Shown here: piece after piece, positions 1-64,000 of the stretch
How the letters are laid out: every line of letters starts with the position of its first letter
How positions within the stretch are numbered: position 1 is the stretch's first letter
Made by a program: the position numbers and the translations under genes
Virus record (IMG/VR): IMGVR_UViG_2698536687_000001
From: a virus
Lineage: Duplodnaviria > Heunggongvirae > Uroviricota > Caudoviricetes
Direction: 5' to 3' (one strand)
Length of the DNA: 64,000 bases
Notes under the pieces: model-generated
What the model was told of the DNA's origin: nothing
The model's database searches: none
What the model saw: the letters and a program-made list of their open reading frames with translations, nothing else

Positions 1-115
1 TCGCGGTGTCGGCGTTCCCCGCCAGCGCCCCGGTGATCCCACCATTGAAAGTCTGGCGTGCACTCCATGTGTTAGCCGTGCTCAACAGGGGGATCTTTTC
101 ACCGCTTGTGCCAAG

Positions 116-141
116 TTCTCTTAAACCAAGGTTTAGGATTG
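116..141. other. cix: cix-like crossover site for the Cin invertase (TTCTCTTAAACC-AA-GGTTTAGGATTG); bases 1-115 are the edge of an invertible tail-fibre C segment
   Basis: 12-2-12 dyad-symmetric site with TAAACC half-site ends, resembling hix/gix/cix sites; overlaps the cin stop codon at 133-135. Confidence 0.6.
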
Positions 142-693
142 AAATGATGACGCAGGAAACTTTTTATAAAGCGTGGAAACAGCAACATCATAGATGATTG
201 CAACCTGCTTACGGGGGATGCCATTCTCCAGCAATCGACGCATTTGCTGCCATGTTTCTTCTTGGTATTTAGGCCGACGGCCTCCTATTCGACCTTCTGC
301 GCGAGCTGCATCAAGTCCAGCGCGTGTACGTTCAACGATAAGCTCACGTTCCATTTCTGCCAGCGCCCCCATTACGTGAAAGAAAAAGCGCCCCATTGGT
401 GTACTGGTGTCGATGGAGTCAGTGAGACTCCGGAAGTTAATGCCTCTGTCACGCAGCTCTTCCACCAGCACAACTAAGTGACGCATGCTGCGCCCAAGAC
501 GATCTAACTTCCATACGACTAGGGTGTCACCTCTGGAAAGCATACGGAGAACCTTTTTTAACCCAGGGCGTTCAGCCTTTTTGCCGCTCGCCTTGTCCTC
601 AAAAATTAGCTCACATCCTGCGCTTTCAAGAGCGTTTCGTTGTAAAGCAGTGTTTTGTTCATTTGTTGATACGCGTACATAGCCTATTAGCAT
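133..693 (-). CDS. cin: Serine recombinase, Cin/Gin/Hin/Pin-family DNA invertase
   Basis: 186 aa; N-terminus MLIGYVRVSTNEQN with catalytic Ser, GDTLVVWKLDRLGRS and C-terminal HTH (IYDVAVSTLYKK), near-identical in pattern to P1 Cin as recalled. Confidence 0.9.
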   Translation of the reverse strand: MLIGYVRVSTNEQNTALQRNALESAGCELIFEDKASGKKAERPGLKKVLRMLSRGDTLVVWKLDRLGRSMRHLVVLVEELRDRGINFRSLTDSIDTSTPMGRFFFHVMGALAEMERELIVERTRAGLDAARAEGRIGGRRPKYQEETWQQMRRLLENGIPRKQVAIIYDVAVSTLYKKFPASSFQS

Positions 694-820
694 ATTTTCT
701 GCTCACTATCGTTATTTATAGCAAGCTGCGGATTTTAATTAACAAAAACCAGTATGTGTGGAAATCACAAAGTACATACCGTTTCCCAATGATATTTAAT
801 TCACTATTAAGGAAATAGTT

Positions 821-1102
821 ATGTGTGATTTCACAATAATGCTCCTCTCCATCCTTGGCGGGGTGCATTCGTTTCTGAATGGGGTTCGTGAAAAACGTTA
901 CGAAGCGTCATGCAGGCAATTGATGGCCGAGTGTATTGCTGCCGTACTTGCAGGCTTTATAGGCATGTATTTCGCGGAATATAAGGGTATGGATGAAAGT
1001 CTTCAGAATTGCGTGACTATTATTTGCAGCATCAATAACAGGCTCATTCTTGAAAAGTTACAAAGGATTATCGATTCGTACCTCAATAGAAATGCCTCTT
1101 AA
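821..1102 (+). CDS. Hypothetical small protein with hydrophobic segments, between cin and the lysis/dar operon
   Basis: 93-aa ORF with ATG preceded by AGGAAATAG; no recognisable motif. Confidence 0.3.
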   Translation: MCDFTIMLLSILGGVHSFLNGVREKRYEASCRQLMAECIAAVLAGFIGMYFAEYKGMDESLQNCVTIICSINNRLILEKLQRIIDSYLNRNAS

Positions 1103-1169
1103 GCAACAAATGACCGGTTGAGAAGTTACTTTGCATACCATTACCTCCTGACAACGTAGGAGGGAACTT

Positions 1170-1499
1170 GTGCTTGACACACAGGAATTAGCTCCAGTTG
1201 CTATTGCGCTCCTGCTTTCAGTAATTGGTGGGATAGGCACGTTCCTGATGGATGTCCGAGACGGTCGCCAGTCTGGCAATTTGTTGGGATTGGTTACGGA
1301 GATCTTTGTTGCAGTGACAGCTGGCGCGGTGGCGTACCTATTGGGGCAACACGAGGGCTGGGAGTTATCAATTACGTACTTAATGGTAACGATAGCCAGC
1401 AATAACGGTCATGAGGTGATTTCAGGGATGAAACGAGTGAATATCGATAGCATTCTGAATGTTCTTACAAGTTTGGTGAAAAAGGGAGGCGGGAAATGA
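1170..1499 (+). CDS. lydA: Holin (P1 LydA-like)
   Basis: 109 aa, hydrophobic helices (VAIALLLSVIGGIGTFL, IFVAVTAGAVAYLL), charged C-terminus; first gene of the dar operon as in P1. Confidence 0.7.
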   Translation: MLDTQELAPVAIALLLSVIGGIGTFLMDVRDGRQSGNLLGLVTEIFVAVTAGAVAYLLGQHEGWELSITYLMVTIASNNGHEVISGMKRVNIDSILNVLTSLVKKGGGK

Positions 1500-1939
1500 T
1501 TGGCTGGGGTGTATGCGTTCTTGCGTTAGCCTTAGCCGATCGCTATTTGCTAAAACGCAAGGACATCACGCATTTAGAACTTGGTGATGTGGAAATTAAA
1601 CCGGGTTTCATCCGGGTGCCGTTCAAGTACCGGTCTAAATTCCCGTTTTTGCGCGGCGCAACGGTCAGATATTGGATCCGCGATGTTCAGAAGCCGACGA
1701 CAGTGATTGAAGGTGAACAACGTTGTCTGACGTCGGCTGAACAGGGCGAAAACAGTGAATGGTTGTACATACCCACTGAATATATGGGTAAAGGAGAGCG
1801 ACTGTGGCATTTCAACGTCATGGTTACGCATGGCGACTCGTTCATTAACCCGTTGTATCGGATTTTCCCTGTTACTCAGCAAATCCGCAGAAGTTACGTA
1901 ATAAATCTCGCACAGGATGTGTCAGATGACGAAAAATAA
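1496..1939 (+). CDS. lydB: Antiholin-like protein (P1 LydB-like)
   Basis: 147 aa, start overlaps lydA stop (ATGA coupling), N-terminal hydrophobic segment; position matches P1 lydB. Confidence 0.55.
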   Translation: MIGWGVCVLALALADRYLLKRKDITHLELGDVEIKPGFIRVPFKYRSKFPFLRGATVRYWIRDVQKPTTVIEGEQRCLTSAEQGENSEWLYIPTEYMGKGERLWHFNVMVTHGDSFINPLYRIFPVTQQIRRSYVINLAQDVSDDEK

Positions 1940-2528
1940 GTATGCAACGGTCGATTTTGACCAGGTTAATGAAAAGGGGCTGAAATCCCTTATCGCGGCG
2001 ATCAATAAAACCGGTGTTACGGTAATTGAGGTTGACTCCAGCAACCGCGCAACAACGAAAGATGGCGTTAAAGTTAAAACCGCAAAGCTGGTTCTTAACG
2101 ACGGACAAATTCTTGCCATACAGGTAAACGATACTGGCGATATATCGTCTGTGAAACTGAATGGAAAAGCTATTCCTAACGCTCAGTCGCCGGATATCAA
2201 GACGCTTGGTACCGTCATGGGACAGGCGGCCCGCAAAAACTCCGCAAAATTCCAGAAATCACTGATCGCCAAAGCGAAGCGTGTTGCCAATCCGGTAGAC
2301 AAGAAACCGGCAGTTAAATCCAACTTTCAGCGCCTGCAAGAAGCAAAACAGCGGAATGCTCAGGTGGTTGCCGCTTATAAATCAGCGCAGAACTCGGTGT
2401 CTTTCAATCAACAGCAGATCACTGATTTGCGGGCGAAGCTGGATAAGGTGACAGGCCGACTCAATAACGAAAAGGCCCGAAATGGCGAACTCAAACGCCG
2501 TCTTAAGCAACTGAAAGCAGGAAATTAA
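1926..2528 (+). CDS. hdf: Hdf (homolog of DarA fragment), head-associated antirestriction component
   Basis: Shares the NSAKFQ-containing lysine-rich segment with the downstream DarA ORF; start taken at ATG 1926 (AGGA 9 nt upstream), alternative ATG at 1917. Confidence 0.6.
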   Translation: MTKNKYATVDFDQVNEKGLKSLIAAINKTGVTVIEVDSSNRATTKDGVKVKTAKLVLNDGQILAIQVNDTGDISSVKLNGKAIPNAQSPDIKTLGTVMGQAARKNSAKFQKSLIAKAKRVANPVDKKPAVKSNFQRLQEAKQRNAQVVAAYKSAQNSVSFNQQQITDLRAKLDKVTGRLNNEKARNGELKRRLKQLKAGN

Positions 2529-2529
2529 C

Positions 2530-4449
2530 ATGGAACAGTTCAATATCAATAAAGGGGTGACGATCAAGCCTGGGCTTGACGTGCTTCCCCCGCCAGTGAC
2601 TGATGATGAATATCGCGCATTAATGGCCGGTGAGGACCGCTATCTGATGACGGAATCCAACACCCTGGAGGAAATCGAGGCTACGTTCTTCTATGACACG
2701 CCGATCCACTGGTGTGCTACGGATTTACTGGAGGCGATTAGTTCTACTCGTTTGCAGTTACACCGGACCATGCAGGCATTTGTCCGGGCATTGAACCAGA
2801 AGCTGAATGGTACCGGAATCTCTGCGGGGAGTGATAAAACGGGGGATGTGGCCCAGAGCGGCGCGCGCGCGATCGGCGGCGCTGAAATTGGCCGGGCACG
2901 TAACGTTAACGGGCTGCCGGTCTTGCCAGCCATTATTCCGCTCAGTGATGGTCAGACTATCAGCATTCTGTTTCATAGCCCGACAGCGGAAAACCGGATC
3001 ACCAATAGCGATACGCTGGTTGCTTTCCAGTTCTTACTGAATAAAAAAGACGTTACTCACACAGTTGCTCCGATGAGTGGACGTGATATGACGCTGGCGC
3101 AGGTCACCATGAAACTTGCCAACCTTGCAGAGAAAAACTCGGCAAAATTCCAGCGTGCGCAGAAGAAGAAAAAAGCCCTTGTTGATGAAATAACCCAACT
3201 ACAGGCTGACAGTGACCAGAAAGAGGATGCCATGAGCGACCTCGCGGATCAGGTGGCAGCGGTAGAAGGGCAGAAGGCAGATCTGGAGCAGAAAATTAAC
3301 GCTGTTGCATCGGAAGCGGATTCTCTTTATGAAGAGAATGAGCGTTTGCAGACGGAGATTGATCAGCTCAATCGCACTGGTGGGCGCAATACCATTGCTC
3401 CAGCGGGGATGACTGGTGGGCACTCTCACGCGCTGACGGATCGCCTTGCCAGTATCAAAAATCGTATGCATATGGACGGGGAAGTGACGCTCAGTAATGG
3501 TGCATCAATGAAGCAATTCATTGGGGGCAGCGAAGGGTATATCCAGTTAACCGATCCGGATGGCAGCGTATACATGATCAAGGCTAAATCCATACAGGGT
3601 GTGGACATGGCAGATGCGATCGGCAAGCTGTTTAAAGCCTATAAAGCGGGTAATGTATCGGAATACCTGGTCCAACCAGAAGAACATAAACCGGAAAACG
3701 TCGAACCTGAACCAGCGGAGGATACCGGTAGCTCTTCGCCTGAACCAGAAGTCTCTGTAGGTGCATATCGATATGCCCTGCAAATGCGTCCGGCGGCCCC
3801 TGGCGCAATACCTGAAGGTAACAAAGCAATTCTGCCGCGCCCTGATGAAGGTGACCCGTATTATGAATATGCACGCTACGGCATTGCTACTTACGATACC
3901 CCGCTTTCTGATCAGCAAATGAGTGAGTACGACCTGAAGTTATTGCCTCGCGAGGATTCTTTCGACTTCCTGGCGAAGACACTTACTAATGGTCCGTTTG
4001 GCAAATATGCACAAAAAGCTCTGGAGCTGGCCACCAGCTCACCAGACGAGTTCCGCGTAATGCTGAAAACTCAGTTTCAAAAAACTTTCCCCAATATTGC
4101 GTTTCCGGGTGGCGCTGGCACCGAGAAAATGGTGCAGAGCATGATCAATGCATTGCAGGCCGAAGTCGGTGAGATTACTCAGCCAGAACCGGCCCCGGCA
4201 CAGCCTGATGAAACGGTTAGCGAAGCAGATGCAGAGGCTAATAAAGCCATTGAATATCTCAATAACGTGATGGATATGCAAAGCACTGACATGGCGGAGA
4301 TCCGTAACGCCCGGGGCAATGTCCGGGAAGCGATTGCAGCCCTTCAGGCTGCCGGACGTTTTGAGGAAAACGAAGAGCTGGTTAATGGCGCTGCTCGCCA
4401 CCTGGCTGATCTGCTGGTAGCAATCCAGAAAGCGGGGGTAGCGGCATGA
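2530..4449 (+). CDS. darA: DarA, defence-against-restriction internal head protein
   Basis: 639 aa, matching P1 DarA size as recalled; coiled-coil centre; sits between hdf and ddrA. Confidence 0.7.
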   Translation: MEQFNINKGVTIKPGLDVLPPPVTDDEYRALMAGEDRYLMTESNTLEEIEATFFYDTPIHWCATDLLEAISSTRLQLHRTMQAFVRALNQKLNGTGISAGSDKTGDVAQSGARAIGGAEIGRARNVNGLPVLPAIIPLSDGQTISILFHSPTAENRITNSDTLVAFQFLLNKKDVTHTVAPMSGRDMTLAQVTMKLANLAEKNSAKFQRAQKKKKALVDEITQLQADSDQKEDAMSDLADQVAAVEGQKADLEQKINAVASEADSLYEENERLQTEIDQLNRTGGRNTIAPAGMTGGHSHALTDRLASIKNRMHMDGEVTLSNGASMKQFIGGSEGYIQLTDPDGSVYMIKAKSIQGVDMADAIGKLFKAYKAGNVSEYLVQPEEHKPENVEPEPAEDTGSSSPEPEVSVGAYRYALQMRPAAPGAIPEGNKAILPRPDEGDPYYEYARYGIATYDTPLSDQQMSEYDLKLLPREDSFDFLAKTLTNGPFGKYAQKALELATSSPDEFRVMLKTQFQKTFPNIAFPGGAGTEKMVQSMINALQAEVGEITQPEPAPAQPDETVSEADAEANKAIEYLNNVMDMQSTDMAEIRNARGNVREAIAALQAAGRFEENEELVNGAARHLADLLVAIQKAGVAA

Positions 4450-4811
4450 CACTATCAGCTATTGAGTTAATGGATCTCAGCGATAAGTTGGATGCTCTGA
4501 TGTCCAAAGCGGCGACCGCGAGTGGCATGGAGTTGCTGGATATCAGCGATGAAATTGACCAGATCATGCAACAGATGGGGTACGGCGCGTCCGGCGGTGG
4601 TAGTGGCGAGGAAAAACAACCTTCGGAACATGATGGTGTGCCAAAACTGGTTGCTGATTTCCTGGCTGATAAATTCGTCGATCAGAGCACCGATGCATTT
4701 ATCGGTACCTTGCAGGATTTGAGTCAATATGTTGGCACATACATCGACCTGGACCAGGTTAAACAGCACACGGCGGCATGGATAGCCGCCAACATTAAAG
4801 AGGCAGCATAA
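4446..4811 (+). CDS. ddrA: DdrA-like protein of the dar operon
   Basis: 121 aa, overlaps darA stop; position as in P1. Confidence 0.55.
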   Translation: MTLSAIELMDLSDKLDALMSKAATASGMELLDISDEIDQIMQQMGYGASGGGSGEEKQPSEHDGVPKLVADFLADKFVDQSTDAFIGTLQDLSQYVGTYIDLDQVKQHTAAWIAANIKEAA

Positions 4812-4823
4812 GGCGTAACAGGG

Positions 4824-7811
4824 ATGAGCTTAAGCGATCAGGTGGTAATGGCCACCAGCATAGAAACGCTGATCGAGCTGCTAAAGAACCTGCCCGATTA
4901 TGGGCGGGTTTCGTATGTGGTGACAGCGAAGGGAGACGAGGTAAAAACAGCGTTTGATATCGTCGATGCCTCAGTTCTTTTGGTATCCAATACTCTGGAT
5001 GGGAAAATTAATCCTGACTATCCCCAGGAACTTCAACCGCGCGACCGGACCCGCGCATCCAGCCTTCTTCAGGTTAACCAGATATCCAAAGATTTGCGGC
5101 CTGCTCAGCTTACTGATTCCGGTTTATCCAGCCATGGCGCGCCGATAATTGGTGAGGACAATGCCGTTGAGTCAGGTAATGGACGGACCATGGGGATCAT
5201 CAAAGCCTATCAGGACGGCAATGCGGATCGGTATCGTGAGTACCTGATTGATCATGCGACCGAATTCGGCATACGACCTGAAAAGGTTGAATCAATGACG
5301 GCTCCGGTACTGGTGCGCCGCCGGTTAACTAAGGTTGACCGCGTTCAGTTTGCCAAGGACTCAAATATTTCTGATCTTCAGGAAATGGCAGCCAGTGAAA
5401 AGGCTTTTGTTGATGCCGACAGCATAACACCGGCGATGATGGCGCTTTTTAACCCGTCAGAAAGCGGAGATCTGCTTAGCCGCAGTAATGACGCGTTTAT
5501 TCGCGGATTTATGACGCAAGTTGGTGCCACACAGGCGGCTGGCCTTGTAACGGAAGATGGGCGACCAACGCGGCAACTTGTTGACCGTATACAAAACGCG
5601 ATCTTTGCCAAGGCATATAAGGATGCGCGCCTGGTAAGGATGGTTGCAGAAGAACCTGATCCGGATATGCGTAATGTTCTGACGGCGCTTAATGCGGCAG
5701 CCAATGATTTTGTCCAGATGCAGGCTTTATCAGGAGAAGCGCACAAGCAGGCTGTGACAACTATTGTTGATGGCATTGAGACAGCGGATAGCCTCGATAA
5801 AAAGGCGCTGGCGGCATTGAAAGATGCGGTAGACCTGGTAAGGCAATCGAAGGAGTCAGGCCAACATATTACCGATGTTATTGCTCAGGGGGATATGTTC
5901 AGCGAAACAGCCCCGGAAGTGAAAGCTCTCGCGTTGTTCATCGTCGCGAATAACCGTAGCGCGAAGCGTATGGCCACCGCCTTTAAATTGATGGCTCAAC
6001 GTATCAATGATGAGTTACAGCACCAGTGCCAGGCGCTGGGGGATATGTTTGGCGGTGGTGATGTGTCGTTACAGGATATCCTTCGCCAGGTGTCTCAGGA
6101 ACTGGAAAACGAAGGCATGCAAGGGATATCCGGCGGTCTTTTCGAGTCCGTTTCCGGCGGTAGTTACAACGGTGTTGCTCCATATACCAGTTTGCTATTA
6201 CATCGGGCATCCGGCATCAAAGACATTATTCATCTGATCAGGCTGCTTTCCCGTACAGATCCCCAGGATGAACAGCTTGTACAAGTGCTTGCGCATTTTG
6301 TTCGAATGCCTGTTGCCGACGTGAAAAAATGGTGCCGATTATTCGGTATCAGCAATTCGTTACTTCGCGGCTTGTTAAATCACGCATCCTCCCTTGGGCG
6401 CGATGGCTTTGACGAGATAGCGCAGGCGATAAAAAACGGAGATATGCCACCAGCTATTGACTGGTTTTCCATTCGCCCAACCAGGGTGAAAGCATTCCTT
6501 AGCGCGGCGCATTCGGCATCACCATTGGCAGAAATGGTTCAGAGATTGTCGCTCATATTCACAGACCATACCGCGTTGGGTGATCTGACTCTGGACGAGA
6601 TGAAAGAAGCCTCCATTCAGTGGGCCGATCAACAAAATGAGGTTAACTCAGACTTCTTGCCAGCATTCAGGAAGGCCGTTAGTAAAGCGGATGATGCCCG
6701 TGGAATTCTGAAGGCATTTAAGGCATTGCAAAGTCGTGTTAATAAACATGTCGGTGATATCGATGGGGTAACGGCGGAAGGCCGGGATATTCTTAAAGAG
6801 CACGGCATAACACCAGAGTTTATTGATGAGATCAGGACGGATATGCAGCGTGAGGTCGTATCGTCCCTGCAAATTGTAGCCAGAGCGTTGGCGGATGCTA
6901 ATCCGAAGAGTGCGGCCATTGTTAACCGGGTTATTGGTGATATTGAAGCATCGGAGGGCATGGGGGCGCTGAAACTCTTCCTTTCGCGAGCGTTTAATCC
7001 TAACGGCAATATTCTCCCTGGCATTATTGGTGAGGCTAAAAAGTATGTCAGTGAAGAAGAACTTGAGCAGCTTGACCAACTACTTAAGCGATTCTCATAT
7101 AACCCGCAGACACGCTGGCAAATGAATCAGCGAAGTATGGGTTCGGTCCACGAGAAAGTGTTATCTGCCATGAACAGTGCGATCGCAAACTCATCCGTAT
7201 CTGAAGAAAAAGCTCTTGAGTGGGCCGACTCTTTTATCACGGAAGAAGTGGAAGAAGCTCGCGCTGGACAGAATGGTGGGATAGACCTGCGCAAGGAACT
7301 TGCTGATATTTATCGCCTGACCGGCGGGAAAATATCGACCTTATCAAAGGTAGTTCACCACCAGGGAAGGGCATATGCAAATCTAAATGGTGTTGTTGCT
7401 GTCAATTTGAACGATGAAAATGCAAGTGCACTGTGGCACGAGCTGGGTCATCATCTTGAGTACAGTAACCCTGGTTTGTTAGAGAAAGCCCGATCATTCC
7501 TGAAGGCCAATGTTGAAGGGGATAAGCCATCTTTCGTCAATATCGGTGGGCGTGGCAAGCCTGAATGGTGCTTCAGATCTCGATTGAGTAATATTTATAT
7601 GGCGAAGGTATACCCGCCAGTCTCAGTGAGTAACTCAGGGAAAATTCGGCAGAAATCACCGACTATTTCCAAAACGTCAGCAACGGAAGTATTCTCTATG
7701 GCTCTTCAGTTGTATCATGACAAAGAGGCCGCTGCCGCATCACTGATGAATGGTGACGGATTGCTGGAACTGTTATTAGGTGTGGCAAAGGAGCTAAATA
7801 ATGCAGATTAA
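4824..7811 (+). CDS. ddrB: DdrB-like large protein of the dar operon
   Basis: 995 aa ORF directly after ddrA; position and size as in P1. Confidence 0.6.
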   Translation: MSLSDQVVMATSIETLIELLKNLPDYGRVSYVVTAKGDEVKTAFDIVDASVLLVSNTLDGKINPDYPQELQPRDRTRASSLLQVNQISKDLRPAQLTDSGLSSHGAPIIGEDNAVESGNGRTMGIIKAYQDGNADRYREYLIDHATEFGIRPEKVESMTAPVLVRRRLTKVDRVQFAKDSNISDLQEMAASEKAFVDADSITPAMMALFNPSESGDLLSRSNDAFIRGFMTQVGATQAAGLVTEDGRPTRQLVDRIQNAIFAKAYKDARLVRMVAEEPDPDMRNVLTALNAAANDFVQMQALSGEAHKQAVTTIVDGIETADSLDKKALAALKDAVDLVRQSKESGQHITDVIAQGDMFSETAPEVKALALFIVANNRSAKRMATAFKLMAQRINDELQHQCQALGDMFGGGDVSLQDILRQVSQELENEGMQGISGGLFESVSGGSYNGVAPYTSLLLHRASGIKDIIHLIRLLSRTDPQDEQLVQVLAHFVRMPVADVKKWCRLFGISNSLLRGLLNHASSLGRDGFDEIAQAIKNGDMPPAIDWFSIRPTRVKAFLSAAHSASPLAEMVQRLSLIFTDHTALGDLTLDEMKEASIQWADQQNEVNSDFLPAFRKAVSKADDARGILKAFKALQSRVNKHVGDIDGVTAEGRDILKEHGITPEFIDEIRTDMQREVVSSLQIVARALADANPKSAAIVNRVIGDIEASEGMGALKLFLSRAFNPNGNILPGIIGEAKKYVSEEELEQLDQLLKRFSYNPQTRWQMNQRSMGSVHEKVLSAMNSAIANSSVSEEKALEWADSFITEEVEEARAGQNGGIDLRKELADIYRLTGGKISTLSKVVHHQGRAYANLNGVVAVNLNDENASALWHELGHHLEYSNPGLLEKARSFLKANVEGDKPSFVNIGGRGKPEWCFRSRLSNIYMAKVYPPVSVSNSGKIRQKSPTISKTSATEVFSMALQLYHDKEAAAASLMNGDGLLELLLGVAKELNNAD

Positions 7812-8109
7812 AATCGCAGCGCCATTAGGCGGAGATGCCATTATCGAATTTGATGATAATGAAGAAGTTTCCGGGCGTTTAAGCATTATCTCCGGTGACA
7901 TTACCGAGGACATGATCGCTGAAGCCATAGCTGGAGCAAATCCCAATAGCTATATGGGATTCGTTAACACCCTTGATGCTCCCGCAAGTGATGTTCTCCG
8001 AACGCTGCATCTTTACGCTGGCTGGTTTGTTGATTGGCCTGTTGTAGATGGTGGCGATGAGGACGACGACGATGATTTTGGTGATCATGTAGGTCAGAAT
8101 GTTTATTAA
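7801..8109 (+). CDS. Small acidic protein with poly-Asp tail, translationally coupled to ddrB
   Basis: 102 aa, start overlaps ddrB stop; C-terminal GGDEDDDDDFGDH. Confidence 0.4.
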   Translation: MQIKIAAPLGGDAIIEFDDNEEVSGRLSIISGDITEDMIAEAIAGANPNSYMGFVNTLDAPASDVLRTLHLYAGWFVDWPVVDGGDEDDDDDFGDHVGQNVY

Positions 8110-8279
8110 ATAGTATTAGTGTAAGCTTAATTAGCTATTTTTAAGGCACAAAATTTGTTTATTCTATAGACGGAGTTGTGCCTGATTTTATAATTAAATA
8201 TTTCTCGCGTGCTGTAATAAGTGAGAGTGTTAAATGGTAATACTGGTTGTCTTTAGCAAAAGCTTAAAAGGAAATATAA

Positions 8280-8714
8280 ATGAACTCTTCGTCAAAACAG
8301 GCGATCATAATTCATGATGTATTATGCCATTATTGTAAAACTCACTATGATAGTGATGTCATGGTATTAACTATTGAACAGGATGTTAATTCTGGGTGGA
8401 ATCTTCGTGGTAAAGGAGAAATCCATACTAAATGTTCATGTCCTGTCTGCGGAATGATGTATACTGCTGTAAAGAGAATGATACCTATTGAGTGTGATAG
8501 CTATTTATGTCCAACGTGTAATGAATCATCAAACCTTGAATATAATGTATACAAGATCGAACGAGTTCAAGATAGTAATGATTTTACATTTAAAGCTAAT
8601 ATAATATGTAAGAAATGTCACAATAAAAAAACATTGACTAAAGTCATCAAAAAAATCCTAAATATAAAGAGAATTGAAGTTAAACTTACAGGGATTACTA
8701 TTGAGAGATATTAG
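8280..8714 (+). CDS. Cysteine-rich putative double zinc-ribbon protein in an AT-rich islet
   Basis: 144 aa with CxxC/CxCxxC/CxxC/CxxC spacing; AAGGAAATATAAATG RBS; visibly lower GC than flanks. Confidence 0.5.
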   Translation: MNSSSKQAIIIHDVLCHYCKTHYDSDVMVLTIEQDVNSGWNLRGKGEIHTKCSCPVCGMMYTAVKRMIPIECDSYLCPTCNESSNLEYNVYKIERVQDSNDFTFKANIICKKCHNKKTLTKVIKKILNIKRIEVKLTGITIERY

Positions 8715-8819
8715 TGAATAATTTTGATAGGTATTTTATAGCTGGATTGTAATTTATAGCTGAATGTGATGAACATCGAATACAAGCAGGTAATAATCCC
8801 GCCAATCGGCGGGATTTTT

Positions 8820-9614
8820 TTAATCGCTTTCCACTTCTTCCGTGGTGTTTTCTTGCAGTTCTGTTAATGCAGCACGGCACAGGTTACGGGCATTGGCTAT
8901 AGCCACACTTTTTACCTCATCCGTCATTGTGCAGGTAATGTACTGATCGAGTTCTTCAGCTCGGATGATGCTTTTCCCAATCATAAACTCTATTTGCCAG
9001 AGCAGATCGGCATCCATCGTCAGTATTTCAGCCGGGCCTTCTGGGCCTGCGGGGAAGCAAACATAAGACTGTTTGCCCAGGCCGATAACTCGACAACTTG
9101 CTTCAAGAATTGCGCGCTTGAGGTCTGACTTTGTAACGGAAACAGGTTGATTTTCACCAGTGATTACGCCGTTGACATGGAAGTGGAAGGGCATGTAGCT
9201 TGAAATTCGCTCTACTTTCCATACGCCAGCAAGCGATCCTTCATGCAGCACAATGGGGGTAACCGCGAGTTTCATCTCACCATATAACTGCTGGCAGATA
9301 GCTGGATTGCTGAATACATCCAAAGGTTCACACTCAAACAGCGGCGCAATCTGCATGAGGTCCATCATGGTCATACCAGGGGTACGAGCAGTAATGAATC
9401 TGCGCATTCCAGTATCCATTGTGCGCCAGATAGCTACACCATGCTTTTTGCTCACTTCTTCAGTAAAGCCAAGGTGGCACATGATGGTTGTTTCGATAGC
9501 CAGATCGGAGATAGAAACCTTTTCGCCTGGCACTCCATCATTATTGATGGTCACTTCGACACTCTGGCCATTACGTAGGCGGTATTGAATGGTTTTAGTA
9601 TTTTGTGCTGTCAT
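8820..9614 (-). CDS. Hypothetical protein
   Basis: 264 aa from ATG at 9614 (MTAQNTK); the 304-aa six-frame ORF extends upstream of the likely start. Confidence 0.45.
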   Translation of the reverse strand: MTAQNTKTIQYRLRNGQSVEVTINNDGVPGEKVSISDLAIETTIMCHLGFTEEVSKKHGVAIWRTMDTGMRRFITARTPGMTMMDLMQIAPLFECEPLDVFSNPAICQQLYGEMKLAVTPIVLHEGSLAGVWKVERISSYMPFHFHVNGVITGENQPVSVTKSDLKRAILEASCRVIGLGKQSYVCFPAGPEGPAEILTMDADLLWQIEFMIGKSIIRAEELDQYITCTMTDEVKSVAIANARNLCRAALTELQENTTEEVESD

Positions 9615-9811
9615 AGTCTTTTCTCTGCTTAAAAACTGATGTATTGCGCCTTCAGGTGGGTCAGGAATGTTTTCCCACCAGCGAAAGCAATATCTCGGGG
9701 TGTTCTTTTCGTGAAAAGCGCGTGCCATTGCCAACTTTGGCGTTTTTTAGCGAGTTCGTGCTTTTGTCGGCGTCTGGACCACCGCTTTTCTTTCAGTCGT
9801 TTTTTACACAT

Positions 9812-10300
9812 TCAAAACGGAATATCGTCGTCAAAGTCCATTGGAGGTTCGTTATTGGCGTTGCTCTGAGGTTTACCGCCACCACTGTATTGCTGGTGGT
9901 TTTGAGGTTGGTTTGATTGCCCCCAGCCATTTGAGGACTGTGAATCGTCACGGCGAGCGCCGATCATTTGCATGGTGCCGCCCTGGCTGACGATAATTTC
10001 CGTCGTGTAACGTTCTACACCGGCGTCATCTGTCCACTTACGGGTTTTAAGTTTCCCTTCGATGTAGACCTGAGAGCCTTTTCGTAAATACTCACTCGCA
10101 ATTTCAGCAAGTTTTCCGAACAAAACTACTTTATGCCATTCTGTTTGCTCTTTCTGTTGGCCCGTTTGCTTGTCGCGCCATGATTCATTCGTTGCGATGC
10201 TGAGTTTTCCGACCGCGCCGCCATTTGGTATATACCTGATCTCCGGGTCTTGCCCCAGGGTACCAATCAGGATGACTTTGTTTACACCGCGTTGTGTCAC
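9812..10300 (-). CDS. ssb: Single-stranded DNA-binding protein
   Basis: 162 aa; OB-fold N-terminus ([18 protein letters not shown]), Gly/Gln-rich linker, acidic tail DFDDDIPF. Confidence 0.92.
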
Positions 10301-10319
10301 TTATCTTACCTAATAAAAT

Positions 10320-10336
10320 AAATTAATTAGAGCAAT
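10320..10336 (-). promoter_or_regulatory. C1-operator-like site upstream of ssb
   Basis: AAATTAATTAGAGCAAT, 16/17 to reverse complement of ATTGCTCTAATAAATTT. Confidence 0.55.
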
Positions 10337-10469
10337 AATGTATATCTTTGAAACGTAGCTAACAAGTGATTTGCATTATCCTGTGCCTTCTAAAGGGATC
10401 GAGTCAGTCGGTATTGGCTGTGAATGGGTGTTTGTCCTGGAGCGTAAAAAATTCGCTTATGAGGTCTTT

Positions 10470-11027
10470 ATGAAGGGAAAAACAGCCGCAGGAGGCGGTG
10501 CAATTTGCGCTATCGCGGTGATGATTACCATCGTGATGGGTAATGGCAATGTGCGAACCAACCTGGCGGGGCTTGAGCTGATTGGTAACGCTGAAGGTTG
10601 CCGACGTGATCCATACATGTGCCCGGCGGGGGTATGGACTGACGGGATCGGTAATACACACGGGGTAACGCCGGGTGTGCGAAAAACCGACCAGCAAATC
10701 GCCGCTGATTGGGAAAAGAATATCCTGATCGCTGAACGCTGTATTAATCAGCACTTCCGGGGCAAAGACATGCCCGATAATGCCTTCAGTGCAATGACAA
10801 GCGCGGCATTCAATATGGGATGCAATAGCTTACGGACCTACTACAGCAAAGCGCGAGGCATGCGAGTCGAAACGTCCATCCACAAGTGGGCGCAGAAAGG
10901 GGAATGGGTGAATATGTGTAACCATCTCCCTGATTTTGTGAACAGTAACGGCGTGCCCCTGCGAGGTTTAAAGATTCGCCGTGAAAAAGAACGCCAGCTT
11001 TGCCTGACGGGACTGGTCAATGAATAA
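10470..11027 (+). CDS. lyz: SAR endolysin (T4-lysozyme-like, P1 Lyz)
   Basis: 185 aa from MKGKTAAGGGAICAIAVMITIVMG (signal-anchor-release segment); lysozyme core; GAGG RBS at 10461. Confidence 0.9.
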   Translation: MKGKTAAGGGAICAIAVMITIVMGNGNVRTNLAGLELIGNAEGCRRDPYMCPAGVWTDGIGNTHGVTPGVRKTDQQIAADWEKNILIAERCINQHFRGKDMPDNAFSAMTSAAFNMGCNSLRTYYSKARGMRVETSIHKWAQKGEWVNMCNHLPDFVNSNGVPLRGLKIRREKERQLCLTGLVNE

Positions 11028-11271
11028 ACTCCGGCAGCTCCGCAGACTTTCGACAATGAAGTTATCGCTGGCAGCGATAGTTTTCGACTCGATTTTCATG
11101 GCGGTATATGTGCTTAATGAAACGTGGCCACTGGAACCGCTATTGTATGCTGGGCTTCGGCTGTGCCTGACATTTTTGAGCATGGCCGCGAGATTGATGC
11201 AGCAGAAAGAAACCGCTTCAGATTGTCCACGCCGCGCGGTGCGCAAATATATGGCACGCAGACGAAGGTGA
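11020..11271 (+). CDS. Small membrane protein overlapping lyz end, possible lysis accessory protein
   Basis: 83 aa with two hydrophobic segments and basic C-terminus; overlaps lyz stop. Confidence 0.35.
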   Translation: MNKLRQLRRLSTMKLSLAAIVFDSIFMAVYVLNETWPLEPLLYAGLRLCLTFLSMAARLMQQKETASDCPRRAVRKYMARRRR

Positions 11272-11318
11272 TAATAGTTAACGAGAACCCCGGCAGCCGC
11301 CGGGGTTATTTTTGGTGG

Positions 11319-14049
<2,731 letters not shown>

Positions 14050-14115
14050 TTAATTAGAATAATTCGCATCGTGTTTGAACGGAATTTAACACTAGTCACT
14101 TGTTAAGGATTACCA

Positions 14116-17100
14116 ATGAAAAAGCTATCTATGGGGGTGTTTCGCTGTTCAAGTGTCAGCGAAATATTGAAATACATTAGGGCAATAACATCTCACCGAG
14201 CGCCGATTAGATACGGCGTGGAAAAGGTGGAAGGCAAAAGCTATGACCGGCTGCGCCGGGAGGCGAATCAGAAGGCGATAGATTTGCTTAATTCGCTGGT
14301 GGACGGCGCGACACTGACAGATGAACAGCGCCAGATTCTGGCCGGGTACACCGGTGAAGGCGGCATTGGCGGGTCCGTCTCCGAATATTACACACCAAAG
14401 CCGATCGCTGAAGGTGTCTGGGAGATCATGAAGCTCTATGGCGCGGACGTAGGTAACACTCTGGAACCATCGGCGGGCACCGGCGTTTTTAATGAGACAA
14501 AACCGGTTGGTACGGTGATGACCGCGACTGAGATCAGCAGTGTTTCCGGTCGTATAAACCAGCTGTTACATCCGGAAGACAGCGTACAGATTTCCCCGTT
14601 CGAACAACTGGCTGTAAGCACGCCTAACGATTCATTCGACCATGTTGTGGGTAACGTTCCGTTCGGCGGTCGTGATAACACACGCAACATCGATAAGCCT
14701 TACGCAGAAGAAACGGATATGGGGTCTTACTTCATGCTCCGCATGCTGGACAAGATAAAGCCAGGCGGATTCATGTGTGTGATTGTGCCGCCGTCCATTG
14801 TTTCAGGTTCAAACATGAAGCGGTTACGCCTGCGCCTATCACGGAAAGCTGAATTTCTTGGTGCCCACCGCCTGCCTACCGGTACTTTTGACGCAAACGG
14901 GACCAGTACAGTTGTTGATGTGGTGCTGATGCGCAAACATCCGGCAGAGATGGCTGAGAAAATCCCCCTGGTGGATGAAAGCACTCTCGAATCGGCAAAT
15001 GTGCTTTGGCCAACGTTTATTTCTGGCAAGTGGTTTGAAAAGGACGGCCGCCGGTTTGTTCATGGCACCCAGGAAAAGGGCTTCCAGGGGCGTATTGAGG
15101 TTCGTGCCGACGGTCAGATTGATAACCAGGCTCTTAAAGCGAAGCTGATTCATCGTTTCGAAAGCCGTATCGACTGGTCTTTGCTCGATATGGCTGAACC
15201 GTCACCGACCGCAGACGTTGTTGGTGAAGGGGAAATGCGCCTGATTAATGGCGTATGGCAAAAATATGCTGGTGGTCGCTGGATTGAAGCTGATGCCGGG
15301 AAGGAACTTAAGATCGATGCTGCCAGTTATGGCGCGGATAGCTGGGAGGCTCTTCAGCGTAACCTGACTACAACAGAAGGCCGTCTCGGCATGACATTTA
15401 CCCAGATGGCAAATGTCCGCGATAAGTACACCACATCAATCAGCGACGATATGGTGCAGCTGGTGGACTGGATTAACAGCCAGCCTGAAAAATACCGTGA
15501 ACGCTTGTATCGCGGGGCGATGATTGGCCGGATGTTAATTGAATATCAGGACATGAAGGCCGCCGGGCATAGTGCTGAACAAATCGAACAGCAGCGCCTT
15601 TCTCTGGTATCCCGTTTGCAGGCAGAGATTGACCGTTTTGGTAACCCCGGTCGCGGTCCGATAGCGAAATTATCGGGGAGCGGTGCGCGCGCCTGGTTTG
15701 CTTTCCGTGGTGCAATTAAGCTGGATGGCACTATTTCTGACGAGCTGACAGGAAAACTGGTTACGCATGATTCCAGCGCCAGTTATGACTCCACCAGCTA
15801 TCAGGACACCCTGCGTTATCTCTACAGTGATCTCACTCGCGATCCAATCCAGCTCGATGATTTCCGCCTTGCGTTTACCGGCGAACTGCCAGCCAGTGAT
15901 GACGAGTTGCTTAATTTATTGGCCAGCACCCCTGGCATTGCGGTTTCACCGTATGGCGGGATTGTTCCGTTCGCCCGCGCCACCAGCGGCGACATTAACG
16001 AGATAGTGGCACCAAAACAGGAATTCCTTGCCACGCTCCCCGACGGTCCAGTAAAGAACAACGTCCTTAATCAGCTGGCAGCGATCGAAGAGAAGCGCAT
16101 CAAGACGCCAGCAGAGAATATCCGCTTTAAGCTCAATAGCCGTTGGTTCGACCGTTCCGTCATTCTGGAATTTTTGCAGGAAAACGGCTATCCGGATCTG
16201 CGCTATGTGCAGTCAGTGCAGCTGGAAGGCGACGAAATGGTTTCTGACACCTATCACGGTGGTGATGGTCTGTTCGTCGGGCACCGATACGGTGTCGTCC
16301 AGCGCAAGGATAAAGAAACAGGCGAGATCCGCTATGAGTGGGACCGTAAATCAGGTGAAAACGCGACCGGGTTCCCGGCACAGCTGGAAAAGTATCTCAA
16401 TGGTGCGCGTATCGGTGGCAAAGATAGCGCGACGGCGAACGGCTACCGCGAGCAGATGGCACTGCTTGAGGACCAGTTCAATAAGTGGATCAAGACGCAC
16501 GATCGCTACGATGAGTTGGTTGCCAAATACAACGATGTGTTCAATAGCAATATCCCGTATGAACACTCTGGCGATCCGCTTGGGTTGAAGGGATTAAGCG
16601 GTAAGCGCCAGCCATTTGATTACCAGAATAGCGAGGTGCGCCGACTGTCCGAAGATGGGCGCGGCATCCTGGGCTTCGGCACCGGGCTGGGTAAAACGAC
16701 GACCGCGCTGGCGCTTGAGGCGTTCAACTATGAGAACGGTCGCTCCACCCGTACTGCTTATGTAGTGCCTAAAGCAGTGCTGGAAAACTGGTATTACGAA
16801 GCAAAAGAGTTCCTGAGTGAAGAGGCATTCAGTAACTACCTGTTCGTCGGTCTTGATGTGCTGATGGATGGCGATCAGATTCGCCAGGTGCCGGTGCTCG
16901 ATGAGAACGGTAAACCTGTTCTTGGTACTGATGGCACTCCAGTTATGCGCGATGCTCTTAAGCTGGCAGATGAAGCCACTATCACGGCGCGGATGAACGC
17001 GATCCCGCACTCAAATTACCGTGCAGTCGTGTTTACCAAAGAACAATACGCCCGCATTCCGCTACGTGATGACACCGTAGATGAGCATGCACAGGATATG

Positions 17101-20100
17101 CTTTATGACTTCGTTGCCGCCGGGCGCGTAGCCAGCGCAATGGACTCCGACTCCCACCGCAAAGAGGCGGCGCGTCGCCGGGTATTGTCGGAGTATTCAG
17201 ATACCGGTACCGAAAAAGCAGAGAAGTATCCGTACTTTGAGGATATGGGCTTCGACAGCGTGATTGCTGACGAAGGCCACAACTACCGCAATAGCTATAA
17301 AAATGGTCGCGAAGCGTCACAGCTGGCCTATCTGCCCACCAGCGCGGTGGCGCAATCGGCGCGAGATATGGCAATCAAAAACGCGTACTTGATGAAAAAG
17401 AATGGCGGGCGCGGACCGGTTCTCCTGACTGCAACACCAGTCGTTAACACCCCGATCGATGCATACAACATGCTTTCTCATGTTCTGCCGAAGGAATACT
17501 GGCAGAAGATGGGGATCTACAGTCCTGATGACTTCGTTAAATTCTTCGGCAAGACCAGGCTGGAAACGGTACAGAAAATCAGCGGTGAAGTTGAAGAAAA
17601 AATGGCGCTGGTGGGCTTTGAAAACCTTGATGCGCTGCGCGGTATATTCCATCGCTGGGTAACGCTTAAAACGGCGGAAGACGTTAAGGATACCGTGGAG
17701 ATCCCGGAGCTGGACGAACACCAGCAGGATGCACCACTTACTGAAGAACAACTGGCGGCGTATGAAGAATTGCGTCAGCAGGCGGAAGCGGCGGCCAAAG
17801 CCAACAATGGCGTAACGACCTCGGTCAATGAAGACGGCGTGATTGAGCACGAGAAAGCCCGTCCGATCTTCTCAATAATCAGGGATATGGACCGCGTATG
17901 TACTGACATGGACCTGTACTATCGTCGGATCACCTATCGTTTCCTGCCGGAGTACGCCGATGCGGTGCAGCAGCTGGCGGACAGTTTGCCTAAACAAGCC
18001 ACCAGCGAAGACGACGACAGTGATGATTCAATCACGCAGCAATCGCAATACTCCCTGATAGATAAGGGCGAGTTTATTCAGTTGCAGGTTCCGGAAGCGT
18101 TCGAGCAGGAAGTGAATAAGCGCCTGGCCAGGTTTGGCATTGACGAACAGACCGTAACTCACCCCGTTACGCCCAAATACGCGAAGCTGATTGCCACGCT
18201 GAAGGAGTTTTTCCCGGAAGGTAAGCAAATCATCTTCACCGATGAAAAAACGCAGCACCAGAAGCTCAAGCGCATTATCTGCAATGCTCTTAACCTTGAA
18301 CCTTCAAAGGTGGGGATCCTGAATGCTCAGACGGTTGCCGAGGCAGGTAAAACCGGTAAGAAACTGAAAGCGGTTAAACCGCCGAAAGAGTTACCGGATG
18401 AACCAACAGATGCACAGATAGCGAAATACAACGAGCAAATGGCTCTGTATGACGCCTATATCGCGCAGCAAAATGAAATGTCGTTGGGCGGTCTGGAAAA
18501 GATTGCAGCCGACTTCCAGGAGGGCCGGACTCCGATCATCATCTGCAACAAAAAGGCAGAGGTGGGTATCAACCTGCATCGAGGAACGACTGACATCCAT
18601 CATCTGACGTTGCCATGGACTCCAGCCAGTATTGCGCAACGAAACGGTCGCGGTGCCCGAGTTGGCTCCAACCGTGCAAGCGTTCGCGTTCACTACTACT
18701 GCGGCAAGGGTTCTTTCGATGAATACCGACTGAAGACGCTGAAGCGTAAAGCAGGCTGGATCTCCGATATCCTCCGTTCAGATAAGTCAGAAATGGAGAA
18801 CGCCGACGCCAACGATATGATCGAAATGCAGATGTATACCGCTAAGGATGATGGCGAACGTCTGGCAATGATGCAGGTTCAAATGGATAAGGCGAAAGCC
18901 GCGCAACGCGCTCGCCAGAAAGAACAGGCTACTATCGACCTTCAGAACTACATCAAGGCGCAGCACGCAGCTGGTGAGGATGTGGAGGTGCTTACCGCTG
19001 AATTAGAGCGAAGCAAAGCGGAACTTGAAAAGACCACCGCCGAGGTAGCTAAATTCAAACAGGCGGCAATGGCCAAGGCAGCGGATAACGCAGACTGGAA
19101 GGCACGCTGGGGGAGTGTCCATCACACAGACCGTATGTTGTTAGCACAGTATCGCGCGTCGTTGAAAAGCGCCATTCAGCGCAAGGCTAATATCTCTCAG
19201 GCCATCTCCCGCTATGAGAAATTATTGAACCGTACTCAGAAGGCCGCGACGGATATCAAACGCCTGCGCCCGCTGGTGGAGGATGCATTAAATAAAGGCA
19301 TTCTGGATGTTGATCCTGACCTGGTTAACCATGCGAGTGAGTTCCTTGTTATCGGCGATCGCTCATGGCGTGTAGGCCAATACTACGATTGTGCCGGTGA
19401 TATCGTTCGCATTAAGTCGCTGGACTTCGACAGCCAGCGCGCAGACATGGAGATCATCTTCACCTTCAAAGGCACCAAATCTGGTAACTGGGATGTGAAG
19501 ACGCTGGATAAACAGGTTGATGTAACTCCCGATGAAGATGCTGTTATGCAGAAAATCAGTGGTGGCGTCTCCATCGCCGGGATTAACGACATCGTTTCCT
19601 GTGACGATTTCTACCGTTTCCAGCAGCGCGGCATGATCAAAATCACTGACTCATACGGCGTTCAGACTACAGAGTCAGGCTATAGCATTGATTTTGTTGG
19701 TACCTATACGGACCCACTGAAGCATGCGGTTTACCCGGATCGCCGTGACGGCGCGCTGAAGTCGTCAATTGCAAAATGGGTGCTTGGTATGATGTCGGAA
19801 GGGAATAACCGCCAGATCCGTTCGGCAGAAGCATTCCTGGTTGAACTGTTTGGCTCCAATTATGGCGATGTAATCGCGTCATACGGAGATACGCTATCCC
19901 CTGAAGCAATTCAGGAGAAAATAGCGGATGCGATCGCCAGAATGCCGGAGAAAACAAGCCAGGGGGCTACTCGTAACGGGGATTCTGAACTTGAAGTCAC
20001 CAATGCCATTTTCGGTACCAATGAGTTCCGGGCGTCAGATTATGAGATCACCACAGCACAGTTTGGCACCATTGGCATTTACAGCAATAAAGACGAGATC

Positions 20101-20883
20101 AAGCAGGCAATGGACGCAGCAAGCGCGCGCATTGCAGCAGAACGGAAAGTCAATCTGAATCATGCAGTCGCCGCGCTGACTCAATCGTGGGTAACAGCAA
20201 TCAGGGAGGCCGCCACCACAGGAAAAATCACACCGGCAATTGCGGATGTCGTAAACGACGGCTCTAAATTTATGGATGCCTATAAAATGGATGCGGTGCA
20301 GTTGCCATCAGCCTATGGGCAACTCAGCTATCGCATGACCTACAACCTGGTATCAATGTTTACCGACCTTGCCATCCTTGGGCTGGTGGACCTTAACGAG
20401 GTTACGCCGGAATTGCTCAGCATGCGCAAGAATCATGTGGAGATATTGCACAGAATTAACACGGTACTTGCCGGGCGCACCGATGAAGAGAAACAGGCAG
20501 ACGCTGATCGGATAAACCTGGCCCTTGGCAACATCACGGAGGAAGAAATTGCTGCCAGAAACGAGAAACAAGAAGAGTTATCATCAATACAGGGTGATGC
20601 CACCAGCATAGCTCAGTCTCTTGGTCTGAATTATCGCGTATCCACCGCCGACCTGAAGATGATGTACGCACCAAAATTCGCCGCTGGCGAGGTATTTGGG
20701 CTTCAGGAAGCCTCCGGCATGAAAGGGGTTCTTTTCCGTGCGAAAGACGCAATCAAGGCGAAATTCGGCGCTCGCTGGTTGCCAGCGAAGGCGAAGAACA
20801 GCGACTTCCCAGGTAACTGGTGGATTATCGAGACAAAACACAACGTGGCGGACGTTCTGGCCGTCATCCAACAATACGCATAA
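14116..20883 (+). CDS. darB: DarB, giant antirestriction protein with N-terminal methyltransferase-like and helicase-like domains
   Basis: 2255 aa, the size recalled for P1 DarB; N-terminal MTase-like region (VGNVPFGGRD) and helicase-like motifs (GFGTGLGKTTTA, VIADEGHNYRN). Confidence 0.85.
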   Translation: MKKLSMGVFRCSSVSEILKYIRAITSHRAPIRYGVEKVEGKSYDRLRREANQKAIDLLNSLVDGATLTDEQRQILAGYTGEGGIGGSVSEYYTPKPIAEGVWEIMKLYGADVGNTLEPSAGTGVFNETKPVGTVMTATEISSVSGRINQLLHPEDSVQISPFEQLAVSTPNDSFDHVVGNVPFGGRDNTRNIDKPYAEETDMGSYFMLRMLDKIKPGGFMCVIVPPSIVSGSNMKRLRLRLSRKAEFLGAHRLPTGTFDANGTSTVVDVVLMRKHPAEMAEKIPLVDESTLESANVLWPTFISGKWFEKDGRRFVHGTQEKGFQGRIEVRADGQIDNQALKAKLIHRFESRIDWSLLDMAEPSPTADVVGEGEMRLINGVWQKYAGGRWIEADAGKELKIDAASYGADSWEALQRNLTTTEGRLGMTFTQMANVRDKYTTSISDDMVQLVDWINSQPEKYRERLYRGAMIGRMLIEYQDMKAAGHSAEQIEQQRLSLVSRLQAEIDRFGNPGRGPIAKLSGSGARAWFAFRGAIKLDGTISDELTGKLVTHDSSASYDSTSYQDTLRYLYSDLTRDPIQLDDFRLAFTGELPASDDELLNLLASTPGIAVSPYGGIVPFARATSGDINEIVAPKQEFLATLPDGPVKNNVLNQLAAIEEKRIKTPAENIRFKLNSRWFDRSVILEFLQENGYPDLRYVQSVQLEGDEMVSDTYHGGDGLFVGHRYGVVQRKDKETGEIRYEWDRKSGENATGFPAQLEKYLNGARIGGKDSATANGYREQMALLEDQFNKWIKTHDRYDELVAKYNDVFNSNIPYEHSGDPLGLKGLSGKRQPFDYQNSEVRRLSEDGRGILGFGTGLGKTTTALALEAFNYENGRSTRTAYVVPKAVLENWYYEAKEFLSEEAFSNYLFVGLDVLMDGDQIRQVPVLDENGKPVLGTDGTPVMRDALKLADEATITARMNAIPHSNYRAVVFTKEQYARIPLRDDTVDEHAQDMLYDFVAAGRVASAMDSDSHRKEAARRRVLSEYSDTGTEKAEKYPYFEDMGFDSVIADEGHNYRNSYKNGREASQLAYLPTSAVAQSARDMAIKNAYLMKKNGGRGPVLLTATPVVNTPIDAYNMLSHVLPKEYWQKMGIYSPDDFVKFFGKTRLETVQKISGEVEEKMALVGFENLDALRGIFHRWVTLKTAEDVKDTVEIPELDEHQQDAPLTEEQLAAYEELRQQAEAAAKANNGVTTSVNEDGVIEHEKARPIFSIIRDMDRVCTDMDLYYRRITYRFLPEYADAVQQLADSLPKQATSEDDDSDDSITQQSQYSLIDKGEFIQLQVPEAFEQEVNKRLARFGIDEQTVTHPVTPKYAKLIATLKEFFPEGKQIIFTDEKTQHQKLKRIICNALNLEPSKVGILNAQTVAEAGKTGKKLKAVKPPKELPDEPTDAQIAKYNEQMALYDAYIAQQNEMSLGGLEKIAADFQEGRTPIIICNKKAEVGINLHRGTTDIHHLTLPWTPASIAQRNGRGARVGSNRASVRVHYYCGKGSFDEYRLKTLKRKAGWISDILRSDKSEMENADANDMIEMQMYTAKDDGERLAMMQVQMDKAKAAQRARQKEQATIDLQNYIKAQHAAGEDVEVLTAELERSKAELEKTTAEVAKFKQAAMAKAADNADWKARWGSVHHTDRMLLAQYRASLKSAIQRKANISQAISRYEKLLNRTQKAATDIKRLRPLVEDALNKGILDVDPDLVNHASEFLVIGDRSWRVGQYYDCAGDIVRIKSLDFDSQRADMEIIFTFKGTKSGNWDVKTLDKQVDVTPDEDAVMQKISGGVSIAGINDIVSCDDFYRFQQRGMIKITDSYGVQTTESGYSIDFVGTYTDPLKHAVYPDRRDGALKSSIAKWVLGMMSEGNNRQIRSAEAFLVELFGSNYGDVIASYGDTLSPEAIQEKIADAIARMPEKTSQGATRNGDSELEVTNAIFGTNEFRASDYEITTAQFGTIGIYSNKDEIKQAMDAASARIAAERKVNLNHAVAALTQSWVTAIREAATTGKITPAIADVVNDGSKFMDAYKMDAVQLPSAYGQLSYRMTYNLVSMFTDLAILGLVDLNEVTPELLSMRKNHVEILHRINTVLAGRTDEEKQADADRINLALGNITEEEIAARNEKQEELSSIQGDATSIAQSLGLNYRVSTADLKMMYAPKFAAGEVFGLQEASGMKGVLFRAKDAIKAKFGARWLPAKAKNSDFPGNWWIIETKHNVADVLAVIQQYA

Positions 20884-20916
20884 CAGGAGCGCCCGGTTCG
20901 CCGGGCGTCGCATAAT

Positions 20917-21357
20917 ATGGCCACACTATCTGATACAATAAAACCGAATAAAACATATCTTGAGGCGGTACTCCGTACAGCGTTGTTAGGAAAGACAGAA
21001 GACGAATACGTTGATTTCTTCCTGTCAGGGCTACGCGGGCGATTACTGAAAAATCCCCGCCTGTACCGCAGCTATGGTCCATACTGGCCGGAAATTAAAA
21101 AATTATTACTGGAGCGCGGTTATGGTAATTTCGGTCGTCTCGTTGACCGTGACGTTCGCAAAATTTACCGTTATGACCGCCCGGCGCTAACACTCATAGC
21201 CGCGACGCTCTACAGCCAGGAGCGTTTTGATAATGGTCAGATATACTCAGCCTGGCATTTACTGCCAGTGCCTGAAGAAGTTGACGACCAGGACTATGAG
21301 TTTGAGTCTTACGATTTGGAAGTTGAAGCCTTGGCACAGGCTGGAGAGAAAACTTGA
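20917..21357 (+). CDS. ulx: Hypothetical protein downstream of darB (P1 Ulx position)
   Basis: 146-aa ORF directly after darB; named by position only. Confidence 0.4.
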   Translation: MATLSDTIKPNKTYLEAVLRTALLGKTEDEYVDFFLSGLRGRLLKNPRLYRSYGPYWPEIKKLLLERGYGNFGRLVDRDVRKIYRYDRPALTLIAATLYSQERFDNGQIYSAWHLLPVPEEVDDQDYEFESYDLEVEALAQAGEKT

Positions 21358-21602
21358 AAAAGCGATACTACACAGTAAAGCATGGGACGCTACGAGCATT
21401 ACAAGAGTTTGCTGATAAGCATAACGTTGAGGTGCGCAGGGAAGGGGGAAGTAAAGCTCTGCGCATGTACCGTCCGGACGGGAAATGGCGGACGGTCGTC
21501 GATTTCAAAACAAACAGTGTTCCCCAGGGCGTCCGTGACCGGGCATTCGAGGAATGGGAGCAGATCATCATAGATAACGCATTGCTCCTGAATGCTGATT
21601 GA
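21354..21602 (+). CDS. lxc: Lxc/Bof-like C1 corepressor
   Basis: 82 aa, the size recalled for P1 Bof/Lxc; overlaps preceding ORF stop. Confidence 0.5.
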   Translation: MKKRYYTVKHGTLRALQEFADKHNVEVRREGGSKALRMYRPDGKWRTVVDFKTNSVPQGVRDRAFEEWEQIIIDNALLLNAD

Positions 21603-21746
21603 TATATCTGAGTATATCGAATAATCTCGGCTACTGTTCCATCCGATACCAATGCTCCATAAGGGTAAATTTATGAAGATCCATATCTTCAACCGTTTCC
21701 TGGTCATGGAGCATTGATAGTTTTATCATGGAAAAGAATGAAGTTA

Positions 21747-22160
21747 TCACTTCATCAAAATGTAATTATGGCACGGCAATATACAATCCTTATGGATTTT
21801 ATCTTTGTAGGAATATTTTATCTTTACGTAAGGAGATAATGACAAATCTATCCAGAATGTGAAGTCGTTACGAATCTCCAGTTTGTTGTATATCTGATGC
21901 TTCTGAACTGAAATGGTCTTAATACTGCGAAATCTACACTTCGATATCTGAGTGATGTTATATCCTTTTATCAATAATTCAAGGACTTTGCATTCAACAT
22001 CTGTCAGCGGTGTTGATATCCATACATGTGCAGTAATATCGTATCTATCTATATCAGCTTTTATGTAACGAATTATTTTATTATTCATTTTTATTACGGT
22101 ATGTATTGTAAAACAGGAAATAATAAAGTGGCTTATCATGATAAAGAGCAGTCCATCCAT
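21747..22160 (-). CDS. Small LuxR/FixJ-family HTH transcriptional regulator
   Basis: LTDVECKVLELLIKGYNITQISKCRFRSIKTISVQKHQIYNKL matches the LuxR-type HTH signature; AT-rich gene. Confidence 0.6.
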   Translation of the reverse strand: MDGLLFIMISHFIISCFTIHTVIKMNNKIIRYIKADIDRYDITAHVWISTPLTDVECKVLELLIKGYNITQISKCRFRSIKTISVQKHQIYNKLEIRNDFTFWIDLSLSPYVKIKYSYKDKIHKDCILPCHNYILMK

Positions 22161-22193
22161 GGTTCTGCTCTTTATTTTTAGATGCTATTTAGT

Positions 22194-25100
22194 TCAGAAG
22201 GTATACTTCACGCCCAACATTGCAGATGTGTCGTTATACCCTTTGTCACCGACTTGAACACCTACATTCCCCCACAGGTTCAGTCTGGAATTTATCTGCC
22301 CATCAACACCGGCTTTTATTTCTCCGATATTACGAGCACCGTCCTGATGTACCGTCACGCCATTCATTCGAGTACCAAAATCACGGGTGTTATGCAGCCA
22401 GTTCACTTCCACAAATGGGCTGAATTCCTGGGATTTGCCTTCATCTATACGACTGTGGCTTTTAATCCATGTTTTCACGCCCAGACGGGTACGGACATTA
22501 CCGTCTCCGGTGCTTTCAACACGGGTACCGTTGCTTTCGCGGTGTTCGTCCGCTTTAACACCCATCCAGATGACCTGAGCCTGAGGCTGGACATACCACT
22601 CATTCAAACCACCTTGGTTGCCCGTAAACTCTCCCGCCTTCCAGGTATAACCAGTTTCCAGTGATGCAGTAAGTCCTTTTGATTTCCAGGATTCACTCTG
22701 CAATCCATCACCTTTAACATAGTTATCAAACCAGCTGTACTGTGCCCAAGAGTCCAGGTAAGCTCCGTTATGTGTTTCATCATTGGCATACCAGGTAGCG
22801 TACAGCCCAGTGCTGTAACCATTCACACTACCTTTTGAACGATATCCTGTGCGCACAGATTCTGTATTGTTGTGGTCATTACCGTATCCGGCCATTAAGC
22901 CAAGATGCCAGCGATCCGTCTTATTCCAACCCCACTGTGCTATATCGCCGCCCAGTTGCATAACATAACGGTTGCTTTGTGTTTTTAGCTGGTTGCTTCC
23001 GTCGCGCCAGCGATTGTGTCCACCCTCATGACGCATCCACATGCTTGTAGTTTTCAACTCACCGGTAATCACATCGGTATACTGCATTTGCCCCTGACGT
23101 TCGTGTAGGCGAGTCACGAACATTGTATTTGCAGCAGCAATGTTTGCCGTATAGCTACCAGCTTCTGGGCGAAGATCATTGTCACCTGGTGTTGGGGTCG
23201 GATTTGGCACCGGGTCCGGGTTCGGAGTNNNNNNNNNNNNNNNNNNNNNNNNNNNNNNNNNNNNNNNNNNNNNNNNNNNNNNNNNNNNNGGTCCGGGTTC
23301 GGAGTTGGATTTTCAGGTTGTTTGCCACTAGTTAGGTACCAGTTGCCATTTTTATCACCTTGTCCCCGCCCAAGAGTGTAATCATAAGCACCAGCCGCAA
23401 TTCGCCCAACTTGTACAAAGTCACCGTTAGATTGACCATCAACCTGGATAATGTTGATGCCATTGAGTGTTTGTGCCCCAATACCACCAACATTGTTTAC
23501 GGAAACAAAGGTTTTACCCTCTGTATTTCCTTTTACAACCAACTTATCGATTGGAGAGGTGTCGTCACCAAGAACACCTGAAAAGTAGATATAGCCATTT
23601 TCGCCAGTATAATCACCATTAATTGTTAAAGTGTTTTTTGCATCGCTGCCCAAGTATATAGAGCCATTATTATTAAGATGAGCAACATCCGAATCGCTAA
23701 CCATATTCCAGATGCTGTTTTTAGCTAAATTAACAATGCCACCGTTATACGCGGTTCCAGTCCAGTTGGAATTTTCTAATGCCAGATTGGCAATGCTGTT
23801 ACTATCAGCGCGAATATCGCCATTAAAGGAAGTATTCTTGACTGTAACATCAACCTTCCCTCCCACACCAGCATCATTCCTGAATGAGGAAATAAATGTG
23901 CCGTTATTCTTAATCTGGCTGCTATCTAGCGTGGCGGAAATGACTCCACCCTTGGCATTGAAATTATACCCTTTTTCACTAATCATCACCCCATTCTCTT
24001 GGGTGAGCTCAATTTTGGCATTTTGGGCAACAAATACAGAATCAGCATTATTTCCTGATACGTGAATGGATGTATTATTACCACTAATAACGGTATAATC
24101 ATCACTGCCCCATATTCCATGAGCGTAATCTCCGCTTGTTGTAAGCGATGAAGCAGAACCAAGTGTAACTTTCGCACCTGTATTTGCTGTTACACCATAC
24201 GATTTCTGCCCTTTGGTTATTATTCGGGCTGTGCCGGTATTAACAGTCGCGTCATTTTGTGCGTTTATACCGTGTGAGCCAATACCGTCTGTATTAATAA
24301 CTATTTCTTCGACGCTAATATCAGTTTTTTTACCATGCCCCCACACACCTATCGACTGCTCACCAGATGTGGATATTGTGGATGTACCCGTCAGCTCCAC
24401 GCTTGAATCAGGTGCTGAGTCTGTAGCGGATGAGGCCGTAACATATATACCTTCGGCTGATGTACCGGTAGTTTTTATTGATACACTATCTCCAGTTATT
24501 AAACCACCATTACCACCTACAATCTGTATGGCTTTAGCCTGCTCTCCTGATGTTTCAAGAGATGCATTTACCCCTAGATTTATATTCCCATTATTAGAGA
24601 TAGTTACCGCATGAGCTTGTGTGCCAGAAGTCGTTGCCTGGAGTCCTTTAGATACAGAGATACTAGCGTTATTGCCATCTGCACGTAAACCATAGCCATT
24701 TTGGCCTGAAGTAGAAATATTGACATCAGTTAATTCAGCTAAGCCACCTGACGATGCAAATACTCCCCATGCTCCTGTTCCATCAGTTTTAATCTGCGTA
24801 TTTGTTAGTGAGACATAACCGTTATTTTCGGCAGATACGCCACGAGCTCCCCATGCTTGTGATGGTTTTTTATCCCCCAGAGTGGTAATAGTAGAGTCGC
24901 TAATCACTATGTTGCTATTTTTACCAGAGCTAACAATACCTCTGGCATTATATCCAGATGTAGTAACATTAACTTTGCTTAAGGTAGCCTGGCCTCCATT
25001 TAAAATAGAAACACCACTAGCGTTTACACCAGATGTGTTAATGTCGCCTTGTTCAACAGTTAGTGTTGATTTGTCAACATTAATTCCAGTTGCATTCATC

Positions 25101-25513
25101 CCACTTGTTGTAACTGACATACCATTAGCGATAGTCATTGAAGAATTATTGTCAAGTGAAATACCTGATGCGTTTTTTCCTTTTGTTGTTATTGCAATCC
25201 CACCTTGAGAGTTAAGCGCGGAATTGCTGGAGATATTAACTCCGTTTGCCTTATCACCTTCTGTAGATAAGGTAACTGTACCTTCGGTAGTTAGCTTCCC
25301 TGAATTTGTGATAGAAATTGCATACCCATCACTTCCTGTATTACTTCCTGTATCAATATCGATCTGTTCTTTTTTAACTTGAACAGTATTATCAATATCA
25401 ATAGGAGCAGTTGATGCGTAAGCGTTTGAAAATAATGCGCCGATTATTGCTGCCAGCATGGACAAACGAGGAGCCCCCTCTCTTGAAGAGCTATTATAAG
25501 CAGAAAGTGACAT
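22194..25513 (-). CDS. AIDA-I-type autotransporter adhesin (type Va), interrupted by an assembly gap in its PNPTP linker
   Basis: Signal peptide from MSLS (GAGG RBS), passenger with degenerate NxSG/TxSG repeats, C-terminal beta-barrel ending GVKYTF; the two six-frame ORFs are one gene split by the N-run. Confidence 0.8.
23229..23289. other. Assembly gap (61 N) within the proline-rich linker repeat of the autotransporter
   Basis: Run of N flanked by near-identical GGTCCGGGTTCGGAGT repeats. Confidence 0.99.
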
Positions 25514-26005
25514 AGGTAACCTCAAGATTATACATTATCGAACCAGTATTTTAGTTTGCTGGGTAATTATATTTTCGGAAACATTCATGCATTTTGCTGC
25601 ACAAATCTGAAAGATGATAAATAAGGAAGTTAAATAAATCAATTATTCGTTTTAAATAAATTTCAAACAAAAAAATTACCAAGCAAATATATGCAGGCAG
25701 CATGCGTTTTTACACAAAAAAAAACGCGAGGCATTGAATTTGTATTCAATATTGGCTATGAAAACAACATGGTGGTTTGATGGCTATTAATTTCTTTATT
25801 TATCACTTTTATGTTTATTATATATCTATTAAGAAGGTTAGTAATGAATAATTATATAAAGCTAGCAGCCTCCATTTGTAATTGGTTTTTATCGGTTGTT
25901 TTGGTTTGGTTTATTATGTGTTTAAAAAATGTGTTTGCTTTGTATGCAAGAATGTTTGATAGCCGCTTAAGTGGTAATTTTGGCTTTGGGATAATTAAAT
26001 ATAAG

Positions 26006-26647
26006 TTATAGGTGACCATATTTACCTGTGAGTATACCTTGCGGCACACGAGTTTCTCCCATTCGTTGAGTAGCATTAATAATATTGATGAATGATTCTA
26101 TCAGCGAGGGTTCACGTTGCGTATTACTCCTGCCAACCATTGCCTGAATATAGTTCGCACTCACTACGTTGTTGTATTCAGTTGCAAAGCAACATAGTAA
26201 CGTCAGAACGTGCTCTGTCGTTATTTCGCTCCAGTTGATGTTGAAAAATTCATCGCCTTTTTTGTCATGTTCGGAATCGAAGATGCTTTGGTGGAGGATG
26301 TATTTGCCGGATTCCTTGCGCGGTAACTTAATCGCTTTCTGGCGTTCCAGCTCTTTGTAAATCTGCATTGCCTCAATTAGTACCGGCCTGCCGTTCATGA
26401 AGGGATCGCGCAACCTTACACGCTGGCCAACTCGACCAGTAATAAAGCTGTTTTCCTCTTCCACCAGCACGATAAAACCCTTTTCCTCTTTTTCTCGCAA
26501 TTCGCGCAGCAGCTGGAGTTCCATATCGCGGCGGCGTTCAGGGTAGCTGGTCCGCTCAGCCATTATCAGCTCGTTATTGATCCATGCAGCAGTCATTGAC
26601 GCCGGTTTGCCGACGCTCATCGAAACAACGCATATTTTCTTATCCAT
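26006..26647 (-). CDS. mat: Hypothetical protein at the P1 Mat position
   Basis: 213 aa from ATG 26647 (MDKKICVV); sits between the cargo island and ref as mat does in P1. Confidence 0.45.
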   Translation of the reverse strand: MDKKICVVSMSVGKPASMTAAWINNELIMAERTSYPERRRDMELQLLRELREKEEKGFIVLVEEENSFITGRVGQRVRLRDPFMNGRPVLIEAMQIYKELERQKAIKLPRKESGKYILHQSIFDSEHDKKGDEFFNINWSEITTEHVLTLLCCFATEYNNVVSANYIQAMVGRSNTQREPSLIESFINIINATQRMGETRVPQGILTGKYGHL

Positions 26648-26836
26648 AGCGCCCCCTACAAAAAAGAAAAGCCACCAGCGGCGGCTTAGCAATACAACTG
26701 AAGGTAGCGCCCGGTACTCAGACTGTGCCGTCCATGGAATATTTGAAAAGGGATCCATCCGTACCGGGCGTGTGATGATTCTGACTGAAGTCACTTGTCA
26801 GTTGTCAATCATTTATCATTAAAAATAATATATTTA

Positions 26837-27397
26837 TTAGTGCATGATGTTTGCCATCTCATAGGCGTCAGCCAGTAACTCCATCTCTGACTTGTTCAGC
26901 AGGGTGAATTCTTTCTTGCCTCCAACCACACCATCGGCATGAACAGGGACCAGCCAGGGGTATTTTGCTCTTACTTCAGCCGGTGCTGCATGCTGGTGGT
27001 GCCATCTACAAAGGGGCAATTGCTTATTGTGACAACCAGGCGCGGTACGACCGGAGATATGGTGCAGAGACACCTCTTCAGATATTACTCCATGCATATA
27101 GCAGGCAATGCAGGGGAGAGCGCCAAGAGCATTGGCTATGCGCCGTTCCTCTGCCGTCGGTGTTCGTCCCTTCAAGCCACGAGATTTTATTTTTACCGCG
27201 ATTTTCCGCGTTTTGCTGGTTAGTGGGCGTTCTTTCTGTTTAGCGATACGGCGGTCGATAGTATCCCGCATTTTCTGATATTGAGATTCTCGCCAGACCG
27301 GATCAGCCAACTTCTCCCGTTGCCGAGCGATCGCTCGTTCTCTGGCTGCCTTCTGCCACTTGCGGCACTGTTCAATTTTTTGTTCGATTGTTTTCAT
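26837..27397 (-). CDS. ref: Ref, HNH-motif recombination enhancement endonuclease
   Basis: 186 aa, basic N-terminus, C-terminal CxxC...HH...CRWHH HNH-like motif; downstream of cre as in P1. Confidence 0.75.
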   Translation of the reverse strand: MKTIEQKIEQCRKWQKAARERAIARQREKLADPVWRESQYQKMRDTIDRRIAKQKERPLTSKTRKIAVKIKSRGLKGRTPTAEERRIANALGALPCIACYMHGVISEEVSLHHISGRTAPGCHNKQLPLCRWHHQHAAPAEVRAKYPWLVPVHADGVVGGKKEFTLLNKSEMELLADAYEMANIMH

Positions 27398-27486
27398 ATG
27401 GTCAAAAAAAAGGCGGCCTAATGGCCGCCTATGATGTCAAGGAGTGAAGTAATGGCAACGTCTTCGTAGTTGACAAAAACTACGAC

Positions 27487-27503
27487 TCAATTATAGCAAC
27501 CAA
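27487..27503 (-). promoter_or_regulatory. C1-operator-like site upstream of ref
   Basis: CAACCAATTAGAGCAAT, core ATTAGAGCAAT conserved. Confidence 0.45.
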
Positions 27504-27644
27504 TTAGAGCAATTAAAGTTGTTTATTTATCGCGAATCACATTTTTTCACTTCAGTACCTGTGTGCTATACTCCTTCTTGATTGATTGGATGCGGAATAC
27601 AAACCCGCTCTTTTGTGCAGCCTGGCTCCTTGCCAGGCTTTTTT

Positions 27645-27956
27645 TTATTTCATCATGGAAGCTGTTAACGCTTTGGACCTTGCTGAACTGATTGAGAGGG
27701 CTTTGTCAACGTGCCCCAAAAATTCGCCAAACTCAGACATCACTTTAGCAAAACCGCGCCGTGCTTCTTCCTCGGTGGCATTCATCACGAAATGTTCAGC
27801 ACCACGCATACTTTTGACAGGGAACGCAACGGATATTGAATCAATATCAGGCATTCTATCGCTCAGCTTTACAGTGACAATGACGGCTGGCGACTGAATA
27901 TTAGTGCTTACAGACAGCACTACATATTTTCCGTCGATTTTGAAATCCTTTCTCAT
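27645..27956 (-). CDS. cra: Small protein between cre and ref (P1 Cra position)
   Basis: 103-aa ORF with GGTGA RBS; named by position only. Confidence 0.35.
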   Translation of the reverse strand: MRKDFKIDGKYVVLSVSTNIQSPAVIVTVKLSDRMPDIDSISVAFPVKSMRGAEHFVMNATEEEARRGFAKVMSEFGEFLGHVDKALSISSARSKALTASMMK

Positions 27957-27972
27957 ATGTCACCATAAATAT

Positions 27973-27989
27973 CAAAGAATTAGAGCAAT
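27973..27989 (-). promoter_or_regulatory. C1-operator-like site between cre and cra
   Basis: CAAAGAATTAGAGCAAT, core conserved. Confidence 0.45.
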
Positions 27990-28006
27990 CATTTACGCGT
28001 TAATGG

Positions 28007-29038
28007 CTAATCGCCATCTTCCAGCAGGCGCACCATTGCCCCTGTTTCACTATCCAGGTTACGGATATAGTTCATGACAATATTTACGTTGGTCCAGCCA
28101 CCAGCTTGCATGATCTCCGGTATTGAAACTCCGGCACGGGCCATATCTCGCGCGGCTCCGACACGGGCACTGTGTCCAGACCAGGCCAGGTACCTCTGGC
28201 CAGAGTCATCCTTAGCCCCGTAAATCAATCGGTGAGTTGCTTCAAAAATCCCTTCCAGGGCGCGAGTTGATAGCTGGCTGGTGGGTGATGGCGAGGCAAC
28301 ACCATTTTTTCTGACCCGGCAAAACAAGTAGTTATTCGGATCATCAGCCACACCAGAGACAGAAATCCATCGCTCGACCAGTTTAGTTACCCCCAGGCTA
28401 AGTGCCTTCTCTACACCTGCGGTGCTAACCAGCGTTTTCGTTCTGCCAATATGGATTAACATTCTCCCACCGTCAGTACGTGAGATATCTTTAACCCTGA
28501 TCCTAGAAATTTCGGCTATACGTAACAGGGTGTTATAAGCAATCCCCAGAAATGCCAGATTACGTATATCCTGACAGCGATCGCTATTTTCCATGAGTGA
28601 ACGAACCTGGTCGAAATCAGTGCGTTCGAACGCCAGTGCCTGTTTTGCACGTTCACCGGCATCAACGTTTTCTTTTCGGATCCGTCGCATGACCAGTGAA
28701 ACAGCATTACTGTCACTTGGTCGTGGCAGCCCGGACCGACGATGAAGCATGTTTAGTTGGCCCAAATGTTGCTGGATAGTTTTTACTGCCAGACCGCGCG
28801 CCTGAAGATATAGAAGATAATCGCGAACATCTTCAGGTTCTGCGGGAAACCATTTCCGGTTATTCAACTTGCACCATGCCGCCCACGACCGGCAAACGGA
28901 CAGAAGCATTTTCCAGGTATGCTCAGAAAACGCCTGGCGATCCCTGAACATGTCCATCAGGTTCTTGCGAACCTCATCACTCGTTGCATCGACCGGTAAT
29001 GCAGGCAAATTTTGGTGTACGGTCAGTAAATTGGACAT
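28007..29038 (-). CDS. cre: Cre tyrosine recombinase
   Basis: 343 aa beginning MSNLLTVHQNLPALPVDATSDEVRKNLMDMFRDRQAFSEHTWKMLLSVCRSWAAWCKL, the well-known Cre sequence, with catalytic RHRY residues in the C-terminal domain. Confidence 0.98.
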   Translation of the reverse strand: MSNLLTVHQNLPALPVDATSDEVRKNLMDMFRDRQAFSEHTWKMLLSVCRSWAAWCKLNNRKWFPAEPEDVRDYLLYLQARGLAVKTIQQHLGQLNMLHRRSGLPRPSDSNAVSLVMRRIRKENVDAGERAKQALAFERTDFDQVRSLMENSDRCQDIRNLAFLGIAYNTLLRIAEISRIRVKDISRTDGGRMLIHIGRTKTLVSTAGVEKALSLGVTKLVERWISVSGVADDPNNYLFCRVRKNGVASPSPTSQLSTRALEGIFEATHRLIYGAKDDSGQRYLAWSGHSARVGAARDMARAGVSIPEIMQAGGWTNVNIVMNYIRNLDSETGAMVRLLEDGD

Positions 29039-29045
29039 TTAACAC

Positions 29046-29267
29046 TCAGATAATGGTTTTAAGTAAAGTGTACAGGATCGGCTCTGCCTTTACCTGTTTA
29101 TGGTTCTCGTCATAGAAACGCCAGCGACCGCGCGTGCGTTCTATTTTCTCTTCACCGCGCGATAATGACAGTTGACAACTATCACGATCAAACCCTTTTG
29201 CCCGCCAGTAACCACGGTTTTTCTCAAGCTCAATATGAGTGGACACTTTAGCAGCTGAATATCCCAT
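29046..29267 (-). CDS. Unverified small ORF between loxP and cre
   Basis: 73-aa ORF with AGGTG 5 nt upstream of ATG; lies in the cre promoter region. Confidence 0.25.
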   Translation of the reverse strand: MGYSAAKVSTHIELEKNRGYWRAKGFDRDSCQLSLSRGEEKIERTRGRWRFYDENHKQVKAEPILYTLLKTII

Positions 29268-29455
29268 TTTTCACCTCTGATTGATTGGTGGTGCTAAGTG
29301 CGCTACGCAAAATCTGGAGCACTAACACTGCCAACATTTCGCAGATTTTACGTAGCGCAACCTTGATCAAATGATCAAGTGATCACTATTTGACCTGATA
29401 AGGTATTGAACTGTATGGATTTACAGGTAAATTGATCATATTCAATAACCCTTAA

Positions 29456-29489
29456 GATAACTTCGTATAATGTATGCTATACGAAGTTA
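29456..29489. other. loxP: loxP recombination site
   Basis: Exact ATAACTTCGTATA-ATGTATGC-TATACGAAGTTAT. Confidence 0.98.
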
Positions 29490-29533
29490 TCAGGTCCGAA
29501 GAGGAGTTTACGTCCAGCTGCGCACAAAAATCA

Positions 29534-29640
29534 ATAATTATTAGAGCAATAAATTTTGAGAGAAAAATCCCACTCCACCAGCTAAAAACTGGATTGTTTT
29601 TCATAGTTGTTTGACAATTGCTCTAATAAATTATAGTTTT
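29534..29640 (+). promoter_or_regulatory. C1-controlled promoter/operator region (Op99-like) for coi-c1
   Basis: Operator-like 17-mers at 29534-29550 (reverse) and 29617-29633 (ATTGCTCTAATAAATTA), the latter directly after a TTGACA -35 hexamer (29611-29616) and overlapping a TATAGT -10. Confidence 0.6.
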
Positions 29641-29871
29641 GCCGCCGTTACGTAATACGACTTTGGATTCACTATTTAATGTGTCTTCAGCGTTGTAGAG
29701 CGGCTCAGAAGGAAATGAGCAAACAGGGAAACCTTATACAACGGCATTACAGCTATGCATTGCTCATCTTACACACAGCGCAATGTTGTTAGATTACCCC
29801 AGCATGGATCATGGGTGAAACAGTAGGTCAGAGCTTCAGGCTCTGTGTTGTCAATACAGTGAGGCATAATT

Positions 29872-30081
29872 ATGGCTTTCATTCAACCAACCATCGACGA
29901 CGTTAGACATTGCTCTAACGCTTTATCTGTAGACCCTGCCGAAACCGACGCTGCCCGCGCCATTGCTGAACACTACTCAAAGATATCCAATCAGGAGTAC
30001 CGCATCACCCAAGACGACCTGGATGACCTCACTGACACAATCGAATATCTCATGGCAACTAACCAGTTAGACTCACAATAA
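29872..30081 (+). CDS. coi: Coi, C1 inactivator
   Basis: 69 aa, immediately upstream of c1 in the same orientation. Confidence 0.85.
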   Translation: MAFIQPTIDDVRHCSNALSVDPAETDAARAIAEHYSKISNQEYRITQDDLDDLTDTIEYLMATNQLDSQ

Positions 30082-30191
30082 ATGCACTAATAAATCTATT
30101 ATTTTTGTTTGATCCCTCTATAATATAGGTCAGTAATGACCGGTTTTCTCAGCCGGGCGTTATTGACCATGTCAATTCTGGAGGAGGATCA

Positions 30192-31043
30192 ATGATAAAT
30201 TATGTCTACGGCGAACAACTGTACCAGGAGTTCGTCAGCTTCAGGGATCTCTTTCTAAAAAAAGCTGTTGCACGCGCCCAACACGTTGATACAGCCAGCG
30301 ACGGTCGTCCTGTACGCCCGGTTGTCGTTCTACCGTTCAAAGAAACTGACAGCATTCAGGCTGAAATTGATAAATGGACTTTAATGGCGCGGGAACTGGA
30401 ACAGTACCCAGACCTCAATATCCCAAAGACTATTTTATATCCAGTGCCTAACATCCTTCGCGGTGTGCGCAAGGTTACAACTTATCAGACAGAAGCTGTG
30501 AACAGCGTCAACATGACCGCTGGCCGCATTATTCATCTGATTGATAAGGACATTCGCATCCAAAAAAGCGCGGGGATCAATGAGCACAGTGCGAAATACA
30601 TAGAGAACCTGGAAGCAACAAAAGAGCTAATGAGGCAGTACCCGGAGGATGAAAAATTCCGTATGCGCGTACACGGCTTTAGCGAAACAATGCTGCGCGT
30701 CCACTACATTTCCAGTAGCCCTAACTACAATGATGGTAAATCAGTTAGTTACCATGTGCCACTGTGTGGCGTGTTTATCTGCGATGAAACTCTCCGTGAT
30801 GGAATTATCATCAACGGTGAATTCGAAAAAGCAAAATTTAGCCTTTATGACTCCATAGAACCGATCATCTGCGACCGCTGGCCGCAAGCAAAAATATATC
30901 GCCTGGCAGATATTGAAAATGTAAAAAAACAAATTGCCATCACTCGCGAAGAGAAAAAGGTTAAGTCAGCCGCATCAGTTACGCGCAGCCGTAAAACCAA
31001 GAAGGGGCAGCCAGTAAACGACAACCCCGAAAGCGCGCAATAA
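30192..31043 (+). CDS. c1: C1 immunity repressor
   Basis: 283 aa beginning MINYVYGEQLYQEFVSFRDLFLKKAVARAQHVD, matching P1 C1 as recalled. Confidence 0.95.
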   Translation: MINYVYGEQLYQEFVSFRDLFLKKAVARAQHVDTASDGRPVRPVVVLPFKETDSIQAEIDKWTLMARELEQYPDLNIPKTILYPVPNILRGVRKVTTYQTEAVNSVNMTAGRIIHLIDKDIRIQKSAGINEHSAKYIENLEATKELMRQYPEDEKFRMRVHGFSETMLRVHYISSSPNYNDGKSVSYHVPLCGVFICDETLRDGIIINGEFEKAKFSLYDSIEPIICDRWPQAKIYRLADIENVKKQIAITREEKKVKSAASVTRSRKTKKGQPVNDNPESAQ

Positions 31044-31052
31044 ATTATGCCC

Positions 31053-31318
31053 NNNNNNNNNNNNNNNNNNNNNNNNNNNNNNNNNNNNNNNNNNNNNNNN
31101 NNNNNNNNNNNNNNNNNNNNNNNNNNNNNNNNNNNNNNNNNNNNNNNNNNNNNNNNNNNNNNNNNNNNNNNNNNNNNNNNNNNNNNNNNNNNNNNNNNNN
31201 NNNNNNNNNNNNNNNNNNNNNNNNNNNNNNNNNNNNNNNNNNNNNNNNNNNNNNNNNNNNNNNNNNNNNNNNNNNNNNNNNNNNNNNNNNNNNNNNNNNN
31301 NNNNNNNNNNNNNNNNNN
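31053..31318. other. Assembly gap (266 N)
   Basis: Run of N starting 9 nt after the c1 stop. Confidence 0.99.
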
Positions 31319-31997
31319 CCGGTTGCTGTTCTTTTTGTCGGAAGTAGCTGTCTTCCAGTTTTTCAAAGAATGCCCATGCCTGATCGGTTTCGAGCATTTT
31401 AGCGTGACGGGCAGCTCCTCGTTCTGTCCAGAGGATGAGAGAGCGCGCTTTGGGGGAGACTGGATTTTGTGAGTAGTTTAAAGCTACCCGCAAATTTTTC
31501 AGCTCATCGCCAATAACCTTGAAAAAGTGCTTCGCTTCAACAAAGCGTACTTTGTTCTCATGATGATTCTGGCGAATGCGAATCGCTTCTGTACCATACC
31601 CCTTAGCAAGAGTTTCGGTTGTTACGACACGCACTCCCTGCCACTCCAGAACGGGAATTTCATCCGGCTGATTCTGAACAACCACCAGTTCCGATTCCTG
31701 AACTGAAGGTGCATAAATTTTTTCTGATTTAACGTTAGTTGCTTTCATTCTGTGTGCCTCCTTGCGTGCTTCGGCTGCGACGGTTGCGTAATTCAGATGA
31801 CCCTGTTCGAGCAGGTATTCACGGATATCGGTTAGCAGAATGCGGTGAACCGCGTTTTTGTCCTTTCTCCGGTAAAGTTGTTTGGTGATCATGAAGTAGT
31901 TGGCAATAACGCCAGGTATATCCCTGGTACTGATACAGGCAGTGTGCTGTTCAATTGCCTCGATCATCTCTTCACGGGTAACTAACGATGTTCTCAT
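31319..31997 (-). CDS. ant: Antirepressor-like protein, copy 1 (variant allele, 3' part lost in the gap)
   Basis: First 132 aa identical to copy 2, then a diverged central segment; the six-frame ORF 30975-31997 reads through N-derived X residues. Confidence 0.6.
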
Positions 31998-32215
31998 AGT
32001 CCCTCCTGAGCAGAAGCGTTAACAGGGAGGCACCAGTAACTGAGAGAATTGCGTGAATCAGTGGAAAAACGGGCAGAGAAAATACATGGGGCGTCAGGAA
32101 GCTGAGAACGGGCCTCATCTTCTGTCGGTGCAATAACGAAATGATAGTGACGTTTTTGGCAGGAGTAAAAGCGCCAGATAAATTCAGGATGAATTGGGGT
32201 AGGGACAGTAGCCAT
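31994..32215 (-). CDS. icd: Icd-like 73-aa ORF, copy 1, coupled to ant
   Basis: 73 aa, stop overlaps ant start; 2 aa different from copy 2. Confidence 0.5.
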   Translation of the reverse strand: MATVPTPIHPEFIWRFYSCQKRHYHFVIAPTEDEARSQLPDAPCIFSARFSTDSRNSLSYWCLPVNASAQEGL

Positions 32216-32554
32216 AATGGCAGCCTCCTTTGACTAAGTTAAGGAGCTACCGCGTGAGGTCTCAATCTCAATGGCGGTAGCACTGACTGGGTTGAGACTA
32301 CCGGCGTCAAAGGGAACCGGCCTGCCTTTCGGCAGCCCAGCCAGCACTACCATTGATTTCGGAGCTAAACGCTACGTATGGCTGTGCGATGGCATGACAC
32401 AAAAAAAGACGCTTTCGGCGTCTGTGTCGCCTTTGACATTATCCGGGGTCTCAATCCCGGCACCCGTTTTAATGAGGTGCCTGATAAGCATAAACCGAAA
32501 ATGCCTCAAGGCGCAAGAGGTCAGGTTCAATGTAGCATCGGTAGTTAAAAAACA

Positions 32555-32571
32555 CAATTTATTAGAGCAAG
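32555..32571 (-). promoter_or_regulatory. C1-operator-like site (Op51-like) upstream of immI-like copy 1
   Basis: CAATTTATTAGAGCAAG. Confidence 0.45.
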
Positions 32572-32576
32572 TTTTT

Positions 32577-32673
32577 ACTCATTAAGCCATGCCAGAGCTT
32601 CATCAACCTGCGCTTCGTCTTCGGCGCTAAGCACTTCATCCTGGGGAACATAATCCGCCAGCATAGCGAAACC
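32577..32673 (-). pseudogene. Duplicated 3' fragment of pacB at the tandem-duplication junction
   Basis: Near-identical to pacB 3' end (34407-34503), then switches at 32673/32674 to a copy of the c1 3' end. Confidence 0.55.
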
Positions 32674-32714
32674 GCGCAATAAATTATGCCCGGCATCAAC
32701 CGGGCATTCTTCCA

Positions 32715-33827
32715 TTATTCAGCCGCCACCGGTTTTAACAAGCCAGCATCGAGCAGTTTACGCGTCAACCACTGCTGGCCTTTACCCGTTAATTGAGGCG
32801 TCAACCGTATCTGGTAGCCATCTTCATCATCCAGCACCACTTCTTTCACCGTGAAATACCCCGCGTTGATGTACTGCTGGAACGGCACATTTTTACGTCC
32901 ACCGGACGCTATCAGGATGCCGTTCTCCCGTAACCAGGCAAACAGCGCGTTTTGCTTAAGTCCAACAACCTTTGCAAAATTCCCAATCAGGATCCCTTTA
33001 GCTACTGATACCCGGTCGGCAAAATCGACTTTAGGAGCGGCGGCCACCAGCTGCTGATTTAGCTGGTGGGCTTTCTGTTCCAGAAGCTGCTTTTGTTCAG
33101 CCAGTTCGGCAGCCAGGCGCAGAGCTTCTGGAAGCGTCTGGGGGATTGCAACCGGTTGCTGTTCTTTTTGCCGGAAGTAGCTGTCTTCCAGTTTTTCAAA
33201 GAATGCCCATGCTTCATTTGTGTCCACGATCTTAGACATGCGTGCAGCGCCGCGCTCTGTCCAGAGTGTAAGGCTTCTGGCGTTCTTACCAACAGAGTAA
33301 CTTCCGGTTACTCTGTTCTTAAATTCTCTTAATTTTAAACCAGTTAGAAGAAAGTAATGCTTACCTTCTTCAAAGCGGTCAAGGTTGCGAGACAAATTGT
33401 TGCGAATATTGGCTTCATCGACCCCATACCCTCTAGCAAGAGTTTCGGTTGTCACGACACGTACTCCCTGCCATTCCAGAACGGGAATTTCATCCGGCTG
33501 ATTCTGAACAACCACCAGTTCCGATTCCTGAACTGAAGGTGCATAAATTTTTTCTGATTTAACGTTAGTTGCTTTCATTCTGTGTGCCTCCTTGCGTGCT
33601 TCGGCTGCGACGGTTGCGTAATTCAGATGACCCTGTTCGAGCAGGTATTCACGGATATCGGTTAGCAGAATGCGGTGAACCGCGTTTTTGTCCTTTCTCC
33701 GGTAAAGTTGTTTGGTGATCATGAAGTAGTTGGCAATAACGCCCGGTATATCCCTGGTACTGATACAGGCAGTGTGCTGTTCAATTGCCTCGATCATCTC
33801 TTCACGGGTGACTAATGACGTTCTCAT
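32715..33827 (-). CDS. ant: Antirepressor-like protein, copy 2 (full length)
   Basis: 370 aa; C-terminal region ([17 protein letters not shown]) resembles the KilA-C antirepressor domain; convergent with c1 across a GCCCGG...CCGGGC hairpin. Confidence 0.7.
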
Positions 33828-34045
33828 AGTCCCTCCTGAGCAGAAGCGTTAACAGGGAGGCACCAGTAACTGAGAGAATTGCGCGAATCGGTAGAAAAGC
33901 GGGCAGAGAAAATACAGGGAGCATCCGGAAGCTGAGAACGTGCCTCATCTTCTGTCGGTGCAATAACGAAGTGATAGTGACGTTTTTGGCAGGAGTAAAA
34001 GCGCCAGATAAATTCAGGATGAGCAGGGGTAGGGATAGTAGCCAC
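33824..34045 (-). CDS. icd: Icd-like 73-aa ORF, copy 2
   Basis: 73 aa, stop overlaps ant start; arrangement as P1 icd-ant. Confidence 0.5.
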   Translation of the reverse strand: MATIPTPAHPEFIWRFYSCQKRHYHFVIAPTEDEARSQLPDAPCIFSARFSTDSRNSLSYWCLPVNASAQEGL

Positions 34046-34384
34046 AATGGCAGCCTCCTTTTGCTAATTTAAGGAGCTACCGCGTGAGGTCTCAATCTCA
34101 ATGGCGGTAGCACTGACTGGGTTGAGACTACCGGCGCAAAAGGGAACCGGCCTGCCTTTCGGCAGCCCAGCCAGCACTACCATTGATCTCTGAGCTAAAC
34201 GCTACGTATGGCTGTGCGATGGCATGACACAAAAAAAGACGCTTTTGGCGTCTGTGTCGCCTTTTGCATTATCCGGGGTCTCAATCCCGGCACCCGTTTT
34301 ACTGAGGTGCCTGATAAGCATAAACCGAAAATGCCTCAAGGCGCAAGAGGTCAGGTTCAATGTAACATCGGTAGTTAAAAAACA

Positions 34385-34401
34385 CAATTTATTAGAGCAA
34401 A
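34385..34401 (-). promoter_or_regulatory. C1-operator-like site (Op51-like) upstream of immI-like copy 2
   Basis: CAATTTATTAGAGCAAA, next to pacB stop. Confidence 0.5.
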
Positions 34402-34404
34402 TAT

Positions 34405-35889
34405 TCATTCATTAAGCCATGCCAGAGCTTCATCAACCTGCGCTTCGTCTTCGACGCTAAGCACTTCGTCCTGGGGAACATAATCCGCCAGCATAGCGAA
34501 ACAATATGTATCCCAATGGTCTGGTGAGTGCAGGTTGAGTTTTTTCTTCATATCCTCCTTACTCATCACCTTCCATTGACCTGCGGAGTTAATCCCTACA
34601 GGGATTTTCGACGCTTCCTCAATAGTTTCATTACCCTTATCCAGTCTCATACGACCAGATTTTACGGCCTCTGCGGCTTGAACGTTGGCATAAGCACGTT
34701 TATCAAAGTACAGGCTCTTATCTTCACGGCTATGCATCTTTTTACCCCAGCGTATACGCTGTACGGTAATACCATAATACTCGTACATCAGATCCGCCGT
34801 TGCTTTACCCAGGCCATCGCCGTCTATCGCTATGGTGATATTGGGGAATCGCTCAGGATTACATTCTGCGAAAATTTTGGCGGCAAGCTGCGTTTCTGTA
34901 ACGTCTGTGTATTCCAGCATTCGATAGTTGATTACACGGCGTTTATTTCGCTGGCCGGACACCATCATGATATTGATAACGGACTTATCCCGTCCCGTAC
35001 CACCAGCAACGTCCACACATGCAAGCCAGCCCCATCCTTTTGCAATCTTGACTTTCCGCCGCGTTGCACGTTCAACCTCATCACGTCCAAGAAGGAAGCC
35101 ATCCTGTGATTTAGGGAATAGGCCGCGTACCTTAATCATGTACATAGGGTTATCACGCCCGCCGTACTCCGCCAGCTTCATTTTGATAAATGCTGGCGTT
35201 ACCAACGGTGATTCCTCACTGTTAAGCGTGATCGCCGTATAAACGCCATCAGGGTTACCAGGACGCTTGGCCAGTTTATGGTGTGTATCGTAGAAATAGC
35301 CGCTTGGGCGTGTAGGCTGTGACAGCAATAAGATGCGGTTATCCTGTCCGGTAAGAGCACCGGTGATGATACCGAAAGCTCTATCACTGACACCGGAGGC
35401 TTCATCGATAATATACAGAAGATGATCTGCGTGTTCACCGGCGAGAGCTTCTTCACTTCCCAGACGAAAGCCCTTCGGTACTACAGTCCATACACCTTTA
35501 CCAGTAACCTCATAGAAAGCGGTTTCTGTCAGAACAAAATAATCAGCAAGCCATGGAAAACGGCTGGTGGCAGTAGCCCAGTTTATCTTGATGTACTTGA
35601 ATATACCGGTCATTACCTGCTGAATTTTGTTCGCAACGATAATGGCTCGGGCACCGGGATACATGATTATGAACAACATGATCATGATAGAAGTCATGTC
35701 TGATTTCCCGGTACCGTGACCAGACGAAACAGATGTCTTGCTACCCTGTTCCTGCACAGACTCAATAATCAGATCCTGCTGCCAGGTAGGTGTTTTGCCG
35801 AACAAAACATCAGCGGCCGCAATCCAGTCATAACGATATAGCGCCACCAGCTCGCGCCAACGTGGATCCGTTACGCAACTTCTGGCCAT
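34405..35889 (-). CDS. pacB: PacB, terminase large subunit
   Basis: 494 aa, terminase ATPase region; directly downstream of pacA. Confidence 0.85.
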
Positions 35890-37082
35890 TAATCATCATC
35901 CCCGTATAGCTTGCGGGTAACTTCTTCGTCTTCCTCCTCGTCTTCGTCCAGGTCTTGTTCCAGCCATGGGTCGTTTGATACACCTTCAGTATCAACATCT
36001 CCATAACCGCCTGTATCAACGATATCGGCGATTTCTTCCCTACGCTGCTCAATCCACAATGCGGCATCGGCGCGGCGGTTGGCGGCCCGTTCTCGCGCAA
36101 CTTTGTCCAGATCTTCAAGAGAAGGGCCACCAACGGCTGTTTGCCTTTCCTCATCATCGGTATTGGTCTTAGGAGCACGCAGATCGGCTTTGATTTGCTC
36201 CAGCATCAGGGGCGGCACTTTCCCGCCATGCGCCTCGATGAATTCAGCTGCTTCCAGCACTGACCAGTTATTTTCACGCTTTCGTTCGTATGCCAGCTTA
36301 ACAATGCCAGCTTGCCCCATAGATAAAGCGTGCTTTTCCGCCTCCCGGCTTTCTTTTCGATAGTTATTCCGGATGCTGTAAATGGTGTTGATCAGGCTGC
36401 TTATCTGCGCGGAACAGCTGTTTAGCATGCTCGCGATACGGTATTCAGGCGGAGTACCTTCATCATCGTCTTTTTGCTGATCGCGCATTTCCTGCACCAG
36501 GCGAATACACGTATCCCTGGCGTTCTCCAGCATAAGGAGATGAGAAAGAGACTTTTCCAGAAGAGTGGTTTCCAGAACATCGGCCCCGGACCGACGCAAC
36601 ATAGCGCGCGCGGCCTTCCGCGCTTCAACGTTATCTATCAGGTAATCGCCAGCTTCGAATTCAAAGCGTTCACCATCATCATCCAGGGTGTCGCGTTCCA
36701 GGCGATCACGTAAGGTCCGGTGGGCGCGGGTGATCACGTCATGATCATCAGAACGATCATTTATGCGCTTATTTTGGCGCTTCGCATTCTCGACTGCGGC
36801 ACTGACAACGGCATTAACCCTTTGTTTTTCCGCTATTTCAGCCGCAATGTGATCACCTGCATGTTGATCATTAGAGTGATCAATGATCATGCTTTTTAGT
36901 GGCTTCCTGACTGGCTTATTTGGCTTGCGGCTGTCCGCTGTCCTGGTGTCTTCTTTGAAGGCACGGAGATAACGACGTGCAGTATTAGGGTTAAGATTAA
37001 ACTCGGCGGCATACTGTGCGATGGTGTAACCACCATCTCGCGCCAGGCGAGCAAAATTCTTCTTGTGATCGTCCCAGGTCAC
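35889..37082 (-). CDS. pacA: PacA, terminase small subunit containing the pac site
   Basis: 397 aa, acidic C-terminus; the pac hexamer clusters lie inside the coding sequence. Confidence 0.85.
36731..36890. other. pac: pac packaging site
   Basis: Three hexamers (TGATCA at 36731 and 36742, CGATCA at 36754) and four TGATCA (36850, 36865, 36878, 36885) about 90 bp apart, each with a GATC Dam site; matches the known P1 pac architecture. Confidence 0.7.
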
Positions 37083-37167
37083 TTATGCTTCCTTTCGTAA
37101 AAACTCTTTTTGACGCGAGGGTAACGAAAGTCACATGTCAAAAGGCCCGGAACGGGCAAGCAATCAA

Positions 37168-37590
37168 TCAGATACGTACGGATGTGGCATTACCGTAATG
37201 ACGGTGCTGACGGGCTACCTTATTGAAAAGTTGACGCGCCATTACCCAAGGCTGGTGTTCCCGGCGTTCCTTTTCGTCCTGCGTCATATAGAGTTCGTTC
37301 TGGAGTTTTTCATCAAACCGGCGCGGCGCGCGGCTGCGGCGAAAGAATTCAGGATTCAGAGAGTGGATCTGAAATCTACGTGGGCGTGTACTGTCATCAA
37401 TCAAAACAGACGAATACTTAGACACAGCGATAGCCTTTAAGCGCAGATAAACGTCGCGCTTATCGACATCCAGATGCGGGTATTCCTTTTCAAGGATTGC
37501 TGCGAGTTCTTTCGCTGATAGAAGAGATTTGGTGCGGATCATGTAATCCGCAATCTCATACGATGTTATTCGTAAGTGATTTATTTCCAT
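37168..37590 (-). CDS. lpa: Lpa, late promoter activator
   Basis: About 140 aa from MEINHLRITSYEIADYM (AGGGA RBS); the six-frame ORF begins 10 codons earlier at 37620. Confidence 0.7.
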   Translation of the reverse strand: MEINHLRITSYEIADYMIRTKSLLSAKELAAILEKEYPHLDVDKRDVYLRLKAIAVSKYSSVLIDDSTRPRRFQIHSLNPEFFRRSRAPRRFDEKLQNELYMTQDEKERREHQPWVMARQLFNKVARQHRHYGNATSVRI

Positions 37591-37690
37591 GAAGTGGCGT
37601 CCCTGCCAGTTAAGTAACATCCTGTCACCTACTGATTAGCCCATGTCAACTAATCAACGTGGAATATAATACCCTAGATTAAATAAATAG

Positions 37691-37707
37691 CAATACATTA
37701 GAGCAAT
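37691..37707 (-). promoter_or_regulatory. C1-operator-like site upstream of lpa
   Basis: CAATACATTAGAGCAAT, core conserved. Confidence 0.45.
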
Positions 37708-37708
37708 T

Positions 37709-38752
37709 TTATCTAACGTTCGACGAGTGACTTGTGATAGCGCCGACTCCAAGCGCGTAATCAAAGAACAATCGTTGATGCATCGCCAGCCTACCGTGCG
37801 TCTTCTCCCAATTATCGCGGTCACGCTCAATATCACGTTGGCATGACTGGCACAGAGGAATTGCGTAAATGTCATGCGCGCATAATCGACTATGACGAAC
37901 GATATAAGGCGTAATGTGAGCGCCAGCTCCCGCCGCTCCACACCCACAGCATGGACGGGAAGCAACAAAGTCCATGTACTCAGGTAATTTTAGCGATTGC
38001 AGTTTTGGGATTTTGAAATGCGCCATGCCAGGGTCGGAGTCAACATCCACAGGGCATACTTTTGCACGCATCGGCGCGGCGCGTTCTTCCATCATCTGAA
38101 CATATGCTGTAGCGCGATCGTCATACGGGCGAATATCCGCCTCTTTCAGAGGTCCGCTATCCTGCGTTGCGGCTTTCATCTTATTTATTGATATACGGCA
38201 AACTTCTTCCGGCATCAGGTGCATCATGTTGCGCATGAAAGCCCACCAGCACAGTTCCTGAATACTTAAATCATGGCCATCTGAAAGCCCCATTTCCTGA
38301 CGGGCGACATCCAGTATCCAGTTAACGCGATTATTATGCAGCGTTTCTTTCAGCTCATTAAAACCACGCATCCGGTAATGGTTATCGTGATGCCAGCACA
38401 ACAACACCGCGCTATTATCTCGTTCAGCGTGGACAATATGGTTGTCACACCAGCTACGATCTGCGGCCTGGCATCGCCCCTCTTTCCTGCGCAACCACGC
38501 CACCAGCGCGTCAATTCCACCAATACGACGAAACAGCTCATCGCTGTTAAAAAACGGCTGCAACGCCTCATTTGTTGCCATGGTTTGCTCGGAAACAACG
38601 AGGCCGTCGTCCATGTGCTCGATTAACTCACGCGGCACCGGCTCCATAATAAATTTACGGCCAGCCTCCACCAGCTTTCTGACTTCCTGATCCACTTTGA
38701 ATGTGGCGACGCCAAGCTCTTTTTGTACAAAGGGAGTAATAATGGCTTTCAC
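37709..38752 (-). CDS. pdcB: PdcB-like cysteine-rich protein
   Basis: 347 aa with C-terminal CCGCG...CQSCQ cluster; position as P1 pdcB. Confidence 0.5.
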
Positions 38753-38779
38753 ATCACACCTTTCATCACTGATTGGGCT

Positions 38780-38959
38780 TTATCTGCTGCCCGGCATTCT
38801 CTGTTTAAGCACAACCATTTCCTGACGGCATAACACAGCAATAGCGGTCCTGGCACCAATTTGCTTACCAACCAGGTATTGCTTTACCTCGCGGCGACTC
38901 ACGCCATCAAGAAGCATCTTTAACGCTTCACGGGACAACTTGTTGTATTTACGTGCCAT
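38780..38959 (-). CDS. pdcA: PdcA-like small protein
   Basis: 59 aa from ATG 38959 (GGAG RBS, 4 nt after doc stop). Confidence 0.4.
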   Translation of the reverse strand: MARKYNKLSREALKMLLDGVSRREVKQYLVGKQIGARTAIAVLCRQEMVVLKQRMPGSR

Positions 38960-38963
38960 TAAT

Positions 38964-39344
38964 CTACTCCGCAGAACCATACAATCTACGTAACGTGTCG
39001 GCGACAGAAGATACAGATATCTCGCCAGTCGCAGCGCCTACAGTAAGGTCTGCCAGTTCAGGTGAATCAAATACCTGCACCCCGTTACGGCGTAGAAATA
39101 ACAGCGCACTGTTTAGCGCGGTACGCTTATTGGCATCATTGAATATATGCCCTCTCGCTGTAGCCACCAGGTAGGTGGCGGAGACTTCGAAAAGGTCGGT
39201 GATCTCTTCGTAGGCAACTCTGGCCTGAACTCTCCCGATAATGGCCTCTGCCCTACCCGGATCTGACATTCCCGGCAGGCCGCCGTAGCGGTTTATATTC
39301 GCATCATGAAGCGCAATAAGTTCTTCCGGTGATATATGCCTCAT
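38964..39344 (-). CDS. doc: Doc toxin (Fic-fold kinase)
   Basis: 126 aa [25 protein letters not shown]...[13 protein letters not shown], matching P1 Doc. Confidence 0.95.
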
Positions 39345-39565
39345 TATCGGTTAACCAGTTCCTTGTTGGTGGAGTCCAGGGTGTCAAACAGGGATGCAAA
39401 TTCAGCATCCAGCGCCGCTTTTTTGTAGGCTTCGAAAGTAGCCTTGCTGACAATTACTGCTGGCTCACGGCCTCTGCGGGTGATTTCAACCTCTTCCCCG
39501 GCCTCAACATTGTTGAGCACTTCAGAAAGGTTGCCGCGCGCGGTACGGAAGTTAATGGATTGCAT
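39344..39565 (-). CDS. phd: Phd antitoxin
   Basis: 73 aa [39 protein letters not shown], overlaps doc start. Confidence 0.9.
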
Positions 39566-39569
39566 AAAT

Positions 39570-39600
39570 ACCTCGTGTACTCGTTATGTGTACACAATTA
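39570..39600 (-). promoter_or_regulatory. phd-doc promoter/operator palindromes
   Basis: GTGTAC (39575) and TGTGTACACA (39587) directly upstream of phd. Confidence 0.5.
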
Positions 39601-39741
39601 TAAACTTCACAGGCATAAAGCACCAGCACTTTGCGGCTTAACAAACCTCTAGGCAGGTCATTCGTAGCCTAATGTCCGAACTGCTAAAGCATCCAAGTTG
39701 CTGTAGAATCACCGCCAATTACATAAGCCTGAAATAAGTGG

Positions 39742-41304
39742 ATGAAAATGACAAGTATTCAACAACGTGCAGAGCTTCATCGTCAAATCTGGCAAATTGC
39801 TAACGATGTCAGGGGTTCGGTCGATGGATGGGATTTTAAGCAATACGTTCTGGGCGCACTTTTCTACCGTTTTATCAGCGAAAATTTTTCCAGTTATATT
39901 GAAGCCGGTGATGACAGTATCTGTTATGCGAAACTGGATGACAGCGTAATTACTGATGACATTAAAGACGATGCCATCAAAACTAAAGGCTACTTCATCT
40001 ACCCCAGTCAGCTTTTCTGCAACGTAGCTGCGAAAGCAAATACTAATGACAGACTGAATGCAGATTTAAACAGCATCTTCGTTGCTATCGAAAGTTCTGC
40101 TTACGGTTATCCTTCAGAAGCTGACATCAAAGGTTTGTTTGCTGATTTCGATACCACCAGTAACCGCCTGGGTAACACCGTTAAAGATAAAAATGCCCGC
40201 CTAGCTGCGGTTCTGAAAGGGGTTGAAGGGTTAAAACTTGGTGACTTCAACGAACATCAGATTGACCTGTTCGGTGATGCCTATGAGTTCCTGATCTCTA
40301 ACTATGCGGCAAATGCCGGTAAGTCAGGCGGCGAGTTCTTTACACCGCAGCACGTCTCTAAGCTGATTGCACAACTGGCTATGCACGGGCAGACCCACGT
40401 TAACAAAATCTACGACCCGGCAGCAGGCTCCGGTTCGCTGTTGTTGCAGGCTAAAAAACAGTTTGATGACCATATCATCGAAGAAGGTTTTTTTGGTCAG
40501 GAAATCAACCATACGACCTATAACCTGGCGCGTATGAACATGTTTTTGCACAACATCAACTACGACAAGTTTGATATCAAGCTGGGCAATACGCTGACTG
40601 AACCGCACTTCAGAGATGAAAAACCGTTTGATGCCATCGTTTCTAACCCGCCGTATTCGGTGAAATGGATTGGCAGCGATGACCCGACGCTGATTAACGA
40701 TGAACGTTTTGCCCCAGCTGGCGTTCTGGCCCCCAAATCCAAAGCTGACTTTGCGTTTGTATTACATGCGCTGAACTATCTTTCTGCCAAAGGTCGTGCT
40801 GCGATTGTTTGCTTCCCGGGTATTTTTTACCGTGGCGGTGCGGAGCAGAAAATCCGTCAGTATCTGGTCGACAATAACTATGTCGAAACCGTGATTTCAC
40901 TGGCACCGAATCTGTTCTTTGGCACCACCATTGCCGTCAATATTCTGGTGTTGTCTAAACATAAAACCGATACCAACGTTCAGTTTATTGACGCCAGCGA
41001 GCTATTCAAAAAAGAGACTAATAACAACATCCTGACTGATGCCCATATCGAACAGATTATGCAGGTATTTTCCAGCAAGGAAGATGTTGCTCATCTGGCA
41101 AAATCTGTCACGTTTGAGGCCGTTGTCGCTAATGACTATAACCTGTCGGTAAGCAGCTATGTGGAAGCGAAAGATAACCGCGAAATTATCGATATCGGTG
41201 AGCTGAATGCTGAGCTGAAAACCACGGTCAGCAAAATCGACCAGTTGCGTAAAGATATTGATGCGATTGTGGCTGAAATTGAAGGCTGCGAGGTGCAGAA
41301 ATGA
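39742..41304 (+). CDS. hsdM: Type I restriction-modification methyltransferase subunit (type IC, EcoR124-like)
   Basis: 520 aa, AdoMet motif [10 protein letters not shown] and NPPY catalytic motif. Confidence 0.95.
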
Positions 41305-42551
41305 GCGAGATGAGTTATCTGGAAAAATTGCTGGATGGGGTTGAGGTTGAATGGAAAGCAGTGGGCGATATCGCCGGGTATTCAACAACCAAAGTTGATG
41401 CTGATAAACTTGATGCCACTTCATTCGTTGGCGTTGATAATCTCCTTGCTGATAAAGGCGGTCGCATTGATGCCACCTATCAGCCTAATACGGCACGTTT
41501 AACTGCCTATGAGCCAGGTGATATTCTTTTAGGTAATATTCGCCCATATTTAAAGAAAGTTTGGATGGCGGAGAATAATGGCGGGTGCAGTGGTGATGTC
41601 CTTGCTATACGCATTTTAGCAGACTGTAAAAAAATTATTAGTCCAGAATATCTCTACTATGCATTATCGTCGGATTCATTTTTTTCTTACAGTATGCAGC
41701 ACGCTAAAGGGGCAAAGATGCCTCGAGGCAGTAAAGATGCAATTTTAAACTATCAAATACCCATCCCTTGTCCCAGCGCCCCGGGAAAATCCCTTGCCAT
41801 CCAGTCTGAAATCGTTCGGATTCTGGATAAATTTACTGCACTTACCGCTGAACTTACCGCTGAGCTTACCGCTGAGCTTAACATGCGTAAAAAACAGTAC
41901 AACTACTATCGCGACCAGTTGTTTAGTTTTAAAGAGAGTGAGGTTGAGTGGAAGACCTTAGGGGAAATTGGCCATTTTACCCGAGGTAAACGTTTTGTTA
42001 AAACAGATATGCTTTCTGAAGGTTATCCATGTATTCATTATGGAGAAATGTATACTTATTACAACGTATGGACAAATAAAACAAAGTCATTTGTTAGCCA
42101 TGAACTGGCAAGTAAATTAAGAGTTTCAGAGTATGGTGATGTGATAATTGTTGCTGCCGGGGAAACAATTGAAGATATAGGAAAAGGAACAGCTTGGTTG
42201 GGTAAATCAAATGTTGTTTTTCATGATGCTTGCTTTTCATACAGATGCTTACTAAACCCTAAATATATTGCATACTTTACTCGAACAAAAATATTCCATG
42301 ATCAAATAAAAAAACACATATCTTCAGGAAAGATATCAGCAATTAACGCAAATGGGTTATCCAAGGTAAAAATACCTATGCTTTCAGCGAAGGAACAAGC
42401 TCGCATTGTCGACATACTCGATAAATTCGACACCCTGACTAACTCTATCACTGAAGGTCTTCCGCGTGAAATCGAGTTGCGCCAGAAACAATACGAGTAC
42501 TATCGTGATTTACTGTTCAGTTTCCCAAAACCTGAAACTGTCAGTAATTAA
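41301..42551 (+). CDS. hsdS: Type I restriction-modification specificity subunit with central TAEL repeats
   Basis: 416 aa; two target-recognition domains around [46 protein letters not shown]; second domain visibly AT-rich; overlaps hsdM stop. Confidence 0.9.
41841..41876 (+). repeat. Three tandem 12-bp repeats (CTTACCGCTGAR) encoding LTAE x3 in the hsdS spacer
   Basis: CTTACCGCTGAA CTTACCGCTGAG CTTACCGCTGAG. Confidence 0.95.
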
Positions 42552-42672
42552 TTGACCATTGCTACCGACCGGGCCACCTTAACACCCGGTCAGTATATAG
42601 ACTATTTTTTACACGCTGGAAGTCACAATTACCGCCCTTCCGGCCCTTGCCAGACGGCACAAAGGATGCGCT

Positions 42673-45600
42673 ATGACTCATCAAACACACACCATTGCTG
42701 AATCTAATAACTTTATCGTTCTTGATAAGTACATCAAAGCTGAGCAAACAAGCGACAGCTACCAGAGCGAATCGGACCTGGAACGTGAACTGATTCAGGA
42801 CCTGCGAAATCAGGGCTATGAATTTATATCCGTAAAATCACAGTCGGCAATGCTGGCCAATGTTCGGGAACAGCTTCAGAACCTCAATGGTGTGGTGTTT
42901 AATGACAGCGAATGGAGGCGTTTCACGGAGCAGTATCTGGACAACCCGAGCGATGGCATTCTGGATAAGACCCGTAAAATCCATATCGACTATATTTGCG
43001 ACTTTATTTTTGATGACGAGCGTCTTGAGAATATCTATCTGATAGATAAAAAGAATCTCATGCGTAATAAGGTGCAGATTATCCAGCAGTTTGAACAGGC
43101 GGGTTCTCATGCTAACCGTTATGACGTCACGATCCTGGTTAATGGCTTACCACTGGTACAAATCGAACTGAAAAAGCGTGGTGTAGCGATTCGTGAGGCT
43201 TTCAACCAGATACATCGTTACAGTAAAGAGAGTTTTAACAGCGAAAATTCCCTGTTTAAGTATCTGCAGCTGTTCGTCATTTCCAACGGCACTGATACCC
43301 GTTATTTTGCCAACACCACAAAGCGCGATAAAAACAGTTTTGACTTCACCATGAACTGGGCTAAATCAGACAATACACTGATTAAAGACCTCAAAGACTT
43401 TACCGCTACCTTTTTCCAGAAACATACTCTGCTTAATGTTCTGGTGAACTACAGCGTTTTTGACAGCAGTCAGACACTACTGGTAATGCGACCGTACCAG
43501 ATTGCCGCCACCGAGCGCATTCTGTGGAAAATTAAGAGTTCCTTTACAGCGAAGAACTGGTCAAAACCGGAAAGCGGTGGGTATATCTGGCACACTACCG
43601 GTTCTGGTAAAACCCTCACCAGCTTTAAAGCCGCGCGTCTGGCAACAGAGCTGGACTTTATTGATAAAGTCTTCTTTGTGGTCGACAGGAAAGACCTCGA
43701 TTACCAGACCATGAAGGAATATCAGCGTTTTTCGCCAGACAGCGTCAACGGCTCGGAAAATACCGCAGGCCTTAAACGAAATCTGGATAAGGACGATAAC
43801 AAAATTATCGTCACTACTATTCAGAAACTTAATAACCTGATGAAAGCAGAAAGCGACCTGCCTGTATATAATCAGCAAGTGGTGTTTATATTTGATGAAT
43901 GCCACCGCAGCCAGTTTGGAGAAGCGCAGAAAAACCTGAAGAAGAAATTCAAACGCTATTATCAGTTTGGTTTTACCGGCACACCTATTTTCCCGGAAAA
44001 CGCCTTAGGCTCAGAAACGACCGCCAGCGTATTTGGTCGTGAATTGCATTCGTATGTAATTACCGATGCGATTCGTGATGAAAAAGTGCTCAAATTCAAG
44101 GTGGACTACAACGATGTGCGGCCACAGTTTAAGTCTTTAGAGACAGAAACTGACGAGAAAAAACTAAGTGCGGCTGAAAATCAGCAGGCGTTTCTTCATC
44201 CCATGCGTATTCAGGAAATCACGCAATATATCCTGAACAACTTCCGCCAGAAAACCCACCGTACCTTCCCAGGCTCCAAAGGCTTTAATGCCATGCTGGC
44301 AGTGAGCAGCGTGGATGCCGCGAAAGCCTATTACGCGACGTTTAAACGGTTACAAGAAGAAGCCGCTAATAAATCGGCTACCTATAAACCGCTGCGTATT
44401 GCGACAATCTTCTCCTTTGCCGCCAATGAAGAACAAAATGCCATTGGTGAAATTTCCGATGAAACTTTTGATACCAGCGCAATGGACAGCAGTGCTAAAG
44501 AGTTTCTGGACGCTGCAATTCGTGAATATAACAGCCATTTTAAAACTAACTTTAGCACCGACAGTAACGGTTTTCAGAACTACTATCGTGATTTAGCCCA
44601 GCGGGTTAAAAATCAGGATATCGATCTGCTAATTGTCGTGGGGATGTTTTTAACCGGCTTCGATGCTCCAACATTGAACACGCTATTCGTCGATAAAAAC
44701 TTGCGTTTTCACGGCCTGATGCAGGCATTTTCCCGCACCAACCGTATTTATGATGCAACTAAAACCTTCGGTAATATCGTCACTTTCCGGGATCTGGAAC
44801 GCTCAACTATTGATGCCATAACGCTGTTTGGTGACAAAAACACCAAAAATGTGGTGTTAGAAAAGAGTTATACAGAGTATATGGAAGGCTTTACTGATGC
44901 TGCTACAGGTGAAGCTAAACGCGGCTTCATGACAGTAGTTTCAGAACTGGAACAACGGTTCCCTGACCCTGCCAGTATTGAAAGTGAAAAAGAGAAGAAA
45001 GACTTCGTTAAACTGTTTGGCGAATACCTGCGTGCCGAGAACATCCTGCAAAACTATGATGAATTTGCCACGCTAAAAGCCCTGCAACAAATCGATCTTA
45101 GCGATCCTGTTGCGGTAGAAAAATTCAAAGCAGAACATTATGTGGATGATGAAAAGTTCGCTGAATTGCAAACAATTCGTCTCCCTGCTGATCGCAAGAT
45201 TCAGGATTATCGTTCTGCCTATAACGATATTCGCGACTGGCAGCGCCGTGAGAAAGAAGCTGAGAAAAAAGAGAAATCAACCACTGACTGGGATGACGTA
45301 GTTTTTGAGGTCGATTTGCTGAAGTCTCAGGAAATAAACCTGGATTATATCCTTGGACTGATTTTCGAACACAACAGACAAAATAAAGGCAAGGGCGAAA
45401 TGATCGAAGAGGTCAAACGCTTAATTCGTTCAAGCCTGGGGAACCGAGCGAAAGAGGGCCTGGTGGTCGATTTTATTCAGCAAACGAACCTGGATGATTT
45501 ACCAGATAAAGCCAGTATCATTGAGGCATTCTTTACGTTTGCTCAACGCGAACAGCAACGTGAAGCAGAAGCATTGATAAAAGAAGAAAATCTCAATGAA

Positions 45601-45789
45601 GAAGCAGCAAAACGCTATATTCGCACGTCTTTAAAACGCGAATACGCCACCGAAAATGGCACAGAATTAAACGAAACATTACCAAAACTTAGTCCATTGA
45701 ATCCGCAATATAAAACGAAAAAACAGGCAGTTTTCCAGAAAATCGTCTCGTTTATTGAGAAGTTTAAAGGCGTAGGCGGAAAAATATAG
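42673..45789 (+). CDS. hsdR: Type I restriction endonuclease subunit
   Basis: 1038 aa; helicase motif I (TGSGKT) and DEAH-type motif II (FDECH). Confidence 0.95.
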
Positions 45790-45868
45790 CCCAATTCGTG
45801 TTTTTCTTGCGGGTTCTTAATTAAACCCGCAAGAGACCGTGGGGTTCCAAATGGCTAATATACTCCCC

Positions 45869-45955
45869 TTACCCATGCGCGACGATGCCGCCAAAAGTGA
45901 TAGAGAACAGCCAGAAATAGATCGCGGTCATAATGATTTTGAATACCGTGTTCAT
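45869..45955 (-). CDS. Small hydrophobic peptide (28 aa)
   Basis: MNTVFKIIMTAIYFWLFSITFGGIVAHG; AGGAG 8 nt upstream of ATG; below the six-frame length cut-off. Confidence 0.35.
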   Translation of the reverse strand: MNTVFKIIMTAIYFWLFSITFGGIVAHG

Positions 45956-45984
45956 ATCTTCAGCTCCTGTGATTGATTGGATAT

Positions 45985-46016
45985 ATGCCGCGCCCCTTGC
46001 GGCATGTTTTTATTTT
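45985..46016 (+). terminator. Rho-independent terminator downstream of hsdR
   Basis: ATGCCGC-GCCCCTT-GCGGCAT hairpin followed by GTTTTTATTTT. Confidence 0.6.
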
Positions 46017-46039
46017 CACTTTCTCTGTTTTAAAAAACA

Positions 46040-46056
46040 AGATTTATTAGAGCAGC
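46040..46056 (-). promoter_or_regulatory. C1-operator-like site
   Basis: AGATTTATTAGAGCAGC, 14/17. Confidence 0.4.
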
Positions 46057-46562
46057 TATTGTTGATGGAGAAGCACGTTTTCATACTCCCTGACCATTAA
46101 CGTAAGTACGCCGTGACTCCTGAAAACACGCGCTACTTCAATCTTATCTTCCAGCGCGAACGCAATTTTACTTAGACCAATTTTCTTAAGGAGATTAATC
46201 TTTGCTGGACCATCATTTCTGTCATCGGTGGCAGGACGCATAGATAGCAAAGGCTCAGCCCCGTTTGTTACGTGCTTACGCAACCAGGCTCGTGTTTTAT
46301 CCCTGGCTATCTCACAGCGCCCGGTTACAAACCAGAGCGTGTAAATGCAGGACAACTGGCGCACCATATCAATAACTGGAGTTATGGGTGTATCGGTGTC
46401 ACAGGCGAGATTAAACTCGTTCCAGTCCTTTGTTAATGCACCTTTGCCTGGTGGCGGAAGCAAATGCAGCCTGTCTTCAGTTGCTTCTGATATTGTTCCA
46501 TCAATATCGACTACGACGATGTACGGACGTTCCAGGTGTGCCTGTTTGTTGAAAATACTCAA
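46056..46562 (-). CDS. pap: HAD-superfamily phosphatase (P1 Pap-like)
   Basis: 168 aa with VVDIDGT motif. Confidence 0.6.
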   Translation of the reverse strand: MSIFNKQAHLERPYIVVVDIDGTISEATEDRLHLLPPPGKGALTKDWNEFNLACDTDTPITPVIDMVRQLSCIYTLWFVTGRCEIARDKTRAWLRKHVTNGAEPLLSMRPATDDRNDGPAKINLLKKIGLSKIAFALEDKIEVARVFRSHGVLTLMVREYENVLLHQQ

Positions 46563-46634
46563 ATGCCCTCCTCATTGGACGAAAAAAATGCTGGTGGGCG
46601 CACTCCACCAGCATTAAAAGTGACACTGTAACTA

Positions 46635-59504: not shown

Positions 59505-59541
59505 AGCTAAATCGCTCTATAAATCACGATTCATTGAGGCG
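59505..59541 (-). promoter_or_regulatory. C1 operator (perfect 17-mer) overlapping a minus-strand promoter-like sequence
   Basis: AAATTTATTAGAGCAAT at 59525-59541; on the minus strand TTGCTC-N17-TAATAT. Confidence 0.5.
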
Positions 59542-59561
59542 ATATTACACTAATAAATTTA

Positions 59562-62500
59562 TTAGAGCAATATGCCTAAAACGTCATGAGCAACACCTCG
59601 AGTGTCCCCCTTACAAGACACAGAACGTCTGGCAAAAAGAGGTTCCACTCTGAAGCCATTGTCATGATAAAGCTCTCTGATGTTTGGCGCGCCACTGTTA
59701 GTAATGAGAACCTTTGCACCTCGGCGATGAGCATCCGTCAACAGAGACACCAGGCGTTTTTGCTCTTCAAACTTAAAGTCATGACCGGAATAGTTCGTGA
59801 ATCCCTCTGTATTTGGAAGCGGTTCATATGGCGGATCGCAAAAAATGACATCTCCTTCTCCGGCAGCTTCAATCACCGCAGCAAAATCACCACATACAAA
59901 CTCAGAACGACCTTCCGCACCGAGGAAGGCTTCCATCTCCTGTAATGGGAAATACGGAGTTTTATACTTCCCATAACCGACATTGAACTCACCGGCCTGG
60001 TTGTAACGCGTCAATCCGTTAAAACAATGTCGGTTCAGGAACAAAAACGCCGCTGCGCGATGTAAATCATCATAGACTTGTTTGTTAAACGCATTCCGTA
60101 CTGCCAAGTATCCTTCCTGTGTCTTGTAGTCCTGGAAAAACTGATGCGCCAGTGTGATAAGTGAATGCGCCTCGCGTTGCAGAGTCTTGTAAAAGTTAAT
60201 CAGGTCAGCATTCACATCATTTAGCAGATTTTCCTGGTATCCGGCATTCATGAAGACAGCTCCGCCACCGACGAAAGGTTCAATCAGGCGCTTCCCTTCT
60301 GGCAAATAGCGAAAGATTTGTTCCAGAACACCAAATTTTCCACCAGCCCATTTGAATATGGACCGTTCGAATTCTGCCGCTGGTTTAACTTTTCGCTCTT
60401 TTGTTTCACGCCCTTCATTCTGCCGACATGCAGCCTTGGTTATCCGCTCGCCAATCCAGCGCATTACTGGTATCGCCATACTATTGCCGATCGCTTTGTA
60501 ACGCGGTCCGTCAGCTGCAAGCATCGCGGCCTCTTCTTCGCTTAAATCTGGATAGTGATTGTGCAGATATACCAGTTCATCTGAATTAACTTTTTTACGC
60601 TTTTCCGTAGGGATCAACGTATGCCCATCAGGAAAACCTTGAAGTCTCTCACATTCGACAGGGGTAAGACGGCGGACAGCTACTTCTTCGTTTCTTACTT
60701 CATAGCAAACAGCAGTTGGATTTTGAGCCATTAGAGATGGTGAAGTATTCTTAGTTGCTGCATGTTGTGTACCACTCATACGCTCAGGAAAAGCCAATGT
60801 AACAAGATGCTCATGGCTTTCTTGCTCACGCGCCCGCAATGTACCATGCCCTTCTGACCAAAAACCTGCTCCAGTGCTGCTAAAAACGGCAAGGTCAGTG
60901 GCATCTTTAAAGTCTCTTGCCTTTACTGTCGATGCGGTTTCATCGTCAATATATTCCCCAAATGCCGCCATCCTGAAACCGTTTACGGCTTTCGTCGATT
61001 TCATACCGGGGGACATGCCAGCGTGTAGGCATGGATTTAGGCTTTCGCCACTGATTGCAGCGCCATTTGCAGTAATGGCGGAAGCGATTTCCTTCTTTTT
61101 TCGGCTCGGCGCAATATTCCGGCGCACGCCTTCGAACTCAAAAAGTACCGTTGCGGGATCGAGGTCTGTTCGAGCACTTGCGACAACAAACACGCGTCGG
61201 CGTCGTTGTGCCACTCCGAAGTATTGGGCATCAAGGATTCTCCAGGCCACCTTTCGCTGCGGTCCATAAATACAACCACACTGTGGCCACTTTGGAGCAT
61301 GGCAACCGGTTTTGCCATCCCACCGCCAGAACGCGTTACTTTTTCCTGATTCAGGTCGATCACCTGGTTCAAATGGCGCATCTTCTCCAGCCAATCCGGC
61401 AAGGAAACATCCGAAGGCGTTATCTGCCGATGACAAGACTCCTGGGACATTTTCCCAGACGATAACGGCTGGTTTGAGAAATGACTCAGCCCGTTTGTCG
61501 TCAATTGCATTTGCAAGCTCCACATACTTTAAAGTTAGCGCGCCACGCTCATCATCAAGCCCACCACGTAATCCAGCGATACTGAATGCCTGACAGTTAT
61601 GGACCACCGCACCATTGAGGATATAGGAATGATCACCTTCGACTTCTATGTTGTATACAGTATCTAGGCCTACCGATTTAAACTCTTTGACTGTTCGTAA
61701 AAGCATTCCATGAGCCAATCTTGATTTACGTGACAATTTCTGCGGGCAGATTGTTACCTGATAATAATTCCGTTGATTTACCACGCGATCCTCAATCACT
61801 TTTTTGGGCTTAACTTCAATAAAGCTGACCGAAGAAACGTAACCACAAGTCTGTGACAACTCCGCAACGCCCCAAGCAAGCGCAGGACTAACACTATTAA
61901 TTCTAAATCCCGCTTTACCACTTGGTGTCCCATCAGTATCAAGATAGCCTTGTAAAAACACATGACGCAATGGATGCGACATAACCCATGCAGGGATACG
62001 CTTAGCATGGCTTAACTCGCCAAAATGTTCATTAAGCCAATTGGCATAACACGTATCATTCAAGGTTACTTTGATGCTCCCTCGGATTTCGCTTGCCACG
62101 GAAAATATGTTTTCTGGTATGCGGCAATGAAACTTTCTCAATTTCTGGCAATTTATGCCAAAAACAACCGCCTTCTTAGATTTACCTCTCCATCTCCTAA
62201 TATATCCATCGCCAACATAAGCGCCCGCAAGATACATAGCCTGTTCTTCAGACAAGAACCGAGAACAAATATCTGGAGATGCAATATTGAAATTAGTTAG
62301 AGCACACCATTGATATCCCGGCATATCACATGCTGCTCGCCATTCCGGTTCAGACAACAACTCTCTCTTAAAATATGTGCCATTTTTCCGGGTGTTTTGG
62401 GCTTTCCACCGAACCGCCAGGAAGGGATGGTCATTGGTTGTTCTTATACCTAAAGGCTGCCCAACGGCATTAAGTAACCCCGTATTAGCTATTTTTGAAC

Positions 62501-62849
62501 CAACTCTTTTTACTTGTTGTAACCGCCCGAGATGACTGACTACGTAATCGCCAGGGCAAACATCTTCTATTGGTTTATAACCATTTTTACAAAGAACCAT
62601 ATGCCCCGCGGTAAAACATGGTGTCCCTCCCACCAGCACATCAGGGGCTTCAATTTCTCCAGCCTGGACTTTTTGGGCGAGTTTTGTCATGTCGCCAAGG
62701 TTGGCGACATGGGGCCAGTGGTACGCAAGAACGGCAGATGGAAAAGGCTCGATTTCAGCAAACCACGCCGGACGCATACCCAACGGTTCCCAGGCAATAC
62801 TCGCGGCTTCAATTCCACTGCAAACAGATCCATAGCACAGCTCTTTCAC
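59562..62849 (-). CDS. dmt: Dmt bifunctional DNA methyltransferase (N-terminal C5-cytosine domain, C-terminal Dam-like N6-adenine domain) containing an intein
   Basis: 1095 aa; C5 motif [14 protein letters not shown] split by a 341-aa insert; C-terminal Dam-like region (WAGGKFGVL...[10 protein letters not shown]...DPPY); extein total 754 aa. Confidence 0.9.
61596..62618 (-). mobile_element. Intein with LAGLIDADG homing endonuclease inserted at the catalytic Cys of the Dmt C5-MTase PCQ motif
   Basis: Begins CFTAGHMV (block A), TNDH (block B), [11 protein letters not shown] and [11 protein letters not shown] (LAGLIDADG motifs), [21 protein letters not shown] followed by +1 Cys; in frame, 341 aa. 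Confidence 0.85.
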
Positions 62850-63751
62850 TGCTTAGCCTCTCCACCAAGGGCATTTACCAGAGCATCAACCAGGCACGAA
62901 ATTTCACTGGTCAACAGGAAGAAATCTGCGTCCAGTCGCTGCGCTACATCTTCACTATCAATATCAGAGTTCTGATCAAGCAATTCATCCGCAAATTTGA
63001 CGCTGGTAAGGCTGAAGTTATGGTCCAGTGTAAATTTAATGCGGTTCTGCCAGTCGAGTGCCAACTTAGTGACGAGCTTGCCAGCTTCCAGGTGTGTGGA
63101 AATTTCATCGCTTCCCAAATCCTGCTTTTTCACTCGGGCAATACCGCCATCCTCAAGCACTGCCTTAAGTTCTGCCGCATCCCCCATTTGAAATCCCTGT
63201 GGAGCACTACCATCACGTACCCAGTCGGTCAGCGTTAATTCAATGGGATTTTCAACACCCAGGGGAACAACAGGAAGAGAACCCAGAGACTTACGCATAA
63301 GCGCGAGCATATCCTCTGCCTGCCGCGCGCTGGCATTGATATAGATACGTTTAGTTGAACCGTCGTAGATCGCCTGGATAACAGAAAACTTTGAAAAAGC
63401 CCGTGGCAGAAGAGAATGCAGAACTTCGTCTTTCAGGGAGTCCTTCTCTGTTTTCTTCAGTTTACGCGCTTGTTCTTGCTCAAGTTTTTCAATTTTTTCT
63501 TGAATAGCTCGCTGGATAACCGGCGGGGGAAGAATTTTTGTTTCGCGCTTTGCTTCAACAAGGATAAAACCATTTCCATGCATAGCGATAACTTCGGAAT
63601 TATCACCAAATGGAGATACAAAACCGAACTTGGCCATATCCTGACTACCGCATGGCGTGAAAAGGATCATTTTCTTTTTATCTTCTAAGTCGGTCAGATC
63701 CGCCTCACGAGAAAGTTTATAAATAGTAATGTTTTTCCAGTGCTTAAACAT
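62846..63751 (-). CDS. hrdC: HrdC, RdgC-family recombination-associated protein
   Basis: About 301 aa from [16 protein letters not shown] (AAGGG RBS), collinear with E. coli RdgC motifs ([40 protein letters not shown]); stop overlaps dmt start. Confidence 0.9.
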
Positions 63752-63962
63752 GTTGTAACCCTTGAATATCAACCACAGAAAGCTCGTCTTTGTAGAAAAA
63801 GGCCAGGTTGTGGCACCCCCTCGTTTGAGCGTATGAGCTGGGACCAATTTCGTTCTTCCAGACAAATGGCTTCAAATCCGTACGGCGAAGCATAAAAACG
63901 CGATTTGTTCCGCTCTGATTCCCAATGAGGCAAAAGCCTTCTTTCACCTTGATAGCCTGCAA
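63744..63962 (-). CDS. Unverified small ORF upstream of hrdC (P1 uhr position); may be part of a gene running off the window
   Basis: 72-aa six-frame ORF only. Confidence 0.2.
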
Positions 63963-64000
63963 GTTGTCGAGTTCACCGCTGGTTACACGGCTATCGAACT

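Follow-up and report, generated by a model that had tools for sequence, protein, structure and literature searches.

A P1-like phage-plasmid mosaic with cargo swapped at fixed sites, an intein in Dmt and two anti-repressor cassettes in tandem

Introduction

Where does a phage-plasmid built on the P1 plan keep to P1, where does it depart, and how might the departures have arisen? Eight "highly variable regions" have been defined in 54 P1-like phage-plasmids (PMC9603915), and about 30% of P1-like genes recombine, with restriction-modification systems among what is exchanged (PMC10879196). The window, meaning the whole 64,000-nt stretch of viral DNA analysed here, had been read as a P1-like backbone sampling several variable slots of one phage-plasmid family, a reading that both alignments and literature support. 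It very probably covers roughly two thirds of a P1-like (Punavirus) phage-plasmid of E. coli type, in which swapped cargo occupies fixed sites on a conserved backbone. Outside these 64 kb lie the replicon and par of the plasmid, the lytic replicon, the canonical immI and half the tail genes.

Results

Whole-window blastn against phage P1 (NC_005856), the check proposed with the original prediction, defined the boundaries of the replacements. The window is antiparallel to and collinear with P1, running from P1 32350 to 1 and then from 94800 to 65261, and about 72% of it aligns at 92–98% nucleotide identity. Eight collinear blocks, all on the opposite strand, bear out the predicted P1 gene order: 3–8112 (P1 32350–24241, 98.3%), 8820–21600 (22531–9752, 98.4%), 26133–29473 (3341–1, 96.7%), 29474–31042 (94800–93232, 95.9%), 34407–39641 (93204–87970, 92.5%), 45865–56483 (84482–73866, 97.8%), 58863–61595 (69373–66643, 97.3%) and 62616–64000 (66645–65261, 98.5%). 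Collinearity is lost at six stretches, which we call slots A to F and which total 18.2 kb, or 28% of the window.

These stretches refute the idea that the window is essentially wild-type P1 and its swaps come from a mistaken P1 map. The P1 gene order and the 97–100% identity of most genes would suit that idea, and the supposed loss of isaA was indeed wrong. Yet 18.2 kb lack a P1 counterpart by blastn, and tblastn of P1 proteins against the window found no match for Res, InsA/B, IsaB, Plp, Upl, TciA–C, Ban, Dbn, PmgT–V, Hot, Lxr or HumD, which leaves it practically no probability.

The backbone is P1 in content as well as order. Block 1 (1–8112) holds the end of the invertible C-segment with cixL, cin (136–693), lydC, lydA/B, hdf, darA, ddrA, ddrB and hxr (7801–8109); its P1 proteins all matched full length at 97–100% identity. 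Its strand is minus on the P1 map, although the lyd-dar-hxr operon lies on the plus strand of the window. Block 2 (8820–21600, minus) carries isaA (8823–9782), ssb, lyz, lydD/E, pro, prt, darB (14116–20880), ulx and lxc (21354–21602). Block 3 (26133–31043, minus), the immC/cre region, carries mat, ref, c8, cre (28010–29038), cra, loxP (29457–29490), coi (29872–30081, plus) and c1 (30192–31043, plus). The claim that cre, loxP and c1 are P1-identical holds for loxP, exact at 34 of 34 positions; otherwise it amounts to 95–99% nucleotide identity, with Cre 99.1% and C1 98.9% identical in amino acids (tblastn with P1 proteins). Fourteen C1-operator-like sites were found in the window against 0.31 expected by chance.

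Block 4 (34405–39641, minus) comprises pacB, pacA, lpa, pdcB, pdcA, doc and phd. Here pacB (34405–35889) is a divergent allele, 88.7% identical to P1 in amino acids, and its 5' part (35001–36000) has only about 78% nucleotide identity to each of four reference genomes, a 1-kb divergence that sets the window apart from its P1-like relatives. Block 5 (45865–56483, minus) runs from pap through pmgS–pmgL and genes 26, 25, 7, 24 and 6 to most of gp5; its proteins are 92.6–100% identical to P1 (pap 92.6%, pmgN 94.1%, others 98.7–100%), except gp5 at 83.7%, whose gene straddles the boundary of slot E. Block 6 (62619–64000, minus) holds the dmt 5' end, hrdC (62849–63751) and a partial uhr.

Within the window, every gene for structure, lysis, packaging or regulation is full length, with 84–100% identity to P1. 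This condition of the genes argues against the element being a decaying, non-inducible P1-derived plasmid and not a functional phage-plasmid. Decay would fit the loss of ban, dbn, three tRNAs, pmgT/U/V, hot and humD; P1-like elements that turned into plain plasmids are documented (PMC10879196), and JL22, which also carries this extra ant cassette, failed to form plaques (PMC9603915). However, each lost gene belongs to a region that differs from one bona fide P1-like phage-plasmid to another, and JL22 still made virions and lysogenised (PMC9603915). We consider decay unlikely and retain the phage-plasmid reading.

Cargo occupies sites bounded by gene ends on this otherwise collinear backbone. 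Slot A (8113–8819, plus) extends from the hxr stop to the isaA stop, slot B from the lxc stop to the mat 3' end, slot C from the c1 stop to the pacB stop, slot D from 3 nt before the humD stop to just upstream of pmgT, and slot E from the gp5 3' end to inside trnA. Slot A, 707 bp of GC 0.31 with no P1 match by blastn, replaces IS1 and isaB (P1 22532–24240); isaA, thought to be lost with them, is kept full length at 98.4% amino acid identity over 320 aa. The AT-rich zinc-ribbon gene predicted between the dar operon and ssb is there as a 144-aa Cys-rich ORF (8280–8714) with four CxxC pairs. None of the Pfam, PHROG, NCBIfam and PADLOC families reached cut-off for it, and its homologues form only 4 clusters among 5.8 billion proteins. 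An identical segment occurs in only two PLSDB plasmids, NZ_CP116245.1 and NZ_MN510447.1.

Slot B (21601–26132, minus) is the autotransporter island foreseen in place of res/mod. It has no P1 match and replaces res, mod::IS5 and the mat 3' end (P1 3342–9751), so P1's IS5 lies inside the replaced segment. A GerE/LuxR-type regulator (21747–22160; Pfam GerE) is accompanied by an AIDA-I/MisL-type type Va autotransporter (22194–25525; Pfam AC_1 and autotransporter beta-domain), interrupted by an N-run at 23229–23289, and then by an AT-rich spacer. As in the AIDA-I/MisL-type adhesins of E. coli and Salmonella, a signal-like N-terminal segment, a repetitive passenger, an AC_1 autochaperone, a Pro-rich linker and a 12-strand-type beta-domain (PF03797) are present. 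Unlike those adhesins, it matches MisL, ECSE_1600 and AIDA-I in NCBIfam only partially, under the equivalog cut-off of every named family, and, paired with a small regulator, it takes the place of res/mod in a P1-like element. The segment is 99.8% identical in pRHBSTW-00046_2 (CP056895.1), where the alignment runs unbroken across the same lxc and mat junctions, and 88% identical in NZ_CP012497.1.

Slot D (39642–45864, plus) confirms the predicted exchange of the humD–pmgT interval for hsdMSR. A type IC restriction-modification system of the EcoR124 family (hsdM 39742–41304, hsdS 41301–42551, hsdR 42673–45789; NCBIfam hsdM and PADLOC type I matches) replaces pmgT, pmgU, pmgV, upfM/N/O, hot, lxr and humD (P1 84483–87969). 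HsdR (1038 aa) is essentially the EcoR124 protein, equal in length and scoring 2295 bits against 2w00. HsdS shares the N-terminal, central and C-terminal conserved regions and the TAEL repeat spacer of type IC systems, its conserved regions matching a chain that the PDB lists under the name EcoR124II specificity protein. Both target-recognition domains differ from that chain and are new, and there are three TAEL repeats; the DNA specificity is therefore presumably new relative to EcoR124, judging from sequence. EcoR124I/II, EcoDXXI and EcoprrI are known with P1 DNA flanks, and slot D shares their hsdM-hsdS-hsdR order and their P1 junction coordinates, which the P1 record flags as homologous to EcoDXXI/R124 hsd flanks; PMC12707154 cites Tyndall 1997 for such loci. 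Slot D differs in sitting on a phage-plasmid, where EcoR124-type systems sit on a conjugative plasmid, and, unlike NZ_CP116245.1, it has no prrC.

A sixth replaced segment, in the ban/tci slot, had escaped the original prediction. Slot E (56484–58862), without P1 match by blastn, contains a variant gp5 C-terminus, orf110 (56739–57071, plus), orf236 (57125–57835, plus), orf156 (57798–58268, minus) and a free-standing HNH endonuclease (58417–58836, minus; PHROG 5.8e-39), with further PHROG matches to phrog_25194 and phrog_34496. It stands in for P1 69374–73865 (trnA/T, plp, upl, tciABC, trnI, ban, dbn) and adjoins a 26-nt tRNA-Asn remnant; a tRNA search of the window found none. The slot is 99.9–100% identical in pZBEC21_01 and p1919D3-2.

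The slots are shared among P1-like phage-plasmids, and slots A, B, D and E are four of the eight published variable regions (PMC9603915). P1 and the Escherichia/Salmonella P1-like phage-plasmids, for example pZBEC21_01 (NZ_CP143628.1), p1919D3-2 (NZ_CP046005.1), pRHBSTW-00046_2, JL22, RCS47, SJ46 and P7, share with the window gene order, 92–99% nucleotide identity over 72%, the exact loxP, Cre, C1, Coi, PacAB, Lpa, Phd/Doc and Dar proteins, tail/baseplate genes, C1 operators and the same variable slots. In other P1-like plasmids, SIR2, PIN or RelA/SpoT genes fill the res/mod slot; DUF2829 genes or an IS1-flanked autotransporter (unlike that of slot B) fill the IS1 slot; and between pmgT and humD lie the P1 genes, an hsdMSR whose S subunit is different, or hsdM-S-prrC-hsdR. 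Slots D, E and F recur with the same junctions in pZBEC21_01 and p1919D3-2, and slot A in NZ_CP116245.1. All slot states except one tandem junction in slot C recur with identical junctions in other public plasmids, in different combinations; the combination in the window is absent from every compared record, and none of five fully compared genomes has all its slot states. Identity is a patchwork (22–27 kb about 100% to pRHB46, 56–63 kb about 100% to pZBEC21, 33–35 kb 99% to p1919), which supports independent assortment.

Shared junctions and independent assortment point to homologous recombination as the exchange step. An alternative is that transposition or site-specific integration brought each piece of cargo into this lineage separately, so that it is not made of inherited slot alleles. 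The IS1-flanked autotransporter of relatives resembles a composite transposon, IS1 and IS5 occupy two of the slots in P1, and the free-standing HNH endonuclease and the intein in slot F represent homing-type mobility in this genome. However, no transposase, integrase (apart from Cre and Cin) or IS end was seen in or beside the six segments, either among their ORFs or by tblastn with P1 InsA/InsB, and every slot's junctions match at least one other plasmid base for base. Segments adjoining cargo show the same donor-like identity (26–27 kb 99.8% to pRHB46; 59–63 kb 100% to pZBEC21), as flank-mediated exchange predicts. Independent insertion is thus quite improbable, and exchange between slot alleles is preferred.

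Slot F is an intein within dmt, as predicted. The gene for this bifunctional C5 and N6 DNA methyltransferase (59562–62849, minus; Pfam DNA_methylase and MethyltransfD12) encodes 1095 aa against 754 aa in P1, with exteins 96.6% identical to P1 Dmt. The 341-aa insertion (61596–62618, minus) is exact and in frame relative to P1 dmt. It starts CFTAGHMVL, has TNDH as block B, ends VVHN and is followed by the +1 Cys of a PCQ motif in the C5-methylase domain, which we take to be motif IV. Pfam assigns Hint_2, LAGLIDADG_3 and Intein_splicing, with a double-LAGLIDADG homing-endonuclease domain. Like the class 1 inteins PI-SceI, Tli/Pho VMA, PI-PfuI and PI-PkoII, it has Cys1, TxxH, two LAGLIDADG motifs, a terminal His-Asn and a +1 Cys, and it interrupts a conserved enzyme at a catalytic residue. 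A HINT plus double-LAGLIDADG fold is predicted (AlphaFold pLDDT 92.6), with PI-SceI, the TliVMA intein, PI-PfuI and PI-PkoII as best PDB folds. Identity is 11–17% to inteins with solved structures and 47–52% to the nearest non-P1 relatives, which occupy the same site in other C5 methylases; the insertion site P-C|intein|C-Q/T-x-x-S is common to 11 of 11 aligned homologues, and an uncharacterised intein occupies it in C5 methylases of Mannheimia haemolytica and others. Its host protein here differs from theirs, being the bifunctional Dmt of a phage-plasmid. The intein is present in 126–133 PLSDB plasmids and annotated in none of them, and intein-linked synonymous changes occur in the dmt flanks. 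We found no published description of it; inteins in actinophage DNA methylases have been described (PMC9957025).

Slot C (31044–34404) contains the immI-like module expected between c1 and pacB, but as two diverged tandem copies, the second of which had been overlooked. The c1-proximal unit 1 (31044–32672, minus; Rfam C4 75.4 bits, isrK 60.2 bits) comprises a C1 operator-like site (32555–32571), an isrK-like leader (32402–32480), a C4-like antisense RNA (32270–32357, loop CCCTTTGAC), an icd-like ORF (31994–32215) and an Ant allele from 31997 downward, with its 3' part under an N-run (31053–31318). Its b1/b2 targets GTCAAAGG match the loop of its own C4-like RNA, and its last part (32575–32672) repeats 98 nt from the 3' end of pacB. 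The pacB-proximal unit 2 (32673–34404, minus; C4 75.0 bits, isrK 58.2 bits) opens with the final 10 nt of c1 and a terminator hairpin (32673–32700), followed by Ant (32715–33827; ORF6N and KilAC; Pfam ANT and ORF6N), an icd-like ORF (33824–34045; NCBIfam Icd-like), C4-like RNA (34100–34187, loop CCCTTTTGC), isrK-like leader (34232–34310) and C1 operator-like site (34385–34401). The units are 89.4% identical. Unit 1 is 98.8% identical to the single-copy c1–pacB cassette of IMG/VR contig L014 and unit 2 shares 99% identity with the lone copy of p1919D3-2; single-copy cassettes occur in 309 PLSDB records and phages JL22 and RCS47.

Both units follow the immI plan. Citron and Schuster in 1990 reportedly described immI of P1 and P7 as a C1 operator, c4 antisense RNA, icd and ant1/2. 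Slot C shares the C1 operator at the cassette head, a leader with the a1 and b1 targets, a C4-family RNA complementary in its loop (b') and tail (a') to sequences at and upstream of the icd ribosome-binding site, nearly the P1/P7 offsets of these sites, and an Icd-like ORF in translational overlap with an Ant bearing a KilAC domain. It differs in location (c1–pacB, against sim–kilA), in identity to P1 (about 70% in nucleotides in icd and ant 5', 81% in the ant 3' part), in its ORF6N Ant N-terminus, in a leader scoring as Rfam isrK, a family name used for Gifsy-1, and in its two tandem alleles, 2 nt apart in b/b' with the same a/a'. P1-like relatives have none or one cassette at this site, where insertion of ant between pacB and c1 has been noted (PMC6906374).

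The tandem joint connects pacB position −98 to the last 10 nt of c1 through about 5 nt of microhomology (CGAAA). It was found in no other record among 72,556 plasmids, 5,426 complete E. coli genomes, GTDB representatives and IMG/VR. Such uniqueness would suit an assembly or scaffolding artefact, affecting this pair above all, from a sample with two P1-like variants carrying one allele each; both alleles are known as single copies at this site in other genomes. The N-run at 31053–31318 coincides exactly with the edge of unit 1 next to c1, and both N-runs differ in length from the homologous stretches in relatives (266 against about 461 nt here, 61 against 20 nt in the autotransporter). The runs resemble scaffold gaps or masks, and part of the gene order may rest on scaffolding. 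However, the joint lies in uninterrupted sequence 1.35 kb from the N-run, microhomology of about 5 nt would not suffice for a k-mer assembler, copies 89% identical would not easily collapse or mis-join, and the repeated Ant 3' region would itself account for a short-read assembly break at 31053. An artefact is accordingly possible though doubtful, and we favour a genuine tandem.

Discussion

Our preferred account is a mosaic. A conserved backbone (lysis/dar, darB, head processing, cre-lox, c1 immunity, pac, phd/doc, tail/baseplate, dmt) carries accessory DNA at a limited number of fixed sites whose borders are gene ends: a short ORFan rich in Cys, an autotransporter of adhesin type and the LuxR-type regulator that comes with it, a type IC restriction-modification system instead of P1's type III EcoP1I, an alternative to the ban/tci/tRNA block, and an additional, putatively C1-controlled C4-RNA/Icd/Ant anti-repressor cassette. 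Slot states most likely move by allelic replacement, through homologous recombination in flanks about 97–99% identical, between co-resident or co-infecting P1-like genomes. The absence of ban, dbn, tRNAs and pmgT–V, and of the tandem junction from any other record, weighs against this account.

Two further steps, selfish or illegitimate in nature, would complete the history. A LAGLIDADG intein probably homed into dmt at the codon for the catalytic Cys of the C5-methylase domain; by its anatomy, it should splice out and restore Dmt. An unequal join at CGAAA, between the pacB 3' end of one genome and the c1 3' end of another, may have stacked the two anti-repressor alleles.

The window is thus an ordinary new mosaic with two small extras, the Dmt intein and the doubled anti-repressor cassette. 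Reading it as several variable slots is correct, yet already known, and the single-copy form of the cassette is already published. The two-allele C4/Ant tandem is the sole part that deserves a short follow-up.

A P1 backbone with six replaced segments

The element belongs to the P1-like phage-plasmids (Punavirus). In a megablast search of a phage collection, P1, P7, RCS47, SJ46, JL22 and other Punavirus records matched the first 25 kb of the window at about 98% identity. The original prediction held that a P1-like backbone in P1 gene order carries several cargo swaps, and proposed whole-window alignment to P1 as the check. We ran this alignment by blastn with the annotated P1 genome as reference, and it delimited the collinear blocks and six replaced segments. 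The window reads as the reverse complement of P1 from 32350 to 1, then passes the lox junction into 94800 to 65261. Eight collinear blocks, 92.5–98.5% identical to P1 in nucleotide sequence, cover 72% of the window, a backbone of 45.8 kb without the six segments; blastn matches to P1 of any kind amount to 47.2 kb.

Gene-level comparisons agree with the alignment. A tblastn search with the 69 annotated P1 proteins matched 49 full length or nearly so, among them Cre (99.1% identical), C1 (98.9%), Lxc (100%), DarB (98.8%) and tail and baseplate proteins at 99% or above. Packaging genes, late activator and addiction module are all present (PacA 97.0%, PacB 88.7%, Lpa 98.7%, Phd 100%, Doc 99.2%). 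The loxP site at 29457–29490 matches at 34 of 34 positions with zero mismatches, and the dispersed 17-bp C1 operator consensus yields 14 operator-like sites where 0.31 are expected. Eight collinear blocks, an exact loxP, Cre and C1 at about 99% and 14 operators confirm the P1-like backbone and its gene order past any chance explanation. All defining features that fall inside the window are found. The replicon (repA/oriR or p0111-type), parAB/parS and repL map to P1 48–63 kb, outside the window, and the canonical immI and half of the tail genes also lie beyond it.

One backbone interval stands apart. Window positions 35001–36000, spanning the 5′ part of pacB and the 3′ end of pacA, share only about 78% nucleotide identity with P1 and with three further P1-like plasmids, the neighbouring intervals being at 97–99%. 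This is a divergent terminase allele, outside the published list of variable regions.

The six segments without a collinear P1 counterpart, slots A–F, total 18.2 kb (28% of the window) and all end at gene ends. Slot C keeps only weak (70–81%) matches to P1 icd and ant, which lie elsewhere on the P1 map.

Cargo in slots A, B, D and E

Slot A (8113–8819, GC 0.31) extends from the hxr stop to the isaA stop, in place of IS1 and isaB. An AT-rich zinc-ribbon gene had been thought to replace the whole IS1-isaA/isaB region; IS1 and isaB have indeed given way to an AT-rich, Cys-rich ORF, and isaA is intact (8823–9782, 98.4% by tblastn). The single ORF (8280–8714, 144 aa) matched no family above threshold in Pfam, PHROGs, NCBIfam or PADLOC, the sub-threshold Pfam matches being DUF7836 and PHD_Oberon only. 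It is a near-orphan, with four homologue clusters at 55–97% identity in 5.8 billion proteins, one from Providencia rettgeri, and the identical segment occurs in just two PLSDB plasmids. The name zinc ribbon is a pattern-level call for this putative protein, drawn only from its four CxxC pairs.

Slot B (21601–26132) holds the autotransporter island predicted in the place of res/mod. Bounded by the lxc stop and the mat 3′ end, it takes the place of res, mod::IS5 and ~40 terminal codons of mat, and carries genes for a GerE/LuxR-type protein of 137 aa and an autotransporter. The latter has the features of type Va proteins: a PF03797 barrel (2.3e-45), an AC_1 autochaperone (PF18883, 1.7e-27), a match to TIGR01414 and a repetitive passenger. 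It is of the AIDA-I/MisL type and falls under every NCBIfam equivalog cut-off. The island recurs at 99.8% identity and with the same junctions in pRHBSTW-00046_2 (CP056895.1, UK wastewater; hereafter pRHB46), and is 88% identical in one STEC plasmid, from the sole complete E. coli genome carrying it. Other P1-like plasmids have SIR2, PIN or RelA/SpoT genes at this site.

Two N-runs resemble masks, or scaffold gaps at repeats, whose lengths are arbitrary. The first (23229–23289) lies in the Pro-rich autotransporter linker and splits the ORF: it is 61 nt long, a length that would break the frame, versus 20 nt in the close relative pRHB46, at which the frame would be continuous. The second (31053–31318) lies in the duplicated Ant 3′ region of slot C and is 266 nt long versus about 461 nt in a close relative. 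The autotransporter frame and the C-terminus of one Ant copy are thus unreadable.

In the IS1 slot of plasmids pZBEC21_01 (NZ_CP143628.1 78704–82528; locus L004 30704–34528) and p1919D3-2 (NZ_CP046005.1 65561–69343; locus L008 17561–21343), a pair of IS1 copies encloses a different autotransporter. This arrangement is composite-transposon-like, and the proteins share about 81% identity with the slot B protein in the barrel only. Because the IS1-flanked version occupies the IS1 slot of these relatives, autotransporter cargo has at least two ways into P1-like plasmids and occupies two of their slots.

Slot D (39642–45864) replaces pmgT through humD with hsdM-hsdS-hsdR, as anticipated, and is by homology an EcoR124-family type IC restriction-modification system. 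HsdR aligns over 1038 of 1038 residues with EcoR124 HsdR (2w00, equal length; 2295 bits), HsdM matches TIGR00497 (649 bits), and the three conserved regions of HsdS align to 7bst_A (1.8e-73), a chain entered in the PDB as the EcoR124II specificity protein. TAEL repeats in the central HsdS spacer set target spacer length; this HsdS (41301–42551) has three of the 4-aa repeats versus two in the PDB chain. Both TRDs are unlike those of the EcoR124 chain, and the specificity is presumably new and untyped. The hsdS alleles of pZBEC21_01 and p1919D3-2 are different again.

The association of this slot with type IC systems has a history. At its junctions (P1 84482 and 87970) the P1 GenBank record notes 96–98% identity to the downstream and upstream flanks of the EcoDXXI and R124/3 hsd loci, and P1-flanked type IC hsd loci were published by Tyndall et al. 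1997, as listed in PMC12707154 (reference 364). Many P1-like plasmids carry hsdMSR with other S alleles in the same slot. A further plasmid (NZ_CP116245.1, locus L039 28157–35171) holds hsdM-hsdS-prrC-hsdR there, prrC encoding an anticodon nuclease; the order is that of EcoprrI, here within a P1-like phage-plasmid.

Slot E (56484–58862), which the original prediction did not include, begins at the 3′ end of gene 5, stops 26 nt into tRNA-Asn and stands in for P1 trnA, trnT, plp, upl, tciABC, trnI, ban (a DnaB analogue) and dbn; tblastn against the window found no match to the replaced P1 proteins, and no tRNA was detected. By PHROGs comparison the slot instead encodes a free-standing HNH endonuclease, next to the 26-nt tRNA-Asn stump, together with one unassigned ORF and two ORFs from phage families whose function is unknown. 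The same state is 99.9–100% identical in pZBEC21_01 and p1919D3-2. A PADLOC search of the ORFs for defence-system membership gave only a marginal LeoBC match (1.7e-4), which we rejected.

Slot C holds two immI-like cassettes in tandem

An immI-like module does lie between c1 and pacB, in two copies rather than the single one predicted. Slot C (31044–34404) separates the convergent c1 and pacB stops, which are ~25 nt apart in P1, and comprises a c1-proximal unit 1 (31044–32672) and a pacB-proximal unit 2 (32673–34404) that are 89.4% identical. Rfam detects two isrK-like leaders and two C4 antisense RNAs (32270–32357, 75.4 bits; 34100–34187, 75.0 bits; gathering score 45). Each C4-like RNA is followed by an Icd-like ORF (NCBIfam) and then by Ant with ORF6N and KilAC domains (Pfam ANT); the 3′ part of unit-1 Ant is masked by Ns. 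A C1 operator-like site heads each unit (32555–32571 and 34385–34401).

The single-copy cassette is common and its tandem junction was found only here. At coverage of at least 80%, 309 PLSDB records carry one copy, as do phages JL22 and RCS47, and a single-copy ant cassette between pacB and c1 has been noted in print (PMC6906374). Megablast with 32380–32900 returned no junction in PLSDB (none of the 765 matching records reaches 80% coverage) or in complete E. coli genomes (0 of 5,426), and an exact 36-mer search found none in GTDB representative genomes or IMG/VR.

The structure of the joint suggests how it could have formed. Across the unit boundary (32672/32673) the pacB 3′ end (98 nt, 32575–32672) is followed, in this order, by the last 10 nt of c1, the c1-side terminator hairpin and the Ant stop, and the only microhomology is CGAAA. 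The tandem most plausibly represents an unequal, illegitimate join of two genomes with different alleles at the same site. One donor would have given c1-unit 1-pacB, of the type seen in an IMG/VR contig (L014; 98.8–100% identical), and the other c1-unit 2-pacB, of the p1919D3-2 type. The second N-run borders unit 1, as might be expected had an assembler joined two separate cassettes; the novel junction itself, however, lies in uninterrupted sequence with just 5 nt of microhomology, and we consider such an assembly artefact unlikely.

Antirepressor genes seem to accumulate in the P1-like family. p1919D3-2 carries the pacB–c1 cassette on top of a canonical immI. Two further plasmids (CP045689.1, locus L009 11–826; NZ_CP142921.1, locus L010 1–827) have another KilAC antirepressor gene beside c8, replacing ref/mat, and such plasmids have it besides the pacB–c1 cassette and a canonical immI.

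The two cassettes carry different C4 alleles

Both units retain the antisense architecture of P1 and P7 immI. In P1 and P7, the C4 loop (b′) and the tail that follows it (a′) each have complementary sequences both upstream of c4 and at the ribosome-binding site of icd. We recovered these sites from sequence as GTTAGTG and TTGACAG in P1 and GATTGTG and TTAGCAG in P7, at equal offsets. P1 and P7 have b sites at −103/+80 and a sites at −117/+51; in both window units the b sites (8 nt) are at −116/+87 and the a sites (7 nt) at −133/+56, a similar arrangement in which the second target (+87) falls on the icd Shine-Dalgarno.

The units share the a element TTGAGAC and differ by two bases in b. The C4-like loop regions lie at 32292–32321 and 34122–34151. 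Unit 1 has the loop CCTTTGAC and targets GTCAAAGG, and unit 2 the loop CCTTTTGC and targets GCAAAAGG. A degenerate-pattern scan of IMG/VR and the fetched plasmids gave 31 cassettes (loci including L011–L036). Their loops fall into two alleles, CCCTTTTGC in 23 and CCCTTTGAC in 8, with no third. In all 31 both 8-nt targets agree with their loop, so that loop and targets co-vary. No locus in this sample other than the window holds two cassettes.

This two-allele pattern of the accessory cassettes parallels the c4 specificity difference between P1 and P7, whose heteroimmunity is attributed to Citron & Schuster 1990 in PMC8201110. By that parallel, Ant would antagonise C1, and C4 would silence icd/ant in an allele-specific manner. 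The two C4 alleles may be separately regulated. We put forward, as a tentative and less likely possibility, that each of the tandem cassettes acts as a 'specificity allele' of its own, belonging to an accessory immunity/anti-immunity module that circulates among P1-like phage-plasmids in two forms, with b/b′ either GCAAAAGG or GTCAAAGG, giving the element a 'stacked specificity'.

An intein interrupts Dmt

Slot F (61596–62618) is a class 1 LAGLIDADG intein in Dmt. The window's Dmt has 1095 aa versus 754 aa in P1, and the difference is one in-frame insert of 341 residues between P77 and C78 of GTP/CQAFSIAG. The insert starts CFTAGHMVL, ends VVHN and is followed by the Cys of the methylase PCQ motif, which we take to be the catalytic Cys of motif IV in C5 methylases. 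Splicing motifs are present (C1, T61-x-x-H64, H340-N341, C+1), and C1, T61, H64, N341 and C342 (+1) are invariant in 12 homologues. The Pfam models Hint_2 (28.5, cut-off 28.4) and LAGLIDADG_3 (32.7, cut-off 22.5) pass, with Intein_splicing below its cut-off (18.1, 35.8). Pfam and an AlphaFold model (pLDDT 92.6) give a HINT fold with an inserted double-LAGLIDADG domain; in Foldseek the model matches PI-SceI and the TliVMA intein best (E values 4e-17 to 5e-16), with Pho VMA, PI-PfuI and PI-PkoII also matched. Relatives at 47–52% identity include one in Mannheimia haemolytica (578 contigs), and those at ~30% include one labelled Pseudonocardia and one Parvibaculum; all occupy the same PC/../C(Q/T)xxS site. 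In-frame insertion, splicing motifs, fold and same-site homologues together establish what had been proposed, that dmt carries an intein.

The intein is canonical and probably active, with indirect evidence in its conserved residues and in its flanks. Of the LAGLIDADG acidic residues, D137 is invariant and D229 is kept in at least 90% of sequences. The intein would excise from the Dmt precursor, restoring the PCQ active site, and its endonuclease would cut intein-less dmt alleles during co-residence. Three intein-plus dmt alleles share synonymous changes within ~20 nt on both sides of the insert, which two intein-minus alleles lack (window 61570–61595 and 62619–62640; loci L003, L006 and L007; P1 66625–66670), and farther dmt flanks follow other haplotypes across the five genomes. 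In this comparison of three alleles with two, the pattern resembles a tract co-converted during homing, or else a changed recognition site.

The same insert occurs at 95% identity or more in 126–133 PLSDB plasmids, with either slot E state. A backbone query matched ~1,000 plasmid records at 95–99% identity, so roughly one in eight P1-like plasmids (~12%) has the intein. Nearly all of the rows listed name the gene only 'Dam family ... methyltransferase'; one is labelled 'DNA cytosine methyltransferase' and one is unannotated. Inteins in phage DNA methylases have been described for actinophages (PMC9957025). A full-text search of freely accessible papers found none linking an intein with P1-like elements or dmt. 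The Dmt intein thus seems undescribed in the searchable literature, though widespread in sequence databases, and was apparently missed by annotation pipelines and P1 reviews.

Slots assort independently on a shared backbone

The six slot states are separable, and the five genomes compared in full have different slot-state combinations. All but the tandem junction recur elsewhere with identical junctions. Identity at 1-kb resolution is patchy: the window is ~100% identical to pRHB46 at 22–27 kb, ~100% to pZBEC21_01 at 56–63 kb and 99% to p1919D3-2 at 33–35 kb, and 97–99% identical to all compared genomes over the remainder. The window is not one known plasmid, the best records being partial (pZBEC21_01 at 42–64 kb, pRHB46 at 9–31 kb). 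An IS-mediated origin of the slots was likewise rejected: the window contains no IS or transposase, and IS1-flanked cargo occurs in relatives only.

Slot states would instead swap as alleles between two P1-like genomes that come together, through homologous recombination in their conserved flanks. Such flank-mediated exchange is supported because the slot states recur with identical junctions in different relatives. It also agrees with published surveys, in which ~30% of P1-like genes recombine, with R-M systems prominent (PMC10879196), and eight 'highly variable regions' are listed: res-mod, isaA-IS1-isaB, lydC-cin-S, simABC, rlfAB-pmgF, repA-upfA, tciABC and pmgT..humD (PMC9603915). Slots B, A, E and D account for half of this list. 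The cargo classes are those expected of such slots: defence, a surface adhesin with its own regulator, immunity/anti-immunity, and selfish nucleases (intein, HNH). Defence cargo alone ranges from type IC R-M in the window and type III in P1 to SIR2, PIN and RelA/SpoT genes in relatives.

Cargo swaps in the variable slots of a P1 backbone are known from earlier work; the window's slot combination and the tandem arrangement are new. The window adds another mosaic to a very common family of E. coli phage-plasmids, in which the hotspots, the type IC hsd linkage and the extra ant insertion had been published before, and its value is as a compact, well-delimited example of slot exchange. With two co-varying RNA/target alleles in tandem, it makes allele-specific antisense immunity among P1-like elements directly testable. 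If the two cassettes are distinct in specificity, an element with both alleles would silence incoming rivals carrying either one, and on superinfection at least one Ant would be expressed beyond the resident's silencing. Stacked cassettes would then be a weapon in competition among incompatible P1-like elements. Together with the Dmt intein, they would indicate that selfish and inter-element conflict modules, besides host-benefit cargo, drive P1-like mosaicism.

Follow-up and report, generated by a model that had tools for sequence, protein, structure and literature searches.

An AT-rich cargo islet in the hxr–isaA slot of a P1-type phage-plasmid carries a gene for an uncatalogued, predicted zinc-binding protein

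The stretch of 64,000 nucleotides analysed here (IMG/VR record IMGVR_UViG_2698536687_000001; hereafter the window) belongs to a P1-type phage-plasmid. It has the P1 gene order ddrB, hxr, isaA-like ORF, ssb, lyz, and these genes are 95–98% identical to P1 relatives. Between hxr and the isaA-like ORF lies an AT-rich islet, and its single conserved ORF (8280-8714) encodes a protein of 144 amino acids. The first-pass annotation had announced this protein as carrying four CxxC-type pairs, and all four can be read directly in the translation. The locus comprises the following features:

4824-7811: ddrB, upstream of hxr
7801-8109, plus strand: hxr, left flank of the islet, P1 backbone (PHROG 2292, 2e-57; named Hxr in P1 relatives)
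8111-8794, no strand: AT-rich cargo islet, 684 bp, GC 0.301, from the hxr stop codon to the backbone terminator
8167-8194, plus strand: sigma-70-like promoter TAGACG-16 nt-TATAAT, predicted by consensus scan (10 of 12 consensus positions)
8268-8272, plus strand: Shine-Dalgarno-like AAGGA, 7 nt before the ATG, read off the sequence
8280-8714, plus strand: gene for the 144-aa tandem CxxC...CxxC protein with two predicted zinc sites (ORF list, relatives, conserved cysteines, AF2 model, duplication)
8731-8765, plus strand: two 17-nt direct repeats, GTATTTTATAGCTGGAT and GTAATTTATAGCTGAAT, between stop codon and terminator (repeat search)
8795-8816, plus strand: backbone terminator, a G+C-rich hairpin followed by a T run, between the convergent hxr and isaA (terminator scan)
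8820-9734, minus strand: isaA-like ORF, right flank of the islet, P1 backbone (PHROG 2326, 1.9e-149; 98.5% DNA identity to P1 isaA)
9812-10300, minus strand: ssb, past the isaA-like ORF and followed by lyz

The borders of the islet were set by blastn against the empty site of phage SJ46 and against other P1 relatives. In SJ46, 2 nt separate the hxr stop codon from the terminator hairpin, and since this 'empty' site brings window positions 8110 and 8795 within 2 nt of each other, the borders are exact. The GC content of 0.301 contrasts with 0.474 for the whole window and 0.46–0.47 for both flanks, in agreement with the earlier remark that the DNA is visibly more AT-rich than its surroundings. 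It lies about 3.7 standard deviations under the mean of all 684-bp windows, of which 0.9% are equally low in GC, masked N runs accounting for some of them. A repeat search detected neither terminal inverted repeats nor target duplications bounding the islet, and the islet was probably inserted by recombination within the conserved flanks. Other relatives fill the same slot differently. P1 itself (NC_005856) carries isaB on the opposite strand together with IS1, the element that the first-pass annotation had placed there, Ro157c2YLVW has about 760 bp of unrelated DNA with a 95-aa ORF, and in MH422554 a 364-aa ORF is located after the hairpin. The slot has been described as the hot spot and region of difference RD-2 (PMC6906374) and as 'variable region 2' of low G+C content (PMC9603915), and the window conforms to these descriptions in the position between hxr and isaA, in the low G+C content and in a filling that is different in every relative. 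In pTZ20_1P (130,134 bp), RD-2 was reported to contain orfs of unknown function, one of them in place of isaB (PMC6906374). The window ORF appears to be this orf, pTZ20_1P having been matched to MN510447 by its length. Published work already covers the slot, its AT-richness and the presence of this ORF, and ends at 'unknown function'. We count the window protein as unrelated to P1 IsaB (BLASTP E 0.048 in a single-pair comparison).

The signals around the gene are those of a small transcription unit, although promoter-type matches in the region are not above shuffled expectation and the sigma-70-like promoter is a prediction. The terminator hairpin is also present in SJ46, Ro157c2YLVW, MH422554 and RCS47, and the cargo gene is predicted to use this backbone element as its own terminator. 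The two 17-nt repeats in front of it are unexplained and were not counted as evidence of a binding site. No C1 operator was found at 8100-8300, compared with 14 C1-operator-like sites elsewhere in the window where 0.3 were expected by chance. The same interval contained no LPlyz-like late promoter, which is a weak negative because the search pattern was built on a single P1 example. A promoter of the sigma-70 type combined with the lack of a C1 operator or late promoter suggests that the gene is expressed in the lysogen. The terminator scan predicted no terminator between hxr and the cargo gene, and read-through of the dar/hxr late transcript into the latter is possible. Rfam yielded sub-threshold chance matches only over 7900-9000.

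The islet was acquired horizontally and constitutes cargo, a moron that forms one self-contained unit with a predicted promoter in a known hypervariable slot. It combines a promoter-like site, a terminator and a deviant GC content with absence from P1, SJ46 and other relatives and with the persistence of IS-disrupted copies. Foreign origin is further supported by relatives with about 55–65% identity, which come from a prophage of Providencia and from metagenomic contigs, and by contig L012, where the gene of the relative is likewise AT-rich against a flank with a GC content of 0.58–0.62.

Islet DNA is rare. None of the 50,697 phage records contained it, even in a search with the sensitivity of blastn, and it occurred in 8 of 72,556 PLSDB plasmids (full length in two, one of them MN510447 with 130,134 bp), in 6 of 5,426 complete E. 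coli genomes, where it was plasmid-borne every time, and in a few metagenome and Logan contigs, all with P1 context. The window copy contains neither a resistance gene nor an IS. In six of the eight PLSDB carriers, the ORF is split by an IS10-type element (ISVsa5) with a 9-bp duplication of 8486-8494. The insertion site was mapped to the base pair in two copies (L002 and L003), where it is the same, and the BLAST endpoints in the remaining four are consistent with it, so that the split looks like one ancestral event. In plasmid pE6474.2, an IS1 has additionally inserted between promoter and Shine-Dalgarno sequence and duplicated 9 bp (8259-8267). Both sides of the IS10-split copies show about 99% identity; an apparent second allele at 89.7% in tblastn was rejected as an alignment artefact. 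The gene is dispensable for the plasmid, given that copies disrupted by an IS are retained in complete plasmids, and the IS10 split shared by six plasmids shows that there is no strong selection to keep the ORF. The islet attracts insertion sequences, as the IS1 of P1 had already suggested.

Such insertions, together with the rarity of the islet, would fit a functionless hitch-hiker, either a decaying remnant or a spurious ORF in AT-rich junk that serves as a landing pad for insertion sequences. This explanation has to accommodate an intact ORF with a promoter-like site, a Shine-Dalgarno sequence and a terminator, as well as about 207 clusters of relatives across phyla with eight conserved cysteines and a confidently modelled fold. 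In addition, synonymous changes outnumber nonsynonymous ones between alleles: compared with an allele of 97% identity, 7 synonymous and 4 nonsynonymous codon differences were counted, numbers that are small and consistent with purifying selection. We therefore consider the junk reading unlikely.

The protein has 10 cysteines, eight of which form the pairs C16/C19, C54/C57, C77/C80 and C110/C113. All four pairs are invariant or nearly so in 62–68 distant relatives, so that the motifs are not a chance occurrence, and W40, G44, P69 and F104 are also conserved across the family. In an hhalign comparison of residues 12-73 with residues 74-128 (probability 95%, E 3.5e-8), CxxC, hairpin and CxxC of one half align with those of the other, indicating that the domain is an internal duplication with, most simply, one zinc per half. 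An AF2 model built on a 68-sequence alignment reached a pLDDT of 86.8 and a pTM of 0.70; with a 5-sequence alignment the pLDDT was 49.5, and the confident model needed the 68 sequences. The modelled elements are, in order, a hairpin (24-49), a helix (59-71), a hairpin (86-110), a helix (111-127) and a final hairpin (129-143), and in both halves the second CxxC runs straight into the helix. From conservation and model we infer zinc binding and the pairing of the cysteines.

The label 'double zinc-ribbon' given in the first-pass annotation is partly supported. Motif spacing and AF2 secondary structure fit a zinc-ribbon twice over, each half consisting of a CxxC, a long beta-hairpin and a second CxxC, with zinc as a predicted ligand, and the duplicated unit is borne out by hhalign. 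The threshold of curated zinc-ribbon profiles was missed, however, and in contrast to separate zinc-ribbon modules, the two units are modelled as fused into a single alpha/beta domain that has two helices and, at the C-terminus, an additional hairpin, and this domain as a whole resembles eS24. This ribosomal protein, which binds rRNA, was the closest solved fold by two methods, with a TM score of 0.45 (query-normalised) and 7–14% identity. The fold resemblance is the only shared feature: eS24 (S24e) has no zinc sites and occurs in another context, and searches of Pfam and PDB sequences revealed no sequence-level homology to S24e. The C-terminal part of the window protein is basic (residues 114-144 have a net charge of +7; pI 8.8; family median pI 8.4). 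The last 31 residues are also the best conserved part, with 16 of the last 20 invariant among homologues at about 55–65% identity, and this conservation suggests an interaction surface.

An eS24-like fold with a basic tail is what an RNA- or DNA-binding regulator might look like, one that tunes plasmid or host genes and has no role in conflict, and sub-threshold likeness to zinc-ribbon RNA-binding proteins and RNA polymerase subunit M points in the same direction. The fold likeness is moderate, however, all of these sequence matches are above E 0.003, and there is no known binding site. More generally, nothing exceeded the threshold for the window protein in Pfam, NCBIfam, PHROG, PADLOC-DB 2.0 or the PDB sequences. 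The best Pfam match, DUF7836, scored 20.9 bits against a cut-off of 26.7, and it was joined below threshold by Zn_ribbon_8 and HVO_2753-type fingers, while PADLOC-DB 2.0 returned chance-level matches (E about 0.004–0.005) to zinc-finger stretches of Cas7 and Cas10. IS1 InsA/InsB and other transposase families were not matched in Pfam or NCBIfam. Homology to an IS-associated or housekeeping protein, the kind of result that would have spoken against the initial interpretation, was found neither in Pfam, PHROG and NCBIfam nor in the comparison with IsaB.

Relatives are numerous once profiles are used. A word-indexed search of 5.8 billion proteins returned four clusters, namely one 97% allele and three homologues at 55–63% identity (Providencia rettgeri and two Logan assemblies), to which a profile added 3 more. 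At E<=1e-3, an exhaustive HMMER profile search detected 207 cluster representatives, 129 of them at <=1e-10. Among the 153 members of the family that were retrieved, 99 are full-length, free-standing proteins, mostly with about 145 amino acids, and 34 are fragments; 19 have an N-terminal extension of at least 60 amino acids and one has a C-terminal extension. A TIR_2 domain precedes the module in 8 of 62 scanned proteins, and six more full-length TIR-fusion clusters were found. Other N-terminal partners are LRR (P0023), EAD11 (P0071) and an Xre-type HTH (P0056). The TIR parts match ThsB-type profiles of PADLOC (up to 7e-53), and the same TIR is elsewhere joined to TPR, WD40, FGE-sulfatase, CHAT, AAA and EAD domains. 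Since TIR-EAD11 proteins (P0265) are among these TIR relatives, TIR, EAD11 and the module form a fusion triangle. Such TIR architectures correspond to the NTP-dependent conflict systems of Kaur et al. 2020, where the module is not mentioned (PMC7159879). Within the profile libraries and literature that we compared, the family, its fold and the fusions to TIR, EAD11, LRR and HTH are undescribed.

The module thus occupies, like other domains of TIR immune proteins, the variable C-terminal position behind a ThsB-type TIR, and it is found behind EAD11 too. In contrast to Thoeris proteins, the window protein itself has neither a TIR nor an effector domain, and the window contains no ThsA effector. 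Membership in Thoeris was rejected: the ThsB-type TIR is present in distant fused relatives only, and the four TIR-fusion genes that could be placed are solitary among unrelated or housekeeping genes, with no adjacent ThsA or SIR2 in any of the four contexts. The fusion partners point to conflict or regulatory systems. They also bear on the regulator described above, because a member with an Xre-type HTH in front of the module would suit it, whereas fusions to TIR, LRR and EAD11 are atypical of plain regulators. A nucleic-acid-binding regulator is a serious rival to the interpretation that we prefer, even though we put its probability low.

The genomic contexts of the relatives are diverse, and no conserved neighbour or partner gene was seen in any context read. 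A search for related loci yielded one locus in a Gemmatimonadaceae MAG and 7 metagenome loci; three of the seven correspond to the P1-like islet and two to the MAG locus. In this MAG (L016/L024/L025), the relative is located among genes for an ABC permease, a GNAT protein and a glyoxalase; on other contigs it lies in a CbeA/DUF4942 island (L007), on a high-GC viral contig with TrfA, ParA, ligase and tail fibre genes (L013) or near an ORC/CDC6-like ATPase (L022). Two linear Streptomyces plasmids carry unannotated copies among IS elements and ParAB. At the end of a Providencia prophage, the module gene has an integrase-like gene upstream and a PemK-like gene downstream (26.5 bits against a cut-off of 23.1), and on the truncated contig L012 the gene following a free-standing relative encodes SIR2_2 (1.3e-17).

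The latter two neighbourhoods would be expected if the protein served a neighbouring toxic effector (PemK/MazF-like or SIR2) as antitoxin or partner and had been orphaned in the P1-like plasmid. Each pairing is confined to one lineage, however, and neither neighbour recurs in the window, in L007, L013, L016 and L022 or in the Streptomyces plasmids; the islet has no toxin-like ORF. An interval of 150 nt that contains a hairpin and a further promoter (TTGTTA-17-TATAAT) separates the two Providencia genes, indicating that they do not form an operon. A type II antitoxin of the PemI/MazE type was rejected on these grounds, with no toxin in the islet and the PemK-like gene of Providencia in a separate transcription unit. 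Overall, an antitoxin role is very unlikely.

Considering the neighbouring dar genes, the question arises whether the protein is an anti-defence factor, either an extra member of the Dar anti-restriction system or a decoy or dominant-negative sensor domain that neutralises host immunity. The gene follows ddrB-hxr immediately and in the same orientation, and late dar transcripts could include it because no terminator is predicted after hxr. Moreover, the same domain forms the C-terminal part of ThsB-type TIR proteins, so that a free copy of a sensor domain is plausible as a decoy. On the other hand, no relative of the window protein was detected by tblastn among 50,697 phage genomes, although the same query detected the Streptomyces copies at 27–31% identity, and in IMG/VR a relative was present on one contig only. 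A further tblastn, with an hmmemit consensus as query, gave no match in either phages or plasmids and is uninformative, as plasmid members exist; its blank result is probably due to low-complexity masking of the K/E-rich sequence. Likeness to known anti-defence proteins was not detected, with no significant PHROG or Pfam match, no PHROG family and no BFVD structural match at E<=0.001. Most members are free-standing and several of the placed ones are chromosomal or on non-phage plasmids; the TIR fusions come from soil metagenomes and none was seen in Enterobacterales, where the close relatives are all free-standing. In addition, no late promoter was found and six of eight PLSDB carriers have the IS10 split. 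We rate anti-defence lower because the family is essentially absent from phages, no enterobacterial TIR fusion was found and disrupted copies persist, which leaves this function doubtful. The suggestion 'anti-defence or regulatory' in the first-pass annotation holds up in its loosest form, through the fusions to TIR, EAD11, LRR and HTH, while no result speaks for its anti-defence half in particular, which is weakened by the missing phage relatives and the IS-split copies.

Taken jointly, the interpretation that we favour is a dispensable cargo gene for a zinc-dependent binding module that is probably expressed in the lysogen and linked to conflict, and we consider this combination about equally likely to be right or wrong. 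As the protein lacks a catalytic signature, the module probably acts by zinc-dependent binding rather than catalysis. The position C-terminal to TIR, EAD11, LRR or HTH is usually taken by sensor, adaptor or oligomerisation modules, and by guilt by association with these partners the module may likewise be a sensor or adaptor. The free-standing copy of the P1-like element would probably be constitutive in the lysogen, outside the late or C1-controlled programme. The protein would most likely bind nucleic acid or a protein ligand and thereby modulate the conflict of element and host with other mobile elements, and we rank protection or regulation through lysogenic conversion above an injected counter-defence. 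Several observations run against this cargo-module interpretation: no homologue is a characterised protein, fusions are a minority with 99 of 153 members free-standing, the members in L016/L024/L025 reside among ordinary genes, unlike in a defence island, and the four placed TIR-fusion genes stand alone among housekeeping genes.

A more specific and rather improbable version of the proposed binding module is that it represents the ligand-sensing domain of a new class of single-protein TIR immune sensors, in which a TIR is joined to the tandem zinc module, and that the captured free copy excludes invaders or acts as a decoy. If so, the protein would belong to a new immune or counter-immune family accessible through P1 genetics in E. 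coli, functioning either as an effector-less exclusion factor that sequesters nucleic acid or protein of the invader, or as a decoy that blinds sensors. Being one small gene in a genetically tractable element and host, the P1 copy offers a convenient route to the ligand of the module, which would help to annotate the TIR-fused versions in soil bacteria. If the gene has no phenotype, it would be one more orphan moron in an AT-rich slot whose only lesson is that insertion sequences and other foreign DNA accumulate there. P1-like phage-plasmids, which are frequent in E. coli, have a small number of hot spots where resistance and accessory genes are found, and this slot is one of them; the cargo found here is not a resistance gene and belongs to an uncatalogued, predicted zinc-binding family with about 200 clusters.

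The hairpin between the convergent genes hxr and isaA (window 8795-8816) is conserved among P1 relatives, and cargo is found on its hxr side in the window and in Ro157c2YLVW and on its isaA side in MH422554. Since cargo can occupy either side, the hairpin appears to mark the joint at which recombination occurs in this hot spot. The isaA side is variable as well, because a DUF2829 gene lies between isaA and ssb in several relatives (CP116245, CP080059 and Ro157c2YLVW) but is absent from P1 and from the window (9734-9812 versus 5511-6188 in the related locus L001). Within the islet, two direct repeats separate the stop codon of the zinc-module ORF from the terminator:
Window 8731-8765: two 17-nt direct repeats.
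These repeats are identical at 15 of 17 positions, are spaced 18 nt start to start, and could represent a protein-binding site.

Islet copies in related plasmids have themselves been targets of insertion sequences. An IS10-type element (ISVsa5) is flanked by a 9-bp target duplication corresponding to window 8486-8494, and in a related plasmid IS1 is flanked by a 9-bp duplication corresponding to window 8259-8267. In pE6474.2, cueO is present too, with more rearrangement beyond. Insertions were located in two IS-bearing islet copies:
L002, 4390/5720: IS insertion into the islet.
L003, 4163/4932: IS insertion into the islet.
The IS10 site, mapped precisely in both, is identical, and BLAST endpoints in the remaining four PLSDB plasmids are consistent with the same site, which indicates that IS10 was probably acquired in a single ancestral event.

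Relatives of the zinc-module protein also occur in other mobile contexts:
L004, 195-2495 (also L005 and L006): Providencia rettgeri cassette at a prophage end, adjoining tail-fibre genes.
L014, 4875-5327, and L015, 4923-5384: family members of 150-153 aa on Streptomyces linear plasmids.
The Providencia rettgeri cassette combines the zinc-module gene with a 408-aa integrase-like gene, whose catalytic-domain match is weak, and a PemK/MazF-like gene. The PemK/MazF-like gene has a predicted promoter of its own, and no obvious antitoxin ORF precedes it. The Streptomyces members are missing from the PLSDB gene tables. At the third Cys pair they have CSQSH or CSQGH in place of CxxC, so that the predicted second metal site may be altered. 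A further member (193-207 aa) is encoded on the high-GC viral contig IMGVR_UViG_3300046543_000497; its C-terminal motif KKIEIKLTGITIER matches the E. coli protein almost exactly, although overall identity is about 40%. This contig may be a phage-plasmid, because TrfA-type replication, ParA and ATP-dependent DNA ligase genes are combined with tail-fibre genes.

Further downstream, the interval between ssb and lyz carries the Ossb operator and LPlyz, as it does in P1:
Window 10320-10336 and 10364-10382: Ossb C1 operator and LPlyz late promoter.
The operator differs from the consensus at one position, and the late promoter is an exact copy of LPlyz from P1.

Elsewhere in the window, sequence is masked by runs of N at about 23114-23180 and at about 30900-31320. 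These runs are translated as X in ORFs, and they make the GC content around 30.6-31.1 kb look artificially low in the composition scan. A long ORF lies in a different AT-rich segment, whose GC content is about 0.31-0.36 at 25.0-25.7 kb:
Window 23114-25525 (-): 803-aa ORF rich in Gly/Ser/Thr/Asn repeats.
Its predicted product resembles a passenger domain of the autotransporter or beta-helix type, and the ORF is probably further cargo.

What the first reader, a model, noticed from the sequence alone, without database searches (positions are those of the whole stretch)
21603..26005. AT-rich cargo island at the position where P1 carries its res/mod genes: LuxR-type regulator plus AIDA-like autotransporter
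Between lxc and mat the backbone is interrupted by visibly AT-rich DNA. It encodes a small LuxR-family HTH protein and a large autotransporter with a repetitive passenger domain, a PNPTP linker (unresolved, N-run) and a beta-barrel ending GVKYTF, preceded by a long AT-rich leader (25526-26005). This points to lysogenic conversion (adhesion or aggregation) in place of a restriction system, and a replaceable cargo slot.
Basis: partly seen in the sequence, partly recalled or inferred. Interest (0 to 1): 0.5.

Follow-up and report, generated by a model that had tools for sequence, protein, structure and literature searches.

The report
Autotransporter-plus-regulator cargo in P1 slot
A P1-like phage-plasmid carries, where phage P1 keeps its restriction genes, a rare two-gene cargo: a surface autotransporter protein and a small DNA-binding regulator. 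It is an unusual passenger in a swap site that was already known, not a new kind of system.

Summary
The window is a P1-like phage-plasmid. Between lxc (ends 21602) and mat lies about 4.5 kb of 40.6% GC DNA, against 52% in the left flank. On the minus strand it holds a 492-nt, 28% GC leader, a classical (type Va) autotransporter (ATG 25513 to stop 22194), a conserved hairpin, and a 113-aa GerE/LuxR-type gene (22088-21747).

The 61-N gap lies in a length-variable proline-rich linker. All nine closed relatives read through it in frame, giving a 1092-aa protein in the near-identical plasmid CP056895.1. The window's own frames need a gap length of 2 mod 3, so 61 is either a placeholder or a frameshift.

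P1 has mod::IS5-res at this site and RCS47 has nothing. About 700 P1-like plasmids carry mostly defence-type genes there. The site is the published RD-1 hot-spot. This cargo is rare: 2 of about 700 plasmids, and none in phage or IMG/VR collections.

The translocator is AIDA-I-like. The passenger is a pertactin/Vag8-like beta-helix, not AIDA repeats. The regulator is a stand-alone relative of the PdeL DNA-binding domain and of Salmonella SrgD. It travels with such barrels in E. albertii. An adhesion or motility role is inferred, not shown.

The parts
21354..21602 (+). lxc (82 aa), left backbone flank. Homology to P1 and RCS47 stops at 21600, inside its stop codon.
21603..21746 (.). Spacer between the convergent lxc and the LuxR-type gene. 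It is island DNA with no P1 counterpart.
21747..22088 (-). 113-aa stand-alone GerE/LuxR-type HTH protein, related to the PdeL N-domain and to SrgD.
   Evidence: Pfam PF00196. Start codon conserved. Profile hit to PdeL 7pk5 at E 2e-19. 40% identity to K-12 PdeL residues 10-79. 39% identity to pSLT SrgD.
22143..22173 (-). Conserved stem-loop (AAAGAGCAG...CTGCTCTTT) between the autotransporter stop and the regulator start. It looks like a terminator or attenuator.
   Evidence: Present in 5 modules from P1-like elements and E. albertii. Folding of the 116-nt intergenic stretch gives -21.3 kcal/mol, z -2.5.
22194..23228 (-). C-terminal part of the autotransporter: end of the Pro-rich linker and the 12-strand beta-barrel, ending GVKYTF plus stop. 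The ORF is open, 344 codons.
23229..23289 (.). 61-N assembly gap inside the Pro-rich linker, flanked by a 16-nt direct repeat GGTCCGGGTTCGGAGT.
   Evidence: Linker length varies in relatives.
23290..25513 (-). N-terminal part of the autotransporter: signal peptide (about aa 1-34, cleavage motif AYA|S), beta-helix passenger, AC_1 autochaperone, start of the linker. 741 open codons from ATG 25513, preceded by GAGG.
25514..26005 (-). AT-rich (28% GC) 5' leader and regulatory region of the autotransporter. It is conserved among the P1-borne variants and partly in a chromosomal homologue.
25614..25642 (-). Sigma-70-like promoter candidate TTGATT-17-TATCAT. The -10 block is conserved in relatives.
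   Evidence: This is a consensus match only.
25733..25750 (.). 18-bp palindrome ATTGAAT-N4-ATTCAAT, a candidate operator. Arms are conserved and the spacer is free in the 3 P1-borne variants. The chromosomal homologue has compensating arm changes.
26006..26132 (-). 3' end of mat (mat is 26006-26647). It belongs to the variable segment, because homology to P1 and RCS47 resumes only at 26133.

Best explanation
This is an accessory, horizontally acquired two-gene module sitting in the known RD-1 (res-mod) hot-spot of a P1-like phage-plasmid.

Shown:
- The module encodes a classical type Va autotransporter. It has a Sec signal peptide, a roughly 600-aa pertactin/Vag8-like beta-helix passenger with no recognisable enzyme domain, an autochaperone, a length-variable Pro-rich linker and an AIDA-I-type barrel.
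- About 105 nt downstream on the same strand, after a conserved hairpin, lies a 113-aa stand-alone GerE-type DNA-binding protein of the PdeL-N/SrgD subfamily.
- The block 'barrel + hairpin + regulator' is a conserved unit. It also occurs on E. albertii plasmids and chromosomes, joined to different passengers.
- The island has no transposon ends. Its borders lie at the lxc stop codon and inside mat.

Inferred:
- The module entered by homologous recombination in the conserved flanks.
- In lysogens, which carry the element as a plasmid, the AT-rich and probably H-NS-silenced leader drives the autotransporter. The protein decorates the outer membrane as an adhesin or aggregation factor.
- The regulator is made by read-through of the hairpin or from a weak promoter of its own. 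By analogy with PdeL it counter-silences and activates its own locus. By analogy with SrgD, and with PdeL as I recall it from work not retrieved here, it down-regulates flagellar genes. Adhesion and motility would then be switched reciprocally.
- The net effect would be lysogenic conversion of the cell surface, in place of the restriction system P1 carries here.
For: Synteny and replacement.

Domain content.

Beta-helix model: pLDDT 80.5, with best PDB matches Vag8 and pertactin.

Intact orthologues: 1092 aa in CP056895.1 at 99.8% nucleotide identity, 1084 aa in NZ_CP012497.1 and 1087 aa in L014, plus six more near-identical loci. All are in the same P1 slot.

Conserved unit: window 21818-23219 aligns contiguously at 77.6% with E. 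albertii modules whose passengers differ. The hairpin is conserved in all five modules.

Regulator kinship: PdeL N-domain at E 2e-19 and 40% identity, SrgD at 39% identity. [quoted passage not shown]

Literature: PefI-SrgD repress flagellar class I expression and are de-repressed in hha ydgT mutants (PMC3224193). PdeL activates its own H-NS-silenced promoter from palindromic boxes (bioRxiv 10.1101/2021.10.01.462762).

Leader: 28% GC, with a conserved palindrome and a promoter-like site.

No flanking repeats. The slot is a published hot-spot (PMC6906374).
Against: No expression or phenotype data exist for any member.

The passenger has no close characterised homologue, so 'adhesin' rests on fold class alone. 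Vag8, pertactin and BrkA-type helices also serve in complement evasion.

In this window the gene halves are out of frame for a 61-nt gap, so this particular copy could be broken.

The conserved palindrome also occurs upstream of a chromosomal homologue that has no LuxR-type gene nearby. It may therefore be a site for a host factor rather than for this regulator.

The hairpin may terminate transcription fully, which would uncouple the two genes.

Most neighbours in this slot are defence-type genes, which hints at a different selective logic.
Confidence: 0.6

Rival explanations
1. The module is an anti-phage or superinfection-exclusion device. The autotransporter would shield receptors or clump cells. 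Alternatively the regulator would shut off a receptor such as the flagellum. This would fit its place in a slot that otherwise holds defence systems.
For: In about 700 P1-like plasmids the same slot carries type III R-M, SIR2, RelA/SpoT, PIN and DUF2971 genes. PdeL-controlled c-di-GMP affects phage sensitivity (title and abstract of bioRxiv 10.1101/2021.10.01.462762).
Against: The autotransporter has no PADLOC match. The regulator has only a weak, HTH-level hit at E 7e-5. The same barrel-hairpin-regulator block sits in ordinary plasmid and chromosomal adhesin-type islands outside phages. No autotransporter is known to me as a dedicated defence protein (own knowledge).
Confidence: 0.07
2. The cargo is inert. 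It is either a pseudogene in this element, frameshifted in the slippery linker repeat, or so tightly silenced by H-NS that it has no phenotype. It would be a hitch-hiker kept only by linkage.
For: The frames either side of the gap need a gap length of 2 mod 3, and 61 is 1 mod 3. The linker repeat changes length between 99.7-99.9% identical copies. One metagenomic copy (L030) has the gene called in two pieces. The leader is 28% GC.
Against: Both halves are fully open in the window, at 741 and 344 codons. Nine closed relatives are in frame across the linker. The three P1-borne variants have diverged to 84-89% yet all keep intact genes, which implies purifying selection. N-run lengths in scaffolds are usually placeholders (own knowledge).
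Confidence: 0.15
3. The passenger is not an adhesin but a host-interaction factor of another kind, for example a complement or serum-resistance factor like Vag8 or BrkA. The regulator would be simply its local activator.
For: The best sequence and fold matches of the passenger are Vag8 (E 1.9e-13 by sequence, best Foldseek hit) and pertactin. Ag43 is much weaker.
Against: Identity to Vag8 is only about 14% in the structural alignment. The beta-helix fold is shared by autotransporters of many functions. Sources of the carriers are wastewater, alfalfa sprouts and metagenomes, with no clear link to invasive disease.
Confidence: 0.13
4. The LuxR-type protein works for the phage, tuning lysogeny next to lxc, rather than for the autotransporter or the host.
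For: It lies convergent to lxc, a modulator of C1 repressor action (P1 annotation).
Against: The regulator gene is physically coupled to AIDA-type barrels in non-phage contexts in E. albertii, with the same hairpin and about 105-nt spacing. P1-like elements with an empty slot or other cargo do without it.
Confidence: 0.05

Closest known systems
AIDA-I-type classical (type Va) autotransporters of Enterobacteriaceae: AIDA-I, MisL, the ECSE_1600 family, YfaL/EhaC
   Same: Signal peptide, beta-helix passenger, AC_1 autochaperone, Pro-rich linker and 12-strand barrel. The barrel matches AIDA-I structure 4mee at E 1e-92. The C-terminal half aligns to the ECSE_1600 and MisL models.
   Different: No NCBIfam equivalog cut-off is reached: 582 against 2335, 519 against 1297, 290 against 1200. 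The passenger is unrelated to AIDA-I repeats. There is no aah/tibC-type glycosyltransferase nearby and no ESPR. The nearest full-length relative is an unnamed chromosomal E. coli protein at 67% identity.
Pertactin and Vag8 (Bordetella) passengers
   Same: Right-handed beta-helix of similar length. These are the best sequence and fold matches of the passenger.
   Different: Only 13-14% identity in the structural alignments, with TM scores of 0.28-0.49. No RGD or other functional motif was checked. Function cannot be transferred.
[quoted passage not shown]
   Same: A small (about 115 aa) stand-alone GerE-type protein encoded beside an adhesin locus on a mobile element. 39% identity over 82 aa. 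With PefI it represses flagellar class I expression, and it is de-repressed without Hha/YdgT (PMC3224193).
   Different: It is linked to a chaperone-usher fimbrial operon, not an autotransporter, and is co-encoded with PefI. There is no conserved hairpin-and-barrel unit. Target sites are unknown for both proteins.
PdeL (YahA) N-terminal DNA-binding domain of E. coli
   Same: Best solved-structure match to the regulator family profile (7pk5, E 2e-19). The alignment covers the whole N-domain, including the ITFW motif, at 40% identity. PdeL binds palindromic boxes and counteracts H-NS at its own AT-rich promoter.
   Different: PdeL carries a C-terminal EAL phosphodiesterase domain that senses c-di-GMP and drives tetramerisation. 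The 113-aa protein has only a short, variable tail.
P1 res-mod region, hot-spot RD-1 of P1-like elements
   Same: Same position between lxc and mat. Low G+C cargo, replaced wholesale between relatives (PMC6906374).
   Different: The cargo is a surface protein plus a regulator instead of a restriction or other defence-type system. It is found in only 2 of about 700 P1-like plasmids in PLSDB and in no phage record.

Membership tests
Classical (type Va) autotransporter | C-terminal 12-strand beta-barrel translocator (Pfam PF03797) ending in an aromatic residue | tested here: met
   PF03797 at E 5.6e-44, residues 811-1070. TIGR01414 at 412 bits. The protein ends in YTF.
Classical (type Va) autotransporter | N-terminal Sec signal peptide and a single-chain passenger with an autochaperone | tested here: met
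   Basic n-region (R11, R16), hydrophobic core LSMLAAIIGALF and AYA|S cleavage motif, read from the sequence. No signal-peptide predictor was run. AC_1 PF18883 at E 2.6e-27. The AF2 model shows a beta-solenoid over residues 65-620, mostly pLDDT >90.
AIDA-I equivalog / self-associating autotransporters (AIDA-I, Ag43, TibA) | AIDA-type roughly 19-aa repeat passenger reaching the family model score | tested here: not met
   NCBIfam auto_AIDA-I scores 289.8 bits against a cut-off of 1200, and only residues 760-1092 align. Ag43 structures rank low in Foldseek.
AIDA-I equivalog / self-associating autotransporters (AIDA-I, Ag43, TibA) | Cognate heptosyltransferase gene (aah/tibC), or a Dam/OxyR GATC phase switch as in Ag43 | tested here: not met
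   No other conserved gene lies in the island. There are no GATC sites in the 492-nt leader.
AIDA-I equivalog / self-associating autotransporters (AIDA-I, Ag43, TibA) | Cell-cell self-association | not testable with these tools
   Needs aggregation assays.
LuxR/GerE-type HTH regulators | GerE helix-turn-helix domain (PF00196) above the gathering score | tested here: met
   31.1 bits against a cut-off of 23.5.
Quorum-sensing LuxR or two-component NarL/FixJ response regulators | Autoinducer-binding domain or phospho-receiver domain N-terminal to the HTH | tested here: not met
   The protein is only 113 aa, with about 27 residues before the HTH and no other Pfam or NCBIfam domain.
PdeL-N / SrgD subfamily of stand-alone GerE proteins | Homology across the whole PdeL N-domain, including the segment after the HTH (ITFW motif) | tested here: met
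   Profile against 7pk5 at E 1.9e-19, positions 8-85 to 5-82. 40% identity to PdeL and 39% to SrgD. The family is small: 6 clusters at E<=1e-30 and 46 at E<=1e-10 among 1.84 billion representatives.
PdeL-N / SrgD subfamily of stand-alone GerE proteins | Repression of flagellar genes, or anti-H-NS auto-activation | not testable with these tools
   Known only for SrgD and PdeL from the literature.
Cargo of the P1 RD-1 (res-mod) hot-spot | Lies between lxc and mat of a syntenic P1-like backbone, with unrelated cargo in relatives | tested here: met
   PMC6906374.
Known anti-phage defence systems | Match to a PADLOC model | tested here: not met
   The autotransporter has none. The regulator has only a weak HTH-level hit to CARF3.
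Transposon or insertion element | Terminal inverted repeats, target duplication, transposase or integrase | tested here: not met
   No flanking repeats. No such gene in the island.

The most novel reading that the evidence does not exclude
'AIDA-type barrel - hairpin - PdeL-N-like regulator' may be a mobile adhesion/motility switch cassette. In this reading, read-through of the adhesin transcript doses a regulator that shuts down flagella or counter-silences H-NS. When a transducing phage-plasmid carries it in its defence hot-spot, it would convert lysogens into aggregating, non-motile cells. Those cells might also be harder for other phages to reach. That would link surface remodelling with phage-phage competition.
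Probability: 0.15. Interest if true: 0.6.

Novelty: new member of a known kind. Interest (0 to 1): 0.35.

Why it matters
P1-like phage-plasmids are widespread in E. coli and Salmonella, and they move genes by infection as well as by inheritance. This case shows that their res-mod hot-spot can carry a surface protein with its own regulator, not only defence or resistance genes. That widens the range of traits they could spread by lysogenic conversion.

The work also defines a small, uncharacterised regulator family of stand-alone PdeL-N/SrgD-like proteins. These are physically coupled to autotransporter barrels. The family gives a concrete and testable candidate for reciprocal control of adhesion and motility.

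The case is not conceptually new. The hot-spot, the autotransporter class and adhesin-linked regulators are all known.

Tried and rejected
- Megablast of the island against 50,697 phage records found no match. IMG/VR scans with the passenger and with the regulator found no relatives.
- A genome-contig scan (one genome per species) with the regulator alignment found no confirmed relative.
- Rfam at E<=1 over 21400-26300 found nothing.
- Tandem Repeats Finder found no repeat array in the passenger DNA.
- An Ag43-like Dam/OxyR switch is rejected, because the leader has no GATC.
- The TTG 25525 start and the 137-aa version of the regulator are rejected in favour of ATG 25513 and ATG 22088. The alternatives are not conserved in the 88% relative.
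- The word-index protein search returned only 4 passenger relatives. It missed a 67%-identical chromosomal homologue later found by BLAST, so 'almost no homologues' was not accepted.
- A link between the regulator family and chaperone-usher fimbriae in E. albertii was downgraded. That locus keeps the hairpin and the last ~60 nt of an autotransporter barrel, so it is a remnant of the same module.
- A 24-nt inverted repeat in the leader (25610-25633 / 25787-25810) exceeds shuffles (0 of 60) but is not conserved in the other P1-borne variants. The invertible-promoter idea was dropped.
- The pdeL promoter of K-12 was searched for a palindrome like the one in the leader. Only TACCTT-TTT-AAGGTA was found, which is not similar.
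- The small ORFs in the leader (66 aa on the plus strand, 50 and 74 aa on the minus strand) and the 102-aa ORF overlapping lxc have no Pfam hits. They lie in stretches with frame-breaking indels between relatives, so I treat them as non-coding.
Full report
**What is there**

The window is a P1-like phage-plasmid. The gene order is darB (14116-20883), ulx (20917-21357), lxc (21354-21602), the island, mat (26006-26647, minus strand), ref, c8, cre (28007-29038), cra and a canonical loxP at 29457-29490. The island 21603-26005 is 40.6% GC. The left backbone is 52.0% and the right backbone 46.3%.

All island features lie on the minus strand:
- a 492-nt leader of 28.3% GC (26005-25514)
- an autotransporter gene starting at ATG 25513, preceded by GAGG, and ending at the TGA at 22194-22196
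- a 105-nt spacer
- a 113-aa gene (22088-21747)

The run of 61 N at 23229-23289 falls in the Pro-rich linker. It is flanked by a 16-nt direct repeat.

**Is the autotransporter intact?**

Both halves are open in the window, at 741 and 344 codons. The two frames can only join if the gap length is 2 mod 3, and 61 is 1 mod 3. The N-run is therefore either a scaffolding placeholder or hides a frameshift.

Plasmid CP056895.1 (pRHBSTW-00046_2, E. coli, UK wastewater, IncY, 98 kb) matches the island at 99.8%. It has 20 nt in place of the Ns, which gives an uninterrupted 1092-aa protein. Six further near-identical loci and two diverged P1-borne variants also read through in frame. Their linker lengths differ, with PNPTPTPNPDPE/V units gained or lost. 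The repeat explains why short reads failed here. It also argues that the gene is normally intact.

**What the two proteins are**

The large protein has the Autotransporter beta-domain (PF03797, E 6e-44), the AC_1 autochaperone (PF18883, E 3e-27) and a plausible signal peptide.
- Its barrel is closest to AIDA-I (PDB 4mee, E 1e-92).
- Its autochaperone region is closest to IcsA.
- No named NCBIfam equivalog is reached.
- The passenger has no Pfam match.
- An AlphaFold2 model of window residues 1-741 (pLDDT 80.5, pTM 0.81) gives a long right-handed beta-solenoid. Its best PDB matches are Vag8 and pertactin, with Ag43 far behind.
- Degenerate TTSGxNAxGI rungs recur about every 25 residues. There is no cysteine and no enzyme domain.

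So 'AIDA-like' is accurate for the translocator only.

The small protein carries a GerE/LuxR HTH (PF00196, 31.1 bits against a cut-off of 23.5) and nothing else.
- A profile of its family hits the N-terminal DNA-binding domain of PdeL (7pk5) at E 2e-19 over the whole domain.
- It is 40% identical to K-12 PdeL residues 10-79.
- It is 39% identical to the protein at the srgD position of the Salmonella virulence plasmid.
- The family is small. Among 1.84 billion representatives there are 6 clusters at E<=1e-30 and 46 at E<=1e-10.

**The slot**

Homology to P1 and RCS47 ends at 21600, at the lxc stop codon. It resumes at 26133, inside mat, so the last ~42 codons of mat travel with the cargo.
- P1 has mod::IS5 and res here.
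- RCS47 has 39 nt.
- Phage Ro157c2YLVW has an unrelated HTH gene and a hypothetical gene.
- Among about 700 P1-like plasmids in PLSDB, the slot holds type III R-M, SIR2, RelA/SpoT, PIN, DUF2971, EAL, HTH and other genes.

Venturini et al. 2019 already named this site RD-1, one of five low-G+C hot-spots (PMC6906374). The island has no flanking repeats and no recombinase. Exchange by homologous recombination in the conserved flanks is therefore the simplest mechanism, and this step is an inference.

The autotransporter cargo is rare:
- 2 of about 700 PLSDB plasmids
- one further NCBI assembly with a diverged variant
- about ten contigs carrying the exact regulator protein, all in the same slot
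- none in 50,697 phage records or in IMG/VR

**A conserved module beyond P1**

The regulator family recurs immediately downstream of AIDA-type autotransporters in E. albertii plasmids (1300-aa autotransporter plus 109-aa GerE protein). It recurs likewise in E. albertii chromosomes (1440-aa autotransporter plus 105-aa GerE protein). Spacing is about 105 nt in each case.

Window 21818-23219 covers most of the regulator gene, the spacer and the whole barrel up to the linker. It aligns contiguously at 77.6% with those loci. The passengers are unrelated upstream of the autochaperone.

Right after the autotransporter stop, all five modules keep a stem-loop: AAAGAGCAG, loop, CTGCTCTTT, at window 22143-22173. 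The 116-nt intergenic stretch containing it folds at -21.3 kcal/mol, z -2.5. It looks like a terminator or attenuator.

A chromosomal E. coli homologue of the whole autotransporter (67% identity) sits in a CP4-type island and lacks the regulator. An E. albertii locus next to a pef-like fimbrial operon keeps only the regulator, the hairpin and the last ~60 nt of a barrel, so it is a remnant.

**The leader**

The leader is conserved among the three P1-borne variants and partly in the chromosomal homologue. Its features are:
- a promoter-like site, TTGATT-17-TATCAT, at 25642-25614
- an 18-bp palindrome, ATTGAAT-N4-ATTCAAT, at 25733-25750. Its arms are invariant and its spacer varies. In the chromosomal homologue it reads AATGAAT-N4-ATTCATT, with compensating changes in both arms. 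The core TGAAT-N4-ATTCA occurs once in the 64-kb window, against 0.13 expected.

This looks like a dimer-binding operator. Because it is also present where the regulator gene is absent, its ligand may be a host factor. There are no GATC sites, so an Ag43-type Dam/OxyR switch is excluded. Rfam finds nothing.

**How it most likely works**

Shown: a complete secretion-competent autotransporter design, a stand-alone DNA-binding protein coupled to it as a conserved unit, and placement in a known exchange hot-spot.

Inferred:
- The AT-rich leader is subject to H-NS-type silencing.
- The passenger acts at the cell surface, most likely in adhesion or aggregation.
- The regulator is produced at a low level by read-through of the hairpin. 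It then counter-silences its own locus, as PdeL does. Alternatively or additionally it represses flagellar genes, as PefI-SrgD do. PdeL is also reported to repress motility; this is my recollection of work not retrieved here.

Rivals are a defence or exclusion role, an inert or broken cargo, a Vag8-like non-adhesin role, and a phage-directed regulator. None is excluded by computation, and all are less well supported.

**Novelty and verdict**

The hot-spot, the autotransporter class and adhesin-linked regulators are all known. What is new is this rare cargo in a P1-like element, and the recognition of a barrel-hairpin-regulator unit with a PdeL-N/SrgD-like protein. I found no literature on that unit. 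I rate the finding a new member of a known kind, of moderate interest.

Noticed in passing
window 31053-31318: There is a second N-run, of 266 N, just after the c1 gene (30192-31043). Beyond it the window differs from CP056895.1. It resembles NZ_CP012497.1 instead, which has KilAC-antirepressor and icd-like genes between c1 and pacB.
   Followed up: partly
window 26006-26132: The last ~127 nt (~42 codons) of mat are not homologous to P1 or RCS47 mat at the DNA level. They co-vary with the cargo, so the right recombination junction of the hot-spot lies inside mat. The Mat C-terminus therefore differs between P1-like elements.
   Followed up: partly
window 25733-25750: A palindrome ATTGAAT-N4-ATTCAAT lies about 220 nt upstream of the autotransporter start. 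It is conserved in three P1-borne variants and, with compensating arm changes, in a chromosomal homologue that lacks the regulator. The binding protein is unknown.
   Followed up: partly
window 25610-25633 and 25787-25810: A 24-nt imperfect inverted repeat (20 of 24) brackets 153 nt of the leader, including the palindrome and the -35 of the promoter-like site. It exceeds all 60 shuffles but is not conserved in the diverged variants.
   Followed up: yes
window 23213-23305; L001, L002, L014, L027-L032: The Pro-rich linker varies in length by whole PNPTPTPNPDPE/V units. This holds even between copies that are 99.7-99.9% identical elsewhere, which points to fast repeat slippage that stays in frame.
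   Followed up: yes
L026:5683-6372 (NZ_CP128941.1) and other plasmids; plasmid hits H153-H165: Some P1-like plasmids carry an EAL-domain protein in the same lxc-mat slot. Separately, E. coli plasmids, many from cattle, encode EAL-domain proteins that match the regulator at about 41% identity. I did not check whether the slot-borne EAL proteins have that N-terminal domain.
   Followed up: partly
NZ_CP012497.1 41031-45169 and NZ_CP015229.1 1881958-1886096 (strain 06-00048): The diverged island is recorded twice for one strain. It appears on a 136-kb IncY plasmid record and again inside a 5.5-Mb chromosome record. This could be integration of the P1-like element or an assembly difference.
   Followed up: no
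L021 (F128 plasmid of E. coli K-12) 1-9119: The F' plasmid carries two large autotransporter genes. The barrel of one is 79% identical at the DNA level to the island's barrel. Many conjugative plasmids from cattle E. coli carry similar barrels, some truncated by IS elements.
   Followed up: partly
window 29457-29490: A canonical 34-bp loxP site is present. The same 34 bp match exactly in a Lactococcus phage Q33 record and in a Nonomuraea record. I did not look into why.
   Followed up: no

Follow-up and report, generated by a model that had tools for sequence, protein, structure and literature searches.

Organization of the c1–pacB interval

The stretch of DNA analyzed here, 64,000 nucleotides in length and hereafter referred to as the window, includes the c1–pacB interval of a P1-like E. 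coli plasmid-prophage. A unit of 1830 bp is present twice in this interval, in a head-to-tail arrangement (Table 1). In line with the earlier note, which had described the duplicated unit, a direct-repeat period of 1830 was recovered (1833 through the diverged core), with copy 1 being interrupted by undetermined bases. At the joint between the copies, pacB-derived sequence ending in ...GCGAAAC extends up to 32672 and c1-derived sequence, CGCGCAATAAATTATGCCC, begins at 32673; the true junction (32672|32673) thus lies one base to the left of the boundary first placed at 32673/32674. As also proposed there, the joint between pacB and c1 remnants is of the tandem-duplication type, in which the end of the unit is joined to its start and a single novel junction is formed.

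Table 1. Coordinates of the features at the c1–pacB locus.
Feature	Position	Strand	Remarks
c1 repressor gene, 283 aa	30192–31043	+	Pfam Phage_P7_repressor_C1
Scaffold gap, 266 N	31053–31318	.	
Copy 1	31319–32672		interrupted by 266 N
ant allele 1, 5' part, 226 codons	31319–31997	−	N-terminal region and ORF6N domain
icd-like ORF allele 1, 73 aa	31994–32215	−	ATG start; stop overlaps ant start (ATGA)
Copy-1 b2, GUCAAAGG	32227–32234	−	overlaps icd ribosome-binding site
Copy-1 a2, TTGAGAC	32259–32265	−	
Predicted c4 antisense RNA allele 1	32270–32357	−	Rfam RF01695, 75.4 bits; loops b' CCUUUGAC 32306–32313, a' GUCUCAA 32292–32298
isrK-like leader RNA, copy 1	32402–32480	−	Rfam RF01394, 60.2 bits
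Copy-1 leader sites	a1 32448–32454; b1 32430–32437		intrinsic terminator hairpin 32401–32423
Copy-1 C1 operator (predicted)	32555–32571	−	overlaps −35 TTGTGT 32552–32557; −10 TACATT 32529–32534
Displaced pacB 3' fragment, last 98 nt	32575–32672	−	backbone-type SNPs; ends at novel junction 32672|32673
Copy 2	32673–34502		
Repeat node R, 498 bp	32673–33170	.	c1 last 10 nt, terminator hairpin, ant 3' part
Bidirectional terminator hairpin	32686–32707		inside R
ant allele 2, 370 aa	32715–33827	−	ORF6N residues 116–200; KilAC/ANT 258–359
Foreign tract	33432–36138	.	copy-2 cassette, pacB, pacA 3' end; 53 differences common to L113, L116 and L117
icd-like ORF allele 2, 73 aa	33824–34045	−	GTG start
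Copy-2 b2, GCAAAAGG	34057–34064	−	
Copy-2 a2	34089–34095	−	
Predicted c4 antisense RNA allele 2	34100–34187	−	Rfam RF01695, 75.0 bits; loops b' CCUUUUGC 34136–34143, a' GUCUCAA 34122–34128
isrK-like leader RNA, copy 2	34232–34310	−	Rfam RF01394, 58.2 bits
Copy-2 leader sites	a1 34278–34284; b1 34260–34267		terminator 34231–34253
Copy-2 C1 operator (predicted)	34385–34401	−	−35 34382–34387; −10 34359–34364
pacB, full length, 494 aa	34405–35889	−	foreign-type SNPs vs. closest backbone relatives

Comparison of the two copies over 31600–32672 gave 84–100% identity per 50-nt window, with at least 90% in all windows except one. Over 31369–31600, the segment coding for the ORF6N domain of Ant, identity was just 50–72% and indels were present, which agrees with the previous description of a strongly diverged, mosaic antirepressor centre with much closer flanks. 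The 73-aa ORFs differ, as stated before, at two residues (V4I and I8A), and their start codon is ATG in copy 1 vs. GTG in copy 2. Because the record is a short-read scaffold and the gap falls inside the structure, the 3' end of the copy-1 ant gene is not seen. From the interval size in the relative L114 together with copy 2, the expected content of the gap is 460 bp, against the 266 N written; the missing 460 bp correspond to the 3' part of copy-1 ant and are identical to 32692–33151. The sequence of R is the same in the relatives L113, L114 and L104.

Components of the two cassettes

On the basis of its sequence, each unit is a complete immI-type cassette of the P1 kind, encoded on the minus strand. 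A C1 operator in each copy had been claimed previously, and a predicted site was indeed located in both, each with two mismatches to ATTGCTCTAATAAATTT and aligned with P1 Oc4/P2c4, the same alignment by which the promoter position was set. In the whole window, 14 matches of this type (up to two mismatches to ATTGCTCTAATAAATTT) were found vs. 0.31 by chance. All six a and b sites are present in both copies at positions equivalent to those annotated in P1. Further, the C4 matches span the full length of the Rfam model in both copies, and the C4 and isrK scores exceed the respective gathering scores of 45 (RF01695) and 50 (RF01394). These two RNA genes, c4 and isrK, occur in both copies and were absent from the first account of the locus.

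By homology, transcription starts at a sigma-70 promoter lying under the C1 operator and proceeds through the leader with a1/b1, c4 and the a2/b2 sites into icd, which is translationally coupled to ant. By analogy with P1 and P7, the a' and b' loops of the processed C4 RNA would then pair with a2 and b2 and stop icd translation, so that ant would remain unexpressed and the prophage repressed. Likewise, Ant is expected to inactivate C1, and C4, which would repress icd/ant in trans, could also silence ant when it is brought in by a superinfecting phage with the same specificity.

Comparison with immI of P1 and P7 and with other systems

The immI-like identity assigned in the earlier note was borne out by a feature-by-feature alignment with P1 immI, covering Oc4/P2c4, a1, b1, c4, a2, b2 and icd. 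The Icd protein shares 81% identity with P1 Icd, at equal length, and Ant, which contains ORF6N and ANT domains, shares 57% identity with P1 Ant1 (E=2e-131), reaching more than 90% in the C-terminal 150 aa. In common with P1 and P7 immI, the cassettes carry a C1 operator over the promoter, a1/b1, c4, a2/b2 on the ribosome-binding site of icd, an Icd of 73 aa, an icd/ant overlap and conserved N- and C-terminal regions of Ant. They also appear to follow the logic that distinguishes P1 from P7, in which few loop and target bases determine specificity. However, the a and b sequences of both copies differ from the P1 ones, an ORF6N domain occupies the centre of Ant, unlike in P1/P7 immI, and the Rfam model matched by the leader is isrK instead of c4-a1b1. 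Location also differs, since immI of P1 and P7 lies between sim and kilA-repL, whereas the cassettes described here, two of them stacked, lie between c1 and pacB. The statement in the earlier note that P1 immI is not adjacent to c1/pacB proved right: it is found at 48 kb, and only 24 bp separate the stop codons of pacB and c1 in P1. The canonical site between sim and kilA-repL is not the one occupied by these cassettes, and p1506-2, a relative with a closed sequence, carries a canonical immI separately.

For RCS47 and for pTZ20_1P (Venturini et al. 2019, PMC6906374), the presence of one ant cassette in the c1–pacB interval is already on record, the published descriptions listing ant and two short hypothetical orfs but neither c4 nor isrK. 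Both RCS47 (NC_042128), which belongs to the allele-1 b class, and pTZ20_1P carry the same cassette at the same site, yet in one copy each. In PLSDB, 308 plasmids cover at least 80% of the cassette. A single cassette at c1–pacB is thus common and already known, and it is the tandem pair alone that is unusual. Of the IMG/VR loci in which this c4 occurs, roughly half lack the pacB and C1-operator context. A terminated isrK-like leader upstream of an antirepressor operon is also found in the Gifsy-1 isrK-orf45-anrP region of Salmonella (RF01394). This likeness is drawn from the leader and the type of operon, whereas the promoter here differs in bearing a P1 C1 operator.

Two alleles with different predicted antisense specificities

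Sequence comparisons indicate that both copies existed beforehand as natural alleles and are not a drifted duplicate. Copy 1 matches, at 1354/1354 positions, the one cassette carried by each of L113, L114 and L116–L119, and copy 2 shows 99.7% identity to NZ_CP054193.1. A duplication in which just the centre was later exchanged does not hold, since both copies match separate natural alleles of different c4 specificity. Between the copies, b1, b' and b2 change together, while the a specificity is common to both, and the two alleles encode Ant proteins with different ORF6N domains. Among 73 other loci from IMG/VR and GTDB, 46 belonged to one b class and 27 to the other, with no mixed cases, such that b1/b'/b2 covary in 73/73. 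In line with this, the computed energy of the b'/b2 duplex was approximately −15 kcal/mol for cognate pairs (GUCAAAGG with CCUUUGAC in copy 1, GCAAAAGG with CCUUUUGC in copy 2) vs. approximately −9 kcal/mol for cross pairs.

The two b classes are thus predicted to be heteroimmune, although partial cross-repression between them may occur because the a sites are shared. P1-like phage-plasmids are important as vehicles of resistance genes. With at least two antisense-specificity classes and strict three-site covariation, the c1–pacB cassette would make a second, widespread locus of theirs subject to the heteroimmunity logic known classically from P1 and P7.

Foreign tract and backbone relatives

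The closest backbone in PLSDB was at 98.3%, and nearer relatives were obtained from exact-protein look-ups. The differences of the window that are shared with respect to L113, L116 and L117 all fall within the foreign tract, which runs 1.6 kb past the repeat into pacB and pacA. Beyond 36138, L113 and the window show no difference up to 45620, and L114 is 100% identical to the window over 27128–31052 and shows zero mismatches and one gap over 36335–45632. With regard to phasing, the pacB fragment at the junction is of the backbone type and the full pacB beside allele 2 is of the foreign type.

Contig ends around the gap and searches for the junction

The contig before the gap ends at 31052, exactly 19 nt past a G/C branch at 31033, the point that corresponds to the junction, and between the start of the contig after it and the first SNP distinguishing the alleles the distance is likewise exactly 19 nt. 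The two gap-flanking 19-mers recur as the first and last 19-mers of R, and the corresponding 20-mers are unique. We infer from these contig ends that they match the pattern expected in a k=20 de Bruijn graph for a repeat that is entered by two paths and left by two; the default word size of CLC is 20. Natural c1 ends have G at the branch base in 44/44 cases and pacB sequences have A after GCGAAAC in 56/56, so the second way into R is not a natural c1 or pacB variant.

As one piece (231-bp query), the junction was absent from all three collections searched (72,556 plasmids, 50,697 phage records and the complete genomes of 5,426 E. coli), and its exact 26-nt pattern had no match in GTDB genomes, IMG/VR or JGI metagenomes. 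The 46-aa ORF that crosses it was recorded in no assembly but this one. Tandem cassettes were found at none of the 51 loci compared, two c4 genes in one stretch at 0/71 IMG/VR loci, and ten assemblies with the same HsdS allele each had one cassette or none. Several matching places in NZ_CP117679.1, NZ_AP018809.1 and CP045689.1 were due to an unrelated 1.1-kb insertion or to other ant loci, with no tandem.

Is the tandem arrangement real?

The earlier note left the choice between a real duplication and a scaffold built from two co-existing variants. While this is undecidable from the assembled sequence alone, the evidence leans towards a real tandem of two natural alleles, to which we assign a probability of roughly 0.65. 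Its main competitor is a scaffolding or co-assembly artefact, according to which the source strain, E. coli G27 from Belgium, or the DNA prepared from it, contained two plasmid variants or two P1-like elements. One of these would have carried allele 1 and the other allele 2 with the foreign pacB/pacA tract, and their contigs would have been abutted without N. The record is a draft scaffold with estimated gap sizes, the junction is on record nowhere else, every relative has a single cassette and both alleles are ordinary natural ones, all of which count in favour of such an artefact. Moreover, R in copy 2 is of the backbone type, lacking the SNP at 32865 of the four allele-2 plasmids compared (L004, L107, L109 and L112), which agrees with reads that contain just one R sequence. 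In a RecA+ host, in addition, a direct repeat of 1.8 kb that includes identical stretches of 300 bp should be unstable, which counts against the tandem. However, without junction reads the left edge of R would be unbranched and the c1 contig should continue through R, whereas it halts precisely at the 19-nt distance from 31033, and natural variants that could supply the branch number 0/44 for c1 and 0/56 for pacB. Further, the allele-1 contig stops 34 nt past the last SNP, where a closing bubble would give 19 nt, and the overlap between the pacB fragment and the c1 tail is just 5 nt (CGAAA), too short for a k-mer mis-join. A second full P1-like element should also shatter a k=20 assembly, but the 64-kb window has only two gaps and, outside the tract, shows zero mismatches to L114 over 3.9 kb and 9.3 kb. 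Taken together, these points make the artefact unlikely, albeit the most serious of the alternatives.

It is improbable, though less so than divergence in situ (see below), that the junction is real and the arrangement another one, such as a subpopulation of plasmids, an amplified array or a collapsed cointegrate of the two elements. Direct repeats recombine readily, k-mers alone do not fix the order around a repeat that has two entries and two exits, and the estimated gap of 266 departs from the expected 460. Nevertheless, the haplotypes seen in the pacB fragment and in the complete pacB gene are phased in agreement with the scaffolded order, and the lack of foreign-type SNPs elsewhere in the backbone speaks against a collapsed cointegrate. 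The head-to-tail geometry with a single novel junction would also be produced by an old duplication in situ, followed by drift or by a swap of the central ant segment only. This explanation is very hard to sustain, as single-copy alleles in other plasmids match copy 1 completely and copy 2 nearly so, the b1/b'/b2 class switch is coordinated as it is across the 73 loci, and the foreign tract reaches well beyond the repeat. Drift after duplication was, in particular, ruled out by the 100% and 99.7% matches to natural alleles.

Proposed origin of the tandem and its possible meaning

If the tandem is real, the resident plasmid may at first have had allele 1 only, like its closest relatives, and would later have acquired the foreign tract, which brought in allele 2 together with pacB and the pacA 3' end. 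Homologous recombination in pacA could account for one end of this tract, and an illegitimate joint between the resident pacB, at the base 98 from its 3' end, and the last 10 nt of c1 for the other. It would fit equally well that the 1830-bp unit was first duplicated in tandem and that homologous recombination, from inside R, then replaced the copy next to pacB. The outcome would be two independently promoted head-to-tail cassettes with two predicted C4 specificities at the locus, to which a canonical immI outside the window would likely add a third. Several C4 specificities would widen the protection against antirepressor-mediated induction by heteroimmune relatives. Only tentatively, and at somewhat less than even odds, do we propose that the locus reflects natural stacking of two heteroimmune c4-icd-ant cassettes, in which that of a rival was captured by one homologous and one illegitimate crossover and multi-class resistance resulted.

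Were this the case, it would represent immunity stacking in an antisense-RNA system. A real tandem would be a natural example of a prophage taking the immunity cassette of a competitor, and would offer a simple test system to relate antisense specificity to superinfection and induction among co-circulating phage-plasmids; otherwise, the record would be an instructive false duplication in a bacterial draft scaffold. Finally, a near-identical plasmid was found via Lpa in the Logan assembly of ERR1156148, with a single allele-1 cassette. It was considered as strain G27 itself, but its few backbone differences and its single cassette identify it as a relative.

Two immI-type cassettes between c1 and pacB

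The replicon is a P1-like plasmid-prophage, and the window, with 14 C1-operator-like sites vs. 0.31 expected by chance, forms the initial 64 kb of NCBI scaffold LOOY01000014.1 (92,570 bp; assembly GCA_001576035.1). In one paper, the strain is given as E. coli G27, Belgium. The doubling of a unit between c1 and pacB, claimed in an earlier note, was confirmed, with a period of 1830 and two occurrences. The junction described there is also present in the scaffold sequence, but its exact joint lies at 32672/32673, one base to the left of the position first assigned. The sequence across it is ...CATAGCGAAAC/CGCGCAATAAATTATGCCC..., which fuses pacB, at base 98 from its 3' end, to the final 10 nt of c1; CGAAA is all that the two sides share.

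Positions of the cassettes and neighboring features in the window
Feature	Position	Strand	Remark
loxP	29457-29490		
c1	30192-31043	+	
Copy 1	31319-32672		left end lost in gap
Copy 2	32673-34502		
pacB	34405-35889	-	
pacA	35889-37082	-	
N-run	23229-23289		61 N
N-run	31053-31318		266 N

Each unit carries, on the minus strand, a C1 operator with two mismatches to the consensus; the promoter that it overlaps (TTGTGT-17-TACATT) can be aligned to P1 Oc4/P2c4. The leaders matched Rfam isrK (60.2 and 58.2 bits; gathering score 50) and are closed by an intrinsic terminator hairpin, and a c4 antisense RNA was detected in both units (RF01695; 75.4 and 75.0 bits; gathering score 45). A 73-aa ORF shows 81% identity to P1 Icd, and its stop codon overlaps the ant start; ant encodes a 370-aa protein 57% identical to P1 Ant1 (>90% in the C-terminal 150 aa) with ORF6N and KilAC/ANT domains, the former encoded by the diverged center of the gene. 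Further, P1 a1, b1, a2 and b2 aligned onto sites complementary to the loops of the local c4 RNA, in agreement with the immI-like identity proposed earlier. Together, operator, leader, c4, Icd/Ant homology and site alignment identify the unit, on sequence grounds, as an immI-type cassette. No further c4, icd or ant was found elsewhere within the window; the canonical immI position falls farther along the scaffold.

A 39-aa ORF (34064-34183 and 32234-32353, minus strand; 2879-2998 in L001) lies nearly wholly on the c4 RNA gene. RefSeq plasmids annotate it as 'ash family protein', and GCA_001576035.1 lists it as a gene of 39 aa that matches Phage_ASH weakly; the CDS call is probably spurious, made on top of an RNA gene.

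Antisense specificity of the two copies

The a sites are common to both copies (TTGAGAC paired with GTCTCAA). The b1, b' and b2 sequences change together, being GTCAAAGG, CCTTTGAC and GTCAAAGG in copy 1 and GCAAAAGG, CCTTTTGC and GCAAAAGG in copy 2. When a conserved c4 pattern was used to retrieve 73 loci from IMG/VR and GTDB, 46 belonged to one b class, 27 to the other and none was mixed; the pacB and C1-operator context was present in about half of these loci and absent in half. The b'/b2 duplex was predicted at approximately -15 kcal/mol in cognate pairs and -9 kcal/mol in crossed ones. Judged by the example of P1 and P7, the two classes are probably heteroimmune, and the common a site may allow some cross-talk between them.

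A known site for a single cassette

As the earlier note stated, immI is not adjacent to c1 and pacB in P1, where 24 bp separate the two stop codons and immI is found at 48 kb, in contrast with the c1–pacB location of the cassettes in the window. Single cassettes at this position are already on record, and the module is of a known kind in a known place. Copy 2 was covered to at least 80% by 308 PLSDB plasmids; phages RCS47 and JL22 have the same cassette, also between c1 and pacB; and Venturini et al. 2019 (PMC6906374) described 'two short hypothetical orfs and ... ant ... between pacB and c1, as in ... RCS47'. The closed relative p1506-2 carries both a c1–pacB cassette and a canonical immI (c4, c4-a1b1, icd, ant, kilA, repL), the latter with a third a/b specificity.

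The exact Ant protein of copy 2 (allele 2) was also found off this site, in a P1-like contig (L124; GCA_053639375.1, 987-5613), where another icd-ant pair, in divergent orientation, adjoins it near cre; these cassettes thus change sites, and pairs that are not in tandem occur. In three independent contigs from Logan, all with the cassette of copy 1 (allele 1; L116, L117 and L119), the sequence breaks off at the same base (~33006 equivalent), 825 nt into ant, which points to a further copy of the KilAC-encoding 3' part of ant at another place in those genomes. As a repeat partner, the canonical ant of p1506-2 was checked; it is only 81% identical over this part.

Native and foreign alleles

The two copies are different natural alleles. 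Copy 1 matched, at 1354/1354 positions, the lone cassette found in each of six other assemblies (L113, L114, L116-L119), and one of them, L114 (GCA_022969335.1), matched the window at 100% identity over 27128-31052 and with no mismatch and one gap over 36335-45632, which marks copy 1 as the native allele of this backbone. Copy 2 was 99.7% identical to NZ_CP054193.1. Differences were listed against three relatives (L113, L116 and L117); the 53 common to all three, 11 of them in pacB and pacA, were confined to 33432-36138, which indicates a foreign tract spanning copy 2, pacB and the 3' end of pacA. Beyond these, L116 had one extra difference at 44464, L117 one in the tract at 35484, and L113 none up to 45620.

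Within 34798-36138, 8 of the 11 pacB/pacA SNPs also differed from the allele-2 plasmids L107, L109 and L004, and the tract donor is therefore not among the sampled sequences. The HsdS allele of the window, recorded in only 53 blocks of the collection, served to find close relatives; the type I restriction-modification operon (hsdM, hsdS, hsdR; 39742-45789, plus strand) adjoins phd/doc.

A probable tandem: evidence for and against

The heteroallelic tandem is a new arrangement of single occurrence and is probably real, with a probability of about 0.65. The record was scaffolded from short reads, and a gap interrupts the structure; the junction was found in no other record when plasmids, complete E. 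coli genomes, phages, GTDB, IMG/VR and JGI metagenomes were searched; a 46-aa ORF spanning it is on record solely in GCA_001576035.1. The tandem was absent from all 51 informative loci compared, which had one cassette or none each (one with an unrelated insertion), and two c4 genes at one locus occurred in 0/71 IMG/VR loci. All this would favor an artefact in which two variants were present without a real junction, a reading that we nevertheless regard as less likely. The pre-gap contig ends at 31052, exactly 19 nt past 31033, where c1 (G) and the junction (C) diverge, and the post-gap contig starts at 31319, exactly 19 nt ahead of the first SNP between the alleles. Each of these 19-mers is found again at one end of R (32673-33170), a 498-bp repeat node comprising the c1 end, the terminator hairpin and the 3' part of ant, while the 20-mers are unique. 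A k=20 de Bruijn graph would produce this pattern from a repeat that has two entries and two exits; for the left boundary to arise, the reads must therefore contain k-mers of the form ...C+CGCGCAATAAATTATGCCC.

With two variants and no junction, the c1 contig should continue through R, yet it stops. Nor does any natural c1 supply the branch base C (44/44 have G), and natural pacB invariably has A after GCGAAAC (56/56). Further, the allele-1 contig ends 34 nt past its last SNP, whereas a closing bubble would give 19 nt; phasing is coherent, with a backbone-type pacB fragment at the junction and a foreign-type full pacB beside allele 2; and the absence of foreign SNPs from the scaffold outside the tract speaks against a second full P1-like element. 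R in copy 2, as placed, is backbone-type, while the allele-2 plasmids L004, L107, L109 and L112 (4/4) have a SNP at 32865; this is neutral, as it agrees with a duplication and a later homologous replacement that began within R, and also with a single R sequence in the reads. That the junction is real but belongs to another arrangement, or to only part of the population, seems very improbable.

Probable origin and predicted consequence

Two routes to a real heteroallelic tandem both fit the data. In one, the resident cassette would first have undergone a 1830-bp tandem duplication, and a heteroimmune relative would then have replaced the pacB-proximal copy by homologous recombination, with crossovers in R and pacA; the other would be a single event with one homologous and one illegitimate end. 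More speculatively, the foreign tract presumably lies just downstream of pac in the packaging direction, where an infecting genome would have a recombinogenic end. Assuming that the gap holds R, each cassette has an operator, a promoter, a leader, c4, icd and ant of its own, and a terminator hairpin (32686-32707) lies between them. The prophage would then make two C4 specificities at this locus.

Other features of the scaffold

The 61-N gap sits within a repetitive coding region and, since the 16-mer GGTCCGGGTTCGGAGT is common to both flanks, probably hides a short tandem repeat or represents an unmerged overlap. A 1095-aa DNA methyltransferase ORF (59562-62849, minus strand) with MethyltransfD12 and DNA_methylase matches, plus Hint_2 and LAGLIDADG matches, appears to carry an intein; relatives have a 1013-aa or split version.

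Follow-up and report, generated by a model that had tools for sequence, protein, structure and literature searches.

Introduction

The immunity factor of P4 is an RNA, and in this system the downstream genes, eps and the alpha replication operon, are controlled by premature transcription termination. In phage P1, the 5′ end of the c4 RNA is known to be generated by RNase P cleavage. The c4-a1b1 motif has been proposed to present the a1 and b1 targets upstream of C4 (Weinberg et al., 2010, PMC2864571). The IsrK RNA of Gifsy-1 has been studied by means of compensatory mutants (G28A/C162U and G31A/C159U); the model published for this prophage does not invoke a C4 repressor, and no mention of phage P1 was found in that paper (PMC4825925).

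The present analysis concerns a leader found twice in the window, that is, in the whole stretch of 64,000 nucleotides that was analyzed. This leader is an already well-known type of phage regulatory RNA locus, in which an IsrK-like target-mimic RNA is followed by a P1-type C4 antisense RNA. With a probability of roughly 0.88, either copy is a regulatory leader in an operon of the P1 immI type, carried by a P1-family plasmid prophage similar to RCS47 and JL22 and inserted between pacB and c1. Family membership and anatomy are shown here, as are the complementary sites, their covariation and the genomic setting. The processing of the RNAs, the repression by C4, a decoy function of the IsrK-like RNA and a separate working of the two specificities are what we infer for both copies.

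Location of the Leader and Genomic Context

The leader of copy 1 occupies positions 32216-32554, the interval from the start codon of the icd-like gene (ATG, 32215, minus strand) to a C1-operator-like 17-mer (32555-32571). Copy 2 lies at 34046-34384, with an offset of 1830 nt, and both intervals are as the initial annotation had described them. The two leaders are 96.5% identical (12 differences in 339 nt), and the identity is 95.8% over 1082 nt. The module RNA, icd and ant are all encoded on the minus strand, and the overall order is pacA-pacB, then the unit formed by C1 operator, promoters, leader, icd and ant, repeated twice, and finally c1. The genes and boundaries of the modules are the following:

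31319-31997, minus: ant-like gene, copy 1, readable only in its 5′ part (ORF list; tblastn with P1 Ant1)
31994-32215, minus: icd-like gene, copy 1, 73 amino acids, ATG start (NCBIfam phage_ICD_like, 49.8 bits)
32575-32675, minus: remnant of the pacB 3′ end between the modules, upstream boundary of the repeat unit
32715-33827, minus: ant-like gene, copy 2, 370 amino acids, with ORF6N and KilAC/ANT domains (Pfam ANT 109 bits, ORF6N 66.6 bits)
33824-34045, minus: icd-like gene, copy 2, 73 amino acids, GTG start

The ORF that had been called icd-like is a true homologue, 81% identical to P1 Icd, and stands alongside ant, whose product is 57% identical to P1 Ant1; the stop codon of icd overlaps the start codon of ant (ATGA). 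A search for Icd in genome contigs found 3 loci only. In copy 1, the 3′ part of ant is hidden by an N run (31053-31318), and the ORF6N region is unlike that of copy 2, with a drop of identity in register. A 46-amino-acid ORF (32575-32715) ends with the C-terminus of PacB, the in-register identity extending to about 32675. Plasmid and genome hits showing a 'terminase between ant and c1' were considered as a second pacB tail and rejected, the arrangement being a deletion that fuses pacB to the C-terminus of ant.

The repressor C1 is encoded in the same window at 30192-31043 (plus strand) and is 99% identical to the C1 of RCS47. The P1 operator consensus finds 14 operator-like sites in the window against 0.31 expected. 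Each leader has a C1 operator and promoters upstream, and icd and a predicted coupled antirepressor downstream. The upstream elements are:

32555-32571, minus: C1-operator-like 17-mer, copy 1, CTTGCTCTAATAAATTG, with two mismatches to the P1 operator consensus, aligned with the annotated P1 Oc4 (Oc4/Op51)
34385-34401, minus: C1-operator-like 17-mer, copy 2, TTTGCTCTAATAAATTG, directly after the pacB stop codon
32481-32557, minus: promoter region, copy 1, aligned to the annotated P1 P2c4 and P1c4, with putative hexamers
32557-32529, minus: P51a-like promoter overlapping the operator, TTGTGT (32557-32552), N17, TACATT (32534-32529), from the P1 alignment
32509-32481, minus: P51b-like promoter, TTGAGG (32509-32504), N17, TATCAG (32486-32481), from the P1 alignment

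The hexamers are weak, and their assignment follows the P1 alignment only, because a generic promoter scan at its threshold called neither the P51a-like nor the P51b-like promoter. The second promoter may alternatively be read as TTGCGC-N18-TATGCT. The transcription start predicted from the P1-aligned −10 hexamer would fall within the first IsrK hairpin, a point against the immI-type reading.

The IsrK-Like Element, the C4 RNA and Their Pairing

The minus-strand RNA of 281 nt folds with −118.2 kcal/mol, compared with −88.2 ± 5.5 kcal/mol for shuffled sequences (z = −5.5), and none of 200 shuffles was as good; the fold of the leader exceeds chance. When the whole window was searched with Rfam, two families were found in the leader, C4 (RF01695; E = 6.6e-13) and isrK (RF01394; E = 2.1e-10), of which isrK / c4-a1b1 had not been foreseen by the initial annotation. 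Both copies match C4 from model position 1 to 87 of 87 (gathering score 45) and isrK from 1 to 77 of 77 (gathering score 50). The RNA features are listed below.

32402-32480, minus: IsrK-like RNA (the c4-a1b1 element), copy 1, isrK 60.2 bits, three hairpins
32454-32448, minus: a1, copy 1, UUGAGAC, in the loop of hairpin 2 of the IsrK-like RNA
32437-32430, minus: b1, copy 1, GUCAAAGG, in a single-stranded linker
32423-32400, minus: intrinsic terminator, copy 1, stem 32423-32407 and U7 32406-32400 (terminator scan)
32270-32357, minus: C4 antisense RNA, copy 1, Rfam C4 75.4 bits, full length
32313-32306, minus: b′, copy 1, CCUUUGAC, 8 nt, in the loop of C4 hairpin 2
32298-32292, minus: a′, copy 1, GUCUCAA, 7 nt, in the C4 junction
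32246-32281, minus: a2-displaying hairpin, GCUACCGC ... GCGGUAGC, seen in predicted folds
32265-32259, minus: a2, copy 1, UUGAGAC, in the loop of the a2-displaying hairpin
32224-32234, minus: b2 target, copy 1, GUCAAAGG at 32234-32227, overlapping the icd Shine-Dalgarno AAGGAGG (32230-32224)
34232-34310, minus: IsrK-like / a1b1 RNA, copy 2, isrK 58.2 bits
34284-34278, minus: a1, copy 2, UUGAGAC
34267-34260, minus: b1, copy 2, GCAAAAGG
34253-34237, minus: terminator stem, copy 2, followed by U7 (terminator scan)
34100-34187, minus: C4 antisense RNA, copy 2, Rfam C4 75.0 bits
34143-34136, minus: b′, copy 2, CCUUUUGC
34128-34122, minus: a′, copy 2, GUCUCAA
34054-34064, minus: b2 target, copy 2, GCAAAAGG at 34064-34057, overlapping the Shine-Dalgarno AAGGAGG, exact complement of the copy-2 b′

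The IsrK-like RNA has the three hairpins of its family, the last of which is the intrinsic terminator. In its minimum-energy fold, the precursor has a1b1 paired in cis with a′b′, a pairing that corresponds to that of IsrK with the downstream 'orf45' region. The Rfam c4-a1b1 model (RF03163) stays below its gathering score in both copies (22.3 against 46.7 bits, E = 0.011, at 32440-32493 and 34270-34323); despite this, a1 and b1 are present and complementary to their partners.

The C4 RNA shows the expected architecture: two hairpins are enclosed by a long basal stem, b′ is displayed in the loop of the second hairpin, and a′ lies unpaired in the junction. Folded alone, the RNA adopts this shape at −46.5 kcal/mol. 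By homology to P1, the mature C4 of copy 1 is predicted at about 32351-32273 (79 nt). Pairing in the basal stem is retained in the different lineages, and 11 of 23 pairs show compensatory changes. From 10 C4 sequences, RNAalifold recovered the basal stem and hairpin 1 and missed hairpin 2 because of loop-length gaps; for this hairpin the Rfam alignment was used.

The motif a′ is complementary to a1 and a2 at 7 of 7 positions and b′ to b1 and b2 at 8 of 8, in both copies. Downstream of C4, a2 sits 25 nt upstream of b2, and b2 lies on the icd ribosome-binding site in either copy. The hairpin that displays a2 uses as its 5′ arm the 3′ strand of the C4 basal stem, so that only one of these structures can form at a time. 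This a2-displaying hairpin recurs with other arm sequences in the L004 type of leader, P1, P7, and Gifsy-1.

The initial annotation had proposed a candidate c4-like regulatory RNA, to be examined by similarity to P1 c4 and by complementarity between the leader and the ribosome-binding region. Both are found: the C4 family is matched over its full length in the two copies and the leader aligns element by element with the annotated P1 immI, while CCUUUGAC or CCUUUUGC pairs perfectly with GUCAAAGG or GCAAAAGG on the icd Shine-Dalgarno and a′ pairs with UUGAGAC. Together with the homology of Icd and Ant, these observations support the proposal. The two stable hairpins named at that time are real, but neither is C4. 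One is the a2-displaying hairpin (arms on the plus strand in copy 1, GCTACCGC at 32246-32253 and GCGGTAGC at 32274-32281); the other, AGACGC-loop-GCGTCT, is the IsrK-like terminator, with the loop TTTCG in copy 1 (32407-32423) and TTTTG, the form originally quoted, in copy 2 (34237-34253).

Specificity Differences and Covariation

The two copies share a′ and differ by two bases in b′, with the matching change in the b1 and b2 of each copy. This compensatory dinucleotide change, repeated in b1, b′ and b2, accounts for six of the 12 differences between the leaders (hypergeometric P = 4.6e-5 for the clustering of the differences alone). Each C4 thus appears to be tuned to its own operon, since the b1 and b2 of each copy carry the change that matches its b′. 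Duplexes between b loop and target have −15.9 and −15.6 kcal/mol for the cognate pairs and −10.7 and −11.8 kcal/mol for the non-cognate ones; the b2 of copy 1, for instance, goes from −15.9 kcal/mol with its cognate C4 loop to −11.8 kcal/mol with the loop of copy 2. When the whole C4 molecule was cofolded with the translation initiation region, all pairs came out at −0.7 kcal/mol, cognate and non-cognate alike, because loop-loop interactions are not modelled; only the local duplex energies are informative here.

Covariation was followed in 86 leaders (80 IMG/VR loci, P1, P7, RCS47, JL22, and Gifsy-1) by anchored extraction of the a and b sites. Earlier structural regular expressions for C4 were not used, as they missed P1-type and L004-type RNAs and returned a false, G-U-containing a1 in the promoter; a MAFFT alignment of 85 leaders (680 columns) mixed three divergent lineages and was not used for column counts. 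The 86 leaders contain 14 a/b combinations. The one exception to the matching is a single leader (L079) in which the search found no upstream a1 or b1; in all the others, a1 and a2 match perfectly and b1 and b2 have at most one mismatch. Recognition sequences and targets covary between heteroimmune relatives, and P1 and P7 differ likewise. Compensatory substitutions that involve all three sites, both between the two copies and among the 14 combinations, show that selection acts on the a/b pairings. The difference between the two copies is of the same kind as the heteroimmunity difference between P1 and P7, only half as large. The 2-nt difference in b′ (about 4-5 kcal/mol) may be insufficient for a full functional separation, given that both a and b are changed between P1 and P7. 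The tandem copies are in this sense a natural compensatory-mutation experiment that pinpoints the two b′ bases setting the specificity, and therefore heteroimmunity through b alone is directly testable.

Proposed Regulation and Alternative Readings

By analogy with P1, transcription would start from a C1-repressible promoter overlapping the operator and from a second promoter just downstream. The first 80 nt or so would form the IsrK-like RNA, ending in the strong intrinsic terminator and exposing a1 in a hairpin loop and b1 in the linker. The read-through transcript would carry C4, which, by homology with P1, would be excised as a stable tRNA-like RNA of about 79 nt. Pairing of a′ and b′ with a2 and b2 would occlude the icd Shine-Dalgarno, and as ant is translationally coupled to icd through the ATGA overlap, C4 would block the synthesis of the antirepressor too. 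With the antirepressor blocked, C1 repression would be kept, and hence lysogeny and superinfection immunity would remain intact. The a1 and b1 sites would act as a second, upstream copy of the target, pairing with a′ and b′ in cis in the precursor. Most likely, the short terminated IsrK-like RNA competes for C4 in trans as an anti-antisense decoy, a role that has been shown genetically for the homologous IsrK of Gifsy-1.

The same elements can be arranged around IsrK, with riboregulation of the IsrK type as the main mechanism instead of a processed C4 repressor: the long transcript would inactivate itself in cis ('structure A'), and the short IsrK-like RNA would activate icd and ant translation in trans. 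This is suggested by the isrK match above the gathering score, by the strong terminator after the IsrK-like element, by the cis pairing in the minimum-energy precursor fold, and by the homologous isrK-orf45-anrP of Gifsy-1, which was characterized experimentally in these terms (PMC4825925). In our alignment the mutated Gifsy-1 pairs, G28-C162 and G31-C159, fall exactly in a1 and a′. Nevertheless, a2 and b2 are left unexplained by such an arrangement, although they are conserved, covary with a′ and b′ in every lineage, and place b2 on the Shine-Dalgarno. Moreover, repression in trans by the processed c4 RNA is established for P1 and P7, according to the P1 annotation and to Citron and Schuster (1990) as cited in PMC12197685. 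As the main mechanism, IsrK-type control would thus be rather unlikely. Both views are compatible, as IsrK acting as a decoy of C4 predicts identical genetics. It would also be conceivable that the leader is a passive 5′ UTR or a transcriptional attenuator in which the C4-like sequence is a non-functional relic, as a strong terminator stands between the promoters and icd. Against it speak the compensatory substitutions of b1, b′ and b2, in this tandem and in the other specificity combinations, as well as a C4 match that is high scoring over its entire length and whose stem covaries, and this possibility is scarcely credible. Protein coding is a further alternative, in which the leader would encode a 39-amino-acid 'Ash family' protein, a hypothetical protein of 61/68 amino acids, or both. 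The initial annotation saw no credible ORF in the leader. This is essentially right, except that the 39-amino-acid ORF overlapping C4 (32234-32353 and 34064-34183, minus strand) passes just over the cutoff of Pfam Phage_ASH (PF10554; 28.3 and 29.1 bits against 26). In favor of coding, PGAP annotates an 'ash family protein' at the matching position in plasmid p1506-2, two hypothetical proteins are annotated at the leader in JL22, and an orf45-SPA fusion is translated in Gifsy-1 (PMC4825925). However, the ORF begins at the conserved AUGG that is the 5′ end of C4, the RNase P site in P1; NCBIfam gives no hit for it; and its frame has no conserved length across lineages, with 14 amino acids in P1 (stop codon within b′) and 31, 37, 39, 45 or >54 elsewhere. 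The change in b′ replaces Asp by Cys and yet keeps the RNA complementarity, and in the P4 'ash/cI' CDS, founding member of Phage_ASH, the part matched by the Pfam model coincides exactly with the C4 RNA. The 61/68-amino-acid frame, which begins upstream of the promoters and spans these and the operator, ranges from 16 to 119 amino acids in relatives. A coding function of the leader is hence considered highly improbable.

The tandem with two specificities needs confirmation, because no other examined record has it. The second copy could be an assembly artefact that joined two P1-like plasmids differing in C4 specificity, either co-resident or variants within a population, each molecule carrying one module. 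Neither the 716 matching plasmids nor the 5426 complete E. coli genomes contain the junction running from the ant 3′ end over the pacB tail to the operator, the best plasmid and phage matches all collapse both copies onto one module, the N run lies inside the ant of copy 1, and both b specificity types are common as single modules. On the contrary, the repeat unit has a clean boundary at the junction, in the pacB tail, which offers an obvious route to unequal recombination, an independent IMG/VR contig (L014) has a tandem of identical modules with a period of 1566 nt, and N runs are documented as masking, not necessarily gaps. An artefact is, on this evidence, distinctly unlikely. A wider reading is that two heteroimmune icd-ant modules, each with its own C4 (different b′) and its own IsrK-like decoy, were brought together by unequal recombination at the repeated pacB tail and form a genuine two-key immunity cassette, and that IsrK in Gifsy-1, a1b1 in P1 and seqA in P4 are a single anti-antisense decoy of C4-type RNAs under three names. 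Taken as a whole this is a tentative proposal, and its odds are somewhat short of even. If the cassette were genuine, one plasmid prophage would silence the antirepressors of two immunity classes, and induction would need the release of both circuits; if the decoys were one, Gifsy-1 'orf45' and Pfam Phage_ASH would be reinterpreted as translated C4 RNA genes.

Comparison with Known Systems

The immI regions of P1 and P7 have the same order and spacing of elements (Oc4/Op51, P51a/P51b, a1 b1, c4, a2 b2, icd, ant1/ant2). In P1 immI, too, a′ is a junction sequence of 7 nt and b′ a sequence of 8 nt in the loop of hairpin 2; b2 is on the icd Shine-Dalgarno, the icd stop and the ant start overlap, and a C1 operator overlaps the first promoter. 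The a/b sequences differ, being CUGUCAA with UCACUAAC in P1 and GUCUCAA with CCUUUGAC or CCUUUUGC here. The location differs as well, between pacB and c1 here and between sim and kilA-repL in P1; canonical immI, kilA and repL were not found in the window. Further differences from P1 are the ORF6N middle domain of Ant, the much stronger terminator of the upstream element, which scores as isrK, and the two tandem copies.

The same pacB-c1 antirepressor module is found in RCS47, JL22, pTZ20_1P and about 300 plasmids, and the region between pacB and c1 has been described as 'two short hypothetical orfs and an antirepressor' (PMC6906374). RCS47 and JL22 are the closest relatives: copy 1 and the leader of RCS47 are 100% identical over 275 nt, and JL22 has a b′ of the copy-2 type. 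Records of this type contain a single module in which the C4 and IsrK-like RNAs are unannotated, while here it is duplicated with two b specificities. Taken alone, the locus is an ordinary antisense immunity circuit of the textbook kind, which Rfam recognizes. Still, P1-like plasmids of the RCS47/JL22 type are very common, many of them with resistance genes, and the module is annotated in them only as hypothetical ORFs and an antirepressor; recognition of the C4 and IsrK-like RNAs explains how the extra antirepressor would be silenced.

In Gifsy-1, the Rfam matches of isrK-orf45-anrP-isrJ, to isrK, c4-a1b1 and C4, are ordered as here and precede an antirepressor-like gene, with complementarity of a1 to a′ and b1 to b′, and with b2 on the Shine-Dalgarno of the downstream gene; the terminated short RNA and the read-through transcript are both made. 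The c4-a1b1 motif occupies the position of the IsrK-like element and overlaps the isrK match, and its Gifsy-1 copy scores 48.1 bits and passes the gathering score that the copies described here do not reach. Gifsy-1 differs in that it is a lambdoid prophage without a C1 operator, has no icd, and its C4-overlapping 'orf45' is itself coupled to anrP. In the immunity region of P4, C4 (74.9 bits) likewise follows isrK (60.8 bits), and the segment of the window from C4 to b2 is 75% identical to P4. The logic is also the same, a processed leader RNA (CI RNA, seqB) with targets upstream (seqA) and downstream (seqC), in a phage without icd-ant genes and without a C1 operator. It was also observed that Gifsy-1 'orf45' and the P4 'ash/cI' ORF (Pfam Phage_ASH) overlap C4 RNA genes, and Pfam Phage_ASH appears to have been built on an RNA gene. 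The comparison joins three separate literatures, those of P1 c4 and a1b1, of Gifsy-1 IsrK and orf45, and of P4 CI RNA and 'ash'.

RNA Families and Gene Context

The two icd-like genes of the window are each preceded by a structured leader of about 340 nt, for which the initial annotation had proposed a candidate c4-like regulatory RNA, and this c4-type interpretation is supported. At Rfam gathering thresholds the whole window has exactly four matches, two per leader. The coordinates of the leader, its second copy and both quoted hairpins are all correct, and the minus-strand RNA has an unusually high degree of structure (z = -5.5 versus shuffles). The locus is an unannotated new example of a well-known type of RNA locus.

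Features of the pacA-c1 region
37082-35889, minus strand: pacA
35889-34405, minus strand: pacB
34384-34046, minus strand: module 2 leader (339 nt), preceded by a C1-operator-like site
34232-34310, minus strand: isrK (RF01394), copy 2; 58.2 bits, cutoff 50
34100-34187, minus strand: C4 antisense RNA (RF01695), copy 2; 75.0 bits, cutoff 45
34045-33824, minus strand: module 2 icd-like gene, 73 aa
33827-32715, minus strand: module 2 ant-like gene, 370 aa
Between module 2 and module 1, minus strand: pacB 3'-end remnant, ~100 nt
32554-32216, minus strand: module 1 leader, preceded by its operator
32402-32480, minus strand: isrK (RF01394), copy 1; 60.2 bits, cutoff 50
32454-32448, minus strand: a1, UUGAGAC, loop of the second IsrK hairpin
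32437-32430, minus strand: b1, GUCAAAGG, single-stranded linker of IsrK
32270-32357, minus strand: C4 antisense RNA (RF01695), copy 1; 75.4 bits, cutoff 45
32313-32306, minus strand: b', CCUUUGAC, loop of C4 hairpin 2
32298-32292, minus strand: a', GUCUCAA, C4 junction
32265-32259, minus strand: a2, UUGAGAC
32234-32227, minus strand: b2, GUCAAAGG
32215-31994, minus strand: module 1 icd
Minus strand: module 1 ant, broken by an N run (31053-31318)
30192-31043, plus strand: c1
Beyond module 1, with c1, plus strand: coi

Once thresholds are relaxed, isrK is also overlapped by a match to the c4-a1b1 motif (RF03163, 'a1, b1 targets of C4'), which at 22.3 bits stays below its cutoff. The complementarity between the leader and the icd ribosome-binding site, proposed earlier as a check, resides in b', which is complementary to b2, the latter overlapping the icd Shine-Dalgarno sequence AAGGAGG. 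The two quoted hairpins are real, but they turned out to be the terminator of the IsrK-like element (AGACGC-loop-GCGTCT followed by U7, an intrinsic terminator) and a hairpin, GCTACCGC...GCGGTAGC, that displays a2 in its loop. The C4 basal stem uses the 5' arm of the latter as its own 3' strand, so hairpin and C4 stem are alternative structures. A hairpin presenting a2 is also predicted, with other arm sequences, in the module type of comparison locus L004, P1, P7 and Gifsy-1.

Ant contains ANT/KilAC and ORF6N Pfam domains. The icd start codon is GTG in copy 2 (34045) and ATG in copy 1 (32215); start codon aside, the two Icd proteins differ at 2 of 73 residues. N runs, which may be either masking or assembly gaps, occupy 23229-23289 (61 nt) and 31053-31318 (266 nt) of the window, the second concealing the 3' end of copy 1 ant and the ant-c1 intergenic region.

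The C1 of the window is 99% identical to that of phage-plasmid RCS47, and 14 C1-operator-like 17-mers were observed in the window versus 0.31 expected by chance. One lies at the head of each leader, and the others include those at 10320, 29534, 29617, 30081, 37691, 46040, 48132, 48181, 51805, 59544 and 59555; an overlapping inverted pair is found at 59544-59571. As predicted sites, these 14 fit the picture of a complete P1-type C1 regulon. The nearest public relatives are P1-like phage-plasmids (e.g., JL22 and RCS47) and several hundred E. coli plasmids; every one of them has the module as a single copy between pacB and c1, an arrangement published as 'two short hypothetical orfs and an antirepressor inserted between pacB and c1' (PMC6906374).

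Selection on the Pairings and the Coding Alternative

The two leaders differ at 12 of 339 positions, and six of these differences are one dinucleotide change repeated at corresponding positions (b1 UC to CA, b' GA to UG, b2 UC to CA), so that the elements of one copy remain complementary to each other but not to those of the other copy. The clustering of the six changes alone has a hypergeometric P of 4.6e-5, and cognate pairs form local duplexes of -15.9 and -15.6 kcal/mol, non-cognate pairs of -10.7 and -11.8 kcal/mol. Anchored extraction of leaders from 80 IMG/VR loci encoding close Icd relatives, plus P1, P7, RCS47, JL22 and Gifsy-1, yielded 14 a'/b' combinations, built from six a' and nine b' sequences. 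Throughout this set a1 and a2 show no mismatches to a', and b1 and b2 no more than a single edge mismatch or G-U pair to b', with the exception of a single leader (L079), for which a1/b1 were not found within the upstream region searched. The a and b types assort independently, each b type of the window being found with GUCUCAA as well as with GUUCCAA, and the 17-bp C4 basal stem is kept from one lineage to the next, 11 of its 23 predicted pairs showing compensatory changes. At the level of sequence comparison, this is evidence that the a/b pairings are under selection. In 27 loci of one specificity type (L004, L007 and relatives) an ORF from the C4 AUGG reads in frame into icd, and the pairing of b' with b1 and b2 includes a G-U pair. 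A pacB-type and a P1-type C4-icd module occur together, 6-7 kb apart, on several IMG/VR contigs.

The rival explanation is that the 39-aa ORF over C4 (32234-32353 and 34064-34183, minus strand) is a coding gene; PGAP names it 'ash family protein' and it scores above the cutoff of Pfam Phage_ASH (PF10554). However, the frame over C4 is not conserved, being 14 aa in P1 and variable elsewhere, up to >54 aa, and the long ORFs of the leader interval in general lack a conserved reading frame, in agreement with the initial description of a leader without a credible ORF. Moreover, in the immunity region of P4 (L090, 623-1039), where Rfam C4 scores 74.9 bits and an upstream isrK 60.8 bits, the Phage_ASH match of the old 'ash/cI' CDS falls exactly on the C4/CI RNA. 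It is established that immunity in P4 is conferred by the CI RNA. The Phage_ASH family thus appears to be the translation of an RNA gene.

IsrK and the Proposed Mechanism

In Gifsy-1 (L089, NC_010392.1; isrK/C4 region 34073-34329, minus strand), the type locus of IsrK, Rfam isrK scores 79 bits and is overlapped by c4-a1b1 at 48.1 bits (above cutoff), while C4 (69 bits) lies between isrK and anrP, exactly at the published 'orf45'/STnc1160; 'orf45' is a 45-aa ORF starting at the AUGG 5' end of this C4. Numbering from the IsrK 5' end, the published mutated residues G28 and G31 map to a1 (UUGGCG), C159 and C162 map to a' (CGCCAA), and A107 is in the AUG at the C4 5' end. The compensatory mutants G28A/C162U and G31A/C159U of the IsrK study (PMC4825925) have thus already shown that a1 pairs with a', both in cis and in trans. 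They also show that the short RNA switches on the antirepressor-like gene downstream. From this mapping, IsrK appears to be an a1b1 target mimic of a C4 RNA. This link was not found in the literature searched: the IsrK paper makes no mention of P1 (PMC4825925), and a 2025 review and an APSE genomics paper list the two as distinct RNAs with no relation to each other, although in some GenBank records IsrK and c4 are annotated next to one another.

By homology with P1, a C1-repressible promoter and a second promoter would produce the terminated IsrK-like RNA and read-through transcripts, and C4 would be excised from the latter. Pairing of C4 with a2 and b2 would block the icd ribosome-binding site and, via translational coupling, antirepressor synthesis too. 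We infer these transcription, excision and blocking steps, and the sequence requirements for each are present in the window. The role of a1/b1 is labeled 'putative' in the P1 annotation, and the minimum-energy fold of the window precursor pairs a1b1 with a'b' in cis. A decoy (anti-antisense) role is favored for the IsrK-like RNA of the window, because the Gifsy-1 mutants show both a1:a' pairing and short-RNA activation of an antirepressor-like gene.

Origin of the Tandem

The repeat unit is 1830 nt long and bounded upstream by the last ~100 nt of pacB. Over 1082 nt the copies share 95.8% identity, and the N-termini of Ant are near-identical, but the ORF6N part diverges strongly (nucleotide identity at most ~83%, register shifted by 3 nt; 31319-31620 vs 33152-33450), so the tandem is not a recent duplication. 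The copy 1 leader is of the RCS47 type (100% identity over 275 nt) and the copy 2 b' of the JL22 type. Judged by sequence, the tandem looks like a combination of two different ant alleles, for which unequal recombination at the pacB-tail repeat is a plausible route. The pacB 3'-end remnant between the modules marks the repeat boundary and provides a substrate for such recombination; its 46-aa ORF (32575-32715, minus strand) ends in PacB C-terminal residues.

The tandem may instead be an assembly artefact, its junction being present in 0 of 716 matching plasmids and 0 of 5426 complete E. coli genomes. Nonetheless, an independent IMG/VR contig (L014, IMGVR_UViG_2698536372_000019, 2136-4965) carries at its edge two identical modules in tandem (period 1566 nt), each comprising pacB-tail, operator, IsrK, C4, icd and ant; their specificity is a third one (a' AGGCCAA, b' CCUUGGAC). 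The L014 contig holds two more icd loci (L079 and L084). Even if the window's tandem were an artefact, both of its leaders would keep their identification. Some plasmids, such as pPK8217-139kb (L086, 3583-3984), have lost the part of the module between the pacB end and mid-ant, which leaves pacB fused to an ant C-terminal pseudogene and makes the region an evident hot spot of recombination.

Comparison with P1 and P7

The modest novelty of the locus lies partly in the connection exposed among IsrK, a1b1 and C4, and partly in a tandem carrying two different specificities. Between P1 and P7, two bases are different in a' and two in b'. The window copies differ in b' only, so their full functional separation is uncertain. 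The annotated order in P1 is operator Oc4, promoters P2c4 and P1c4, a1, b1, the 77-nt c4 RNA, a2, b2, icd and ant1. The likeness to c4 is borne out by Rfam C4 matches above cutoff in both leaders and by an element-for-element alignment with the annotated P1 record, with recognition elements of the same lengths (a 7 nt, b 8 nt) and positions. The Icd proteins of P1 and the window are 81% identical and P1 Ant1 and the window Ant 57%, and in both systems the icd stop and ant start codons overlap in ATGA.

Follow-up and report, generated by a model that had tools for sequence, protein, structure and literature searches.

The archetypes of type IC restriction-modification systems are EcoR124I and EcoR124II, encoded on plasmids R124 and R124/3 in the gene order hsdM-hsdS-hsdR. 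Members of this family are also recognized by complementation between subunits, by cross-reacting antibodies, by an asymmetric bipartite target with m6A on both strands and by ATP-dependent cleavage at a distance. The half-sites recognized by EcoR124 are GAA and RTCG. The number of TAEL repeats in HsdS fixes the spacer between half-sites at N6 or N7; hybrids of EcoR124I and EcoDXXI with either number recognized the predicted sequences, and three units have been called the optimum number (PMC3874165). EcoDXXI and EcoprrI are type IC systems with three TAEL units. Type IC hsd loci are also linked to phage P1, a subject to which Tyndall et al. (1997) is devoted according to its title as cited in PMC12707154. 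In the GenBank record of P1, misc_features at 87969 and 84482 mark homology to the sequences flanking hsd in EcoDXXI and R124/3.

Here we compare with these systems an hsd locus in IMG/VR virus record IMGVR_UViG_2698536687_000001, of which a stretch of 64,000 nucleotides, referred to as the window, was analyzed (Table 1). The window has the synteny and high identity typical of P1-like phage-plasmids (Punavirus), with 97-98% identity to canonical P1 (NC_005856) over most of its length and the same synteny on either side of the hsd cassette. Identity blocks were at 96.7-98.4% to the parts of P1 covered by the comparison (1-48000 and 82149-90408); for pRHB14-C22_4, an IncY plasmid, the range was 94-99%. 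By local blastn, P1 homology ends at window position 39641 (P1 87970) and restarts at 45865 (P1 84482), so that both cassette junctions coincide with the two annotated P1 positions. At the EcoDXXI locus, too, phd/doc precedes the hsd genes and the downstream junction with P1 is the same, and EcoR124I and EcoR124II share the P1-derived downstream flank, although the EcoR124 locus is on a conjugative plasmid while that of the window is in an essentially complete P1-like phage-plasmid. Type IC systems at this site of P1-like phage-plasmids have been known since 1997, and there is nothing unusual or new in the arrangement.

Table 1. Features of the type IC hsd locus and its P1-derived flanks in the window.
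Feature	Coordinates	Strand	Description
doc, toxin of the P1 phd/doc addiction module	38964..39344	-	126-aa ORF; Fic/DOC Pfam match; 97% identity to P1 doc region; left P1-derived flank
phd, antitoxin, last P1 gene before the cassette	39344..39565	-	73-aa ORF; PhdYeFM_antitox Pfam match; P1 homology continues to 39641
type IC hsd cassette	39642..45864	+	6223 bp, 43.4% GC; in place of P1 84483-87968 (pmgT to humD); local blastn against P1
hsdM	39742..41304	+	520 aa; N6-adenine methyltransferase subunit; Pfam HsdM_N and N6_Mtase
hsdS	41301..42551	+	416 aa; specificity subunit; Methylase_S Pfam match
TRD1	41355..41756	+	aa 19-152; 41.5% GC; expected to read the 5' half-site
three TAEL units	41844..41879	+	ACCGCTGAACTT, ACCGCTGAGCTT, ACCGCTGAGCTT; in central conserved helix of HsdS
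TRD2	41967..42386	+	aa 223-362; 32.9% GC, AT-rich; expected to read the 3' half-site
hsdS-hsdR gap	42552..42672	+	121 bp; sigma-70-like consensus match at 42579-42608, where a separate hsdR promoter is expected
hsdR	42673..45789	+	1038 aa; translocase and endonuclease subunit; Pfam HSDR_N, SWI2_SNF2, T1R_D3-like and EcoR124_C
pap homologue, phosphatase, first P1 gene after the cassette	46056..46562	-	HAD_PNKP Pfam match; P1 annotation

Requiring at least 80% of the respective gene block, we found the phd-doc/hsdMSR/pap arrangement in 472 PLSDB plasmids and the canonical P1 block in 26. The arrangement was also present in two phage records, one of which, phi456, forms plaques (PMC10967188). An initial reading of the window from sequence only had placed other genes of P1 between phd and pap, and P1 indeed carries the pmgT-to-humD block there. 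The same reading regarded the hsd genes as cargo that appeared to have replaced backbone genes. The P1 genes are absent here, as it said, but its wording presupposes P1 as the reference, on which, given the PLSDB counts, the description depends. It is possible, if somewhat doubtful, that the hsd cassette occupied the slot earlier, or is its default content, and that the block of canonical P1 came in its place; no cargo would then have displaced anything in this lineage. The excess of hsd-bearing plasmids would fit such a history, as would the listing of the pmgT-to-humD block as one of eight regions that vary strongly among P1-like phage-plasmids (PMC9603915). However, frequency gives no direction, the 472 plasmids include conjugative ones with P1-derived flanks only, and the GC content of the cassette, compared with 46-49% in the flanks and 47.4% in the whole window, fits an acquired module.

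The window also differs from P1 in the res/mod slot, which contains an autotransporter gene and a LuxR-like gene. A second restriction system in this slot was considered and rejected, since these genes gave no significant match to defense models. Because the slot holds other genes, the hsd system is the only restriction system seen in the element.

The three hsd genes are intact, full-length ORFs in the same order as those of EcoR124I and EcoR124II, with no frameshifts or IS insertions, and lie exactly where the sequence-only reading had placed them, with phd/doc directly upstream. HsdM differs from EcoR124 HsdM (7bst_D) at 5 of 520 residues (1157 bits), with no change in the DPAAGSGS and NPPY motifs. 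HsdR gave a full-length match to EcoR124I HsdR (2w00_A; 2295 bits) with approximately 7 differences in approximately 970 compared residues (about 1%), identical catalytic motifs (D151/E165/K167, Q179/Y183, GSGKT and DECH) and a C-terminal EcoR124_C domain (PF12008, E=1.8e-71, residues 728-1031). Both subunits are approximately 99% identical to those of EcoR124I and EcoR124II. HsdS has the N-terminal, central and C-terminal conserved regions of type IC specificity subunits, with TAEL repeats in the central helix, and matches EcoR124 HsdS (7bst_A) over its full length (E=1.8e-73); the conserved regions, which contain the TAEL tract, are near-identical while both target recognition domains (TRDs) are unrelated, so the half-sites of this HsdS would not be GAA and RTCG. 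Other matches of HsdS in the PDB were weak ones to S subunits of thermophiles. A separate hsdR promoter is usual in type IC systems. While hsdM and hsdS overlap by 4 nt, the gap before hsdR sets this gene apart from the hsdMS operon and includes a sigma-70-like site, yet promoter and terminator matches, this site among them, were not enriched over shuffled sequence. The near-identity of HsdM and HsdR to the EcoR124 proteins bears out the proposed EcoR124-family type IC assignment. Judged from its genes, the window system is an intact, ordinary member of this family; the system is well known and the allele new.

The low GC content of TRD2 stands out from that of TRD1, the conserved parts of hsdS (44-47%), hsdM (45%) and hsdR (43%), in agreement with the earlier observation that this domain is more AT-rich than the rest of the gene. 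Domain replacement had been suggested on this basis, and the distribution of both domains supports it. Dozens of other HsdS alleles share TRD1 at 100% identity but have different TRD2s, and TRD2 recurs at 98.6-100% identity in many alleles with different TRD1s. The hsdS allele of the window probably arose when two common TRD modules were reassorted.

Tandem Repeats Finder detected 3.8 copies of a 12-bp unit at 41836-41880, which read in frame as T-A-L followed by three TAEL units. The sequence-only reading had counted three repeats correctly and located them at 41841-41876, which is the same tract 3 nt out of phase. Among sampled plasmid-borne type IC hsdS genes, approximately 60% have two units and approximately 40% have three, and the number is polymorphic in 5 of 49 allele clusters. 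Two elements sharing the P1 context carry hsdS DNA identical to that of the window outside the tract: pRHB14-C22_4 (CP057799.1) has two units and the E. coli draft assembly GCA_019367825.1 (P0005) has one. There are zero substitutions in about 1.2 kb of hsdS among the one-, two- and three-unit elements, while the neighboring hsdM and hsdR of both siblings differ from those of the window by 2-5%, in patches. Since the siblings have no other nucleotide difference from the window in this gene, repeat number does change in nature, in keeping with the earlier view of the tract as slippage-prone. The pair of pRHB14-C22_4 and the window mirrors that of EcoR124I and EcoR124II. Gain or loss of 12-bp units by replication slippage or unequal crossing-over would be enough to separate the allele from its siblings. 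However, the first TAEL unit of the window contains the synonymous codon GAA, in contrast to GAG in all the other alleles examined. The tract is thus not fully accounted for by a simple single-step duplication in the two-unit sibling.

The three-unit form of this TRD1 and TRD2 combination was found in none of the collections searched, in which every other carrier had either one unit or two. PLSDB contains two plasmids with the TRD pair, both with two units, and the pair was absent from 5,426 complete E. coli genomes. The exact 416-aa HsdS was absent from a collection of 15 billion proteins, and scans with a TRD-pair pattern gave no match in IMG/VR (gap of 1-3 units), JGI metagenomes (2-4) or GTDB representative genomes (1-3). 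The only new part of the system appears to be this version of HsdS with three spacer repeats, which may confer a new specificity, as the initial reading proposed. By analogy with EcoR124, the three-unit form probably recognizes the half-sites of its two-unit sibling spaced 1 bp further apart.

These alleles invite the question of how readily the tract changes. It is a tentative and rather unlikely proposal that its copy number changes far faster than the surroundings mutate and that the one-, two- and three-unit forms are all functional, reading the same half-sites at three spacings. If true, even the one-unit form would work, although its spacer would be shorter than in any type IC enzyme characterized, and the three-unit form of the window would be a specificity unrecorded so far. 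We consider it improbable that the tract serves to switch specificity at high frequency in a programmed manner resembling phase variation, as opposed to mutating occasionally. Such a switch could account for the unchanged hsdS sequence around different unit numbers and for the polymorphic allele clusters, but identical hsdS genes would also be seen if the allele had spread recently by recombination. Moreover, the tract consists of only two or three copies of a 12-bp unit, one of them imperfect in the window. Repeat searches of the window gave short imperfect matches only besides this tract, and neither the extra hsdS, inverted repeats and recombinase nor the long simple-sequence tract by which phase-variable type I systems are recognized was found there. 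Switching of the shufflon or inversion type is rejected, as the window has a single hsdS and no inverted repeats or invertase.

The locus is very likely a complete and probably active type IC system of the EcoR124 family on a P1-like IncY-type phage-plasmid, in the known variable slot between phd/doc and pap. A working model for it can be based on the established mechanism of EcoR124I, to which it is nearly identical, and both activity and spacer length are predicted on this sequence basis. An M2S complex would methylate the bipartite target, and R2M2S would translocate and cut unmodified DNA. HsdS would set the target, with TRD1 and TRD2 reading the 5' and 3' half-sites and the distance between these depending on how many TAEL units the connecting helix has; three units would make the spacer 1 bp longer than in the two-unit allele of pRHB14-C22_4, as in EcoR124II (N7) compared with EcoR124I (N6). 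The system would protect the lysogen from unmodified incoming DNA and mark the DNA of progeny phage. HsdR of type IC systems binds the methyltransferase core weakly, making restriction dependent on expression level. Weak binding, which is consistent with the assembly pathway in PMC12707154, could leave the system inactive or active as a methyltransferase only, but we regard either outcome as quite improbable for three undisrupted genes with the catalytic motifs of EcoR124I.

As a calibration point, what seemed an unusual phage cargo is the prevailing state of a slot already known to vary among P1-like phage-plasmids. The identity of hsdS among elements whose hsdM and hsdR have diverged shows that the specificity gene moves by recombination between diverged type IC loci. 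In the window, pRHB14-C22_4 and the E. coli draft assembly, a single hsdS allele occurs with three, two and one units, respectively, and no other difference. This natural series bears on the spacer rule beyond the pair of EcoR124I and EcoR124II, and its one-unit member could show whether a one-unit enzyme works.

Open reading frames for hsdM, hsdS and hsdR were found where the sequence-only reading had placed them (see table), with a 4-nt overlap between hsdM and hsdS and a 121-bp gap ahead of hsdR. Immediately upstream, on the minus strand, are phd and doc; downstream there is a homologue of pap. All domains of a type I system were recovered by Pfam and PADLOC, EcoR124_C of HsdR among them. 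HsdM differs from EcoR124 HsdM (7bst_D) at 5 of 520 residues, while HsdR matches 2w00_A with 2295 bits across all 1038 residues (about 7 differences within the ~970 residues displayed) and HsdS gives a full-length match to EcoR124 HsdS (7bst_A, E=1.8e-73). The HsdR nuclease residues (D151/E165/K167, Q179/Y183) and the GSGKT and DECH motifs are those of EcoR124I. The N-terminal, central and C-terminal conserved regions of HsdS are near-identical to those of EcoR124 HsdS, whereas both target-recognition domains (TRDs) are unrelated to it. Going by the domain set and these subunit comparisons, this is a type IC system of the EcoR124 family, as originally assigned, but with another specificity subunit; it is probably active, judging by the intact reading frames and motifs. 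A perfect 10-bp inverted repeat at 45806-45833 (CTTGCGGGTT, 8-nt loop, AACCCGCAAG) was spotted by eye 17 bp past the hsdR stop codon, just within the right end of the hsd cassette. Possibly it forms a hairpin at the end of the transcript; the terminator scan missed it because it has no T run.

Open reading frames of the hsd cassette and of the P1 res/mod slot
Feature	Window position	Strand	Remarks
hsdM	39742-41304	+	520 aa
hsdS	41301-42551	+	416 aa
hsdR	42673-45789	+	1038 aa
LuxR/GerE-like ORF	21747-22160	-	in P1 res/mod slot
Autotransporter beta-barrel	22194-23210	-	338 aa; overlaps passenger ORF
Autotransporter passenger, AC_1 domain	23114-25525	-	803 aa; overlaps beta-barrel ORF

Local blastn against canonical P1 identified the window as a P1-like element in which P1 homology ends at 39641 (P1 87970) and restarts at 45865 (P1 84482). 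These two breakpoints are those of the misc_features in the P1 RefSeq record for the EcoDXXI and R124/3 hsd flanks: P1 87969-88647 matches the upstream flank of the EcoDXXI hsd locus at 98% identity, 84263-84482 matches its downstream flank at 96%, and 84399-84482 is 98% identical to sequence 3' of hsdR on R124/3. Tyndall et al. (1997) is reportedly devoted to this link between P1 sequence and hsd-locus flanks. The arrangement was present in 472 PLSDB plasmids (at least 80% of window 38700-46700), while the doc-to-pap stretch of canonical P1 was covered to at least 80% in only 26. The suggestion that cargo had replaced backbone genes thus holds relative to P1 but not as something unusual, being the majority state of this slot. 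Two phage records, phi456 and vB_EcoM-673R5, share the arrangement; phi456 forms plaques (PMC10967188), hence the pmg genes absent from this slot are dispensable. Of 5426 complete E. coli genomes, 1303 contain type IC hsdS sequence. In a survey of P1-like phage-plasmids, pmgT-to-humD and res-mod are two of eight highly variable regions (PMC9603915).

Other parts of the element also differ from its relatives. Window 21600-26126, where P1 carries res/mod of the type III system EcoP1I, has three ORFs instead; the split of the autotransporter into overlapping ORFs suggests a frameshifted gene, and the sole defence-model match in this slot was a weak one of a CARF model to the LuxR-like ORF. About 700 bp at 8112-8820, between two P1-homologous blocks, lack the IS1 copy and are unlike P1, which has isaB and IS1 there (P1 22531-24241); this fits "variable region 2" of PMC9603915. 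In the closest relative, the IncY plasmid pRHB14-C22_4 (CP057799.1), a Tn3-like TnAs1 element breaks the darB region and an IS2 separates two ORFs with terminase annotation, both places being intact in the window (17734-17740 and 35612-35616). Window 56483-58863 and 60674-61101 are further stretches unmatched in that plasmid.

TRD2 (41967-42386) has a GC content of 32.9%, compared with 41.5% in TRD1 and 44-47% in the conserved parts of hsdS, bearing out the AT-rich second domain noticed earlier. Among the best 120 HsdS homologues, TRD1 recurs at 100% identity in dozens of alleles with unrelated TRD2, and TRD2 at 98.6-100% identity in dozens with unrelated TRD1. The proposed domain replacement is therefore supported as ordinary TRD reassortment, and low GC is a property of the TRD2 module. 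The combination of the two is rare: the only other carriers found were two PLSDB plasmids, both from a single farm, together with a few near-identical proteins (P0001-P0005), and no match was found in IMG/VR, JGI metagenomes or GTDB representative genomes. Since this combination was unmatched there and the 416-aa protein was absent from a 15-billion-protein collection, the window hsdS is an unrecorded allele.

Tandem Repeats Finder reported a 12-bp repeat at 41836-41880 (3.8 copies), which contains three in-frame TAEL units at 41844-41879. The earlier count of three was correct, and its coordinates, 41841-41876, describe the identical tract in another phase. The first unit (41844-41855) encodes Glu as GAA and the other two as GAG, the codon used in every TAEL unit of the seven other hsdS alleles examined, so a single clean duplication of the two-unit form does not account for the tract. 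A shufflon-type switch was ruled out, as the window has no second hsdS and the inverted repeats are short imperfect matches only.

The hsdS region 41250-42612 is identical in three P1-like elements except for the repeat tract. The window allele has three units; that of pRHB14-C22_4 has two (412 aa, no other DNA difference in about 1.24 kb), and that on an E. coli contig of GCA_019367825.1, in the same P1 context, has one (408 aa, no other DNA difference). This natural three-, two- and one-unit series inside one hsdS allele is new. The adjoining hsdM and hsdR diverge by 2-5%, up to 6%, in patches from both relatives, examples being 42500-43250 against pRHB14-C22_4 and 43250-43750 against the E. 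coli contig. An identical hsdS beside diverged hsdM and hsdR shows that the allele moved between diverged loci by recombination, with the repeat tract as the sole change within it; the locus is a mosaic built by recombination around the specificity gene. Unit number was polymorphic in 5 of 49 allele clusters. Two units were found in 100 of 116 homologues, three in about 9 and one in 6; of 58 PLSDB plasmids sampled at even intervals, 35 had two units and 23 had three, judged from alignment spans with six checked by sequence.

Overall, the observation is confirmed and its interpretation supported. Neither the arrangement, which is widespread, nor the repeat mechanism is new, both having been known for decades; new here is this hsdS allele of an EcoR124-family system. 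The TAEL tract is established as setting spacer length: EcoR124I, with two units, recognises GAA N6 RTCG and EcoR124II, with three, GAA N7 RTCG; EcoDXXI and EcoprrI have three units each, and hybrids of EcoR124I and EcoDXXI recognised the predicted sequences with either unit number (PMC3874165). By this rule, the window allele should recognise the half-sites of its two-unit sibling with the spacing increased by one base pair.
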